A stretch of DNA of 64,000 nucleotides from NCBI GenBank assembly GCA_918797485.1, contig CAKKNE010000004.1, forward strand, positions 1,798,001 to 1,862,000, written 5' to 3'. This document shows positions 1-64,000 of the stretch, piece after piece. A program made the position numbers and the translations under genes. A model generated the notes under the pieces. It did not search any database. It saw nothing but the letters and a program-made list of their open reading frames with translations, and had not been told where the DNA came from. Source of the DNA: Pelagomonas calceolata (taxonomy: Eukaryota). Every line of letters starts with the position of its first letter. Position 1 is the stretch's first letter.

Positions 1-2622
1 CGGGATGGCGAGTGTCTCGTGGGAAATCAGGAGGTTCGCGAGAATGCTGGCGGCGAAACAGGACGAGTCTATGTCTCTGGGGCTGCCATTGGGGGTGAAG
101 AGACTACAGTCAGCACGTGGTTAGGTTATGCTTTTGAGCAACCTGTGGCAGTGAGGTGCGTTATTATCTGTCAGAGCGAAGACATTGCGACACGTGCCGA
201 GACAGCTTTCCTAGAACGGAGCCATGATGGCGAGCGTTGGATTCCGCATGCAACACTAGCGCTATCAGCGGCTGCGAATGTGATCCAGGCGAATCCATGC
301 AAATTAAAGTACGAAAGTGAGGACTTGGATCAGAAGCAAAAAAAAGCTTATCATTGGTCAGCGGGGGCTTTTGGGGGGGCACATCAGACTCTTGGCACCA
401 ACACAGCACGTGATGCCTTCTTAATTGATTCGATTGTCATCGCGTATCCGCCGCTTGTTAGATCTGTGACTGGATGCATAGATATATTTTGGCCTGCACA
501 GGAGCCAAAGCCTGGGGCAGCGCCCATACTAGACCATCAAACTGCCGTGGCACAGATGGAAGATGCAAAGCAATTGGAGAATGGCTACCTTGGGCGTGGG
601 TTTGCGAGGTTTGACGGTAGACCTCTAATGAACAACACTAAAAAAATGAGCGTTTATGCAAATACCTACGCCTGTCCTATTGTCGGTAACCTCCGCATAA
701 CACTGAGGGGTGAGCGCCTAGGATCATCGGAAAGACCCACGACTATCGTTGTCGGCGGCCGACCATGCCTGAATGTTACGTACCACAGTTCAGGCGCCGG
801 CGACTCGCAGTACAGCCGAGCCAATTCAGACGAGGTCAGCTGCAAACTACCGGCTGGGGTTCCATCAGTCAGCGGTAAGCCTGTGGACGTCGTAGTGGCA
901 CGTGGTGACACTCCGGGGCTGCGAGACACAGTTCAGTACCTCGCATACCAGGGTCCACCGACACGGGCGGCCATTCCTCGCATCTCCAACATAGCGGCAA
1001 GGTCAGTCGACCTGTGCTGGGTACCACCGGCTCTTAAAGGTTCGCAAGTGGGATCGTCATCTGGGCTTTTAGGTGCACTACAGACGACTGGTTACATTAT
1101 TACTTATCATGTCGTCTCCGACCAGCAAGCAACTGACGCAAAGACGGAAGAAATCAAGCAGAAGCTCCAAGCGCGCCATGATAACGCCCGGATTATACAC
1201 AACGTCACTCTGGGAAATGTAACAGCAACTACAATTATTGGCCTGAAGCCAGACACTCGCTATGTGTTTGCCGTTGCTGCTGTCGTCGAAGACCGCTTTA
1301 GTGACCAATTATTTATTGACACCGTCGACCTCTATGGTCGGCGGTCGCATCTACCGGGCGCTTTCGTTGGCCCTTTTTCTGATTTCACTAACGCAACAGC
1401 CACACTTCAATACGATGTTAGCTTTAACATCTTCAACGCTAACGCGACTGTGCAGCACGGGCCGGCAGACGAGCGAGCGACGCTTGGGCCCACGGGTCTC
1501 TTTGGTGGCGAGGGAAGTTACGGTCTCCTTCTCGTTGGTAGTGCAAATATAGAAAATTGCAATGCATCAACCGCGTGCTGTGATGGCTTCAATGTCCACC
1601 AATACGAGGCTGTGGGGGATGGCTGCGGAGGAAAGCACCTTATTTGTGTCGAAATGGCGACACCTAATTTTCACAAAGCCGAACCCGAGACAGCCCTTCG
1701 CAAGCCTGCCATCAATGATCCACAATTTCCTCAAAACGATCGCGTCGAAAAGCGCATTGTTCTGGTTGAAGAGATTAGCTCGCTTGCACTCACTCTGCCC
1801 CTCCAACCAACCGCAAGTTGCGGACCAGCTATCCGATTAACGCCATCGCTTCCCCGCCACGCTGGAGCCATGTGGTACGCACGCCGTCTCAACGTCCGAG
1901 AGGGCTTTGATACTACCATTGTGTTTCGTACGTCAAACCCATCACAGCGATGTAATCTCATGGATGATGTTTACACTTCCTGTCAATCACGTGGTGGCGA
2001 CGGCTTTGCGTTTGTAATCCAAGAAGACCGTTATGATGCCTTGGGACGCAAGGGTGCAGGGCTTGGTCACGGGGGTATCAACGACTCGCTTGCCGTTGAG
2101 ATTGACACCTATTATAACCCAGAGCTTTCTGAGCCCTACGAAAATCACGTTGCCGTCCACACAAATGGGCGGCGAGGCACCAATAGCGCCCACCAAAAGT
2201 CCACCTTGACCTCGTCAACACAATATCCCAGGACGGCTACGTTTTCGTCGTCCACTCAAGAGTTCCACGCGTTTCGTGTTCGGTATGACCCTCTTCTTAA
2301 ACCGGGCATCCTTAAGGACGATAGATTCTCGGCAACACCACATTCTGCTTCATTCTTTATCGATGGTGCTTCTGACTTTGGAAATGGCCTCGGCGCTCTC
2401 TCTATTTTTATCGATGACCTCAGCGAACCAATCATTATTACCCCCCTTGATCTCGATTCTCTCCTCAGTCTTCATCACGGACGTGCTTGGGTTGGTGCCA
2501 CTGCCTCCACAGGCCTGGAAATATGGCAGACTCACGATGTCCTCGCATGGAACTTCACGTCGCTGCGGATGGACCCTGATACAAACCTGCCGCCTCTCAT
2601 CAACAACGGGGGGCCTGTGTAA
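1..2622 (+). CDS. Multidomain protein (IPT/TIG + fibronectin type III + L-type lectin-like domain), 5'-partial
   Basis: 867-aa ORF that starts at a non-ATG codon near the window edge. Contains an IPT-like segment (LRITLRGERLG...VGGRPC), FN3 (ARSVDLCWVPP...GLKPDTRYVFAVAA) and legume-lectin motifs (GGDGFAFVIQ, SLAVEIDTYYN, AWVGATASTG, HDVLAWNF). Confidence 0.75.
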   Translation, partial: RDGECLVGNQEVRENAGGETGRVYVSGAAIGGEETTVSTWLGYAFEQPVAVRCVIICQSEDIATRAETAFLERSHDGERWIPHATLALSAAANVIQANPCKLKYESEDLDQKQKKAYHWSAGAFGGAHQTLGTNTARDAFLIDSIVIAYPPLVRSVTGCIDIFWPAQEPKPGAAPILDHQTAVAQMEDAKQLENGYLGRGFARFDGRPLMNNTKKMSVYANTYACPIVGNLRITLRGERLGSSERPTTIVVGGRPCLNVTYHSSGAGDSQYSRANSDEVSCKLPAGVPSVSGKPVDVVVARGDTPGLRDTVQYLAYQGPPTRAAIPRISNIAARSVDLCWVPPALKGSQVGSSSGLLGALQTTGYIITYHVVSDQQATDAKTEEIKQKLQARHDNARIIHNVTLGNVTATTIIGLKPDTRYVFAVAAVVEDRFSDQLFIDTVDLYGRRSHLPGAFVGPFSDFTNATATLQYDVSFNIFNANATVQHGPADERATLGPTGLFGGEGSYGLLLVGSANIENCNASTACCDGFNVHQYEAVGDGCGGKHLICVEMATPNFHKAEPETALRKPAINDPQFPQNDRVEKRIVLVEEISSLALTLPLQPTASCGPAIRLTPSLPRHAGAMWYARRLNVREGFDTTIVFRTSNPSQRCNLMDDVYTSCQSRGGDGFAFVIQEDRYDALGRKGAGLGHGGINDSLAVEIDTYYNPELSEPYENHVAVHTNGRRGTNSAHQKSTLTSSTQYPRTATFSSSTQEFHAFRVRYDPLLKPGILKDDRFSATPHSASFFIDGASDFGNGLGALSIFIDDLSEPIIITPLDLDSLLSLHHGRAWVGATASTGLEIWQTHDVLAWNFTSLRMDPDTNLPPLINNGGPV

Positions 2623-3487
2623 TGTTTTGACTAGTAACATTTATTCTATGGTAACATCCATTACGAATAATGGGTTGCGCTCACACGGTGAGTTCGGGGT
2701 CTCTAAATGAAGCCCATTCTTTTGCAGGGGCGGTTAAGGTGATCGACGATTACCAACTCTGCGTGGCCTCTCGTGCTCCGAAGTTACCCCAGCAAACGGC
2801 TGACGACCACCCAGGACAGATAGCGCATTGCCAAAATATGCTGCCAGTGCGATACAGCTCTTGTCAAAAGTCCAAATCATAGGGGGTTCTCATGATCATG
2901 ATGATTACTGGCATGATTAGCCTGAGGCTAACTTGAATTGGAGTTTCTCATGCCAGTGCGGTTTTTCTTCAAGTTCATTACTTGAAGTATTACTATTGGC
3001 CCGGGGTAGACGTCGACATTGGCCCTCACGAGCTGCCAGAGCATCGCCCGACGTCCATTGGCAGACCTTCGCGTGCACCCTCAGGCTAAATACAGCACTG
3101 GCCGCAGTCATGAACTTGGAACTCTTAGAGCCATGTCTTGAGAAAACGCGCCCTCCGCCGACCTGCTGTGATTTTTTGTCGGAGGGTCGATACGTTCCTG
3201 ATTTCCCCATTCCAAAGATATTCCGAGGCTGGCCCGCTCGCGCCCTACCGTGACCGCAGTAACAACTGCCGCAGTCGCGGCCCGGGCAGGGCTTCATTCC
3301 CAATCAATGTTTTGTCCGGCAGGGCTACGCCATTTAGTTGTAAGTTTCGGGGCTCAGTCACTCCTAGTGACTCACAGTGTACAGTGGACTCACACTCATC
3401 CGATATCCCCAGCTAATACTGAGCTATCCCCCTTATCCCATCAGAGTAGAGCACTCCCTCGTGGGTGTGCGATCGCGGCGCGTGAAC

Positions 3488-6400
3488 ATGCGTGGTATCC
3501 AGATATCAACACCGCGTTTTAAACGCAATCCGCGTGAAGCCGCCGTCGCGACTGTGGCGGCGAGGTTTGCCACGGCAACACCTGTAGAGGTGCCGAGTCA
3601 CTCGGATATATGGGGTGATATCGGTGATGCGGTTCCAAAAGTGCCGCCGGCTGCTGCTGACGACGACTTCGGTATTTGCAGCGCATGCGGTCTCTCTAGT
3701 GTCGTGTGCTATGACAGCTCTAACAAAGACGATGCTGGCGGCACCAGCGATGAGCACAACAATTGTTACGCGGGTGTAGCGAGGCAACAGCGTGGTTCGC
3801 CTATATCCCGAACAAATGGTGAAAGTGCATTAGTGGGAGCTGCTCGACGCGGGGCAACGGAGGCCGTGCGCGCGTTGCTTGGTGCTGGTGCTACCGTGAA
3901 CGTAGCGTCAGCTTCTGGTGAGACTGCGTTAGATACTGCAATGGTCAATGGGCAGCTCAGCGCGGCGCTCGCACTTGTGCGGGCAGGCGCCACAGTGTCG
4001 AGGACCGACGATAGACTTTTGCGCGTTGCTACGCTACGTGGAGATGATGAGCTTGTTTCTCTGTTGCTACAGGCTGGTGCCCCACCACTGCTTGCACGAC
4101 CTGCAACAATTGGTGAGCCCGAACTGCTCGCTGACGAGGAAGAGCAAGGCGCAACGTCATGTCTTCTTCTTGCTGCCCGGCACCCGATAACTCGAATTCT
4201 CAGTGCATACCTTCAATTTTTTGCCGCGGCAGATGATGGCGGACAGGTGCTGCTTGAGGCACCACACGGCCAGCGACACGTGACGGTATGTGCTCTTGTT
4301 AGTGATTCATGCGATCAATTTTTGTTTGTCTTTGTAGGCGCTCATGGTTGCGGCAGCAAATGGCTCACGTGATGATGCACATGCTGTGAAAGCCCTTCTT
4401 GCTGCAGGCTGCTCGCCATTTGCCGCTGATATTGCAGGTCGGTCAGCACTCCATCGAGCTGCTGCTGCTGACAGCAGCACGGTCATCACCGCGCTCACTA
4501 CTGCTGCGCGTCTACGAGTGGAATCCCCGGCTTATCGGGAATTCGTAAATGCGTGCGAAGCGAGCGGTCCAGGCCACACAGCGCTGCATTGTAGTGCGGC
4601 TGCTGGTGCAGATACTGCCATTGCTGCACTTCTAACAGCCGGAGCGGACGCAACAGTACTTGATGCCAATGGCGCGTCGGCTTTAAATGTTGCAGTGACT
4701 TTCGGTCACGCTAGTTGTGTGCAGCAGCTCCTTGGTATGACGGATGCCGTTCTTGACGGTGACATTGCTGTTTGTGTTTCATTAGCTAGACAGGGGAATT
4801 GGCCTGTGGAGGCATGTGTGGAGCTCTTGATTGAAGAGTTAGTCTTAGGGTCTGCATCCTCTACGGTAAATGCTTCCACTCAACTTGGTCCGGCACCGCT
4901 AGCAGCCGCGGCACGCCGTGGCGATATTGAGGCCGTCTGTGCTCTTGTTGAAGAAGCGGGCGCTGACGCTACACTGTCTGGTGACCTCTCGCCACTGGCA
5001 GCGGGAGCAATGGCCGGCTGTCTCGCTGTCTGTGGTGAGTTTGTCTCTCGCGGTGCTCAACCGGCAGCAGCGCTCATGGATAGCGGTTTGAGTCTACTTC
5101 GAGCAGCATGCGCGGCAGGTGACACTTCCGTCGTCCGACGTCTGCTTGGCGCTTTCAATTCTCATGATCTTAATAGTGATGACTTGCGGTCAGCTCTCCA
5201 CGCGGCTGCATCGCGTGCTGATGATGATGCTGTCGAGGCATTGTTGGCTTTTGGCCACTCTCATCAGATGAGTGCCGCCTTCCTCTATCCCCTATCTCTC
5301 AGCAATGACGCTACAACATCATCAATCTTGCCATGCAAGATGCAAAGCTGCGACTATCTGGTACAATTCCCTGAACCCGGCGATGCCTGCGAGCCTGCGC
5401 TACTAGCAGCTTGTCGCGCAGGCGCAACAACTTGTGTTGCAGCGCTGACGCGGCATGCAGAATCGCTGCACGCAGCACTGGACAAAAACCGCCGTTGCGC
5501 ACTGCACCATGTGGCCGCGTGTGACCAAGCTTTGCTTGTCGAGCGACTCTGCAGCCTCGATGGATCCTTGGTGACCTGTCGCGACGCCTACGGAGCAACA
5601 TCGCTGCATGCTGCTGCTGCTGCAGGTGCCGGAGCAGCCATAGGGGCGCTGCTCCGCCATGGCGCTGACGCGACATTTGAGGACTCAAAGGGGCGCACTC
5701 CGCGTGATATAGCTCTTGAACGGAACCAAGAGCGCGCTGCGGCACAGATTGATGCGATGGCTGATGCGATCGACGACGGTGACTTCGACGAGTGTGCGCG
5801 GCTTGCGGATGCCGGGAATTGGCCTGTCGACTGGTGTGCTTTATCAGGCGACACTGCTCTTGTTGCTGCGGCACGTCGTGGCGCTCCCGACGCAGTATCA
5901 CGCTTACTAGCCTGTGGGGCAACTGTCGATGCGGTGACAGACAATGATGAAACACCTCTTGCTGCTGCGGCCACTGCCGGCCATCTCGACGTCTGCGCAG
6001 CGCTTCTTGCTGCAGGTGCCGACCCAACCAAAGTCGCCGACCGATCAGCGAGTCTCCTTGCCGCTGCTGTTGTGGCTGATGAGCCTGAGCTTGTTGATGC
6101 GCTCCTGGCGCGAGGTGCTAGCGCACGGCCTGTTACATGCAGAACTGAGCCAACCAGTGCATTTCTAGTTGCTATCGAACTTGGCTCTCGACAAATAGTG
6201 GACTCCTTTGTGCAGCGTGCCATTGCAACTGGTGCTCTTGATGTGAATGAGCCCCACGGTGACGCACATGTTAGAGCTCTGCACGCAGCCGCCGCTCGTG
6301 GTCGGGCCGATATTGTTCAGAGTCTCCTCAAGGCTGGTGCCCAGGTTGATGTCCTTGATAACAAGGGTAAATCTGCTCTTCACTATGCAGCTGGCCACGA

Positions 6401-6560
6401 CCACGATGACGTGCTGAGAGTCCTTGTGTCGAAAGGGGCTGACGTTCTTCGCAAAGATATGACTGGGACAACCCCTCTTAATGTTGCTATCGCCCAGGGG
6501 GCCAAATCTGCAGAGTCTGCTCTTCTAATGGCGGAATCAATGCTACATCCCACCACGTGA
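3488..6560 (+). CDS. Ankyrin-repeat protein (2 exons; intron about 4285-4337)
   Basis: Many ANK consensus motifs (GESALVGAARRG, GRSALHRAA, GATSLHAAA, GKSALHYAA) in ORFs 3377-4372 and 4344-6560, joined by a GTATGT...TTTGTAG intron. Start codon is uncertain. Confidence 0.85.
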
Positions 6561-9010
6561 AACACTCGACAAATAGTGCTGTGTGAGGAGATATACATCT
6601 AAGCGTGGGTCTGGCTCTTTGCCAGTGCCGCGGATCGGGAATCTCCAACGCCCCGGCTGTCCTTGATGTGCAACTGCTATTGTGCGGCTCTACAGGTTCG
6701 CTCTTTCTGCCCCTGCGAAAGCAAGTTACGCTACTGACTAGGGTAGATGCAGGTCATTTGCCAACTGACTAAATCCGGCTATGGGCACGGTCGCCCCACA
6801 CGCACACACGCACACTAAGTTACTACCATTCCCACGCGCATGGCCCTTTTGAGGTGTGACTTCCGCGTCAAACTTGTCGAGCGGCCAATCGACGCTCAGT
6901 CGCGTAATAAGTGTTTCTCTCCAAGAGGACAACCTGCCAGACAGTGACGAGCCGACTGCCAGACGCCCGGCCCTTTTGTATGTTGGCGGACTGCCCTACC
7001 GTGCGGCATCGGCGCTTAGCTGAGGAAATATTGCCGGGGCGACTCTAGATGTCAGCCGGAGTGTCGCGCCGCCACCGTGGCTCGGGCCTCAGACGCAGCC
7101 CGTAGTTGAATCCCAGCTGCCCCGCCCCGAATCCTCTCCTGGGCCCGACTCGGAGGCTGCTCGCCCGACGCTGGGAGGCAAGGGTGAGTTCTCAAGGGTG
7201 CATTTGCCGTACTGTTCTGACGCCATCCCCGCCGTCCCAGTCCCCTCCCTCTGAGACAGGAGAATGACAGCCCTGGGGTTCGGGATCCCAGGCATCGGGC
7301 AGTCATCCTCCGCCGTTTTCGCCGCGGCGCCACCACTGCCGTCCTCGCCGTCGGGGCCGTCTTCGCGCCGTGCCGTGCCGTCCCGGGCCGTCCGTCGCAT
7401 TTACGTACTAGTCGCATCTTTCTCCGTGGGGCGGACGGCGCCGTCCGGAATGTCGGGCCGTCGTGGCCATCCGCGGCGTTCGCATGTTCGGCCGCCCGGG
7501 CTGCGCGCCATCCTGGCCATCCGAATCAAGTTGGCTATATTTTTCCTACTACTAGTACTAGCCACTAACAGTGAGCCTCAAGCTGTCTGTCACGGTTTGT
7601 CAAGTTGCTGGCTAACCAGCCTGTAGTATCTCCTACTCAGGCTTCTATATGATTAATTTAACAACTTAATTTAATAGCACCCGGGCCATCCATCCTGATT
7701 TTAATCATGGGAGCCATTCTCGTCGCAAACGCCCTAAATAAAACATCATGATGGGACTACTAATCATGATGATTTCATTAGACTTCTATTCTAGCTTGGT
7801 GTGTGTCCTTTCTTTATTAGGTCCAACTTGAAATTATTAGGATATTGCTTCCGAGTCCTTCAAGTTCTGGCAGCGACAATGAAGCGGCGGTCCCGGCAAG
7901 CAGCCCGTACCCTCGCTGGCTTCCTCCTAAGCTCCAGTGGGTCCGGGGCCCACCGGCGGGCCGGCGCTACAGCCTGAGCAGCGCGCGGGCACGCGGCAAT
8001 GCGCGGCCCTTTGCAAGTTATAGTTATATAGATAGCAGAGCTTGAGGATAATCCGAGTCAAGGGAGACCCGGAACATCATATATATATATGCCTTATATA
8101 CCGTGACCTATTAATCTACCTACGGCTCGGAACTTGAACCAGGATAACCCCAGGGGTTATTAACCCCAATTGCGGCCCGGGGTCAGTAACCCGGGTAAAT
8201 ACCCGTCACTACGGGTTACTATTAACCTCAGGACCTTATTGAGGGGTAGGGGAGGGGGGGGCCATGGACATGCCCTGGTACTTGCCTTGGCGCACCTGCA
8301 CGTATCCAAAGGCGCAACGGGCTGCTTGCGCCCATCCGCTCGCCCGGAGGGATCTTTTTCGCTAATCTCACTAAACGGGTTTCGATTGTTAAACTCGTTT
8401 AGCAATTAAGTACCGAGTTATTGACCGGGTTATTAACCCCGGATCTCCTTCGAGGGGTAATTATAGGTTAATAACGGGTAATTAACAGGTTACTTACATT
8501 CCTAGCCTCTTAGAACTTGAAATTATCAGTAGTACCAGTGACGGATTACTTCTAGTATATTCATAAACGCACGCGCAAATTACACGCAAAATACGGCGTA
8601 ATTTGAGTTGACGGGGGGAAGCTTCTCACAGCTCTTCTCACCGTGACGTAAAAAATGCCGTGCTGCGTACCTGCACCCTAGCCATGACCTCCAGTGCCGC
8701 CGCCCTGGGGCTGGGGAGCGGACCTCAGAGGAAACCCGGCTTTTGTGTATGCTCGTAGTCTGCTTAACAGATAGTCAGTCTGAAGGCACTTCAACTTGAG
8801 ATTGAACCAGCCTGAGAAGAAGCGTACATGGAGGACGCTCTTCTAGTCCCCGGGCCCGTTCTTCGTGGCTACCGAGCGAGCACTGCATAACAGAAGCGAG
8901 GAATCTGCCCTGAACCAAAGTTTGCTTCTGCGACCGGCACTTGGTGAACTTGATTTGTCTCCTCAACGGTGACAGTAGTGAAGCCTCAAGTCAACCACAG
9001 TACATGTAAA

Positions 9011-9946
9011 TTACTGCACCATGCACGCGGCGGAGTCGCCTGAACCCGCCTTGCCGTAGCGTTCGGTGAGCCTGGGAACTGCATTCTTCCTCGTATTCCA
9101 TTCATAGAAAAACCACGCGTCGCCCGCATCCCGGCCAGCGACCGAAGAGCCTCCGAGAACGCTTACCTCCAACAAGGCCAATTGAAGCTTGAAGCCCTCG
9201 TTTGGATTGGCCTGGGGACGCATGCGATTGATGTGATGGAACGCAACGTGAAGCGGCACGTGGTGCGAGACCATAAGGTGCACGATAGCCAGCGCCACCG
9301 AGCGCGACGAACCGGCTATACAGTGCACGAGGCAGCGGCCGCCAACGCGTTCAACCCTCTGAAGAAAATTTGCTGCGACCTCGAAGCAGGACATGATCGG
9401 CGCGTCCGGTGCGTCCATCAGTGGAATCTTGTGATAGATGAACGCGTCAGGGTGATAATTAGGCAGCTGCTTGCACGTGTTCAACACGTGTGTTATGCCA
9501 ATGCCCTCGAGCCGCCGGCGGTCCATCGCGTCTTCTCGGCACCCTAGCACCAAGTGGTGTGTGACGATCGTATGCCTGCGAATATCATCAGGCACAGAAA
9601 AGAACTTGGGGAGGCCCTGCGACGAGAAGTTCCCGTTCGCTACGCGAGGCCCGCGGCGCGCGTGTATTCGCGCCTGTGCTACTGACACGATGCGACATTC
9701 GGCGTCCTCGTCGATGTGAGGTGCCACCTCCAGGTCTGTCGATTCTACACGCTCACGCCGTCTGCGACCCGCGTCGGAGAAGGCTCGGGATGCGACAATC
9801 ATTGTCTTGACCCGCCGCAGCTTCCGCCTTGCCTGCTGTCGCGCAAGCTCCGATCGTGCCGCGGGGCTCCGGTCAAACGAAGAACGACCACTCATTTCGC
9901 CGCGCGAGTGGCGAGACGGCCGCCCGCCATTGGTGGTGGTGATCAT
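9011..9946 (-). CDS. Dual-specificity protein phosphatase with C-terminal CaaX
   Basis: HCIAGSSRS catalytic CX5R loop; GITHVLN and NPNEGFKLQL motifs; ends in CMVQ. Confidence 0.9.
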   Translation of the reverse strand: MITTTNGGRPSRHSRGEMSGRSSFDRSPAARSELARQQARRKLRRVKTMIVASRAFSDAGRRRRERVESTDLEVAPHIDEDAECRIVSVAQARIHARRGPRVANGNFSSQGLPKFFSVPDDIRRHTIVTHHLVLGCREDAMDRRRLEGIGITHVLNTCKQLPNYHPDAFIYHKIPLMDAPDAPIMSCFEVAANFLQRVERVGGRCLVHCIAGSSRSVALAIVHLMVSHHVPLHVAFHHINRMRPQANPNEGFKLQLALLEVSVLGGSSVAGRDAGDAWFFYEWNTRKNAVPRLTERYGKAGSGDSAACMVQ

Positions 9947-10169
9947 GAGCTCATGTCACAGGCTGGAGGTTTTGGGGAATAACCTCGAGGGGCAGCGATG
10001 ACACCAGTCTAGTCTGCCTCAGAGTGTTTGTCGCCAATGGTCCGCAAAAACTAATATATTACGGGGGTTTGTTTAACATGCGCCGGCAAGATGTGTCGCG
10101 AGTTATCCGATCTGAAAGATACCACGGTACTTTTTACCTTTTGCGTTGAGCTGCGCCCAGACAGGCGCC

Positions 10170-13100
10170 ATGGGTCAGGTGCTAGGCCGCGCCCCGCTCC
10201 TGCCAGTGGCCCGGCATTATGTAAACGGTCTGCGAACCAGTGTCGAGATCCCCCCCTCTCCGTTCGCCGACACACACGCGCGCGCGCCGACTCGTTACCT
10301 GCCGCAGTCCCAAGCGCGAGCGTGCACCACTTATGGGATGCGTTCAACGATATTGCAGAGGGCATGGGCCTCACATCCGATGAAACTTGCGAGATCTTGC
10401 GCGTTTGTCTCAAGGACGTACTTGGCTATGCAGAGAAAAAGCTAGACGCACTCTCGCGAAGCCTTTTCGTCGCCCTCGATGACGACCAAAACGAGCTCAT
10501 CGACGCTCTTGAATTTCTAGCAGCGCTGGGTGCCCTTTCTGGCATGTCACAAGAGCAGAAAATTACCTTTATTTTTGGTATCTTTGACTTTGATGAGTCG
10601 GGCGTGCTCACAGTAGACGAGACAATCCTAGCGTTGCGATCGACTCTCTCGGGACTTTGCAAACTAAGCGGCCTTGAGCTGCCCCCTGAGACGGAGATCG
10701 AGCGCGTCGCTGTTGGCGCGTTTGCCGGCGTGCGTGACATCGAGGGGTCGACGATCAGCAAGATAGACTTCGCAACATACTGTACCATAACACCCGAGAT
10801 AACGTCTTGGATCGACTTCTACGGTGATATATGCGAGACGGCAAAGCCGGCAGCTCCGCTCGGTGACAGGGCGGTCGATCGGTTCATTGAAGCACTGGCG
10901 GCACCGCCTGTACGCGATATGGGGCACCTCCTAGCGAAAGATATGGAAAGCGGTCCAACGATGTTACTTGAGTTGGAGGATGCGGCAGCAGCGGCACAGG
11001 CCGACGGCGTACCGCCAGTGGAGGTAACACGACCGCAACCGCCATGGCTCGCAACCACAGCATTTCTGGAGCCGACTGATTGCCCGGCTGAAGTTGCGGC
11101 CTTACCCGCGGAGGGTCTGCAGCTCGAGCACCTCTTCGGCTTCAATGCCCAGCGGCGTCAGCATGCGTTCTACGCTGCACGCGGCGAGCTGGTCTACCCA
11201 GCGGGCACTGTCGGCGTTGTCCTAGACTGCGCCTCCGGTACACAACGACACGCTCAGCACCACGCAGATTGTGTCGAGTGCTTACGTGTGCACCACGCCG
11301 AGGGGGACACATGGGTTGCGACCGGCGAGCTGGGTGCGCGCCCGAAGGTCTTTGTATGGTCCGCCACAACGCTCGACGTTCTGGCAATAATCCGCGGGGT
11401 GCACCGTGTTGGTGTGCTCCACGTCGCATTTTCGGGCGACGGTGTCTTGTTGGCGACAGTCGGCGCGCCACACGAGGGCGTTGCCGATCGTCCCGCTGCG
11501 CAGCTTGTGGCTATATACGACTGGCGCGCAACGCTTCTACTGTTTGCCGCCGATGTTCCAGCAGCCACACTTGTTCTTGACGCGCGTTTCGTCCATGGCC
11601 GTGACCTCGCTACCTGCGGCGTCAACCACGTCCAATTCTGGCGCGTGCGCATGGACGTCAGTGGCGCTGACGTAGCCCCTGGCGATAAGGGGGACGCTAG
11701 TGAAGAAGCTGCCACCAAAATTGACACGTTTCGCGCTGAGCGCGGCCTACTCTGCCGGAAAGCACCGCCGCAGCCCTTCCTAGCAGTCGCGGGCACCGGC
11801 GCGCACGTTGTAGTCGGCGCTGCAAGTGGCCACCTCCTGCTCTTCGTCGGCCGAACGTGTGTCCAGGCAATCAAGGCACATGCGGGCGCAGTTACATCAC
11901 TCCACACAGTCGAAAGCGGAGGTATCCAAGGCCTGTGCTCGGCGTCGACTGACGGTCACATCCAGCTCTGGACGGCAACTGCGGATGGTCTCGATGCTGG
12001 TTCAAGTATCGACGCGGCTGCACTCGGCGCCCGCGATCCATGTGTGCTAGCAGTCTGCTGGGATGCGACGCGGGATCGCTTGGCAGTTACAACAGCCGGC
12101 GGCGAGATCTTTGAGGCAGCGGCAACTGATGGCCGCGCCTTGCACGACGGCCAGCCCGTTGCAGCCGGCCACGCAGAGCGGCGACTCTGCGGCCTGGCGC
12201 CGCACCCATCACAGTCACACATTGCGACATGTGGCGACGACAAGGCCGTTGTCATCTGGGACTGCGAGGCGAGACGACCAGTGCGGTCTTGTATTCTTGA
12301 CACAATTGCACGGTGCTGTGCCTTCTCGCCTGACGGCAGACACCTGGCGGTGGGACTAGGCGGTGTCGACCGGCGCGGGCGCCGGCAGCGCAAGGACGGT
12401 GCGTTCGTCATCCTGGACACAGCCACGCTGGGTGTCGTACACGAAGCACGGGACGCAAGACTGCCATTGACCTGCTGTGCCTTCTCGCCTGACGGCCGCG
12501 CGCTCGCTTTTGGCGCGGACGACCGCGCACTCTACGTCTACGATGCGGGTGATTTTGCTGCAACGACAAAGTGCCGCGGTCACCGTGGCCGTGTGTGCCA
12601 TATCGATTGGAGTTCCGACGCGCAGCTCATTCAGTCTTGCGACGACGCGGGTGAATTACTCTTTTGGGAGGCCGATTCGGGCGAGCCACGCGCGCCACGT
12701 CTTGTACGAGATGCGGCATGGGCAACGCAGTCGTGCATATTCGGCTGGCCGCTCCGTGGGTGCTGGGGCGAGGATGGTAACGGCAGTGGCGGCAACCTGG
12801 CGCCGCTGACGGCCTGCGCGCGCCTACCGGCTGATGCCGGCGGCCATCTCACAGCGCGCGACCCGCGCATGTCTCATTACCGGGCTAAGTCACGTCTCGC
12901 ATCGCGTCGCATCGCGTCGCATCGCGTCGCATCGGTCCATTTGATCCAGCCCTGAGGTCACGGAGAGAACTGGGGGCGGAAGGGGCGCGTGGGTGATTCA
13001 AACTGCGCGACGTGGACCCGCAGGCTGCGGTTGATGCGCATGGTCGCGTGCGTCTCTGGCGGTACCCCGTCGCCGCTAAAGGCGCGGTCCCTCGCGACTC

Positions 13101-16100
13101 ATACGCGCATGCAGCACCCGGGGGTTCCATTGCCTGGTCAGCTGACGGCACGCGACTCTTCTCGACGTCGCGTGGCGACGGTTGTTTGGCTGTCTGGAGC
13201 CTGGAGGCAGACACGCTGCCACCAGATGAGGCTACGGTGGCACCAGACGATGACGGCGTCGACCGATGCGAGTACGCATGCGGCCGTGCTCTTGATGGCG
13301 ACCCCGCAGTCGAACGCGCAGCGCAATTTGACCAGGGCGCGATCTTTCGTATGGAGGAAAAAGGGCGCGACGAGGACTACGCACCCCTACTCCCGTGGCA
13401 GCGAACAGTCGTCGCCCCGTCTCGGCCGCCAACCGAAGATCTAAGCCTACCGTCAGACCGACTCGAGCTGGAGTGGGTTCATGGTGCGCGATGTCATGAC
13501 ATCCGTGGCGCAGTACGGTACACGGCTGCACGTGACGGCGCCCGCGAAATTGTATATGCGGCGGCGCGCCTCTTGGTATGCCTAGCGCCGGGACCCCGGG
13601 CGCAAAGGTATTTCACTGAACATCCGGCCGACGTCGTCGGCGTTGCTACGCACCCCGAGACCGGTGTTGTGGCGACAGGTGACGCGCGGGTGCGACCTGC
13701 CGTTATGGTCTGGGACATTGGGTCCTTGGCATGTCGTGCGTGCCTCCGAGGGCACCATCGGCGCGCAGTTCCCCTCCTGGCATTTTCGCCGGCTCAAGGT
13801 GGTCGCTACCTGGCAACCGTCGGCTGCGATGACCTTCATCGCGCTGTCGTCTATGACTGGGCTGTTGGAGCGGTCGCAGCCGTGACACCAACGCATCAAG
13901 AGAAGCCATTGGCGCTGGTGTTCAATCGCGCAGGCGCGGGCTTCGGCGGTGGGGTTGGCTTTGCGCTCGGTGGCCGCGGCGTGCTGGCAGTGTGGACGTG
14001 CACAGGCCAAAGTGCGGCGCGTGAGCCCGTGCGCCTGGGTTCGCGTGGGTCCGTCCAAGCTACGCTCTGTCTGGCCTGGCAGGGGTCTAGCCTGGTGGCT
14101 GGCCAGGCAGATGGATCGCTATATCGCTTTTCCGGCCGTATGCTTGACCGCGTGGTGACTGCGCACCAGGGCGCAGTTAACGACGTCTGCGCGGCAGTTG
14201 ACGGTCTCTGCACTGGTGGCGCTGATGGGCTTGTCAAGCTCTGGAATCTTCAGCTCGAATGTATTCTAGATGTGGACCTGGCGCTATTGGGGTCTCTCGA
14301 CGCCCACGTTCGTGCGGTAGACTGGGACAGCGACCGCGGCCGTGTCGCGGTCGGCACGCGTGGCGCCGAGGTCTGGGAGCTCGACGCGACAGAGGGACGG
14401 AGCCTCCACGCAGGCGGCGCGCTCTGTTGTGGCCACTTTGGCGGCCACTTTGGCGGTGAGCTTTGGGCACTCGATGCGCATCCAACGCTGCCGCAATTCG
14501 CGACGGCTGGTGACGACCGCATGCTGCGTATTTGGTCTCTCTTTGACCGGCGTCAAGTCCGATGTGCTCAGCTTGAGATGATGGCGCGAGCGCTGGCGTA
14601 CGATCCGGAGGGCCAGCGCTTTGCTGTCGGTTTCGGCGCACCTGTCCCAACAGCGACCAAGCAGTTTGACGGCAAGATTGTGATCATGAGTGCGGACGAC
14701 TTTGCCGTCGTACATGAGGCGCGTGACTCGCAGAAACACATCACCGAGCTCAAGTGCGCGCAGCGTGGGCCCCAATTTCTTCGCTACCACAACCAACGGG
14801 TCTGTCGGTCGATCCGAGACTGTTTCTCTGGGAAGGGGGGGGGGGGGGGGTCAACGCGCTTGGGGCTACAACATTTCCGTTTCAAGGTACGCGCCTGGTG
14901 GTGACCTTCTGGCTGCCGGCTCACACGACCATCGCATGTACGTCTATGCTGTAGACGGTGGTGCGCTACGCCTACAAAACATGATCACACAGCATGACGC
15001 TGCGATTTTGCGTGTTGACTTTTCAGCACCAGCGAATGTGACATACCTCCGGTCCAACTGCGCAGCTGGTGAGCTCTGCTTTTTCGAGGCTGACACGGGA
15101 ATGTTCATTCCTGCCGCGTCGCGCCTCAAGGACGTCAAGTGGCATTCGCTCACGTGTCCACTTGGCTGGGCGGTACAGGGGACACACGCTGCGCAGAATG
15201 ATGGCTCGCGTGTGACAGCAGTCGACTGCCCACTGGCAAGTGCGCGACCGTCGCTTGCCGTGGGTGACAATTTCGGTCGTGTGCGACTCCTGCGCTACCC
15301 ATGCACGTCGGCGCTTGCTAAGAGCAAGGCATACCGCGGACATGCGGCACCCGTGGCGGCAGTCCGCTGGACGGCCGGCGCGTCGCACCTAGTAACTGTG
15401 GGCGCGCGTGATCGCGTAATCTTACAGTGGGAGCACGTCGTCGACGATATTGCCGAGGAGGAGCGCGCGGCGCGTGCTGCCACGGCGGCGCCTGACGCCA
15501 CCGACACGCCCGCGCCCGTCGGCGCTCCCATGCCCGCCGGCAGGGCTGACGCGGCTGCCGATGTGACCGCCGGGGCTCCCATGCGGACGGTTGATGCCCT
15601 TGCGGCAGACATTGATACGCTCGCAGACACGGTTGGAAACGACGACGAGGATGATGACGAAACGGAGGGATCTGATGACAACAGCCACAACACAGGAGTA
15701 GATGCGGATCCAGCTGAGGCGACGAGCAAGCCGTGGTTGCTCGCGTGCGTGCCACCGACGCGGGCGCCGCGCGCTGTTCTGGAGCCGCCTGATGCTACAC
15801 TCGCCGTTCGCTGGATCCACGGCTGTCAGGCCGAGCTATCACGAGGTGCAGTTGCATACAACGGTGCAGGCAACATAATATATGCGTGCGGTCATGTGTG
15901 CGTCATATATGCGCGCGCGCCACACGCGCAGTGGTATTACGCTGGTCACACACGCCTCGTCTCAGCGCTTGCTGCCTCGCCATGCGGCCGATTTGTCGCG
16001 TCGGGCGACCGCGCACGACGTGCACGCGTGCACATCTGGGATGCGCACGCAGGTGCAACAGTGGTCACGCTACCGCCGCGTCACCGAGGAGCAACGTGGG

Positions 16101-17866
16101 CCATCGCATTTGCGCCTGACAGTCGTCGACTGGCGTCCGTGGGCGCCGACAACGATGGTTCGCTGGCAGTCTGGCGAAGCCTATCCGGCGAGTGGCACGA
16201 TGGTGACTTGCTGGCGCTGGCTGCAGCTGGTGACAGGCCGGTTCGGTTTACGTGCTGGATGACTGCTCGTGATACTGGTGGTCTTGAGCTCGCGACTGGA
16301 GGTGACGGTCATGCATACTTCTGGCGCGTGGCTGGTGGCACGCTTGATGCGGCCGAACCTCTCTGGGGCGCGGCAGATCCGGCGCAGCGCCTACTCTGCG
16401 GCGCGGCGGTCGGTGACCGCGTGGTCACGGGCACGCGTGGAGGCCATCTCTACGTGTGGAAGGACAGGTGCTGCGCCAAGGCCGTGCGCGCGCACGAGCG
16501 CGGCCTCGAGGCAATCCACGCGGCAGGTCCAAACGGAATGGCCGGCTTCGCGACTGGCGGCGCGGACGGTTTTGTCAAACTTTGGACCGCGCGCTGCGTC
16601 CATGTCCGGACCTATGACCTTACCGAGGCGCCTGCGCCGCCGCTCCGACCGGCGATCGTAGCTGTCCACATTGGTCTTGCGCGGGGCTCTGTCGCGTACT
16701 CGCCAGTGTACGCACGCGCGCGTGAAAACGGGAAAACAAAGATACGCTATCCGCAGGCGCATTCTCGTACAGACGGCAGGCGCAGAGGTCTACGAAGTTG
16801 CAGCGGCATCGGGCGCGGCAACGCTCATCGCCGAGGGACACTACACTGGCGAGGCCTGGGCCCTCGCCACGAACCCGGCTGATAGCGAGCTTTTCGCGAC
16901 GGCAGGCGACGATGCGACGGTCCGCGTCTGGAGCGTGTCGGCCGATAAACTTGCGCGCAAGGCGGCGTTGGATGCGCCCGTGAGGTGCCTCGCATGGGCC
17001 CCCGATGGAGCGACACTATTGGCGGGGCTAGGCGGCAACGTCTCGGGTGCTCGGCACCCCAAGGATGGCACATTTGTCCTCCTTGACGTGGCCACCCTCC
17101 GCGTACGTGCAGAGGGTAGAGACTCGCGTCATTGGATTCGCTGTGCTGCCTTTTCGCCAACGGGCGATGCGTTTGCACTGGGCTCTTCCGACCAGAAAGT
17201 CTATATCTACGACTCAGCGACTGCGCGGCTCCGTGCGCGGTGCCTCGCGCACAATGCCCCCGTCGCACAGCTAGATTGGTCTCTCGACGGCCGACATGTG
17301 CAATCGGACGCAACTGATGGCGCGGCGTCTGCGCGGTCATACATCAAGACGCCAGCCGCCCATTTAATCTGCTTCTTCCCATCCATTGGGTTTCAAGGCG
17401 CCTGACGTGCCTTGTCCGCGCAGGTGAGCACCTCTATCATTTGGCAAGCGACGGCGCACCCGTGCGTCTACCTTCGCAGCTCCGCGATGCTGCCTTCGAT
17501 AGCTGGACTTGCATATATGGCTGGCCGGTTCAAGGCTGCTGGCCAGCGCTATCAGGCGATCTCGACCGTGACCGCACGGTTGACGTGGCGGCCGCAGACC
17601 GTGCGCGGACGACGCCGCTCCTGGCCAACGGTGATACAGCCGGAACCGTGCGACTTGTCCGCTACCCCTGCGCCCAGCAGGCCCGTTCGCGCGCGTGCGC
17701 GTTCCACCACGTCGGACCGGTTGCCCGAGTCTGCTTTACTGCCGACGACTGTGCGCTCATCACGATTGGTCGTCAGGATCGTGCGATTGTTGTTTGGAAT
17801 GTCGATGCCACAGCAACCGTGGCCAGAGGCAAAGAGGACTCCGACGAACCCCCCTTGGCGAAATGA
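10170..17866 (+). CDS. EF-hand + EML/EMAP-like (HELP/WD40 tandem beta-propeller) microtubule-associated protein, multi-exon
   Basis: MGQVLG start spliced to an EF-hand region (DDDQNELIDALE, DFDESGVLTVDE) and three HELP-like segments (LQLEHLFG, LELEWVHG, LAVRWIHG), each followed by WD40 repeats. Frame-restoring introns at about 10228-10307, 12854-13023, 14754-14886, 16696-16756 and 17320-17423. Confidence 0.88.
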
Positions 17867-18299
17867 GCACACATGTGGCTGCGCCCCCTGTCCGGGGCGC
17901 TGGCAGGTTGCTCTTCGCTCCCATTATTCCCAATATATATAATATTCGGGGCACGCTTCGTAGAGAGACGAGAGAGTAGGGCCCGGGAAGTGGCCCGGGG
18001 GTGTCGTCTTTGTCACTCCCCGGGCCCAGGTCATTCGACCTGAGTCGCATCAAAACAGAGCACCCCCGGAGCTGGGAGACTGAAAATCCTCGCGTTCCCC
18101 CTTGTTTCCCATTCCCCCGAAATTACCAAAACTTGAATGCGTAAAATCATTTATTACGGGGTTTCGTCGGACGCCCCTTTCTTCCCATATTCCCCTTTCC
18201 CCCTTTCTTCCCAGTCCCCCTTTCTTCCCAAGTCCCTAGACGTCCCGGCCCTTGGTATCCTCGGAAAAAGTAGATTTTATCTCCTCCCACTCTTGTTGT

Positions 18300-18900
18300 A
18301 GAAAGTCGTAGTGTAATGATGTCTTTATCTGCTCCAACGTGATCAAGAAGATACATTGCTTCTCTATGTGTCAAATTGAGACTATCCATGACCGTCGCAA
18401 CACTGAGTTTAATAACGGTCACTAGAGACGATATAGTCCGAGTCCCAGTGCCCCTCCATCGCAAGGTAAGTGACCATTGAATATTGTTGCCGTTTTGGTC
18501 CGACTATGAAATTTGCAACGGGAAGTTCGTCCGTCAATAAAAGTGACTGAGGATGATAATAGTCATGGTTGGGACTCGGAGTGAGAGGCGACTTCATCAT
18601 GATGAGCAGGGAAATAGGTACTAGGCGCGCCTTGTGTTTTCGATAGGTGCCATCTGCATCTCGCTTGATCTTCAACACCAGCCTTGTGCTGACGGCTTGG
18701 AATGGTCTAGAGTCACCTCTAGGCTAAACACACCTATTTTGCACAAGTCGCCAATCTCTTTCATTATTGCTGCCACCATTGCTTCACGCTGATCAGGTGG
18801 GTATTCTTCCAACTCAGCAATATCTTCTGGCTTATAGATGATGTCATCTGCATGAAGCTGTATTGATATTTTTCAAAAGTTTGCCGCATCATCATATTGA
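18300..18900 (-). pseudogene. Degenerate Ty1/copia reverse transcriptase fragment with an adjacent partial LTR copy
   Basis: LKIKRDADGTYRKHKARLV matches the copia RT N-terminal K.K...DG...KARLV motif. The frame is broken and abuts an LTR-like segment at about 18500-18595. Confidence 0.65.
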
Positions 18901-19130
18901 TCCTTTAGAAGTCCCTCGCTTTTTCTAGCTCTTGATCAATGTCTAGATGGCCGTCCTCCCCCCCACTTCGTGTCAAGAGACTATGCAAATTACGGTACCT
19001 ACGGTACGGTCCTTCATAACTTAACAAAATACCTACGGTACGGTACCTACGGTACCTATGTATTCATACGGTATTTGTCAAAAAGCAATAATGAACTTTC
19101 ATCTTGGAACCTGCTTACTTCGAGTTGCAG

Positions 19131-22100
19131 ATGGATGGCTTCAGGTTGCTCCTGGCATATTGTGTACTCGTTGCTTTCGCTCGAAGCACAAATCTTGATC
19201 TTGGTTTAAAGATCGCATTGCATGCCCAATCTAAGTCCTCTCTACATGGTTGGGTTGCCGGCTCCGAGGTCACTACGCGTGGACTGCGACGTGCCTTCCT
19301 CAAAAGGGCTGATGTTTCGATTGTGGAGATATTTGCTCCATTTTGCTATGAAGGTGCTCAAAATTTCACGGCGCCTTCCACGGCATCGTCGCGACGTCTG
19401 CTTACACGCCTGACTTAGGAATTGCCCACCAATGGGATATGTTACTCGTAGAGGGGTTTTCCGGTCCTGTCTATTCCAGGTGCACAAATCAAATTTCACT
19501 GCGCCTTTCGCTATCAACGCAGCGTCTGCTCGATCGCATGGTAGTGCGGGTCTCTCACCACTCGGCTTGGCCAGCACGGCTGCGTTGTCGCCGAGCAATG
19601 ACTTTGTGAAGAATTATCCAGGTGCACCTGACTCAGTGGTTGAGTTGCACACAGGTCCAGTCTGTAATACGTGGCATGCGTCGGTTTAATAAACAAATCG
19701 CTGTGTTCCATTCTGTGTGGAAAGCAAATTAGGCGGCCCGTGCGCCATCGATGCGATGTCATCCCGTAACTGCGCCTGCTCGATGGCGTGGAGGTTGACG
19801 AAGCACTCTCGCAGTAATTCTCAGATAACCTGACTCGCTGGTTGATTTCCACACAGGTTCCATTGGTGTCTGGACACATATCCAACACTCGCCTCGGTAG
19901 CAGCGATTGATGTCGATAGTTTTCTCACAAACTCACGGCTTTTGGCATTACATGGGTTTACTATGGCAGGTGGTAATGTTCTTGGTTTGGCGTCACCTTG
20001 GTTTCACAAGGCCGTCGGCGACTCGGCGCGGACATGACTCTTCAGCGTGAGACGTGTCGACTGCGTCAACGCGACGGCGTCGCTCCACGCAGAACCTCGC
20101 ACCTCGTGAGTTCGTAGCACTCGCCGTGGATACTAGAGAAATGAAACCACCGTCTGACGCGCGCGCGCAACGATCTGTGTAGAAAATCGTACTCTTCACC
20201 CTCCACACCATACAGTTAATGGGATGGCATCGCGTCGATGGCGTAGGGGCTGACTCGATCGACCTCAAAGATGGTCTCCGCACAGGCATCCCTCCAGCAA
20301 TGATACTGTCGTTGTGTATCTTGGGCAGCCCTCATACAGCAAAGCGCTACTCGCCAAGACACTTCTTGCTCTGTATGACGTTCCCGGTGTAAGGCTGAAA
20401 ATCTATGGGTCTGCGTGGGATCATTTTTCGCTGCAAGACAAGGATTATGCGCGGCTGGCGGCTTGCTGCTGGCAAGGCAGACTCCCTAGTGGTAGCATCG
20501 CCAGACTTTATGCAAATGCAACCGTAATACTCGGCACAACCGATTCTTCACAGCGGCGCCTGGGCATGGTGAACAACCGTGTATTTGAGGCACTCGCGTG
20601 CAGCGGTGGTCAATTTGTTGCTGTTGAAGAGCGTGGAGTAGACTTTTTCTCCGAGTTGCGAGGTGCAATAAGATCGCATGGTGTCGTAACTTACGCGACG
20701 ACTGATGGAATTAAAGCAATCACAGATCTGCTAGTTGCGTATCACCCCTCCTCGACCTTACTACGTCGCGTTGCTGCTAAAGCACGCGCACATGCAATTA
20801 GGCATCACACATACGACACACGGGCGGCGATAATCTTAAATGTCGCTGCACGTCACTACAATAGTGTAAGATCACAAAAACCACGATCCGGTCGGCCCAT
20901 AGTCACCGTTATTGTTGACGGTGGCGACATCGTAGACTGGGAATTCATATACGGACTATTACCAGCATTCTTGGCGCATGATCGTGAATGGCAGTTACGA
21001 GTATTCGATGCAAGCACCATGGATGTCAACGCAATCGCTGGTTCGGCGCTTGTAGTGGCTCGTGGTCCTTGGGGTGGTGTTGCCATGCGCCTAGTCAGCG
21101 CGTTGGATGATTTTGCAGCATGCGCCACAGGGGGTGGGATCCGTGGTATGCCACGGCGCCCGGTGACCGCGATTTCCCTTCAACATGTACGCAGTCCAGC
21201 TCTGCCCATGGGCATAAATTGCAAGGAAGTGTTAAGATTTGATGCGATATTTCATGATTCTATCGTTTCCAAACTGCCTCTGTGTCTCGAGCATCACCCC
21301 AACGCACGGGTTGCCCTTGGCGTTAATGTAGCCGCGCTCCATAAGGATTGGTTTTGTTCGACTACTGGTTCCTGCGCAGGCTCAGCTAATGGTCGAGATA
21401 ATTACGAGACAAGAAAGCTATGGGTTTATAACAAAAACACCGCCCCTAAGCAAGAGATGGAATGTCTGGATTGGTACGACTTTGCTAGTTGGAATGGGGG
21501 AAAACATATTAGATCGTACCGTCGTCGATGTGTCCATGTTCAACGACTGATGCGTGCAGAGACGTTCCTTGCAGTTCTGCGGTCTAGTCAGCCCCTTGGA
21601 CTTCTATTTTCACAACCAAGCGACATAGGAACCTTCCTGTATCTCGCCAGTCTTGCTGTTGGTGCTGTTATTCGCACTCCAGGTGATAATGCATCATTGG
21701 TGCGCGTCCTTTCGCTCGGTCCGAAGATCTTAGCTAATTATTTTTGTCTTGAAACTCTGACAAATGTGCTCGTAAATACCTTAGTTTGGACATTGGATTC
21801 CCCACGGTCGATAGCTGACCTTGAAATCATGGCCCCAGGAGAAGAAGACACCCTTGTTTGCAGTCACGATGTGCAGAACCCTGGCTCAATCTGGAAATGC
21901 TCTATCCCGGTGACAGTTAGTCTACAATCGTTCGTGCCTCCAGACGATGGTGTCTGGTGTGTGCATGTCAACGAAATTGAACTCGTTTGCCAGGGTGACA
22001 CAAAAGAACAAGTGAGGGCTGACTTTGAATTTGATCTGGGAGACATGACAGCTTACACTGTTCGCGTCTGTGCTGTTCTTCGGAGTCCCAACGCAGACCT

Positions 22101-22155
22101 GGGCCGGCTCTCCGTGGTCCGCCGATCTCGGTCGATTTCTCTAGTGCTCACTTGA
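19131..22155 (+). CDS. Membrane-anchored/secreted glycosyltransferase-like protein (Glyco_trans_1_2/CgeB-like), 5 N-terminal introns
   Basis: Hydrophobic N-terminus. The spliced frame reads EGFSGP|VQSVIRGMRRFNKQIAV|FHWCLDTYP...VYLGQ. GT motifs IYGSAW, GMVNNRVFEALAC and HTYDTRA are present. Confidence 0.7.
19469..19654 (+). mobile_element. Introner-like element forming an intron
   Basis: Ends in ...GACTCAGTGGTTGAGTTGCACACAG. The body is homologous to 48431-48633. Degenerate TSD GTCTATTC/GTCCAGTC. Confidence 0.8.
19705..19856 (+). mobile_element. Introner element (TIR CTGTGTGGAAA...TTTCCACACAG, perfect 8-bp TSD GTTCCATT) forming a GT-AG intron
   Basis: TSD at 19705-19712 and 19857-19864. Removing the intron restores AV|FHWCLDTYP. 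Confidence 0.92.
20167..20285 (+). mobile_element. Degenerate introner forming a GC-AG intron
   Basis: CTGTGT...GCACAG ends and an internal CGATGGCGT motif. Removal joins ...PSDARA|HPSSNDTVVVYLGQ in frame. Confidence 0.7.
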
Positions 22156-23195
22156 GGTGATGGTCGAACTGTTTGCATGTGATGTCGAAGTAAGTCAGGG
22201 TAGTCCTTCAAGTTGACTTGAACGCCAACTACATAATACATACACCACTATCTATTCTCCCATCGCGCCTCGCCGCGCGACATCGAAGCGGCACCTCCCG
22301 GGCCTCCGGCTCAGGCTGCCAGTACGCGCCGGCCCGGCCCGCCGGGGCTACAACGAGTCCGGGTCTGTGTGACTCGGACTTTCGGTCACGATGATGAGGG
22401 ACCTCCGGCAGGTCGGCTGTCGGGGCTGCCTCAGGATCCGCGCAAGCTCCGCCTGGCTCCCGCCATTTTCGAGTTAGCGAGCAATCAACCCAGGGAGATC
22501 CAGGGCTATCTGATGAAAAGAATCAACTATTTGCGATTGAGACGACGGCACTCAGAGGCCTGGTGAATATCCTTTTTATGCGAAGTTCGCTGTCACTGAC
22601 CCAAAGGTATGATCCACGTGTGAGAATATCAGTATTGGCTTCATCAAGAATGACATTGCCTAATGCAACCTCTGCCTTGAGGCCGGAAACACTCCCCCCA
22701 TTAGCAATGTAGTCCTTGATGCTGGACGCGCTGTTGAGAGCCCTATTTTCGCTCTTCTTAATACGATGCAGAGGAAGCATGGCTGTTGCGAGGCTGTTGC
22801 CCTCCGCATGAGACAGGTCATACCCCGGGGAGTCGGATACAAGCCCCACCAGTAGGGCCGAATGCTGCATCTCATGTGACCGCACTGTAAGGTTTAGTGG
22901 CAGGTGACCGTCGCAAGAGGGAGGTTTGTATAGAGTAGCCTCCTGCAGGCCTGGGGGTGCCTACTGTGTCTCATCTTCCCATAGTAATTTCTCCCCCTCT
23001 TCACATGTATCGTGTTGCCTTTATTATCCGCAACTTGAAAAACGGTGACCACAAAACAACCCACCGTTTTGCGTGGCAATCGCTCCGAGTCAACGCAGAA
23101 TTCTGGGGCATAATTCACCGTGACAGCGGCGGAGGGGCTAGGCTTTGGCAATTCCGACATTGAAAGCGGCTCGCTGAATTCCCAGTGCTCTTCAC

Positions 23196-23304
23196 GGTAC
23201 CGTACCGTAGGTACCGTAGGTACCTACCGTAGGTACCCTAGGTACCTACCGTAGGTACCGTAGGTACCGTAGGTACCAGCAAGTACGTACCTACGGTACG
23301 GTAC
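23196..23304. repeat. (GTACCGTAG)n tandem array
   Basis: Direct observation. Related arrays at 18991-19058 and 40620-40716. Confidence 0.9.
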
Positions 23305-23515
23305 TGAAAGATCACTAGTAATACTGTACCAGCTCACGCACATCCCGCGCAGCGCCGGGGAAGTGCGGAATTACACACCCTTTATTTCCCCCCCTGCATC
23401 GCAGGGAGCCGCGCAGAACTTGAAGCTGAGATCGTGTGGACAGCGTGCTCAGCGCCGGGTCAACCGCCGATGCTACCAATTATTTTCAGGTAATGATGAT
23501 CCTTGACGCTGTTAG

Positions 23516-24352
23516 ATGAGGGCTCCGGAAGAAGCCGATGTCACCTCAGATCATGATTACGAAAGAAAGTGGCTGCAGATCTCCCATGAACTAGACAAGC
23601 TGCAAATTAGCTATCGGCGACTTCAAAGTGTGAACGAGTCTCTGAAGAGACAGATAGAGGCTTTGAACAAGCAACAGATCACTTACGTAGCCGAACGGAA
23701 AGAGGCTGAACGCAATGCCCACCAAGCAGAACTCAGGGTTGAACTATTGGGGCAAAATGCACTTATAGACCAGAGGGTTCGCGAGGGTCAGATCAAACGT
23801 CTGCGCATAGTAGAACATCAGATGAACGAGGTCCTTGCTAATTCACGGAATGAGCGTAACCAGCGAGTTAAGGCGGAGGAAAAGACAGCGAACCTGACCA
23901 AGGCACTAAATCGTGAACGTGCGCAGCGCCTTCACGACTTGCATCTGAATTTCCGTGTTGTGGGCGATTCACTCTCTGCTATGAAACGAGAGCGGCTTAT
24001 GGAGGAGCGCTGTCTCTCTTCCGAGAGAGACGCCGAACTAGTCACACGCAATTGTAACCTCCTCGAGACCGCCGTAACGACACACCATTCCGTTGATAGT
24101 AGAAGTATCTGCACACAAGCACAACAGGAGCATGCCATAGAATGGGGGCGTGCAAAGCGACTCTTACTCAAGTCCCTTGTTCAAGAGATGCGCAAAGATG
24201 CGCAAAATACATGCTTTGAAAAAGAATACCCTCAGAAGGAGCTTCATCGACTCCCTTCGAATCTCATTACATCAACTGTGATTCCTGGGCGTGCTGTGAA
24301 AACTAACAAACGCAGTCCTTCCCTTCGAAATTTGTTGCCTCCACTCCCTTAG
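23516..24352 (+). CDS. Coiled-coil protein of unknown function
   Basis: 278-aa ORF rich in E/R/Q/L with a heptad-like pattern. Confidence 0.55.
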   Translation: MRAPEEADVTSDHDYERKWLQISHELDKLQISYRRLQSVNESLKRQIEALNKQQITYVAERKEAERNAHQAELRVELLGQNALIDQRVREGQIKRLRIVEHQMNEVLANSRNERNQRVKAEEKTANLTKALNRERAQRLHDLHLNFRVVGDSLSAMKRERLMEERCLSSERDAELVTRNCNLLETAVTTHHSVDSRSICTQAQQEHAIEWGRAKRLLLKSLVQEMRKDAQNTCFEKEYPQKELHRLPSNLITSTVIPGRAVKTNKRSPSLRNLLPPLP

Positions 24353-24713
24353 CCTGAGCCAATAACTTGAAGGCAGTACAAATGAGTGCGTGCAATAAAT
24401 ATACTTCTATGCAGGACCTGGTGTTGGGATTAGTAAAGTTCTCTACTAAAGAAGTTCGCATCACCTTGCCAGTGGTCCTACTTACATGTGATTGAATATA
24501 CACTGGCAGCCGCGCTTAAGTCTCGATACTAAAATCAAATGTTCCATATTCTGAACATTGAGAACATCATGATGGCGACAAGATTTTTAAACTTCAAGCC
24601 TGAGTTATCTTGCATTCCCCCGGGGCCCGGGCCCAATGAAATGTACGGCAGTTCCGAGTCGTATGAAGTAGGCGGCGAACTGGAGACACCACGCAGAGCG
24701 TGGGCCCATAACC

Positions 24714-25052
24714 TGCGATGCAGAGGGAAATAGAGCGTGTAGCTCCGGACTTCCCCGGCAGCGTAGTGTAGTCGTCTAACGAAATGGTTTCTCCCATGTT
24801 TGATGGGGTTTGCGACGGGAAATTCGTCCGTCAATAAAAGGTGACTCAGGATGATAATAGTTAGGAGTGAGAGGCGACTTCCCCCTACTAAGGGGATATC
24901 GGAGTCACGGTCACTACCGTGCCAGTGATGGTACCGTAGGTACCCTCAGGCTAGGATGGGAAGTAGCCTAGGCGGGTAATACAAGTGCGGGTTGTGCTTG
25001 GATACGTCTCAGTTGAGCCTTGGGATCCTACTAGACGTGTATTTCCATTGCA
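24714..25052. mobile_element. LTR (solo) copy, TGCGATG...CATTGCA
   Basis: Homologous to 51945-52257 along its length. TG...CA ends with a short inverted repeat. No matching TSD. Confidence 0.75.
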
Positions 25053-25094
25053 CTCTCTTCGAGCTAAAAAAGGGGAGGCACTACAAGAATATAA

Positions 25095-25220
25095 TTCATT
25101 AATTAAGGGAGGAATATCCCAAAGGAAAGGACATACACAAAGCCTCTAAACTTGAAAGGCCTTCTCCCTGCGCCGGACCTGCGCCGCCGCTAGGATACCC
25201 AGCCGGCGCTTAAAAATACA
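25095..25220. repeat. Dispersed repeat family (GGAATATCC..AAAGGACATACAC.AAGCCTC...)
   Basis: Homologous copies at about 41340-41450 (reverse), 43890-43960 and 62695-62745 (reverse). Confidence 0.75.
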
Positions 25221-26205
25221 GTAGCCGAATTAGTCTGGTCCCGCCCCCGTAACGCCCCTTTTTGACCAACCCCCTTTTTCATGTTGACATCATCGCAAAG
25301 AGCAATATCGTAAAAGAGCCAGCCCCCCTTCCCGTGCCGGTTGTACCCGACACCCGCCCGCACGCGCGCGCGCTCATGACCAGGTTGCGACGCTGCTCCT
25401 CTCAGGTTTTCTTCCTCCCGCCAGGCCCGGGGCTGGCTGTGGTGCTGTGCTGTCATGTTCAAAGTTGTGCGCTTTCTCTTAAGGAGGACTGCCTAGCCGC
25501 TCTTCGGAGGATAGGCGTGGCGCGAACCAGAGAGTCAAACCGGCTTGCGTCTCTTTTCATGGTGCCATTGATGGTGAGACCGAGAAGCCTGAGCCAGCCT
25601 GAGGAACTTCGGATCATGATCATGATGCCGGGTGGGGCATTAAGTTGTAACAATACTGCGGTAGCTGTAGTTGGCGCTAGGGGATTCACTTCCTCCCAAG
25701 AAACTGGCTATTAAAACACTAAGTTTCCTATTTCGGTCCCTTCGCCTGCTCGGGGCGGCCCAGGCGTAGACGGGGGAGATATGCGCTACGTCGCCCGGAA
25801 TGACCTCGTCTCATAGAACCTATGTGAAGGACAACCTACGGTACATACCGTGACCGTAGATAATAATAATCAATTTATAAGTACCTAGGTAGGTACAGTT
25901 TAAGTAAGCGAATTATGATGGGCCATTATTGATTCTAAGCGTCAAGCGTCAGCCTGCTATGCACCGCTGTGCGCAGCAATCATCTAGCAAAGCTATCTAT
26001 ACAATCATTCCATTTTACTTTTACAACCTATGTACGGACAGGTGACCCAATTTGCTCATCTGTTTTGATTTTTATCAAAGTGTATGCTTCACGCACGAAG
26101 TACCTGGCTGTAAATTTGGCGAAACCCACCAGTAACATAAAGGAAATAGACAAAGCAAGGGCATTCTGTTGCTTAGAATACCAGCTATACAAGGTACACA
26201 CAAGA

Positions 26206-28737
26206 ATGAAGACGGCATGCGAGAAACGCACAAAAACAAACTCCCTCAGAGCCAGTTCGTCTGATTCCCAGACCACACCCGAAAGTGAGTTACTTTCAGA
26301 ATCGACTCGCACGTCGTATGGACATGAAGAAAAGACTTCAGATCAACACTCGTGGCACGCTGACAGCACAAAATTAAGGAACAGATGTTTGCCCAGTGAT
26401 GGCAACAAAGGCCCAAAAGTTTACCTGGGCAATCGCCTGCAATCACTAGAATTACGCAAGGGCAGGATGATGATTCCATGTAACAATGATTCAGGGCCAT
26501 TGTCACATGGCAACAACAAAGCTGACAGCAATGATGCTAGAAACCGCAGGAACCAATATAACGACGATTTTGAGCTTATGTCGTCGGGTAAGACTAGTTC
26601 AATGGTGCCAATTACTAGGTCAACTCCAAATGAGCACGCCAGGCTATGCTCAGACTCAACCGGCATTAAAGGCGGCAGTGAGAAGGTACTAAAAAAACAT
26701 GAAACTGGAGAAGTCAGCGAGACACAGAGACCAGCCCAGTCAACCTTTAGCGAGAAAACATATGACGGTTTTGTTTTTATACAGTACAACGACCACCCCG
26801 GGGCACTTGTGGTATATCGCTCACCTGAGGAACGCGCAGCTAACCCTGAACGACTCAACCTGGACAGGCGGCGCCTGACAGTCTGTCCCATACTCAAATC
26901 GGAGGAGCAAGTGCGACTGCTTAACTATCAAAGCAACTATATCAAAGAGATTCAAAATCTTGTTCATCTGCCTAACCTGATCTTCCTTGATCTTTACAAT
27001 AATCGCATTGAGAATCTCTCCCATGACCTTGGATGCGTACCCACACTCAGAGTGTTGATGTTAGGCAAAAATCGTATCAGGGCAATCTCTCACCTGGATA
27101 AGTTAGTAAAATTGGATGTTCTTGATCTTCACTCAAATGCAATAACAAAAATTGAGCAACTTGGAGCTCTCTCAGAGTTGCGTGTACTTAATCTGGCTGG
27201 GAATAGACTCACAGAAATAAAACGACTCAGTAACCTCAAATCACTCACAGAGCTTAATGTCAGGCGCAATCATATTGTCAAGGCCACATCGCTTCAGCAA
27301 TTGCAATCACTCCAGCGATTATTTCTCAGCAATAACTGCATCCAGTCTTTTGATTCAATCGTGTGTGTTTTTGGCATAAGGTGTCTTATGGAACTTAGTA
27401 TGGATGGCAATCCTATCGCCCTGCAAGATCCAACTACCTACCGGCGATATGTCATAGAACAAGCCAAGAAACTCAGGCTCCTTGACCTAAAGCGTGTCAC
27501 AGATGCGGAACGTCGTCTTGTGGCGCTTGAGTCACAAAAGGAAGTTCAACGAAAACGTGCTGCAAAGAGGCGGGAGACGGTTGAAGCCGAAAGGCGCAGG
27601 CTCCGAGTTGAACGGTCTGAGGCAATTCGCGCAGCAGAAACGCAGTGGACGAACCAGACATCTAGCCGCAATCCAGACACAAGGCATAATACACAGAGCA
27701 GGTACATTTTGCAGTCTATGTGTACTGGCAGCTTGTCATTACAGTCAAATCTCGAACAACGTGAGTGTAATGTGTGTAGACGGCCGAAGCGTTGTGATGC
27801 TGTGAACAAATACGGCAATATATCTAGCGACGATACCCACTTGCCTGGTCAGCGTTGCTTGTCCTGTACGCAGGCAACACTTGTCACAGCTGAGCATCCC
27901 ATTGCATTGTCTTCGGGCTCCAGTGGGGCGCTTGTAGCTCGGTCAGTGTGTGCAGAGAGTACAGCTACCTCGATTGGAGGGTCAAATAGCTCTGCACACA
28001 TTGCCATGGGTTATTATGAGGTAGAAATCAGGGGAGCACATCGCGAAGAGCGTATGCTCCAGGTCTACGGCGAAGCTTGGGAGGGTCTCAACTCCCCAAA
28101 GATCACTGGTTCTTGTACCGCCCTTACTTGTCGCTTTGTATCTATTGAGCGTATTATTCGGAAGCTCCAACCTCATGTTCATAGCTTTGTCAAGCTTAAA
28201 AAGGCCACCTTTGGGAACAACGCGGTCCGCACCCTCTGTCAACTTTTACATTTGGCCAGCGTAGTCCAGGGTTTACCAAATGCTTTGGAGCTCAAAATAG
28301 AATCAAACCCAGTTTGTTCTCTCACCCTCCTGAGACCGCTTATCTGTGGGGTCTTTACCAATGTCGAATGCTTCAACGGCACCAAGGTTAGTCATGACGA
28401 CCAATTTATTTTTAGTGAACAATTTGGACCCATCAGAGATGCAGGGAGGCGCAAAGTTGTACTTCAGACAGGTTCACTTCTCAAACGTGATGGTTGTGAT
28501 GCTTTTAATCACATCATTTCAAGTTCGACAACAAATGCCCTCGGAATTGAAGAATACAGGCGTCTGCTGGATAGGTATGCCGAGCCCAGCCAACACATGA
28601 CAATTAATTTGCGCTTAGGTGCTGGCCTGCCGCCATGGACTTGCTGGTCAATGAATGCCTGGACCACCATTATTCATGTGCTTCATCCTTTGCAAGCGAG
28701 CCCATTTGGCTATAGCAAAGCTCAACTAATATCTTGA
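26206..28737 (+). CDS. LRRC49: Leucine-rich-repeat protein, LRRC49-like
   Basis: NPERLNLDRRRLTVCPIL..EE..RLLN, followed by SDS22-type LRRs (LIFLDLYNNRI, LRVLMLGKNRI, LDVLDLHSNAI), as in LRRC49. Start and 3' end are uncertain (probable terminal intron). Confidence 0.75.
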   Translation: MKTACEKRTKTNSLRASSSDSQTTPESELLSESTRTSYGHEEKTSDQHSWHADSTKLRNRCLPSDGNKGPKVYLGNRLQSLELRKGRMMIPCNNDSGPLSHGNNKADSNDARNRRNQYNDDFELMSSGKTSSMVPITRSTPNEHARLCSDSTGIKGGSEKVLKKHETGEVSETQRPAQSTFSEKTYDGFVFIQYNDHPGALVVYRSPEERAANPERLNLDRRRLTVCPILKSEEQVRLLNYQSNYIKEIQNLVHLPNLIFLDLYNNRIENLSHDLGCVPTLRVLMLGKNRIRAISHLDKLVKLDVLDLHSNAITKIEQLGALSELRVLNLAGNRLTEIKRLSNLKSLTELNVRRNHIVKATSLQQLQSLQRLFLSNNCIQSFDSIVCVFGIRCLMELSMDGNPIALQDPTTYRRYVIEQAKKLRLLDLKRVTDAERRLVALESQKEVQRKRAAKRRETVEAERRRLRVERSEAIRAAETQWTNQTSSRNPDTRHNTQSRYILQSMCTGSLSLQSNLEQRECNVCRRPKRCDAVNKYGNISSDDTHLPGQRCLSCTQATLVTAEHPIALSSGSSGALVARSVCAESTATSIGGSNSSAHIAMGYYEVEIRGAHREERMLQVYGEAWEGLNSPKITGSCTALTCRFVSIERIIRKLQPHVHSFVKLKKATFGNNAVRTLCQLLHLASVVQGLPNALELKIESNPVCSLTLLRPLICGVFTNVECFNGTKVSHDDQFIFSEQFGPIRDAGRRKVVLQTGSLLKRDGCDAFNHIISSSTTNALGIEEYRRLLDRYAEPSQHMTINLRLGAGLPPWTCWSMNAWTTIIHVLHPLQASPFGYSKAQLIS

Positions 28738-29489
28738 ATTACGCTGCGTTGCACAATGTCATATTGTACAATAGGCTCCTGACTCTTTTGATATATGTAA
28801 ACTCGCACGGAATTCTTAATTGTACTAGCTGGACGGTAGGAAGATGTGGTGTCGATTGCCAGTGTACATAGTGATCGCTGCTCCCCTTGAACCGTTTTAT
28901 TTTGCGCCTCAGCGGATTTGGGGAGCGCAAGGATATATAGCGCAAGGATATTTTCTTCGGCAGTTCATCAGGTTGCAATTTGGAGCGCAACAGTTTGGTC
29001 TAGAAGCCAAAGCACCTGCTTCACATGCTAGTGTTACTTGTCCTACTTGAGCGCCCCGCCGCAGCGATCGCGTAGAACCGCATTGGAGGTACCTGGTCCC
29101 ACTTGCCTGTTTGGCCCGGGTGACTAAGTTAGACGTCTAAAGCGTCCGGAAGAACCCAGCAGAAGTAGGAGTGAGTTTGAGGAGGTCTGAGGGGGGGGGT
29201 GGACATCGTACCTATGACTAGAACCTATGACTACCCTTACTTCAACTTGAGGTTGACGTGGGGGGAAGTTGAAGCTGAGGAGTATAGGGTGCGGGTATTG
29301 AAGGGCAGGGCGGCCTGTAGTCGCGGAGGGCCAGCGTTGCACGACGGGGGCGGTGCGGGTTTTCTTCTACCAGAGAGTGGCCCCAACTCCCCGCCCACCC
29401 TGGTACTCGAAAAGGCCCTAGGATAGTACGCCTAACGTCCTAAACGCAGCTCTCGGACGAGTCCGATTCCCCGCGGTCGGCGTCGCCGG

Positions 29490-29880
29490 TTTCAAGTCTC
29501 TTCTACTTGCGTGGCGCGTCATTCGAACGTCCGCTGCGATGCACGCGTACGTCCTGACGGTCGATTTTTTGTCGAGCGGCGTCCAAGTGGCCCGCCATGG
29601 ACATCACCGCCGATTCACCGGATATGCTCTCCCGACCGCCCGTGGGTTGACATGTGGCGACGGACAACTGGTGGACTGCTTGAGGTGCGTCGCCGTGTGC
29701 GCGTGGGCCAGGCGCTTCTCTACCAGCAATTTGGAGATCTATTCGCGATCGCGCGCCGATTTAGATTTAGAGCCTCGCGCAGAGCAGCAGCTTGTGGGCT
29801 TGCAGACCGCCGAGACGGGTACCTTTCGACACGTGCTCTAAGCATGGCGCGTATGAGTTCCTAGGACCTCCACACACGCC
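29490..29880. repeat. Dispersed GC-rich repeat family
   Basis: Shares TTTGGAGATCT.TTCGC...GCAGACCGCCGAG...GAGTTCCTAGGACCTCCACA with 50520-50680 (reverse), and CTCCCGACCG...GGTTGACA.G.GGCGACGGA with about 61920-61990. Confidence 0.7.
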
Positions 29881-30168
29881 CGGTGGCTGCCCCGTGCCGC
29901 GGGCACGGAGAGCGAATTAAATGCTGGGAGCTCCAGACTCCAGTAGTTCTATTTAGTCTGGCCCTAGAGCACCCCCCCCGCCTAGAGATGGCCTAGTACT
30001 AGTAGTATTAGTAGGCCTAGTAATAAGTCCTAGTATGGATACGGAACTAGAAGATATATTCTGTAGTTTTTGGTTTGAGCGGGTTTATCTCGGACTGTCG
30101 TATCGCGTCGCAGCTGTTTCTCAGTGCGAGGCTGCCCACACCTGCGCCTCAGCTATCTGCACAAAGCA

Positions 30169-32226
30169 CTATCCTTTAGAATTGGTTGTGGATATCATCT
30201 GGAGTAGCTGGCTCATGCGATCTTCTTGGTTTAGGATCCTCGCCTTGACACATCGGACGCACTTTTCTTCATTGGAAACATGTTCGTTAAGCTCTTTCAA
30301 TTTACGGTCAAGTGGCCGCGTTGCACCTCTAGTAAACTCAACCTCTTGCTCGAGCTGGCTTACTTGCAGTTTAAGTTCTTGTTCCCATTTTTTTAGTTCT
30401 GCGTGCATGGTTGCCACGTCCTCGTGGACGTAATCCATACATTTGGCAATTGGGTTTGTGGATTGACATAATACCTGCACTGTCCGCTGGACTTCATTAA
30501 GATCTGTTTCGCGGACTTTGTCTTTGGAACCAGTTGTGGCATGATCGATGCGGCCAAAACGTATGCCACCTGAGCTTTGTCCTTTTTCTTCACCCCCTCC
30601 CCTCGCTGCAGCGCGTTCCTCTTCTTGGATCTCACGGACAAGCTTAGATTTGCCATCTGCGGCAACAACCACATCATTTGTGGCAACCTGTAGTTTCGTA
30701 TTGGATGCATCGCAAATCGTATTTCCATCATCATCATCATCGTTGCCATCATCTGTAATAATATCCACCATGATTGCAGTATTCCTTTCGAGTTTGGGGC
30801 GATGATTATCTTCAACGAGGTGGTCTTTATATATAGGAGGTCGGCGCCGTGCCGTGGTTGGTCGAGTGGAGAGTTTGGATTGGGCAGGGTCCTCATCCCT
30901 AAATGCCAGCGAAGTTGCACCCCCAGATTTTGCAGCATCATCATAGCTTTCAGAGCCAACGTTGCTGTTCGTTTCCCCTGCTAGGCCCTGCTTCTCCTCA
31001 GCCGGCATGACATCACACTTTATCTCCACGCTTGAAGGCACGGCAGGCCTGCAGCTCTGAAACTCCCCCGATGCAAGTACAGCCCGCACAGAGTGATCAC
31101 TGTTAGGTGCGAAGCTCGCGGCCACCGCGAAAAGCTGTAGGAGCCTATTGGTATTGTTTGGCTCAAGACCGCTCACTATTTTTGTGGGCCTGGCTTCGAC
31201 AATGGTATTAAGCTGCATTCCTACTAGCTTGACTAACTTTGCTAGGTAAGTTATCTTTGAATTCTTGTCGGTCACCTTCGAGCTATCGGACTCAGCTGTG
31301 TCGTAGAGTCCCGAGCCAAATGATGTCTGTCTAATGACTTCAGAGATGATGTCATGTAGGAATCGGAACGGAGGCTTGCCAAGGAGTTTATCCGTCAGCT
31401 TTGGCCGGGTTATGATCGGCTCCAGCAACCTCCGCGTTGTATCTGGGCTCCCATCACAGGCCTCAATCTGCCCATCAAGCTCAGAAATGCCAATGCCCAT
31501 GCCACCCAAACGCGGAGGTGGTTCCAGACCTTTGGACTCACTATTTGCACTTCGTGCACCTGCACGCGACGGAGGCATCTCCCCACTGGGCCGCTCCTTT
31601 TCAAACTCTAAGCCAATATCTACCTCGTTCTCTAGCTCCGATCTTGTTTTGATGCGTGGGATTCCTTCCGAGCTGGGTGCCACACCTTGCAATGACATCC
31701 GCACAGCCTCGCGGAAATCAAGCGAACGATCAGAGGCACAATGCGCTAATTGCTGCAAAAATTGATTTGTTTTTTCTGGCTCCAATCCTGCCACCACCTG
31801 TGGTCTCTAATTGTGATATACAACAGGTACTCACACCACCTTGGGGCCACGCATGTCAACATTCTTGCCAATGCATATGCTCACACAGGCCGCTATTTTT
31901 CCAAGATAATTGAGCTTTGACTCTTTGTCTCGTATGGCTCCCGAGTCAAGTTCCTCGCCTTTGTAAAGACCCTCTGCAAACCCAGTTGACCTCGTCGTGG
32001 CCGATACCTGTTAACGCCGTCGCGGCTAATACCTCATAATGTAAGACGCTGACGAGAATTACTATGTCATGAAGGAAGCGGAACGGCGGTTTAGACAGGA
32101 GCTGCACACAATAAGCCGTTCGTGACGTTTCCAATTTCCAATGCATACCTTTGCCTTCAGCTGGGGTCGATCGACGAGGGGCTGAAGGATATTTTGAGTC
32201 TTGATAATTTCCTCCTCCAGGCTCAT
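30169..32226 (-). CDS. IFT54: Intraflagellar transport protein IFT54 / TRAF3IP1 (MIP-T3), multi-exon
   Basis: LL.KPPFRFLHDI motif present twice; GLEPEKTN and GLEPNNTN; C-terminal coiled coil QVLCQSTNPIAKCMDYVHED. Confidence 0.9.
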
Positions 32227-33299
32227 GATCCAAGTGCTACTTTCAAAAATATGCGCCCCGTCCAAAAAAGATACTGTGCCTAACGGTAGCACACGGACGG
32301 GGGAAACTAGGGCGTGCCAGGGTACGCACTTTTGATACTTTGGGACTGCAACAAAAAGCGGTAAAATCCTTAAAAGAGCCAGCGACGTGTTCGCGTGGCA
32401 AGGTAATCGACGAAATTCCTAATCTGTGTGACCGTGACCCCCGCCGGGCCGGCCCGGCGGGGCCCGCACACCGTGACGGGAGATACACTCAGGCTGGCAT
32501 TGAGACCTCCTGATGACTTAAGTTAGTCACGGTGTGGCTGCGGGGCGTTTTCTTGTTTTGCCCCTTTTAAGACCCCTAAGAATATAATTCAATTAACATA
32601 TAGTATGCCAGTGTACCACGACCCTCAGGCTGGGGTCCGAGTCCGAGGCTCTACATAGTGTAATCATGAGCCCGGGCCCGGGCCGGTGGGTTCGGGCCCT
32701 ATGTAGGGTAGCATTTTGGTGGGGGTTGGCCTGGCGGTGTTGCTGCCAATTACCGTTTCGACCCCGGAGCCGCCCTCTAGCACTTAGGCCTTTGATCTAC
32801 GTTACTTTTTTTTTAATGGCCCGCTCAGGGGCATCTACCAGAGACGCCCACTACTAGTATCCTCTCCTCTGTCTTATCCCGGACTCGGAGTCCACTGCCG
32901 TAAGGGGGGACGACTCGGAGAAGGCAAATTCTTAATTAACCAATTACTAATCAACCGCTTTTAATTTTTTTTTCTAGTACTACAAGTTGCTCTCGGACAG
33001 TGGGCGCAGGGCCGAATTTTGTTGAGCTGGACTCTTCGGGGGGGGGGGGGGGTTGGGGACTACCGGCTGATCAATGAGTCAAAGAAGGCCGGCCTGCGCT
33101 TTTATCACAGCAAACATTAGTAAGAGGCACCATCATTAATAAAGAGTCGTCAGCTTTTATTTGACTCAGGTCGCATGAGACGTCAAAACTGTACCGTCAC
33201 GCCCTACTGACAGTTTGGACGAGACCATTATCCTAAATACTTGAGTAGCCTTTTCTCACCAGAACATGTTTAAACGGCTCTAATTCATATCTCCCTCTC

Positions 33300-36200
33300 C
33301 AAGAAGTTAAAAGGCATTCTGCTACACATTAGCCTCAGCGTTCGTGGACTACTGCCCGAAGCAATGAGGCAATCTCACCTGAACGAGCTTGGTTTGAAAT
33401 GTTCTCAAATGAGGTTACTGTTCGATGTGCTTGCCTAGACATGCTTGCCTCACCAGTTCCAGCAAGTGCAACAAGCGCATCAATTCCACCCGCCGCTCGC
33501 CTAAAGTTAGGGAAATAACAAAGCTAGTCGGCACTATGGGCTACACAGGTTCGTGCAGGTATCTGCGAGCAGAGGCTATAGAATTCATGCTTGCAAGAGC
33601 AGCAGCACCAAGCCGTCGTACGCTAGCATGCTCGCTGCCCACATTTGCGTCACCCGCTGCATTGACCATGACTTTGAAAGCGTCGTCTCTGCTCTCAGCA
33701 AGTGCAACTCGTTTTGCTCCCCTGTCAGATACTGTGAGGCATGCCAAACATCTAAGTGCTGGTTCACGTATGGCTAAAGGCTGATCCGCCTTGGAGAGCC
33801 TTATGATAGCCTCGACACCACCAGGAATAACTTCCATATGATTACAATTTGAATCATGAAAGTAAATGGCATTTGCGACAAGACCCATGGCATAAGCACA
33901 CTCAAGGCTCGCTGGTGCTGATTGATTCCACGCATCTTTGTGTCTCGTTTGAAACACACAACTGGGTTCTAGGTGCGGGTACTTAAAAGGAAGTTCAATA
34001 CGACAATTGGCGATCATTTCGAAAATTTCTTCAAATAATGGCCCACAACGTGACTGATTTGCTCGGTTAGACCACACGAGATTTGAGAGGGCCCAAAGCG
34101 CCGTAGCGCAATCTGCACTACTCTTACGCTCACGTGTGATCCTCCAGAGAGCCTCGACAGCTCCCAGGCGACCAAGCTCAATCCGCAATCGTGAGCTGCA
34201 AGCTAAATTTCCAAGTAGCAAAGCAGCAGCTTGCCTTGCTGGTGAATTATTTGCGGTACACAACATCACAATGCTGTAGGCAAATGATCTCTCATCGGAA
34301 ACGGAGGTGCCTGCAAAACTTCTCATGCCTCGAGAAGCAGATACAAAAAGTGAGCTCGTATTATGAAGGAATGAGTCTTCGAGATAAAGATTTTTCCCTC
34401 CTGCCGCAGCAAGTGTGTTTGCTAGTACATTGATTACATTTGTTTGCATTTGAGTTGCTTTATCAGCATCAAGCAAGTTGCTGGAGTTGATATTGAGGAA
34501 CTTCAGGAGAAGTTCTACGCCACCAGTAGCTACAAATTTGCGAGAGTTTGGTGCATGCAGCGATAGTAGATTGGTCAGTGCGCATGTTGCTGCCTCGATG
34601 ATGTCAATTAGTTCTTCATGTGTTGCGGACTCCCAGGATACCCGCAGTATGGTCGCAAGGCACTCGATTGTTCCAGCAGCTCCTAGTCTCTCTTGGTTGC
34701 ATTGTTGCTGGAACGCCATATTTGCTGCGGCCTACACAGGAGCTGGATCTCAAACACAAAATTTGAGGTGCATAAAACTTTCGCTGATCTGCGCGTGACA
34801 CGCCAGGATAACCACCTCAGGATTGACATGATACATCAGGCTACTGACCATTGCAACAAGACCCTGCACTTTTCCAAGCAAAGTAGCATTCTCCGCAACA
34901 AATGATAGTGCGACAATGCATGAAATGGCGGCAATCACGCACTCATGGTCACGGTCACGACAAAATACCATTAGTATTTTTATCAAGGGCGACAAAGAAG
35001 TCATATCACCGCAGCTAGCCGCTCGTCGATAGTTGACAAGTTTACTTATATTCGCAAGATTTGGTCCTGCTAGTGTCCTCTGTCTGCGCAGTGCCCATTG
35101 TCGACGAGCAACGGCGATATCATAGGGAGTGGTGACATCATGTGGAGTCTGAACAAAAAATTCTGTGACATTATGTTGAGGATGCGTGCCCGTTGTTTTT
35201 AGTTTCACATTTGTTCTTTGATTTCTTGCGCGATTTACTGCCACATCTACCCAACGCTGCCACTGCTCTAGTACTTGGAAGCCTAGCAACCGACTATTTA
35301 CATGACTATTCCAGGTCAATGCGGAAAGGGCTTTGGCGCCAAGGCAGCGAAGCTCTCGCCGGGGGGATCTACACATTGCTGCCAACACGAGTGTGGCTCC
35401 ATTAGCACCTATACGTCCAACGCTCAAAGAGGGCTTACGTTTTGCAAACGCTGTGTTGTGTGTCTACGCAAGGCATCATTATAGCTTTTGTGTGCACCAG
35501 ACATCACTGCGACTCGTTGAGCAAAGAAAAGGAATAGTGCTGAAGTGTCAAGGCCAAGAGCCTGTGTAGCATTTTGTTGTCGCCAAATCTCATGGCGGAG
35601 GGATCTCCTGGCCTCCAAATCGAGCGCCTTTTGACGATGAAGTAAAGTCTCACGATGCCTGAGCATGCTTTTAATTCGCACAAACCCAGCCACCATTGTG
35701 TGCACCCATAGCTTGAGACGGGCTGAATGGGCCCGTTCGTAATAGATCTCATCGCGGGAGCATGCACGTAGTAGTGCAATTGTCTTTGTCAGCTTCAATA
35801 TTTTGAGTTCCTGCACTTTCTGCTGTGCATGTGCCAAGCCAAGTCTATGTCGAAGTGCTTCACAGAGCGCAACGTGTAGCGCAATCTTCTTCATGTGGGC
35901 GTTTAACTCGAATTTGAATTTCATTTCCGCCACGTCGCGCCTAAATACAAAGGTTCGGCAAACAGCCCCTCGTAGGAAGGAAGCGCAGGTGAGAACTTTT
36001 GTGCTTCTTGGAGTGCATCACGTTGAGCAAATCGCCGGTCGCTTGATGCTTTACTCTGTGCCACTGTTGCTAATGTCTTAGCGACATTCGCAGCGCGCAC
36101 ACCAGCACTGAGTGCCGCGGCGCTAATCTGTCGGCGAGATGATCGTTCGCTCAGTAGCTGCTGGTGTAGCTCTGCAGCTATACGACAAGCGCGTTTGTGT

Positions 36201-39200
36201 CCACGCAAACACACGGGTGCTGTGGAAGAATGAGGATTAATTTCTAACTTTTCATGTGGTCTTGTCTGCGTGCTCTTCATTAACCATTGAGACCCCAGGC
36301 GGGATTTTGCAATGCGCAGTGGTACATACCGCAGTCCAAGGGGCATGTCTGAGTAGTGATCAAGGGGGGTGGTACTAGCAGTTATACAGTCTGGGTGTAA
36401 AACGTCCACTCTGGGAACATGTGTTGTAGATAAAAGTTCCCGGCGTTGCCTCTGCTCATGGTTAAGCGCAATACGCTGAAAGTTCTCTAGTGATGCCAGT
36501 TTAGCATAGGTAGCTGCCAGGCGTGCCTCTGTCCTCTTTGAATCTTTAACAAATTTGTCTAGGACTCCGTGGCCATCGTCAAGTCCAGTCAAAACAATCG
36601 CTACTGCAGCATGGTGGCCAAGGATAGCCTAAGCTCAATCGTGACAAAGTTTCAAAGGAAAAAAGCACGGGTCAAGAACATTATCACGGTCCACTCGTGC
36701 TTCGTCGATTGCAATACGCGCTGCATGTCTCTGATTAGTTGCGTCTTGATCCCACAAGAGCCGCTTTATCTCTGCACGGAAAAACGAAACTTCTTGCTCT
36801 TGCCAAATTCTTCTTCGCCGACCTTGTTCTCTTAGATTTTCACAAACACGAGTGACCGCAAGTTTTGAAAAGAGCAGACTCTCAGTATTAGACTTACTTT
36901 GATGAGACTGGTGCACGATTGCGGCTTTATGTTTTTCGGCGCAGCAAACTCTCAAAGCATGTTGCAATTGAACCAGCTTGCGGGCTTGATAAGCACGCTC
37001 AACTACCTGCCGGGCTCGGACTGACACCGCATGCTGCGCTCCGTTGGATATCCAGTCACCCCGTTGGCGTTCAGCCACTAATTCTAGCTCAACTTGTCGC
37101 AAAGCCTCTATTTTAATATCGCGCTTGATAGAGTCACTAAATAGGTTGCCGATGTGTATATGCACATCCTTACGCTCCATCTCTGCTACCTTTGAATTAA
37201 GCACGAAAGAGAAATTTTTGTCTGAATCATCATGGCTGTTGTGTTTTGAATGCTTACTCAGTTTATAGCTCCAAAGCTCGACGTTAATGCGCTGTGCCTC
37301 GTGGTCAATCCAAGCGTCGGCGCCGAGTTGGGATGCTCGCGTGAGCAAAGAATCAAGAATAAACTCATGAGCTGACATTGACTTGTTGATAATTTCCAAG
37401 GGACTTTTTGCAACTTCTTTTGTTTGGAATGCTGGCTTGCGTATCGAGTTATTCTGGTGATGGTGTATTTGTTTGCTTTTTGTAAGGTCAAGGAGCTTTG
37501 CAACCTATTTTTTTCCAATATTTTTTTGGTCCAACCTTGGGAGGCTGAAGAGGAACGAACCTCCAGATAGTGTTGTGTCGCAAGTCCTGCTGAGAGTAAA
37601 ATTTTTTCTGTTATCCCAACCTCGCGAAGTTTTAAGTCCATCTACACATGATGAGGATGCGACAAAAAAAAATGATATTAAATTATTATACAGAGGGTAC
37701 GCCGAAAGTCACCACAACAAGATGAGATGCCTTAGCAACAGTTGAATGCTTCTGCCGAGACCTTGTTTTTTGAGACGATGCATGAAGATCCAACCTCACG
37801 CAAGCCTCTCTTTGGAGTTTTTCATTTATGCATGTACCATCGAGTCCGTGCAAAACTGCACTCGCTGCCATTTTGTGAATGAAGTTTGATTCTGCACTAA
37901 ACCGGACAGTGGGTCTCTCCGAAACTTTGTCTCGGTTCGAAGATGCCAGCGTTGCCTTTCGTAACGAAATTAACTGCTTTTGGGCGTGTGTCTCTGGCTT
38001 CACTGTTAGTTCGGGGAGATTCTCGAGATTGCCTTCATATAAATGCACCGAGTCTATTTGTACACAACATTGATTTTTGACTTTTGAAGTGCTCAGGGTT
38101 TTCAGTAATATGTATGATATTTGCCCTAGACGACGACGTGACATCGAAAGCCGCCTTAGCAACTCATCCTCGCAGCAAGCCTGTGTATACATCTTGGAGC
38201 AAATACCAGATTTTAAAAAAGAAAAGACGCCCAACCGCACAATCGCTTCCAACTGCCCCCTAAGCTGTTCTGGCGATATACCATCACCATCACTCTCATC
38301 AGTGCCAAGGGTAGTGGTCGCACGAAGTAGAGTATTCGCATCTACTATGAAAGGCTTTTGTTTTCCGACGAAATTCCCCGATGAATTTAGTATTGCAGTA
38401 GACTCTCTTGCAGCAGGCGCTAGCGCATTTTGAACCTATAATAAGATGTAATACGACTCTCTCTCAAACCCACACGGAGCTTTTACTTCTCGTGCCAACC
38501 CTGGATCTCTAGTTTTTGCAATGTCAATTACGTCAACACGAGTTTTTGCTGCTTTGCGGGATTTTTTGGGAACGTACTTCCAGCCCGTTTTACCTGCTGC
38601 AAGGTTACGAAGCGACTGCAGGTCAATAAATGCGGGGGTATCGTCTTCATCAGACAAGGAAGGGAGTTGCCTGTGTTCATGATACATCGACACAGTCTCC
38701 TCTAAGAAAGTTAGCACCCTCCTTGCAGCTATAGTTGCTGCATTTTTTTTGCGCTCGAGGCGAATAATCCTGCGCTCTTGGCGCTTAGAAAAAAATGCAG
38801 CATCGTGAAATGAAGTCGGTACTTCTTCATCACTGGATGAGGAATACTCGTCCGGAGCTGTTTTCGTTCTACTGCCCTTGATTCGCGTGTCTGATTTACT
38901 GCTAAATTTCCATGCCGTCTCGCCTTTATCCTGTTGGTTGCCTGTGTCGCCAGCCTCCAAGATGTCATTCGATTCTTCAGCTTGCGAATCATTATGTCCA
39001 GGTGGCTTCTGCCAGCTGACTTCGTTAGTTCTTTTATTTTTCCAAGAAACTTGGCCCCATTCGTCGACAGTTTCCTGCCACGAATCAGAAGATGGTTCCC
39101 GGACAGCACTTGACCTATGGGGCAAGAGGGATCTCATTCTTTCTATGCATGCCAATTTATATCTCAGTTTTAAACGCATGGGATGGATTAGCAGTTGTTG

Positions 39201-40579
39201 GCTCTTTGGGGCCTTGCTCATGTCCGTAACTCAGACTCCTTGGAATTTTGTTCTTGGTAACGCTTTCTTCAGAGAGGCCTACTATCATCCCCAAATCATT
39301 ACGTCCAGGTGGTGGCTCGTACCTGTGGCAAAATGGCTTACCCTTCTGTTGGCCACGGAAAGACAGACTCTGCCCTATGCAGCATTGCAACAGGCGGTTC
39401 CCACGCAGCGTCGCCAGTGTCCGAATGCACGTAGTACTTGCGGCCGTAATCATCTGTTTTTTCAGACCACTTTAATGCATCCGCAACACGGCGGCGCACT
39501 TCAATCTTAATTTCTGTTTCGGCAGCTGCACCGCAAGCACGCTCGAATAGCATTCTACGTTCATCTTTAGCAACTTGGACATGTCGCCGGAGTGCCACAG
39601 GCAGAGGCTGATCAATAGGCCAAAGAGAGGCTAGTTGCCCCCGCTCGATGATTCGCGCTACACGTTCACGAGAAATAGTATCTCGCGCTCTAGAAATCTC
39701 TGCACGCATAGGCTCGACCTCGGCCTCGACTGCCCGGTCAAGTGAATTGCGCAAAGATGACAATTCTAGTTGAGTCTGTTGCAAAGAGGAATCGAGGCGC
39801 GTGGTATCTTCCTCCAGCTTAATGTTATTGATTTTCGCGGCAGCAAGTGCACTTTGAATTTCCTTGAAGGTGGCAGCTGTCTGGCAAATTTTTGACACAA
39901 TTTGCTTTAATCTATCACTCTGCTTTGATATCTTTTTGGTTTGCACAATACAAATATCACAGACTAAATCAGAACTCGCTTTGAAGGTGGAGAACGCCAA
40001 GAGAATGGACCTGGCAGTACTACCCCAGGAGTCTAAAAGGTCACGTTGAGACCGTGCATCTGCTCTTGCTTCATTGAGCTTAACATCGAGTTCCCGCCGC
40101 TTCATTTCAGCATCTTGAGCTCGCTTTTGCGCTACTTTTGTAATTTCATCATTTGACCCCATGTCGACGACGCGTTGTACTGCGCGTGCGAAGGCTAATG
40201 CCTCTGGCATTGTTTTGATTCCAGATTCACCAGTTTCAGCGTTAGAAAATGTCCCATCCGCACGTTCTTGCCAACCACAAGCATCACCATTTGCGGCGCG
40301 CCGCAGTTGCTCTAGCTCCACGCGGAGCACTTCCATTTGACTATGTGCTTCTGTGCGCACCTGCGTCATACTCGCCTCAAAACTCTCCTCGAGTTGCATG
40401 ATTCTTGTATCCGCGGCCAATTTAATTCGATTCTCCATCGAATCCCGTTCATCAATTAGTCGCTCATTCTCTAGAGTTATACGATTAGATTCCTCGCGGG
40501 CCTGTTGCCAGCCAATGATTCGATTCACAACTGGACGTACCCGTTCAAGCTCAGCACGAAGTGCGGTCAACTCCCCCAT
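33300..40579 (-). CDS. Large multi-exon WW + coiled-coil + armadillo-repeat protein (possibly two genes)
   Basis: Chain of minus-strand ORFs: WW motifs (WSEKTDDYGRKYYVHSDTGDAAWEPP; WQETVDEWGQVSWKNKRTNEVSWQKP), coiled coils, and ARM-like repeats in 33541-35427. Boundaries are approximate. Confidence 0.55.
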
Positions 40580-42114
40580 TACCGCGTTGTGGATTTTTAA
40601 GTTAATTCTCGTCCTACCACGGCACCTACTGCGGTACCTACGGTACGGTACAAGCTGGTACCTACGGTACCTACGGTACCTACGGTACTGACCTACCACG
40701 GTATGGTACCGTAGGTATTCTTCTCTCCCATACAGCCCCCATACTGAACATTACTGAACACCGGGAGGCCCCAAACAAACCAAGGTTGCCCCACAGCAAA
40801 CGCAAGCGCAGCCCGGCGGCCTAGAATAAACTTCAAGTTCACTGGCAAGCCTGCCAGTGACTCGGCCCGGGAGCCACTGCCAGTGAGTGCCAGTGACGGT
40901 CACGGTTGAATAGTATTTCAATAACTTGAACCTGAAGGAATCGAGGACGAAGCCTGAGTCGGAAGGACTCGGACACCGTGACAGGCCCAGGCGCGGCGGC
41001 CCCGGCGGGCCGGGCCCGGGGGGTCCACATCCGACTCGGAGTCGCCGGGCACTGGCAGTGACCATGACAGCGGCTCGGGGCCCGGGCCGGGCCCGGGCGC
41101 CGCTCGGCGCAGATGCTCGGTACCGCTTTTTTGCGTCGCGCCCCCAGGCTCACTGGAAAGGGCAACACCTCAGCCTGAGAGGCTCAGCTAAAAATACGGG
41201 CATTTTACAAGTCGATTCCCCGGGCCGTCCGAGTCCCCCTAGTACTAGCATCTTGAAAGTGGAAGTCACGGTGGTGCCATAGAGTGGTGCAATAAATAAA
41301 TACTTACCAGGAGATTGAGAATTTGCTCTACCGTTTCTTGACGTCTCTTTTTAGGCGCCGGCTGGGTATCCTAGCCGCGCCGCAGGGAGAAGGCCTCTAG
41401 AGGCTTGGTGTATGTCCTTTTCCTTCAGGATATTTCTTCCTTAATTAATTATTTATTTATTTTATTTTTAAGCATCGAGGACAGACTCAGCGAGGACACA
41501 GCCTGAGTCACGGTGAGATCATTTCAGTTGGGGAGGAATAACCTTGCACCCGAGCCGCTAGTCTGAGCGGTCGCAATACGACGCGCGGAAGCTGAATTGG
41601 TAAATAAATGCCTTGCCACACGACGGCATTGATGGCACTGATGGCCTACCGAGCGGCTGTTTATAATGGTGCTGCCGGTCTTTTATTATTTATTGACGCA
41701 CCGGGATGCTCCCGGTAGCCTGAGCAGACCAGTGTAAAAAAAGGCTGGCCATGGGCTGCACGGCCCGGGCGCAGCAGAAAAAAAAAATGGATCTGTCCTA
41801 GTAGTCTGGATCCGTTGTGCAGTAACCCATTCTAGTTAGAACCAACTTCAAGCAAGGGAAGATAAGGCAGAAAGTCACGTGACCCAAAGATTTTAACGGT
41901 GACTGGCTCCATCTTTGCTTAGGGGCCTGGTAGGGTCAAGTTTCTTGGTCGGCATCATGATTTTGAAGGAGGCTGATGATGCTTAGGGTAAAGCAATACC
42001 CTGCCCAAGCCGCCAGAGGAGTCGAACGATCTTAAATGATCACGTGCACAATTCTACCATGCAAGCTATCTTACGAGAGCCCAGAGCTAGCCTACAGCCA
42101 CAAACTCTATACGC

Positions 42115-43232
42115 TCAGGTCTGGCAGTCTTTTTTTTTCTTTGCTCTTCTCGTCGCCGCACGTAGCGCCCGCTCATTCGCGGACCGTCGAGGATGTGTGC
42201 GATCGGCACTCTGTTGTGCGTACTCCATCCTCGTCTTGCGTTTTTGGTAATCTCCCCATGCACTGGTCTCTGGATTTTTTGCGTTGAGTTCCCGAAGCCG
42301 CCTTTCAACCTCCCGTTGTTTGGCTTTTTGGACTTGGAGCTCTGCTTCACTTAAAGTTTTTTCAGCCTGTGCATCATCTACGGGGAATAGCTTGCGGAAT
42401 GCGGCTCTTTGCGCAGGGCAAAACATGTATCTAAGAAGGCCCATTTTTTTTCGGATGCGCTTCTCGCGTAGTTTCAATAAACGAGCGTGTTCTTTTCGTG
42501 CCGCAAGCTGTTCAATCATATCACGCCGAACCTTCTCCTCGTGGAGATATCTTTTTTTCTTGTCCCACCATCGCTGACCCATGGTCTGAGTAATCATGGT
42601 CTGCTGGATCCTGAATGCTGGGTAAAAGAGCGCCGGAAACAGAACATGGAAACGATTAAACTCTTGCCAGTCTACCTTCTCATCATCGTTGAAGTCTAGC
42701 AATTCCAGCGCGTTTCGCGTGTTGCCTGAGAAGTCATTTGGAGGTACGATATGATACAGTACCCTCAACATGAGCTCAAGCTCCTCCTTCATGATGTATC
42801 CATTTTTATCCCGATCAAATATGTAGAAACAAAAGCGAAGGATCTCCTGTGGTTCGAAGAGGCAATACCTATATAGTTGCGAAATACTCAACACGCGAGA
42901 TCTCGCTTGCAATCAATTTCTCACGTAATCACTGCGACAAGATACTCGCCAAAGTCGAGTTCCTCGGTATGGTGTATGTCGCACAGGTCGAAAATTCCAT
43001 CACCAAAAATTGACCGCTTTTCGTGAAACAGCAAGTAAAATTGGTCAATTGCAATAACACCCAGCATTTCCTTGTCGCCTTCCCGGAAGTGGCGCCAGAA
43101 AACAGCCAATTCCTTGACACCAACTGCCAAACGCGCATTAACTAGTTCAAAGTTACGGCACGCACTGTTTATGAATTCCATTACCTTCAGCGTTCGATGG
43201 TCGGGGTTTGGCACAGTCATCGATGCACCCAT
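42115..43232 (-). CDS. EF-hand Ca2+-binding protein (calcineurin-B/NCS-like N-terminal half), predicted N-myristoylated
   Basis: MGASM start; EF loops DIHHTEELDFGE, DRDKNGYIMKEE and DFNDDEKVDWQE; short introns. Confidence 0.8.
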
Positions 43233-44572
43233 GGGTTGAACACAATTATTGTACGGTTATTAGAATTAGAATCATCTGCGTTCGGAGGTACCTACGGTAT
43301 AGCAAGAGTATGTCGCAGCGTTACGTAAAGTAGTAGGGTCCTAGCTCACCAGCCAGAGGCTGGGCCAAGCCAACTACGAGAGTGTTTTATAGTAAATTGG
43401 TTTACACACCGTAGCGTCGATAGACACTCAATACATATCTAGGGTAGGATGGGCTAGTAGGTTTCTCTCTCTACTCCCCTTGGACGCGAGCGTTCATCAG
43501 ATGCCCTTCTCCATGTTCAGCGCTTCGAGGTCCGCAGGCGCATATGAGAATCCAGATGCAATAAGTCCTATACGAACTTTACGAGATGAATCATCCGTTA
43601 CCGTGGCAGTTCTGAACGCGATCATGACTCGGATATGACACCGTGACCCACCCCGGGCCGAGGGTGGAGCACGTAGTTGTGCATCACCTCTTCTGAACGG
43701 GGAGAAGGGTGCATCCTCGAGTGCATACTTAAATTTTGGTGGTATATTCACCTTTTGCTCTTTGTAGGCCCGGGTAAATAAATAAAGACAGCGGCCTGAG
43801 TGACTCGGACTCTGACTCGGCCCGGGAGCCTGAGAAATAACTTGAAATACCTGCTAGTACTAGTAGGTAAATGATAAACTTGAAGGAAGCCTGAGGAATA
43901 TCCTAAAAAAAGGGACATGTGACCAAGCCTCCAAAGGCCTCAGGCTTTCCCTGCGCGCCTAGTACTTTAGTTAGGGGCATCCTATTGTTTATAATACTAT
44001 GATACATACAAAAATTAAAAAAAAAATTAGCCTAATAACTAAGCCTGAGGAAGCCAGCCTCAGCTGACTTGGTGACCTAAAACTTCAAGTTGAAAATATT
44101 TATAGGTCGAATTCAGCCAAGGCCCGGGGGGTACAGGCAGTGTGCAGGTTCTATTGTAGTACGCCTATACATCTCTATACTGCCTATATACCTCTTGGAT
44201 TTGGCCAAGGGACTCGCCCGGGCCAAGGGCAGGCCTCCCCGAAGAAAACTTACTAACCAAACTCACTTTCGGCAGCTACCATCTTGATTTCCTGGAGGAT
44301 TTCTCCCGTCCGCAGCCTATTGCTATTCCAGCAACTCTTGCGCAAGTGGCAGTCGTCCCGCGCCAGTTGCGTTCGTGCTGCATCGCACGATCTGTTGGCT
44401 TGACGGCCGTGTTTGCACATCCTACCGACGCCACAACAAAGTACCCAGGATCCCCCCGGAGAGGAAACTGCTAGCACAGAGGCGAATTCACCAAAATTGA
44501 CTCCTGAGTGAGTGAGTACCCCCACTTTTCCGGGTCGAGAAAAACATGCGCCACTAAGGCAAGAGCTAGGCA

Positions 44573-47500
44573 TCAAGAATCTGGTGCGCTGTCATCTGTG
44601 CTACCCTCCGGTCGTCCTGAACTTGGAGTGACGGGGCCCATACCAAGAAGCGAGCTTGGTAGCATAAGCGTGGAGGCGATCGCGATGCGGGAGTTTCGTT
44701 GCATGCGCCTGGTTGCCGTAGGAACAGGTACGTACCTGAACGTCGACGAGCTCTCGCCAGTTGAATCAGAATTGACGAGGGGATTTGTGCTGGGCTGGTA
44801 GCCGTAGGATAGGCCCGTAGGCTGCTGTTCTATTGCAGGGCGTGTGGTGGCTGATACGTTGACAGCCTGGTCGAGTTTGCGTTCAAGCGCTGCAAGGCGG
44901 TCTTCCGTGGAAGCGGACCAAACCTGACAAGGCCGGGCAGCCAACGGTGGAGCCATTTTTAGGGACGGCGCTTTCGGAGCAACGAGCTTTTGTGGCACAG
45001 ATGAGCTGATACTCGTCAATGTATCGGGAGCTGGGCGATCGCTCGTTTGTAGCGTCGTCGCCGTAGGACGTTGAGGATGCACTGGAGGTGCATTGACTTC
45101 AAAGTCCGACTGCGCCCGAATTATTGGTGCGCAAGGTACAACTAAAGTTGATTCTGGCTGAATCAGTGGCTGTGATTTGGCCAGCGCGGGTGTGACGTGG
45201 ATTGGCGCCGTCTCGTCCCCGAAGCGTCGCTTGGGGGCCACAGGAGGCACTGTGGCTGTTAAGGAAGTGCGCGATAAGACGCCAGGCCGGCCGCGAATAA
45301 ATGCTTCCGGCGCCGAATTCATTTGAGGCTGGGCCCTGTGATGACCAGCGCTTCGAGGTATAGCAAATCCAGAGGTACCATCCGGGCCCTTGGCTATACG
45401 ATGGTCCTTTAACCTGCTTGTGAGCTTAGCTGCCGCTGGTGAGGTCGATGACACTGCATGGATAGCATCAGAGGCAGACATAGCCTCTTCATCGAGCGTG
45501 GGATCTCGCATGGTCAGGAGAGAACTCCAAGGGCATAGAAGGCCACGAAAGTTGTCGCACGCGCCTTGAAGCGAAGTCCCACCGACAAAGGGCGTGTCGA
45601 AAACTACGTCCACGGTACCCGAGTGAGCGTGCGTTGCGATGACGGTCCCACGGTGGCCAAAGGGCGCACCCAACTGGTCCACATTGCAAGTGACAACACG
45701 CTCGCCGAGACGTGGCGGCGTAAGATTGGCGTTCGGGTCGATGATACGAGCAGATGAAAGAAAATCAGTAGCCTCCATTTCTGACCGCACATCGGTTGCA
45801 GACAACGTGACTGACTCGCTTGCAGCAGTAGCGCGCGAACGAATCGCGGCACGTTTGGTGGCAGCACGCTGTACAGCAGCGACTGCATCCGGGGACATGG
45901 CCCTGGTGGTGATCGGCATCCGCGCGGTCGTCGCTGTCGGGAGTCCAGCAAGCCATTTGCAGACTTCCAGGAGGCAAGCTTCGGGCTCCTCGTGGCCAAA
46001 GATCCGAGATGCTGCCGCAAAGGTCACTGGTGGACGACCGTTCACATCACAGGCGGCCTTGCTGCCTGTGCTAGTGCTTGCAAGTACGTCACCAACGGCA
46101 TCAAACACTGCCGGGAAGCGCTTGAGGTAGGTCGCAACAAGGCGGATCGCCTTGGCGCTGTACTCAAAGCGCGTGCCCCGCCGAACGTGACGAGGAGCAT
46201 CCGAGTGGGTTAACATATCATTGGATTGCGACCAGTCACAGGCACGCGTGTCTGACGTTGTGCGCTCAGCGCGGCAAAAGCCAGGAGCGACAAATGCACC
46301 ATCCTCTATGCAAAGGCGGAGACCGAGGTCATATATATAACCGCGGTCGTCATCACGAGCAAGTACTGAACCGCAGCAAGCAGCCAGCACGTCCTCGCGC
46401 ACACCAAGCTCCGTCGCAGCGAGGCTTGCGGACGCATATTTATCAGCCAGTGCCGCTGCGATGCCAAGGCCAAATTGGGGCTCGACATCTTCGACGACTA
46501 ACTCGACTGTCACTGTATTTCGTGAGTCCTCACTTCGGCGGACAGTACCAACACGGCCACGCCGCGGCCCGGACTGGATTATGACGCGACTTCCACTTAG
46601 GAAGCGGGTAGATGCAACACCTGCCTTTGTCTCCTGAAACCGTGGGTCTTCCATGTGGGCGTTTGGTGGCACAGAGAGCGCAAGCTGCAGCGGGATATCG
46701 GTCGCCTTGCGTCCATACGTCTTCTTGAGCGCGCCCGTGGCTGCATCACGCCTAAGTCCCTGCATCAAGCGAACGGTGAGGACGACATCAACGGCTCCAA
46801 TATCGACGCCACCATCGCCTGGGTTACCAGAGCCTACAAGCGCACGATTTGCAGCGGCTGCACACGCAACGTTGAAGCTTTTGGTGGCAGTTGCGTCAAG
46901 GCCACGAACGTTAACTGCTGCGGTTTCGCTGCCGCCAGCGCTATAGTAGTTACCACCACCTGTCACCGCAACCAATAGCGCCTCATGCGTCATCGGCCAA
47001 TCAACAAAGACACTCTTGCCCATAAGTGCCGCTGCAACGGACGAAGAGACAGCATTGGGCTTTTCGTTTGGCGCGTGCACCGGTGATGGGAGGTTGAGGC
47101 ACATTGTTTCGTAGCGCGAAGGGCTTCCGAAGCAGTTCAGCTTGAGGGCTTTGAGCGCAACACTGGTGATGGGGAGCGCGTGTAGTGACGGGAAGCCGGG
47201 CATAGGACTCAAGCATCCGGGCTTGAGTGCCGCCCGTAAGGGGGGACCGTAAATGAGCCAAGGGTCCTCTATGTATGGATGCTCGTCGCTCTCCAGGACT
47301 CCCATTATGTCGCCTCCATCTTCAAGCGATGCCTCGACATCCGTGGCAGTGACAGGAGCTGCCGCTGGGCGATGCTTCGTTGCGATAGTCGCGTCGACGC
47401 TGAAGATGACTGATCGGCCAAAGAGGGAGCGCTTGCGTTCATCTGCGGCGAGAGCAGAATCTTGGCACGTTGCTTCAACAACATTGAGGAGACGATCAAC

Positions 47501-50074
47501 CTCGATGAATGGAAGAAGGTTGACTCCCTCCCACGGGTTTCGCTTGCCTTCCATATCAACATCAAAGTCACTTGGATAAAAGTCATGAAGGGGCGATGAG
47601 TCCTCGAGCATCAGTGCACGATGCGGCCGTGGCAACAAGCGAGCACTCGCAGGTGGAAGGCACGACATGAGCTGCTCGAGCGGCCGAAGTGGTGCACTGA
47701 CTTCAAAATGAGCACCAGCAAGCGCAGTAGCAACGTTCACCACATCGGAGAGCATTGGACAGTAGTGACATGGGAAAAACCAACGCCAGTCAACGCATCC
47801 TTTGACGTAATATGCAAGGCACCAAGCGAGGCCCTCTACAAAGGCGGCTGATAGACGTTTGATAACATTCTGCGAGCAACGGACCAATTTCGGTTCGATG
47901 GTCGTCGCGTCCTTCGGTACACCGACGGGACACATCCAGGCGGTCTCCTTTGTTGTGGCGTTGTAGAAGTACGTGTTCCCAGTTGACGGATCCCTGGCCG
48001 AGTTCCAGTCTATCATTGTCTTGCTCTCAGTGGCGATGCCTGCGTCGACAATCTGCTGATCGACCAGACCTGTGTAGAAATCAACCAGTGAGTCAGATTA
48101 CCTGCGCCATTGTGCAGACTCAGTCACGGAGACAATGCTGCGTCTATAATGTGGGCCCCTAGGAGGCAGGGTGCTTAAAATTTGATTTCCACACAAGATC
48201 AGACTGCTAATGCCAAGAGTGCGAAGGTAGTATTTTTCGCGGTCTGAGTTGGTGAGGCCAGGAGCCGACGCTGCGGTAACATTCTCGGTGCCATCAGGAA
48301 TAGTTTTGCCGTTATGGCTCCGTGAGAAACGTCGTTGCTCACGCTCGGCTTCGCGTCTCCGGTCTGCAAGGATGGCGGGCTCCATGGCACCAAGCTCGGA
48401 AATAAAGCGCTGAAGTCGGTGCGCATTGGCCTGTGCAAAAATAAAATTGTCGCGGCTCGTCTCCGCTACTGCTGAATCATGACCTCCACGCCATCGACGC
48501 AACGCCTGCTCGATGGCGTGGCGGTGTAGGTCTCTCACCACTCGATTCAGTCAGCATGGCCGTAATGTCGCCGAGAAATGACTTTGTGATGAATTATCGG
48601 GCGCACCCGACTCAGTAGTTGACTCCCACACAGGCATTTGCTATGTCGCCAGCATCGGTGAGATAGTCGCCGGGAGGCCATGTGGCGAGTTGGCGCTTGT
48701 AGGCGTCAAAGACTCGATTGAACGCGTGTTCGCCTATGTCAAGAGAGGGCGAGTGCGGCAGGAAGTCGTTGCCAACAAAGAAGGTGAGGAAGACAAAATC
48801 ATCAACGAGACGTTCAAGATCCACCGAGCGCCCCGAGACACCTTGTCTCCACGCAATACCGAGCTCATTGCTGCGCCCAGCTCCATTTTTACGAGCGCGA
48901 GGACCGACGCTAGTTCGGGCATCGATATGCGACGCATAGGATGCCGGTGGAGAGCAGCAGAATTCGAGTTGGATGTATTCGCGGAGGATCGAGAGGTGAA
49001 GGAGCTGAAAGTCCGAACTTCGGGACTGCTTGAAAACGGTGGACCGCGCGTTGACAGGTGTATCACGCAGACGATTGTTCGCGCCGAAGTCTATAACCTC
49101 TCGGAGTAACGTAAAGTAGGGCTCGTGAGTGCAGAGGCCCAACATTATCAAATCTGCATCGTTTCCATACATGCCTGCGCAGAGACGGATGGCGTCCTCC
49201 CTCCACCGCGTCGACGCGTTTTAAGTTGACGACGCGGCGTCTACAGTGGCGAGTGGGGGTGTTGCCATCGTCTCTGTGGGCGCGAATATACTGCATTATT
49301 TTATGCTCACCTTCGCCTGGTACCTGTGCGAGAGAAAGTTCGGCATCCCTCCACGCCATCGAGCAGACGCAGTTGTGACATTTGCACCACTGTACACGAC
49401 TCGGAGTCGAGACCTGTGGGTGAAAGACCTCCGTCAATCCACGCCATCGAGCAGAAGCAATTCGAGATTGTGTTTTTGCTTTTGTTCTCCTGCACGGGTC
49501 GACACCACGCCGCGTCCTGTCCCATCTTCCAGCGTATATAACCACGAAGCTTGTCACCAATACGTGCCATAAAGGCGGTCCCTGGCGTGATACAGTTGCG
49601 GTCAAATCCCCCATCTTCGTCTCCCTGACTACGGGCAGATTCCTTGGCCGCAGCAAACCTTCTACTGCGCTGTTGGTTCAGTTTTGCTCGCGGGGCAACG
49701 CCGTCGACGGCTATGAATAGCACTTTTTGCGGGCGCACGATATGCTTTACGATCCGGTCGACGTACGCGAATATTGATAGAAGCATGTCTCTCTCCGATG
49801 GTGTGCTGGTAGCACCCTCTGGATGAGAGCAGGCGTGGATGATGCCGTTCCTACGTGGATGGTTGTGCTGGTGGTGGCAGCTCTTCGACACTGAGTCTGC
49901 ACATATCTAGATACAAATTATCGAACACGGGAAGCAGCGCTTGGTCCTTGATTACGGAGTTTACTGTGTGAATAAACAGTGTGAATAAACAAACAAAAAA
50001 AGAACAATTTGACACGAGTCCGCACTCTTAGGATAGCGCTCGCTGAGCCAGCGATAGAAGCGTGGCACCCCCAT
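44573..50074 (-). CDS. XRN1: 5'-3' exoribonuclease 1
   Basis: MGVPRFYRWLSERYP, DNLYLDMNGIIH, AVDGVAPRAKLNQQRSRRF, FDRNCITPGT, VPGEGEHKIM, YGNDADLIMLGL, GNDFLP, WRWFFPCHY. Introns at 49964-50025, 49851-49902, 49414-49505, 49324-49379, 49175-49244, 48431-48641 and 48070-48204 restore these motifs. Confidence 0.95.
48070..48204 (-). mobile_element. Introner intron in XRN1 (sense orientation)
   Basis: TSD GACCAGAC (48062-48069) / GATCAGAC (48197-48204); CTGTGTAGAAATCAA...TTGATTTCCACACAA termini. Confidence 0.88.
48431..48641 (-). mobile_element. Introner intron in XRN1 (antisense orientation, GC donor)
   Basis: TSD GCATTGGC (48423-48430) / GCATTTGC (48634-48641); CTGTG...CACAG. Removal gives DAGDI|ANAHRL in frame. 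Confidence 0.9.
49414..49505 (-). mobile_element. Introner intron in XRN1
   Basis: TSD GTCGAGAC (49406-49413) / GTCGACAC (49498-49505); contains CCACGCCATCGAGCAG. Removal gives DAAW|SRLRVVYSGAN. Confidence 0.85.
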
Positions 50075-50718
50075 CTCTCTCGCTCGCGCTCGCGCTCGCG
50101 CTGAGCTCTTTATCAAGTCGAGTCGCTGAGCTGCTTCCTTCGCGGCGGCCGCCTGTGGGGAAATCGACGAGTGAGTTATGGTATCGATGCCGTCTAAGTT
50201 CAATGCGTCGATGCCGTGGAACCTCCACGCCATCGAGCAGGTGCGTGAGGCGTCTGAATTTCGATCTCCACACGTCTGCCATACTTATCTCTTTTCGCGC
50301 CTTGCTTAGCTATCGGGTCTATGTACTTACATGTAGATAAGACACTAGCCCGTCAGATTGTCAGATTATTATTCGCGTACTACTTTCTACGTCGACACCA
50401 CGGGCCTTAGAGCTAGTTCTGACACGCAGTGCTCATATATCTCTCTATCAGCGGATAGTTTGCGCGTAGGGTTTTGGGGGCACTTTACGGCTCGTGTGGA
50501 TCCGCATTTGTGCCGCCAGCGCATGTGGAGGTCCTAGGAACTCGTCCGCGCCTGGCGTAAAGAGCGCGCGTTGAAAGCTAGCCGCCTCGGCGGTCTGCGA
50601 GTGCCCAAAAGCCTGGTGCTCTGCGAAGGCCCTAAATCGGCGCGCGACTGCGAACAGATCTCCAAATCCGATTGCTGCCGCGATGGCGCGATGGCGTGAT
50701 GGCGCGATGGCGATGGCG

Positions 50719-51684
50719 ATGACGCGCGGCAAGTTGTTTACGGAAAGTAATGGCGGCCTGGGCATGGTGGCACGCATGGCCATGCAAGTGGGTGGTCATT
50801 CTGGTATGCTCACGATAGGGAGATATTGCCTAAAACCAGTTCAATCTGGCAATCGAGGAATACGCGAAGTGACATTCTATGAGCAGTGCCTTCATCGCGG
50901 CGATGGCGTGGAGCAGCTCCAACCATTTCTGTGTGATTACCACGGTGTTATAGTGTTGGGAACAAATGCGTGCGAGCAGCACTATCTCGTGCTGGATGAC
51001 TGTACGAATGACATGGCTCGGCCATGTGCGCTCGACATCAAGCTGGGAACGCGAACGACAGAGCCCAACGCTTCTTTGAAGAAGCAGCGCAAGCAGCTTG
51101 CAAAATACCCTCCCCAAACTGAGTTGGGCTGCCGTCTTGTTGGTATGCGTGTGTAGTCTGCCGAGTGACATATCACGTCGATGGGTGAGGCGCCAGAAAT
51201 TTGACTTACACACAGGTGGTCTCGAAGCCAGAGTCAGTATCTTGAGTTCGACAAGGCGTGGGGTTTCACCGTTCGTGATGCAACGGGGATTCGACATGGC
51301 TTCATCGAATTTTTTGGTGGTCATTCTGAGCTTACCAATAGACGGTTGCTCACCAGGGAATTTATTAGGAGGCTCAGAGCCCTCCTCGACTGGTTCGAGC
51401 ATCAGGACCAGCTCGAATTCATTTCGTCTTCCCTTCTTCTTGTCTATAATGGTACTGGCGAAGCTCTGCTAGCTCCCCAAGCAGTACAGCTCAAGATCAT
51501 AGACTTCGCACATGTGCTCGCACATGTGCGTAGGGGCGCTTTCTCAGACTCTGGGTATATCGAAGGCCTCAGGAAAGTAATATCTCTTCTCGAGGACATC
51601 TCCCATGCGAGACATATTGAATTCCCAATTGCCAAGCCTGCCAGTGCGCAAGCGGACTTGCAAGCGGTGCAAATCAGCATGTAA
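50719..51684 (+). CDS. Inositol polyphosphate multikinase (IPK family), intron about 51153-51214
   Basis: QVGGH, PCALDIKLG (PxxxDxKxG), SSSLL and IDFAH motifs. Start codon is uncertain. Confidence 0.88.
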
Positions 51685-51944
51685 TCAAAGTCAGTGTAAT
51701 GTCAGAGTGTAGTCTGAGGCATTGCGGGAAGCTGCGTAAATTCCAAGTTTCTACCCGACGTACTCTACGCGTCCGAGTTACACATGCACTAAGGTGTGTG
51801 TCTGCCCTGCGCATTGCCCGATGGGGAAGCCTGGAAGGGCCCACGCAAGGTTTACAGACACTTGGAGGTCGGAGGACGAGAACCATTCGTCCAGCCCAAG
51901 CACCGGGAAGACGAATCGGGGCCCGTCTACCGGGGAGCACAGGG

Positions 51945-52257
51945 TGCGATGCATAGGGAAATAGAGTGTGTAGCTCCGGATTTCCCCGGTAGCGTAGTGT
52001 AGTCGTCTAACGAAATGGTTTCTCCCCGGGCCATGTTTGATGGGGTTTGTGACGGGAAATTCGTCCCGGGCCGTCAATAAAAGGTGACTCAGGATGATAG
52101 TTAGGAGTGAGAGGCGACTTCCCCCTACTAAGGGGATATCGGAGTACCCTAGGATGGGAAGTAGCCTAAGCGGGTAATACAAGTACGGGTTGTGCTTGGA
52201 TACGTCTCAGTTGAACCTTTGGGATCCTAGTAGTACTAGACGTGTATTTCCATTGCA
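51945..52257. mobile_element. Solo LTR with 5-bp TSD (CAGGG)
   Basis: TG...CA termini; CAGGG at 51940-51944 and 52258-52262; four other homologous copies in the window. Confidence 0.85.
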
Positions 52258-52552
52258 CAGGGGATCTGAATCGCCTCGTAGACCCCGCCCGGGCAGGTAT
52301 CTAGGTATACTTCTCAACGCTATTAATAGCATCGTGAAACCGTGACGCGCCAGCGGATGAATGATAACTTCCTTCAAGTTCGTCCGAGTCGATGTAGTAG
52401 TTACTAGCCTGCCAATGAGTCCGAGTCTTTGTATGGATGGGGTGCGAGTTACTAGTACTCCCAGTTTCGACTCGGACTCGGACGGAGCTCTCATGTCCCC
52501 GGTACTGGAAGTATGAATACATACTAGACTGTCCAGCGATAGTCTCCAAACG

Positions 52553-54852
52553 ATGATCGCGTCGGCGTCTGTGCCGTTTCACTCGGCATCGCTGTATGTT
52601 GGCGACCTTGCTGCTGATGCTTCTGAGGTACGTTGTGCATACCTTGACGTTATTAGTGTATTTCGCAGGGCCTGCTCTTTGAGATCTTCAACACAGTTGG
52701 CCCTGTTGCATCCATTCGTGTTTGTCGCGATGCAGTAACACGTCGAAGTCTAGGCTATGCGTACGTCAATTTTCACAACGTGTCAGATGCTGAAAGGGCA
52801 TTAGACACAATGAACTATACGCTGATCAAGTCTAAACCATGTCGAATTATGTGGTCGCAACGAGACCCTACGCTGAGGAAATCGGGGGTGGGCAACGTCT
52901 TCGTAAAGAATCTTGACGCCTCCATTGATCACAAGGCCTTGTTTGACACTTTTTCGTTGTTTGGAAACATCTTGTCATGCAAAGTGGCCACAGATGAGAC
53001 TGGGCAGTCACAAGGATATGGTTATGTGCACTACGAGTCCGAGGAGGCCGCAACTGATGCGATAAGCAAGATAAACTCAATGACCATATGCGACAAGGAG
53101 GTGTACGTTGGTCACTTTGTGCGGCGTACCGAACGGTCAGGTCAAGCAGATTGGACAAATCTTTATGTGAAAAATTTCCCCGCTGAATGGGATGAGTCCA
53201 ATTTGCGCAAAACATTTGAACTGTATGGAGCCATTACCTCGTGCAAAGTACAACCCCTTAGGATTTCAATCAAGCCAAAGGCTGAAGAGACCGTTGGAGC
53301 AAAGGAAGCAACATCCGCGGCACAAGAAGCAATGGACGAGGCCAAGCACACGCGTCACGACGCTGGTGAGGAGCTGCCGCCTTCTGTGGCGAGAAGCGGT
53401 TCCACGGCTACATCAATTGATGTAAACTCAGGAGAGTCAGCTTCACCAACTGAAGTATCTGCCTTCGGATGGGTTAACTTTGAGCACCATGATTCTGCTG
53501 TTGCTGCCATAGAGGCGCTCAATGGAGCAAGTGAGTTGCCTCAAAAGGAGAGCGGCTCCACGATACATCTCAAAGCTCCGCTCTTCGTTGGTCGAGCGCA
53601 GAAAAAAGTTGAGCGCGAGCGCGAACTTAAGGCCAAATTTGATGCAGCTAAGATAGAACGCATCAAGAAGTATCAAGGTGTAAACTTGTTTGTCAAGAAT
53701 CTAGATGATGCCTTAGATGACGATCAGTTGCGGGAACATTTTGCGGAATTTGGCACAATAACTTCTGCGCGCATCATGCGCGAACCCGCCTCTGGTACTT
53801 CTAGAGGTTTCGGGTTTGTGTGTTTTTCATCACCTGAAGAAGCTGCCAAAGCCGTCACTGAAATGAATAACAAGCTGGTCCTCGGTAAGCCAATTTTTGT
53901 TGCGCTAGCACAGCGCAAGGAAGTGCGTCGCGCTCAGTTGGAGGCTCAACACGCACAGCGTCGGACCCCTGGCCCCTATGGTACACACCCTGGTACCCTT
54001 GGACCTGGTGGTGTACCAAGTCACGGGCCTCAGGGTTTGCATCCGGCACATCTGGCTGCGCCGTACGGCGCCGCAATGCCTATCATGTACGCTGCAGGTA
54101 CACCTGGCGGTCACCCTATGGGAATTCCCCCCCAAGGCCACCCAGGCGTTCCTATATCGAGTGTCCCGCCAAACGCTCGTGGCTATGTTATGGCTCGCGG
54201 CTCACCTAGGGGTCCAATAGCAGATCCACGGACAGGCTTTCACGGAGGTGGGCCTCGTCAGGGAGCATACCCAATCCATCCCGGACAGATGCAGCAAATG
54301 GGAGGCCAGGGTAGTTCCAATAGACGTTCTCGAAACAGGGGAGGACAGGGCGCGCAAGCTCAGGGGGGTCAGCAGTACAAGTACACACAGAATGCGCGCA
54401 ATGCCGCCAACATGGCTCCTAGTATGACGCAACTTCCGCCTCAGGCCCATCTTATGCCTCCCACTGTCGGTCAACAGCCTGGACAAGGTTTTCCTGGTGG
54501 TCCTGGAGTGGCACCACCTATGCCACCACCATTGCCCCTCCAACAGCCCAGTGCGTCTGGCTCTGGACAATCGCCGCGACGCCCCCCTGAGGACCCACTT
54601 ACATTGTCAGCCCTTGCCAATGCCTCCCCAACACTCCAGAAGAACATGATCGGCGAGCGCCTTTATCCCCTGATCCATCACTCTCAACCTGAGCTAGCTG
54701 GCAAGATTACTGGCATGCTACTTGAGATGGACAACTCCGAACTTTTACATCTTCTCGAATCACCAGATGCTTTACGAATGAAAGTAGCAGAGGCCCTCGA
54801 AGTGTTAAAGCAGCATCAGGCGCAGCTCCAGCAGGTGTCTCGCGAGGACTGA
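52553..54852 (+). CDS. PABPC1: Polyadenylate-binding protein (4 RRM + MLLE)
   Basis: ASLYVGDL, SLGYAYVNF, RIMWSQRDP.LRKSGVGNVFVKNL, QGVNLFVKNL, QKNMIGERLYPLI...AGKITGMLLEMD. Short intron at about 52628-52668. Confidence 0.96.
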
Positions 54853-55094
54853 TTTTGGGCCAATCAAAATTACTTGATCCATGGGTTTAGAATATTACTG
54901 AGGATATGGGAGCTCAGTTCTCGGGCCGAGCCCTGGTCGTGCCACTGCAGCGGGGGGGGGGTTATTTTGAGGTTGTCTTACAAGCAGTGCGCAGCAGGGG
55001 GAATTGAAATGGAGCCCGGGTGCCAGTGCCACAATGTCCAATTCCCGGGCCAACCTTGGGTTCCCCGGCGGCAGCATTTGAGGGGACTTGCAGC

Positions 55095-55368
55095 ATCCGC
55101 CAATAAAAGTGACTCAGGATGAATGTATCATAGTTAGGAGTGGGAGGCGATCATGATTTCCCCCTATAACTTGAAGGGGATATCGGAGTACCCTGCAGGG
55201 TGGGACCGTGACGTAAACACCTAGCAAACGTTTACTTCTCCCCTCCGAGAGGCCTCCAAACACTTGCCATCACGTCCCACCCTGGTACCCTGCTAGGATC
55301 ATGGGGGTAGGTAATACAAGTACGGGTCACGGTTGTGCATGGATACGTCTCAGTGAATTTCCATTGCA
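55095..55368. mobile_element. Partial LTR copy carrying a nested MITE
   Basis: Aligns with the 3' half of 51945-52257 and ends in CCATTGCA. Confidence 0.7.
55196..55284. mobile_element. hAT-like MITE (TIR CAGGGTGGGACGT, 8-bp TSD GTACCCTG)
   Basis: TSD at 55188-55195 and 55285-55292. The element is absent from the other LTR copies. Confidence 0.85.
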
Positions 55369-56143
55369 ACCCCCCATTGGAGGCCCAGGCCCGGGGTTGC
55401 CGCCGGTCTCTTGTTCAGGGGCTGCCCGGGGGCCATTTTTATGAGGTTCGAGATTTTGACGGCCCGGGTGGTCTCGTGGGCCCATTTCTGTAAAATCTGT
55501 AAAAAGTATTTTGTGTATCTTTGTTCAGATTTTTACTAATCATTGGAACAACACACACATATCACTGAATACCCAACGCTAAGCATCGGCAAATCATAAA
55601 AAAGTATTTCCCAACTATTACCAGAAAATTATACTTTTTTACTAATTATTGGACTTACAGTCTCATAGTCCGCCCCATCGCAACGCCTACGCCCGTTGGG
55701 CTTGACGTTGCTCTTCCCACCGAGGGCGGACGCGCTCGGTCGCTTCGCTCCCACCGTGACGTCGCCACCATCCCCTACTCGGCATTGGCTTCGCCAATAC
55801 CTGCGTTGCCGTGGCGACTTCGCTCATTCCCACAAAATGTATGAAATTCGTTCCACGCCTTTAGGCGGGGGACTAATTTTGTTCGTTTTCGAGTCCGTCA
55901 GGATGGGACATAAAGTATACATAATCCCTATACTACTCGACGATGCGGCCTACCGTGACCACTTTCATCAAACTTAAGGCAAAATGTCCCCGTGGATCTA
56001 GAATTTGTTTGTTTGCACTAAGTTGTAGCTCGGATTGCTTCACAACTGGCACTTCGATACAATTTTGGCTACAATTTTGTGGTAGTTGCGACCCTCACGA
56101 CAGGTGATTATCAACTTTTTGGCCCACCTCAGCGATCTTGCAC

Positions 56144-57599
<1,456 letters not shown>

Positions 57600-58838
57600 C
57601 TAGTATGGGCCTAGAGTGCACTAGTATACATGTAGAGTATAGTTACTCTAGATAAGCCCTGTGCTCAGCAGTCGCGTGTGCTGCCACGGGATAGTGCGCT
57701 GGAAGAACCATAGCCAGGACTTCACAGCGATGCGCACGAGAAAAGCTGGCCTGAAGTACGGCCCTTCCGACGCGCCCATGTTGGCCCCCGCGAAAATTTT
57801 TTGCTGAGCCGAGGCTGACCGAAGGTAACAAAGTCAGTGGAACGCGCAGGGGCAGTATTTGCACCGATTCCGTCGCTGAGACCATGTGCGGCGCTACGTA
57901 GAAGAAATCGCCAGGCGGCATGTGCCAAAAAGGCAATGGATCAGGCACATGCGTGGGGTAGCCTCGGCCACTGCGACCGCATTCGAGCGCTCGAGAAGCT
58001 GGAGATGGTGTCGTATTGTGTGTCGCGGTGGGGACCGTCTCGCAGTCGACTAAAAGTCCCCGAACCAAACAATGGGCCTCGAGGCGCAGGCGAGGAGAGA
58101 ACAACCCCTGTGAGCGATAATTGACGCTGAGGAGCCCCAGAAGGCGAAGTGAAGGGGGTTGTAAAAAAACGGGGGGGGGGGGGTCCGAAATTTATCTAAA
58201 TTTCAAAGTTTCCTACTAGAAGTAGGAGCCCATGTCTCGGGCGGCGCCCAGAGCTCCAAGTGGCTCTCCCTCGCGCCATTTTTGCGCGTCTCAGTTTGAA
58301 ATCCATTAGCTTCCGCCTAATTTGATGGCAGCGATGCCACCCTGTACCCCGTGGCAGCAACTTGAACCGCTCGGCGGACATCAAAACAACGTCACGGTAC
58401 CGGTATTTTCAAGTTTTACCTAGCTACCCCCTCATTTCCTAGCTGTGTTTATTAACTGTGTTTATTACACGTTGCGTGTTGAAGGGTGATGTAAGTGTAT
58501 AGGAAGGGTATAGGATAGGGGGGGGGGGTATTTCGCCCTACCAGTATTTATCGAACTCCGAGTCTGCTCGGAATTTACCGTGACGTCGCAAAGGCCTACC
58601 TAGACGCTTCAGTGGCTCGGGAGGCGTGGTCTACACGCGAGGGGTTTAGGATCCTGCTACTTTATATAACGCTGCGACATACTCCTGCTATCATGTATCA
58701 TCCCATAAGTTAACATAAGTTGTACTCGTGTACCCGCCCTGTACTGTACCAATAGGTATCCTTACCCTTGCTCTTGCTTATCCAGCCTTCTGAGCACGGT
58801 CTGCCTATGGCTCCTCGCCACTAGCTGGCATCTACAAA

Positions 58839-61181
58839 ATGACTGATAGTTCTATATCTACAGTCTACGCGTGGGGCTGCTTGAATAGGCGTGGTGCTGC
58901 GCAGACCTATCCCTTGCAGATGCATGGATTGAGCGGTGAAAACGCTATGAGCTGCGCAGCGGGTACAGACCATAGCTTAGTTTTATTATCTTGCGGTGCA
59001 GTTTGGGTGTGTGGCCAAGCCGACGATTGCAGAAGTGATGTCCTACGTCAGGGAACGTCTGATTCAGGGATGACCTTTCCGATGCAGCAGGCAAAGTTCG
59101 ATGGAGCGAGGATTAGCAGCGTTGCCGCCGGTGACAGTACATCGTTGCACCACAGAGTAACACGCTCTTTTTATCTGAATCATACATTCTCTTGTTGAGT
59201 AGGTATGCGATATCTCATTGTGGTAAGGTTTATTCGTGGGGGCAGGGTCGCTACGCTGTGCTTGGACACAATGATGGTGAGCAGAACCACATTATGCCAG
59301 CTCGTATCAGAGGATTCCCAGAAGATTCAATAGTGCGGCGTATTACATGTGGACGTTGGCATTGTGCGGCACTAGTCGACAGACATCAGGTGTTTCTCTG
59401 GGGTAGAAACCACTGCGGGCAGCTCGGCCTTGGCTTTTTATCGCGCGCCTGTGTTACTCCAGTAAAGATTCTACTCGAACCCGACGAAGATTGCCTTCTG
59501 TCGGTGCGTGATCTTGCTGCTGGCACAAATACCATCGTCCGCTTTGAATATGTGCGATAGATCGCATCAAGGATAAGCATAGTGGTGTTGTAGGAGAAGC
59601 GCACACAGTGGTCATTGCTGATGCCGGTCATGCTGGATTGGATGTCCCAAAGCCGCGTTTATTCAATTAGCCACATGAATGATCACCTGCTACCTAGAAA
59701 CACGAGAGCTTAGGCCCGGGCATACTCGTGGGGAGATCCAAATGATTCAAGACTTGGTGGGGTTGATGTAAGACTGCATCATTCACCACAGCTGGTCAAA
59801 ACAATAAATCATACCCTTGAGCGTCTTCGCTTGAATATTGCGAAAGAGGCTCAGCAACCAAAAAATTCAATTGTTTCGTGCGGGATTGCACACACACTTG
59901 TCCTTACAACGACAGGTCAGTTCCTAGCGTGGGGCTGTGGCAAGTATGGCCAACTAGGATATGGTGATCTCTGGGACAGGGAGGAGCCTGTTGTGGTTCC
60001 AGGTGTGCATTCGGTCCTTACATTTGCAACAGGCAATAGACACAATATTGCAGCCGCATGCCGTGCCTTTCAGCGCATCGATGGTTTAGGATACGCAAAA
60101 TAGGTTCAAAGGGTCGCTGAAGCTCACGCTGCTCTGGCCAAACGTGAAACTGTATACGCCTGGGGCTCCAACGCCTTCGGCGAGCTTGGTCTAGGTGTGT
60201 CCCTGGTATTCATTAATGATGCAAGTTTTTGCGGCAGGTGACACAAATGTTCGCCTACAACCTGCCACGTTGTGCACGCTCAATGAAAGCATAAAGGGCT
60301 GTGCTGCAGGAGCACGTCATAGCCTTGTTCTTGCTCGTGCCTCAAGGTGAAACTTGATCCACATTATTTGCGACGCTAATGTGATACTGCATGTAGCACT
60401 CGTTCTAGGAATGCCCCATGGAACAGAATATCTATTCATGGTGACAGCGAGGAGATATCGATCTTCCATTTTGATGTACTCCGTAATAAATTCAAGGACA
60501 GAAGACAAAGTCACGTCTTACCAGGTTCGCATTAAAACAAGTCATTGAGATATTGATCAAGATATTGGTGTGCCAAGGTTTACGCTATTGTCTTGACACG
60601 CTACCAGCCGATCAAAATGCTAGTGTTCGCTTCACCTACGAGAGTGTTCTGAGGTGTTTTCCTTGTCGGCAGTCCTATGTGCTTCTTCACCGTGGCACAA
60701 AATTACATTAAACCGCTGATGTATCCATTCAATGTTGTAGGTATGTCGCTCTTGTGCGCGGCGATGCCACACGAATCACAATGTAGAGGCTAAGTTTGTC
60801 AGATGGATGCCAAGCTGTGATAGATGTGGATGTGCTGAAAGCGGAAGCTGTAGTGCTGCGTGGAGTTGGGAGCGCAGTATTTTTGACAATTTTGTGACCC
60901 AAACAACGACTTCTCCTAACAAAGTCACCGATGGAGTTCTAGATATGCGACACTTCAAGGAGTTACTACAAGTCATGCACCCCGAAGGGCTATCGGAGGA
61001 TGACATTGACTCTGGTGAGGTTGCCTTACATTCAAGAGCTGGGACTATCACATGGGCTGCGTTTCAAAAATGGCATAATCCGTACTTTGAGGTGATCACT
61101 TCTTGTTTCTCCCTTTGTCTGATTCTCACTCCCTCTGCATCTTAGGAAATACGTCGCGCAGCCGAAGTAGATCAGACTTGA
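58839..61181 (+). CDS. RCC1-repeat protein with a C-terminal Cys/His-rich and EF-hand-like region, multi-exon
   Basis: RCC1 repeats (CAAGTDHSLVL, YSWGQGRYAVLG, WGRNHCGQLGLG, WGCGKYGQLG) spread over several exons. Confidence 0.75.
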
Positions 61182-62053
61182 TTCATATATTCAAGGCTAT
61201 TTCAACTCACCACGGCTAGACACATTGGCGCTTTCTATCTTGGGCTGACCCGTGGGTGTGGACGGGACGCGCAAACACGGCCGTCAAACCTGATGGGCTG
61301 CCATACAGATCGCATACGCGGCTAAAGACGCCAGTAGCGAGACGTCTGGCCACTAGCACTTTCACACCTAAGCACCTGGAGACCAAAGTCAGCCCAAAGC
61401 CAAATGATTACAGTCGTTGCAGCTCGCCCATAGAACAAGACGTCCGCACGCTCCAGGTGGGCTGACTCACTGCAGACTCACCCCTAGGAGTGGTCGATGT
61501 GACTTTGCGATATTGCGTTACTCTAAGGCCAGTGTTCTCATCAAGCAGCACCAAAAGCGTCGTTGCGACGTGTGTTTGCCCCTTGCTCGTATGCGGGATG
61601 TACACCCCCCCCGGGCCAGTACACGAACAGACTCGGCTCGTGTGGAGCCCTAATCGTCCTCGAATTTACTGTCCGACGCCGAACCCCCATTCTAATGATC
61701 GTCAAAGCTCCATTCAGGTCGCAATTTGTTTGAAAGCGACTAATTTTTTTGACGTCGTCCTCAGGCTAGGGACGAAGAAGCGGAGGCGTTCAAGTTCTAA
61801 CGGCGTATCGGACGCCAGTGCACACCAGGCGGGGCGTGCAGATTGGGATTGCTCCTTCGTTCTCGGACTTGCGCAGCGTCCCATTGGTGTCCAAAGTTTT
61901 TTCAAGGGATGTCCAAGTGATCTGCCATTGACGCCCGCCATATGGTCTCCCGACCGGCCGCTGGTTGACACGCGGCGACGGAAAAAGATCGCGCGCTCAA
62001 GTGACCACGCGCTCAAGGCGAGCGGTATAGTACTATTAGGATAAGCGATACTT

Positions 62054-62228
62054 TGCGATGCATAGGGAAATAGAGTGTGTAGCCCCGGACTTCCCCGGCA
62101 GCGTAGTGTAGTCGTCTAACGAAATAGTTTCTCCCATGTTTGATGGGGTTTGTGACGGGGAATTGCGTCCGTCAATAAAAGTGACTCAGGATGATAATAG
62201 TTAGGAGTGAGAGGCGACTTCCCCCTAC
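62054..62228. mobile_element. Partial LTR copy, fused to a putative retroelement-internal ORF fragment (62172-62663, minus strand)
   Basis: Near-identical to the 5' half of 24714-25052. The adjacent ORF has no motif I recognise. Confidence 0.65.
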
Positions 62229-62662
62229 AAAAGTCATGGAATTCAGTATTTCGGAGTAATCAATCTCTTTCTGGCTATTGGACCAGTGCTCAACGTAGTT
62301 AGCCACTGGCAGTAGACAATAATCTTTGACATGTTCATTTACGTCATACGTAGTCCCAGGTAAATGTTCGGTAGACTTTTCTGTTGCGTACATAAGAGAC
62401 TCGGGCTGGTACTTGATCGCCACAAGCTGCGCTTGTGTTATACCCAGTGCCTTGGCAATCTGTTTATCTTGCTCATAAAGACTCCAGATCTTCTGTTTCT
62501 CAGCCTTCGATAGGTGTCTGCTGGGTCCTGTTTCGTTTCCATAGTTGGTGAGGGAGCTTTTTGGTTCGTACCACAGTTTCATAAAGTTGAAAAAGCTTTG
62601 ACGGTCAATTCTCTCTCCCCCGGAACGGAGTAGGGTCCAGTCAGCTTGAGCACCGTTCTCCA

Positions 62663-62689
62663 TGTGTGTGTGTGTGTGTGTGTGTGTGT
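62663..62689. repeat. (GT)n microsatellite
   Basis: Direct observation. Confidence 0.95.
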
Positions 62690-62828
62690 AGACTGTTTAG
62701 AGGCTTGGTCTATGTCCTTTTCTTTAGGATATTCCTCCCTTACTAATCAGCATGATAGTAGTAATCATGATTACTAGTAATTATTTATTTACCGTAACTA
62801 CCTCCACTGGCAGTCTGAGCCTGAGGTC

Positions 62829-64000
62829 TTACTCTACCTCCCCCACCTCCTCTTTTACCAAACCTTCATCAGCTGGAGGCATATACCCTTTCTCATCCGG
62901 GAGAAGTACCACCCCGACTGTTTTATGGATTTGTTCGAGAAGATTTGATTCCAGGTAAGGGTGCAGGGCAATGTTTCCTTGGCGCATTTGCTGAAGCAAA
63001 TCGAAGGCGTCGTGTGCATTTCCTTTTTTAAAATGATACTCAACAAGAAGAGCGTACGCATCGCCAATCCGAATTGCCTAAATATCAATAATAAAACGCA
63101 TACGAAGCTCAATCGGGGGAAGCCACACAAATACCCACTGTTGTCGCCTCTCGCCTGCTCAAGATGGCAGTGCACATATCAGCCATCTTGTGAGGATCAG
63201 ACTTTTCGTACTTTCGGGCTTGGACAAAATCAGTAACAATAGCTATCCGTGATTCAAGAACGTCAATGCGGCATTCCCGATCAATCAATTTTTTGGCTTT
63301 CTCGAGTTGTTGTTTTGACTCTTTTAGTGCATCCAAAGCCTTCTCGTAGTCGCGAAACTCATCTATTTCCATCTGCGCATAGGCATCGTAGAACGCAGCA
63401 AGAGGTTCATGTGCACGTGCTTTAGTGTAGAACTCAACAATTCGTTTTGTCAGCTCGGCCGCATCAGTCGAGCCCGATTGCCAGTCCAGCGACTGGAGAT
63501 AATTTGCTGCTAGTATATATATGTCACGATTCCGACTCACAGAAGCGTAATATATGATATTTTTTGTGTCTCCGCTTTTCAACAAACATCTTAGAGCGCG
63601 AGCACGATCACCAGCCTGGGTAAACTTTTTGCATGCAAGTTGATAGGAGTTTTGCTTCTTACACACACGTGCAAGATCAAGAATCAGCTCTACACGCTCA
63701 TCATGGCTTATTGCTGGGGCCTTGTGTGAGATTAATGAATACTGCTCACCTTTACCACTACTATCATCATGATCTCGGTATTTTTCTATCTTTGGGGGAG
63801 TCATTGCATCGGCAAGCTCCTCCGTAATTGTGACATGGTGTTCACAGCAGAGCATGATTGCCTGCTTATATTTCCCACCCCTGATATACAGCCTGACAGC
63901 CTGCTCGTACTGACCGTGCTCGACAAAGAATTCAGCGCAGCGCGCTACCACATTGGGTGGAGCCGAGTTGTCTAGTTCTCTAGAGATAGTGGAGAGAACT
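62829..64000 (-). CDS. IFT140: Intraflagellar transport protein IFT140, C-terminal part
   Basis: ACKKFTQAGD...LLKSGDT..II.YASVSR..IYILAANYLQSLDW and AQMEIDEFRDYEKAL. The last exon reads RIGDAYALLVEYH...GEVE*. Confidence 0.93.

Follow-up and report, generated by a model that had tools for sequence, protein, structure and literature searches.

Six-base insertions following a single rule in the spacers of a Pelagomonas calceolata region, probable footprints of a transposon with C...G ends

The window, that is the whole 64,000-base stretch of Pelagomonas calceolata DNA analysed here, contains genes and spacers, and the spacers are rich in 8-base words of the form XY-C-revcomp(XY)-G-XY (16 possible words, hereafter scars). 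Ten scars lie in the intergenic spacer 2620-3479, including the six at 2895, 2919, 2930, 2951, 2968 and 2998 that a previous sequence-only reading had named, all of which were confirmed. We detected 22 in a spacer between converging genes (6561-9010), 7 in 17943-18700 together with a decayed LTR-like repeat copy, 8 in 22156-23515, 18 in 24353-25938, and 13 in 32237-33540, where two overlapping words of a 3-base version of the rule are also present (32441 and 32450). The densest spacer (40561-42114) has 28 scars, which have added 10.8% of its bases, with many differences between alleles, and the spacer 42913-44572 has 19, with 25 scar differences relative to the allele L034. Ten scars each are found in 51601-52656 (those at 52339 and 52373 are empty in other alleles) and in 54853-56143 (55326 is empty in a paralog and in alleles), and 13 in the spacers that flank an RCC1-repeat gene (57600-62831).

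Several repeats are located in these spacers. A solo-LTR-like repeat on the forward strand (51945-52257; TG...CA ends and a 5-bp target site duplication, TSD), which we took as a neutral substrate, carries scars at 52025 and 52065 that are absent from other copies, and the LTR-like copy at 24714-25052 in the spacer 24353-25938 lacks the scar at two sites where the 52-kb copy carries one. The scar at 55205 breaks the inverted end of an 89-bp element (spacer 54853-56143). A candidate non-autonomous element of 206 bp with CCC...GGG ends and the TSD TG is present at 43504-43709. An inverted pair at 19745-20241 was rejected as an element, as it belongs to an introner-like motif and lies in a probably genic stretch.

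Across the whole window we counted 177 rule words against 17.9 expected under an order-2 Markov model, while 11 control spacer pairs gave 13-56 words each; the comparison with control 8-mers and a Markov expectation proposed in the sequence-only reading, run here on the window, thus bears out the enrichment. When all 16 spacer pairs were compared with 10 dinucleotide shuffles, the C..G words numbered 160 in non-genic DNA (6.9±1.8 in shuffles) and 16 in genic DNA (15.2±2.3). With a refined gene mask, the non-genic part (21,593 bases) held 156 words (7.2/kb) and the genic part (42,407 bases) 21 (0.5/kb). The earlier remark that the words are much rarer in exons needs the correction that the genic count is no more than chance. 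The next-ranked spacer pairs (G..C, 41; G..G, 28; C..C, 26) also exceed expectation, probably because nested scars and decayed copies are read there in a shifted register. Seven of the top 12 two-strand 8-mers of the window are rule words, and scars account for 4.5% of its non-genic DNA. Words with one mismatch are also in excess (287 versus about 181 expected), which we read as older copies. Once full scars were removed, shorter products showed little or no excess (spacer-free form, 134 versus 105±14).

Comparisons of repeat copies and of allelic ocean-metagenome contigs yielded 20 strict filled/empty pairs for C..G, against 3, 5, 1, 0, 0, 0 and 0 for seven control spacer pairs. An indel spectrum compiled without assuming the rule peaked at 6 bp, and 16 of the 23 six-base indels obey it; both results support the earlier proposal of a deterministic 6-bp insertion templated by XY, and the rule-obeying 6-bp polymorphisms that it led one to look for are seen among wild alleles. 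In a scar-aware alignment (excluding L059, whose haplotype is identical to L034, L134, which has one indel, and two large blocks each of L034 and L100), the rule accounts for 28 of the 74 indel events in one comparison, 8 of 16 in the second and 16 of 51 in the third, and control rules for 0-2. Spacers have about 0.4 scars per substitution (0.40-0.50 in three allele pairs, three of nine allele-by-spacer comparisons having been dropped as not comparable), and therefore the process is recent or ongoing. The steadiness of this ratio over the three pairs fits a resident process better than a burst.

Absence of the six bases at 52025 from contigs of the high-copy LTR-like family (depths of 134.5/134.5, 264/264 and 296/636, compared with 11-26 for single-copy DNA) and the perfect inverted end at 55205, which measures 13 bases instead of 11 once the scar is taken out, both establish the direction of change as insertion. 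Scars fall inside repeats and inside older scars, and are present or absent between alleles. The metagenome contig X6 matches 40659-41336 with zero gaps and L134 is 99.6% identical over 808 bases; since these independent contigs carry the scars, an assembly artefact, which the earlier reading had named as a possible refutation, does not explain them. The words are 6-base insertions, not binding sites. No rule indel occurs in the aligned genic columns (14,724, 7,815 and 7,396), where other indels of 3n bases do occur in genic DNA (44772 and 45242). Together with the genic count (16 versus 15.2±2.3), this leaves the suggestion that the insertions could add two codons to proteins without support.

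Among 142 non-nested sites, 14 of the 16 dinucleotides serve as targets, and the 14 different words obey one rule in proportion to background dinucleotides (TA, for example, at 6 sites). CG and GC are avoided (0 sites versus 8.9 expected and 1 versus 10.0, respectively), so that the little target specificity claimed before stands only with this exception, for which our preferred explanation, given below, does not account. If CG and GC targets healed to XY-C/G-XY, a 3-base product, an excess of that form would be expected; a test of low power showed no specific one. The base preceding XY is C in 37% of cases and the base following it is G likewise in 37%, and empty sites carry varied flanking bases; therefore the C and G are not derived from the flanks. 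In non-genic DNA the repeated unit is 2 bp long in 156 cases (7.0 expected) and, in a rarer version that keeps C and G as spacers, 3 bp long in 8 (0.4 expected); 1-base (85 versus 106 expected) and 4-base (0 versus 0) versions show no excess, and 8-base triples are absent from non-genic DNA. If the unit is read as a TSD, the 3-base version fits one of variable length. The mean scar adds about two-thirds G+C, by arithmetic from the rule, which rules out scars as the cause of the low G+C.

Each word is likely to be the footprint of a cut-and-paste DNA transposon that had C...G ends, duplicated 2 bases of its target and was later excised, and the likeliest maker is a transposase of the CMC/EnSpm type. 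The element would insert with duplication of XY, and its transposase would nick one base inside each element end, so that the terminal C remains on the flank as the tip of a flank hairpin. A host nuclease would open each hairpin two bases beyond the tip, and the 3' overhangs, ending in revcomp(XY) and XY, would anneal; 3-base gap filling and ligation would then give XY-C-revcomp(XY)-G-XY. One product would dominate because the opening at +2 coincides with the 2-base duplication, and the sparing of genes would reflect harm done by the inserted intermediate and not by the scar. The covalent flank hairpin is what we infer from the shape of the product. Of the hairpin and microhomology model already put forward in the sequence-only reading, the outline is retained, as this geometry would yield exactly the observed product, whereas the known cutting geometries of hAT and RAG, which were named there together with CACTA, give no constant C/G spacer.

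Flank hairpins are described for hAT, Transib, RAG and MULE enzymes in the available text of PMC5499845, and our literature search found no paper in which they are combined with a nick one base inside the element. Ac/Ds footprints contain palindromic bases, mostly with microhomology, and are varied (28 kinds in 128 clones), according to the available text of PMC5873905. Known hairpin footprints are heterogeneous while shorter products have little or no excess here, which counts against a transposon footprint.

The element at 43504-43709 has inverted ends alike at 15 of 17 positions and a 2-bp TSD (TG), is itself hit by four scars and, being present in five of five allelic contigs, is fixed there; it is a candidate maker of the scars. 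In 100 simulations, at a threshold set after this element had been seen, no element with inverted C...G ends and a 2-bp TSD arose. A metagenome pattern restricted to elements of 176-206 bp whose ends are intact recovered no paralog among the 119 loci listed (5 are the same locus and 114 are unrelated). In a viral collection, the 20 loci matching its end motif are all chance matches, five matches to the introner-like motif are all unrelated, and the LTR motif, the triple-scar pattern and RuvBL1 had no match. Pfam searches of 30 long and 113 further open reading frames (ORFs) of the window detected no transposase and nothing mobile, Atlas look-ups of two unexplained ORFs no transposase, and Rfam on the window nothing mobile. 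Also against the transposon reading, no site in the allele pairs compared is scarred in one allele and occupied by an element in another. In its genome paper, the host pelagophyte is described as having low-GC regions without transposon accumulation, and the only transposase named among the listed entries of its gene table is Tc1-like.

It is possible, if rather doubtful, that no mobile element is involved and that a host enzyme breaks the DNA, a C is added without template, and the ends form hairpins and rejoin by 2-base microhomology. Candidates would be a domesticated transposase or an enzyme of the Spo11/topoisomerase VI type, which cuts with a 2-base stagger; Rev1 is a dCMP transferase. 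The steady rate over allele pairs and the older one-mismatch copies (287 versus about 181) suggest a long-lived process, no element family was found (119 metagenome and 20 viral loci listed, and the window ORFs), and Spo11 and other meiotic genes are reported in the host genome paper. However, a one-step, frame-preserving insertion should sometimes persist in loose protein regions, and the genic excess is absent; the 3-base version with the same spacers would require a second stagger. Topoisomerase errors produce plain duplications, and hairpins with a one-base loop are known to be closed by DDE transposases but, to our knowledge, not by host ligases.

A replication or repair polymerase that switches template twice over a few bases would leave a miniature inverted triplication, and the forward-inverted-forward order is the shape of its products as described in the available text of the ODIRA papers. 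Such switching would copy flank bases into the junctions, whereas the spacers here are C then G whatever the flanks, and its tract length should vary, whereas 1-base and 4-base versions lack an excess; given the constant spacers, this origin is clearly unlikely. An origin as selected protein-binding or centromere-specifying motifs, to which the non-genic position of the words and a regional G+C equal to that reported for pelagophyte centromeric troughs could point, or as an assembly artefact, is highly improbable and largely refuted by fourteen different words that share one rule at frequencies tracking the background dinucleotides, appear and vanish between alleles and sit within repeats and older scars, and by the gapless X6 and the L134 contigs; some scars may nevertheless have been adopted as binding sites afterwards.

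In the spacers of this eukaryote, one readable mutation rule accounts for about half of the indel events and adds about 0.4 events for each substitution. This changes the evolution of its non-coding DNA and the way in which that DNA should be aligned, and will mislead motif finders. If the scars are transposon footprints, each would record an insertion and an excision, and transposon or break activity would be mapped densely and strain by strain in a genome in which few transposons are seen. More tentatively, they may be the work of a standing, near-deterministic insertion mutator with an undescribed cutting chemistry (a hairpin tip of constant C), driven by a domesticated or host enzyme and not by a passing transposon. 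In that case, the mutator would write a measurable part of the non-coding sequence of an abundant ocean alga at near the point-mutation rate, perhaps mainly in low-GC centromeric regions, and each scar would mark a past break in a datable and nearly irreversible way.

Footprints of known systems resemble the scars in part. MULE elements have TSDs of 8-9 bp. Tc1/mariner elements share a 2-bp TSD and footprints that keep terminal element bases, but they use TA only, without a hairpin or an inverted copy of the target; TA at 6 of 142 sites, the use of 14 of 16 dinucleotides and a middle that is always the reverse complement of the target reject this origin. RAG/Transib and MULE enzymes form hairpins on flanking DNA that host enzymes open; in the available text of PMC5499845, however, the exact-border cut of RAG/Transib leaves no centre base, the canonical Transib TSD is 5 bp, and MULEs have a long TSD, with Muta1 excision more than 90% precise. 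A Transib/RAG footprint is thus rejected, as the dominant product has both spacers and the spacer-free form reaches just 134 versus 105±14. Ac/Ds (hAT) footprints share an inverted flank copy around one unpaired centre base and microhomology rejoining after hairpin opening (available texts of PMC5873905 and PMC2921059). The hAT centre base is, in contrast, the complement of the element-adjacent flank base, whereas the centre here is always C then G; hAT TSDs are 8 bp (5-7 in some lineages), against a 2-bp unit without 8-base triples; and hAT products are heterogeneous, against one dominant product filling 4.5% of non-genic DNA. A hAT footprint would require each XY to be preceded by C and followed by G, which is observed at 37% each with varied empty-site flanks, and this origin is also rejected.

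The scar predicts a nick one base inside the element followed by a flank hairpin, a geometry that differs from those mapped for hAT and RAG/Transib and that the CMC group, which is poorly studied, may use. No such transposase is encoded by the window ORFs scanned (30 and 113), and the candidate at 43504-43709 has CC..GG ends whereas CMCT elements have mostly CA..TG ends (available text of PMC12730594); the scars reveal only the first terminal base of the element (C, G). Judged on ends and TSD length, the CMC/CMCT elements (EnSpm/CACTA, Mirage, Chapaev, PlavakaB) are alike in that they start with C and finish with G and have TSDs of 2-4 or 2-5 bp, and the 2 or 3 bp of PlavakaB compare with the common 2-base and rare 3-base scars described here (available texts of PMC12730594 and 10.64898/2026.08.26.747230).

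Words of the form XY-C-revcomp(XY)-G-XY, 8 bases that equal a 6-base insertion at the dinucleotide XY (scars), crowd the spacers of the window. We counted 177 rule words (all 16 words) versus 17.9 expected, which bears out the sequence-only reading both in its description of rule-bound words and in the places at which it located them. Non-genic DNA holds 160 words versus 6.9 ± 1.8 in shuffled sequence and genic DNA 16 versus 15.2 ± 2.3, and densities with a refined gene mask are 7.2 and 0.5 per kb, respectively. Recursive removal took out 161 scars, corresponding to 4.5% of non-genic bases; in the densest spacer (40561-42114), scars make up 10.8% of the bases.

The window is eukaryotic and gene-dense, with 46-65% G+C, and encodes ankyrin, DSPc, EML, LRR, MIP-T3, XRN1, PABP, RuvBL1, RCC1 and IFT140-like genes, the nearest named match of RuvBL1 being that of Aureococcus anophagefferens (92% identity), which places the host among the pelagophyte algae. 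The stretch is present in 20 public runs, for the most part marine metagenomes. According to the available parts of two sources (PMC9481584; bioRxiv 2024.10.30.620910), each chromosome of Pelagomonas calceolata has one trough of 52% G+C, read as a centromere, with 63% elsewhere; we infer that the window is one such low-G+C trough, either in this species or in a closely related one.

Dinucleotide use at the scars follows the background with the exception of CG (0 targets versus 8.9 expected), GC (1 versus 10.0) and CC/GG (30 versus 20), and flank bias is mild, with C preceding XY in 37%. Fourteen of 156 scars lie within an older exact scar. One-mismatch neighbours of rule words number 287 versus about 181, therefore older, decayed copies exist. 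Once full scars were removed, shorter products showed little or no specific excess. The 1-base-unit version of the grammar is not in excess (85 versus 106) and the 4-base-unit version was not found. The 3-base-unit version occurs 8 times versus 0.4, five of these eight cases being G+C-only triplets; these small numbers leave room for a switch to a 3-base product at CG and GC sites. A single 7-base forward-inverted-forward triple with spacers A and T was observed at 8131-8160.

Repeats show the same words as insertions. A solo-LTR-like repeat with TG...CA ends is present in five copies (24714-25052, 51945-52257, 62054-62231, 55093-55368 and 18512-18595; 5-bp TSD at the 52-kb copy), and contig depth suggests a family of roughly ten copies or more. 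The copies are distinguished by insertions that match the rule exactly, such as those at 52025, 52065 and 55326. The 6 bases at 52025 are absent from the family overall in metagenome contigs (depths 134.5/134.5 in X6, 264/264 in X9 and 296/636 in X14, compared with a single-copy depth of 11-26), thus the scar there is the derived state. An 89-bp element (55196-55284), hAT-like judging by its 8-bp TSD, is inserted in a solo-LTR-like copy; a scar at 55205 splits its inverted end, and removing it extends the perfect match from 11 to 13 bases.

The scars are deterministic 6-bp insertions that are polymorphic among wild alleles. A metagenome scan recovered at least 119 loci, at least five of them contigs allelic to the window (L034, L059, L078, L100 and L134; L034 and L059 form a single haplotype). 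Rule indels in both directions are visible in plain alignments, and the alleles fall into register after scar removal. Scar-aware alignment, with four large blocks skipped and a scoring that favours scar calls, under the control rules as well, explained 28 of 74 indel events in L034, 8 of 16 in L078 and 16 of 51 in L100, versus 0-2 for the control rules G..C, A..T and T..A. An alignment-free search that used flanks of 11 bases yielded 20 filled/empty pairs (with and without the 6 bases) for C..G versus raw counts of 3, 5, 1, 0, 0, 0 and 0 for seven control spacer pairs. A census that did not assume the rule listed 109 indels of 1-18 bases, some possibly counted twice, with a peak at 6 bases; 16 of the 23 six-base indels obey the rule, five are tandem and two are other. 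Scars relative to substitutions over whole spacers amount to 40/99 (L034), 5/10 (L078) and 17/40 (L100). An assembly artefact is ruled out by an independent contig matching 40659-41336 without gaps and by L134, which is 99.6% identical to 43202-44009.

No rule indel was found in 14,724, 7,815 and 7,396 aligned genic columns, and other 3n indels are present in the same columns. Together with the genic word count at the shuffled level, this does not support the earlier suggestion that the frame-preserving scars add codons to proteins.

The alleles also differ on a larger scale. About 1 kb of the densest spacer (40854-41852) is missing from L100, and the window lacks 83 bp at 44553 that three allelic contigs have. 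The place between the XRN1 and IPK genes (50110-50660) is filled differently in three haplotypes (window; L034 and L059; L100), by mutually unrelated sequences of about 550, 430 and 1,570 bp that are almost scar-free, as if recently imported. At 43487 in L034/L059, one 8-bp insertion reads as a 4-mer in forward, inverted and forward order with no spacers, as a border-cutting (Transib/RAG-like) enzyme would be expected to leave; it is a single case.

We also detected a second stereotyped insertion, in which GTAC gains 9 bp to become GTAC-CGTAG-GTAC or the reverse complement of this, frequently in arrays (18995, 19043, 23202-23300, 24931, 40634-40690 and 43285). At about 40634, the site is unoccupied in L100 and occupied in opposite orientations in the window and in L078/L034, therefore the two orientations arose from independent hits on one site; in L034, a 201-bp insert similar to window 43390-43470 lies within a GTAC array at 40647. 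The +9-bp insertion shares the C...G spacing of the 6-base scars and may be what an element specific for GTAC leaves behind. Another high-copy repeat (25091-25216, 41348-41456, 43893-43935 and 62695-62742; contig depth reaching about 500 at 41378 versus 11 for single-copy) is bordered on either side by TTAA-like sequence and lacks clear inverted ends. A motif of very high copy number (bin depth 1,385-7,735) in and near XRN1 and upstream of a glycosyltransferase ORF (48483-48525, 49348-49454, 50205-50244, 19745-19796 and 20215-20245) probably represents the introner family already known from pelagophytes.

The inverted middle of the scar follows the target, so a hairpin or template switch is needed, and the constant C and G are independent of the flanks and therefore have another source, most simply the ends of an element once at the site. 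Starting from XY / C...G element / XY, a nick that leaves the terminal C on the flank, followed by attack on the other strand, would yield XY-C-revcomp(XY) as a hairpin on the flank. If this were opened two bases beyond its tip, where Artemis prefers to cut, the 3' overhangs would end in revcomp(XY) and in XY; these would pair, and filling of the 3-base gaps would give the observed word. Such opening and pairing would explain one dominant product, and the clean genes would follow if the inserted intermediate were harmful. We regard transposon excision as a likely, if unproven, origin. The steady scar rate and the single product lend some weight to a host or domesticated enzyme as maker, a less likely rival.

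The window offers no transposase and one candidate non-autonomous element (43504-43709), with C...G inverted ends alike at 15 of 17 positions and a 2-bp TSD; 0 of 100 simulations gave such an inverted-end pair, at a threshold set after the fact. It is old, because it contains four scars, and it is present in five of five allelic contigs. The metagenome and viral matches listed include no paralog, nor did any site show a scar in one allele and an element in another.

Hairpin footprints have long been known. As far as a full-text literature search shows (titles and abstract starts, outside subscription journals), the fixed rule with constant C and G, its density and a rate close to the point-mutation rate are new; none of the papers listed combined Pelagomonas with the remaining terms, and the word 'motif' is absent from the main text, as available, of the P. 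calceolata genome paper (PMC9481584). Flank hairpins are demonstrated for hAT, Transib, RAG and MULE in the accessible part of PMC5499845. In hAT, as excerpts describe it, the centre base is complementary to the flank base beside it (PMC5873905; PMC2921059); this geometry is excluded, as every XY would have to be preceded by C and followed by G, and C precedes XY in 37%. In contrast to the scars, the RAG/Transib border cut leaves no centre base, and pelagophyte introners are a different element with an 8-bp TSD (PMC9860276, in part). Judged by ends and TSD length in the available portions of three reports, CMC-type elements fit best (PMC12730594; 10.64898/2026.08.26.747230; 10.1101/2025.05.19.654958).

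Follow-up and report, generated by a model that had tools for sequence, protein, structure and literature searches.

What process writes words of a single construction, over and over, into the DNA between genes? The question is raised by a 64-kb stretch of DNA (the window, here always at its full length) in which short insertions follow one rule: a dinucleotide XY becomes XY-C-rc(XY)-G-XY, where rc denotes the reverse complement, for a net gain of 6 bp. We count 177 of these rule octamers in the window where an order-2 Markov model expects 17.9, and every XY dinucleotide is represented (16/16). The other 15 pairs of tip bases occur 13-56 times each, or 13-29 times after the rule sites are masked, at which point none of them is clearly enriched. 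Among patterns of the form T-a-rc(T)-b-T (T of 1-4 bases; a and b of 0-2 bases), the rule ranks first. The sites lie mostly between genes, often upstream of transcription starts: with gene spans drawn by hand, 151 fall in 19.6 kb of intergenic DNA (7.7 per kb, one per ~130 bases) and 26 in 44.4 kb of gene spans, several of these in UTRs, and no in-frame scar was demonstrated in coding DNA within those spans. When the intergenic DNA was simulated 100 times with a Markov model, the count averaged 6.2 and never exceeded 12, against the 151 observed; at 8 bp apiece, these octamers occupy ~6% of the intergenic DNA. As a control, 78 bacterial and phage loci of at least 8 kb (1.34 Mb in all), drawn from motif scans of viral contigs and prokaryotes, give an observed/expected ratio with a median of 1.06 and a maximum of 1.94. 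An Rfam search gave no match. The intergenic density amounts to ~2.3 per 300 bp, in line with the one to several events per 300 bp put forward in an earlier, sequence-only reading of this DNA.

The genes of the window are eukaryotic, and the closest named relatives of its poly(A)-binding protein (PABP) come from Aureococcus. The gene order ARM-WW, EF-hand, XRN1, IPK, PABP, RuvBL1 is that of Pca_4p09270-09320 on chromosome 4 of Pelagomonas calceolata (PMC9481584 supplement). According to the available text of the genome paper, the P. calceolata genome has 63% GC, with troughs of 52% that are taken as centromeric and show no build-up of transposons (PMC9481584). Most of the window has 46-57% GC and, judged by GC alone, probably belongs to these putatively centromeric troughs. 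The word 'motif' is absent from the available main text of that paper, as is 'palindrom' from its readable supplements (PMC9481584).

Filled and empty states of the same site can be compared in two ways, between repeat copies inside the window and between haplotypes. For the latter, a PABP query returned 78 loci, among which ten metagenome contigs were taken as the same species (these are metagenome consensus sequences, and five have one common assembly prefix); the indel comparison covered 42.7-64 kb of the window against these ten orthologous contigs. The features on which both comparisons draw are given below; scars and scar fields have no strand.

51945..52257, + strand: solo LTR copy B, with TG...CA ends and a 5-bp target duplication
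52025..52032: rule scar at CC, empty in the copies at 24714 and 62054 and in contig L003
52065..52072: rule scar at CC, empty in the copies at 24714 and 18512 and in 3/6 covering contigs
52339..52346: rule scar (XY = AC) in unique DNA ahead of the PABP gene, seen in the window alone; 9/9 covering contigs are empty
52373..52380: rule scar (XY = TT), also in unique DNA; 5/9 covering contigs are empty
52537..54955, + strand: PABP gene, scar-free, the query for orthologous loci
55021..55028: rule scar at TG, in the window only, with 8/8 other haplotypes clean-empty
55150..55157: rule scar (XY = AT) within LTR copy D, which is degenerate; 5/6 covering orthologous contigs are empty
55168..55175: rule scar (XY = AA) within LTR copy D; fixed (6/6 haplotypes) and absent from paralogues
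55326..55333: rule scar (XY = GT) within LTR copy D; the copies at 24714 and 51945 are empty
24714..25053, + strand: LTR copy A, with its own scars at 24904, 24920 and 24945 plus a TA-type insertion
24945..24952: rule scar (XY = CT); LTR copy B (51945) is empty at this site
18573..18580: rule scar (XY = GA) within LTR fragment E; its left flank is unlike other copies
25149..25156: rule scar at AA in a second repeat family, a 7-base difference from its paralogue
43939..43946: rule scar (XY = CT) in a copy of the second repeat family; the L003 allele is empty
40751..41474: scar field of the highest density (21 octamers over 724 bp); the scar at 41033 is missing in two other marine runs (comparison with four further marine runs)
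43431..44238: scar field of 16 window octamers; three haplotypes hold 30 distinct sites, only 3 of them fixed

We begin with the repeats. The sequence-only reading had called the element at 51945 an LTR, which its ends and duplication bear out, and a Ty1/copia reverse-transcriptase fragment adjoins another copy of the same family; copy B is a neutral recorder of the scars and not their cause. The nine octamers which that reading had named are all present, and their empty XY state in paralogues or alleles, which it had also described, is clean at 52025, 52065, 24945, 55326, 55150 and 43939 and less so at 18573, 25149 and 55168, the last of which is also short of one adjacent base, so that it differs from the other copies by a net +5. 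The sequence common to the LTR copies is free of the octamers. The polarity proposed there therefore stands, with the amendment that the inserted length is 6 bp, the octamer counting both copies of XY. That each repeat copy has private scars is also true, and understates the case: many scars differ between living strains as well.

The comparison of haplotypes makes this quantitative. Between the window and its orthologues we find 28 distinct six-base indels, of which 20 are exact matches to the rule (the window has the filled state in 12, one of the other loci in 8), as the sequence-only reading had anticipated. A 2-bp direct repeat bounds 23 of the 28, and 20 of those 23 obey the rule; since rule octamers make up 8.7% of intergenic XY-NNNN-XY words, random deletion would yield 20/23 with P ~8e-19. 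One place decides the polarity by itself. Near 52064 a single empty allele has given rise to a scar at CC in the window and to another at TC in L003, shifted left by one base; two different rule insertions on one empty allele mean insertion, as deletion from one ancestor could not produce both. In the region of 52025, three contigs likewise have a different insertion ~2 bp to the right.

We then collapsed octamers before alignment in nine intergenic blocks (~4 kb, 3-9 haplotypes each), which yields 62 distinct sites. Of these, 10 are fixed, 18 are polymorphic with the empty allele identical in context, and 34 are unclear. The same procedure with five control rules gives 0-1 polymorphic sites, against 18 for the C/G rule. 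The blocks contain 66 isolated SNPs beside these 18 cleanly polymorphic sites, a scar/SNP ratio of at least 0.27, which is rough because the SNP count omits changes near gaps. Alleles inside the LTR may reflect mis-assembly, a problem from which sites in unique DNA, such as 52339, are free; the same octamers are also carried by independent runs across long identical stretches.

What does the process recognise in its target? Very little. Usage of XY is near background, with CG, GC and TA lower (about 0.5; TA 0.56 of expectation) and GA higher (1.4). The base adjoining a scar is mildly G/C-rich (G 0.33 and C 0.28 against 0.25; n=271 sites), and positions farther out are nearly flat. The C and G at the tips are independent of the flanking bases, which are something other than C..G at 154 of the 177 sites; among the 20 polymorphic rule sites, 11 different flank pairs occur (flank-templated tips other than C/G number 28). 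Sites do cluster, with 56 neighbours at 8-30 bp where 23 are expected and 37 is the maximum in 2000 draws. Collapsing the scars reveals 11 additional rule sites, which suggests nesting or tandem copies.

The rule reaches beyond this species, as judged from loci that all surround PABP at 49-57% GC and thus sample a low-GC neighbourhood only. The sister lineage L007 has 39 rule octamers where 5.4 are expected, and L018, at 78% PABP identity, has 26 against 5.2, two of its rule insertions being polymorphic. Enrichment is weak in the Aureococcus cluster, two loci of which have 12 octamers each where 3.8 and 4.7 are expected (the rule takes first rank in one of these loci and fifth rank in the other), and five long non-pelagophyte loci show none. 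Among coding indels of the sister lineage none obeys the rule, one rule match sitting just beyond a stop codon. Scans of viral contigs with rule motifs returned 11 unrelated matches in one case and 0 and 0 in two others; a scan of prokaryote genomes gave chance matches only, and a Copia protein query against viral contigs gave no match.

How, then, could one six-base product be made at almost any dinucleotide? In effect, the rule duplicates the target and sets its inverted copy between the two, for all 16 dinucleotides. Palindromic insertions together with microhomology joins are the signature of hairpin excision in the available text of two studies (PMC5873905, PMC2921059). With modest confidence, we favour the reading that the scars are excision footprints of a C...G-ended cut-and-paste DNA transposon with a 2-bp target duplication, formed by way of hairpins on the flanks. 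Such an element would insert with a 2-nt stagger to give XY-[C...G]-XY. On excision, the transposase would nick the non-transferred strand one base inside each end, and the freed 3'-OH would attack the opposite strand at the border to leave a flank hairpin with C at its tip. A host nuclease of the Artemis/SNM1 type would then open each hairpin two bases past the tip, producing overhangs XY-C-rc(XY) at the left end and, on the bottom strand of the right end, rc(XY)-C-XY, whose last two bases could pair; gap filling and ligation would yield the exact octamer. Because the target is duplicated, the overhang ends would always pair, and the central rc(XY) is common to both predicted overhangs, being at once the inverted copy of the flank and the microhomology at the joint. 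A tip that is fixed regardless of flank points to the element's own first base, hence to termini of the form 5'-C...G-3' and to nicking one base in from the element's border. From the scars only the first C and last G of the termini would be deducible. The annotated genes of the species include Ku, a Pol X and one resembling SNM1/Artemis.

Comparison with known systems narrows the candidates. Footprints of Ac/Ds (hAT), known from plants and yeasts, resemble the scars in their palindromic (P-nucleotide) insertion by the target duplication, their microhomology join and the departed element, as the available text of PMC5873905 and PMC2921059 describes them. The hAT duplication is 8 bp, whereas here it is 2 bp and the empty allele has a single XY; in those accessible passages the hAT palindrome is centred on the complement of the flanking base, whereas here it is C/G whatever the flank; and hAT footprints are mixed, whereas the scars are nearly uniform. 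A hAT geometry with a 4-bp target was tried and rejected. Tc1/mariner footprints, in the available text of PMC4561436, consist of TA, 2-3 end bases and TA. They have in common with the scars a 2-bp duplication and a small insertion of fixed length that retains bases of the element's ends, but Tc1/mariner is restricted to TA while all 16 dinucleotides are used here and TA is under-used (0.56), and its core is fixed while here the core varies, its two middle bases being the reverse complement of the target. The scars thus work like hairpin excision footprints and yet, by defining features, are neither hAT nor Tc1/mariner.

The likeliest source would be the CMC/CACTA clade (CMCT: EnSpm, Mirage, Plavaka, Chapaev, Transib), with a transposase that would leave its own first base on the flank hairpin. 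The CMCT clade includes the ancestor of RAG1, an enzyme that makes flank hairpins. Elements of this clade mostly have 5'-CA..TG-3' ends and duplications of 2-5 bp in the available text of PMC12730594, which would fit the scars, and EnSpm elements are present in another stramenopile according to the accessible part of PMC12477816. The difference from described CMC/CACTA elements is that here neither element nor transposase was found.

Several searches bear on that difference. An inverted-repeat search of the window and 15 loci gave, among the matches listed, no C...G-ended element with a 2-bp duplication, and in none of the haplotypes compared does an element sit at a scar site. Besides two nearby DNA transposons that have C...G ends and carry 8-bp duplications, the matches listed by this search for inverted repeats and short duplications were mostly noise. 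We found no transposase family among 135 ORFs (39 from the window and 96 further, 95 of them from the loci and 1 from the window). None of seven transposase Pfam ids appears among the species-annotation rows listed, repeats having been masked before gene calling; those rows contain one Tc1-like DDE gene. The window-specific ORF at 62232-62663 looks helix-turn-helix-like in Atlas (score <0.9) and was considered as a transposase, but we reject it as the cause of the scars because it matches a Ty1/copia reverse-transcriptase protein. Introners were set aside as a source too, as the one resolved has an 8-bp duplication. The by-products expected of hairpin excision (XY-C-G-XY and 5-bp forms) show no clear enrichment. 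In the non-subscription literature searched we found no published CMC footprint of the rule form and no case of a first base kept on the hairpin; nor did we find any description of the rule, and no paper contained more than one of six octamers sought literally. The scar products are also far more uniform than known excision footprints, which counts against the transposon reading: the available text of PMC5873905 reports 28 types among 128 Ds excision footprints, and that of PMC4423477 reports 8 perfect excisions among 94 in rice.

The uniformity and the missing element invite the alternative that no transposon is involved. We consider it possible, though with clear reservations, that a host process, either a Spo11/Topo VI-type enzyme or a domesticated hairpin nuclease, cuts pelagophyte (peri)centromeric DNA and leaves a single unvarying product of six bases, nearly as often as point mutations arise. 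The first version is itself unlikely: a host type IIB topoisomerase (Spo11/Topo VI) would cut with a 2-nt 5' overhang, and fill-in, gain of a C, hairpin formation and end joining would lead to the same octamer with no mobile element. It stays under consideration because no element or transposase was found, and it would account for several observations. SPO11/Top6A and Top6B are listed in the species annotation, the rule is identical in several pelagophyte lineages down to 78% PABP identity, and the scars cluster; the duplication is 2 bp with a weak G/C bias at the adjacent base only, as a 2-nt stagger without strict sequence would leave. Duplications made by Top2 have this stagger, little sequence preference and hot spots in common with the scars, as does end joining at Spo11 breaks, whose 2-nt 5' overhangs can be filled during joining (available text of PMC12918824). 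That text describes neither an inverted copy nor a fixed C/G, and this mouse study expects single unresected Spo11 breaks to rejoin largely error-free (PMC12918824, in the part available). The topoisomerase route would, moreover, require both ends to receive a C without a template in almost every event. Its main products should be plain 2-bp duplications, just as trapped Top2 yields mainly 4-bp ones, but only ~3 of 22 two-base indels are clean duplications outside simple repeats (scored by eye) against 20 rule insertions. We found no Topo VI signature of the rule type in the literature searched.

The second version, which we rate as rather improbable, is a domesticated or lone hairpin-forming transposase-like enzyme that inserts and excises a very small or short-lived substrate, or else cleaves host DNA itself; the chemistry would be that of a transposon, with no multicopy element. 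This would explain why the product is so uniform, why it is conserved across lineages and why no element is visible, but no candidate gene was identified and the origin of the C is left unexplained.

Two further readings deny that a cut-and-join process made the octamers at all. That they are selected binding or chromatin motifs arisen by point mutation would suit their concentration between genes, often ahead of transcription starts, but is very improbable: there are ten unrelated sequences with nothing but a construction rule in common, the differences between haplotypes are clean 6-bp indels, no more than 10 of the 62 sites are fixed, and the clean polymorphisms contradict it. The idea that the octamers are ancestral and the empty alleles slippage deletions between XY copies or assembly artefacts, which every octamer's bounding 2-bp direct repeat and the use of metagenome consensus contigs might encourage, can be practically discounted in view of the 20/23 indels drawn from an 8.7% class of words, the empty LTR sequence, the two scars on one empty allele, the controls (0-1 against 18) and the recurrence of the same octamers in independent runs.

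With at least 18 polymorphic sites to 66 isolated SNPs and ~6% of the intergenic DNA, the scars are a major source of non-coding change: one deterministic type of insertion reshapes the non-coding DNA of an abundant marine picoeukaryote. If the transposon reading is true, the hairpin tip would be the element's first base, a cleavage geometry one base off that of hAT, and the scars would predict the ends and duplication of an undescribed active element whose excision keeps reading frames. If a host enzyme is responsible instead, the octamers would be a new signature of break repair, and a host process would give a dominant ocean alga a programmed-looking, class-wide mutational signature that amounts to a permanent map of breaks at base resolution. 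Under either reading, the scars are easily recognised and have a clear polarity, which makes them useful markers in population genetics and in locating the places at which DNA is cut.

Beside the rule scars, a second motif family occurs in the window, in arrays rich in GGTACC whose unit is TA-CCG-TA-GG-TA. These arrays and the other features considered here are located as follows (window coordinates unless a contig is named):

18991-19058, 23194-23300, 24930-24944 and 40615-40717: GGTACC-rich arrays
19713-19856: introner-like element whose inverted ends are short (CT...AG) and whose 8-bp duplication is exact
48070-48630, 49340-49450 and 50200-50250: motifs related to the introner-like element
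43300-43475: high-copy repeat near the start of the EF-hand gene
44553: position corresponding to an 83-bp sequence with 3' end GCAG (L003 650-732; L025 1902-1984)
62054-62663: truncated LTR and Ty1/copia reverse-transcriptase fragment, adjoining a (TG)n run
L015 4570-5544: 975-bp hAT-like element with inverted ends of the CAGGG type and an 8-bp duplication

A 9-bp unit of the GGTACC-rich family is polymorphic within the lineage with 78% PABP identity (L018 vs L019/L021), and the arrays may represent a Tc1/pogo-type footprint at TA; the P. calceolata annotation has one entry for a Tc1-like gene. The hAT-like element comes from one of the Aureococcus-cluster loci.

In the introner-like element, the GT donor is provided by the 8-bp duplication, and the bin at 48010-48543 reaches a depth of ~250x baseline in one culture run. 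The bin of the high-copy repeat has a depth of 5155 against a baseline of ~190; this repeat has a 45-bp relative at 58647-58691, contains a 29-bp indel in haplotype L025 and gave no match in an Rfam search.

Haplotypes also differ at individual sites. At 43486, an 8-bp insertion in L025 creates a perfect 10-bp palindrome, possibly from a hairpin opened at a different position. Near the 3' end of XRN1, the 83-bp sequence is found in two haplotypes (L003 and L025) and is missing from the window, which is possibly an intron presence/absence polymorphism. The LTR/copia segment stands where three other haplotypes have different sequence.

In the sister pelagophyte lineage (L007/L008, 97% PABP identity), the orientation of the XRN1-IPK block with respect to PABP is the reverse of that in the window, and the counterpart of the window's 23.5-24.4 kb gene has been relocated beside RuvBL1. 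This difference in gene order is fast local rearrangement.
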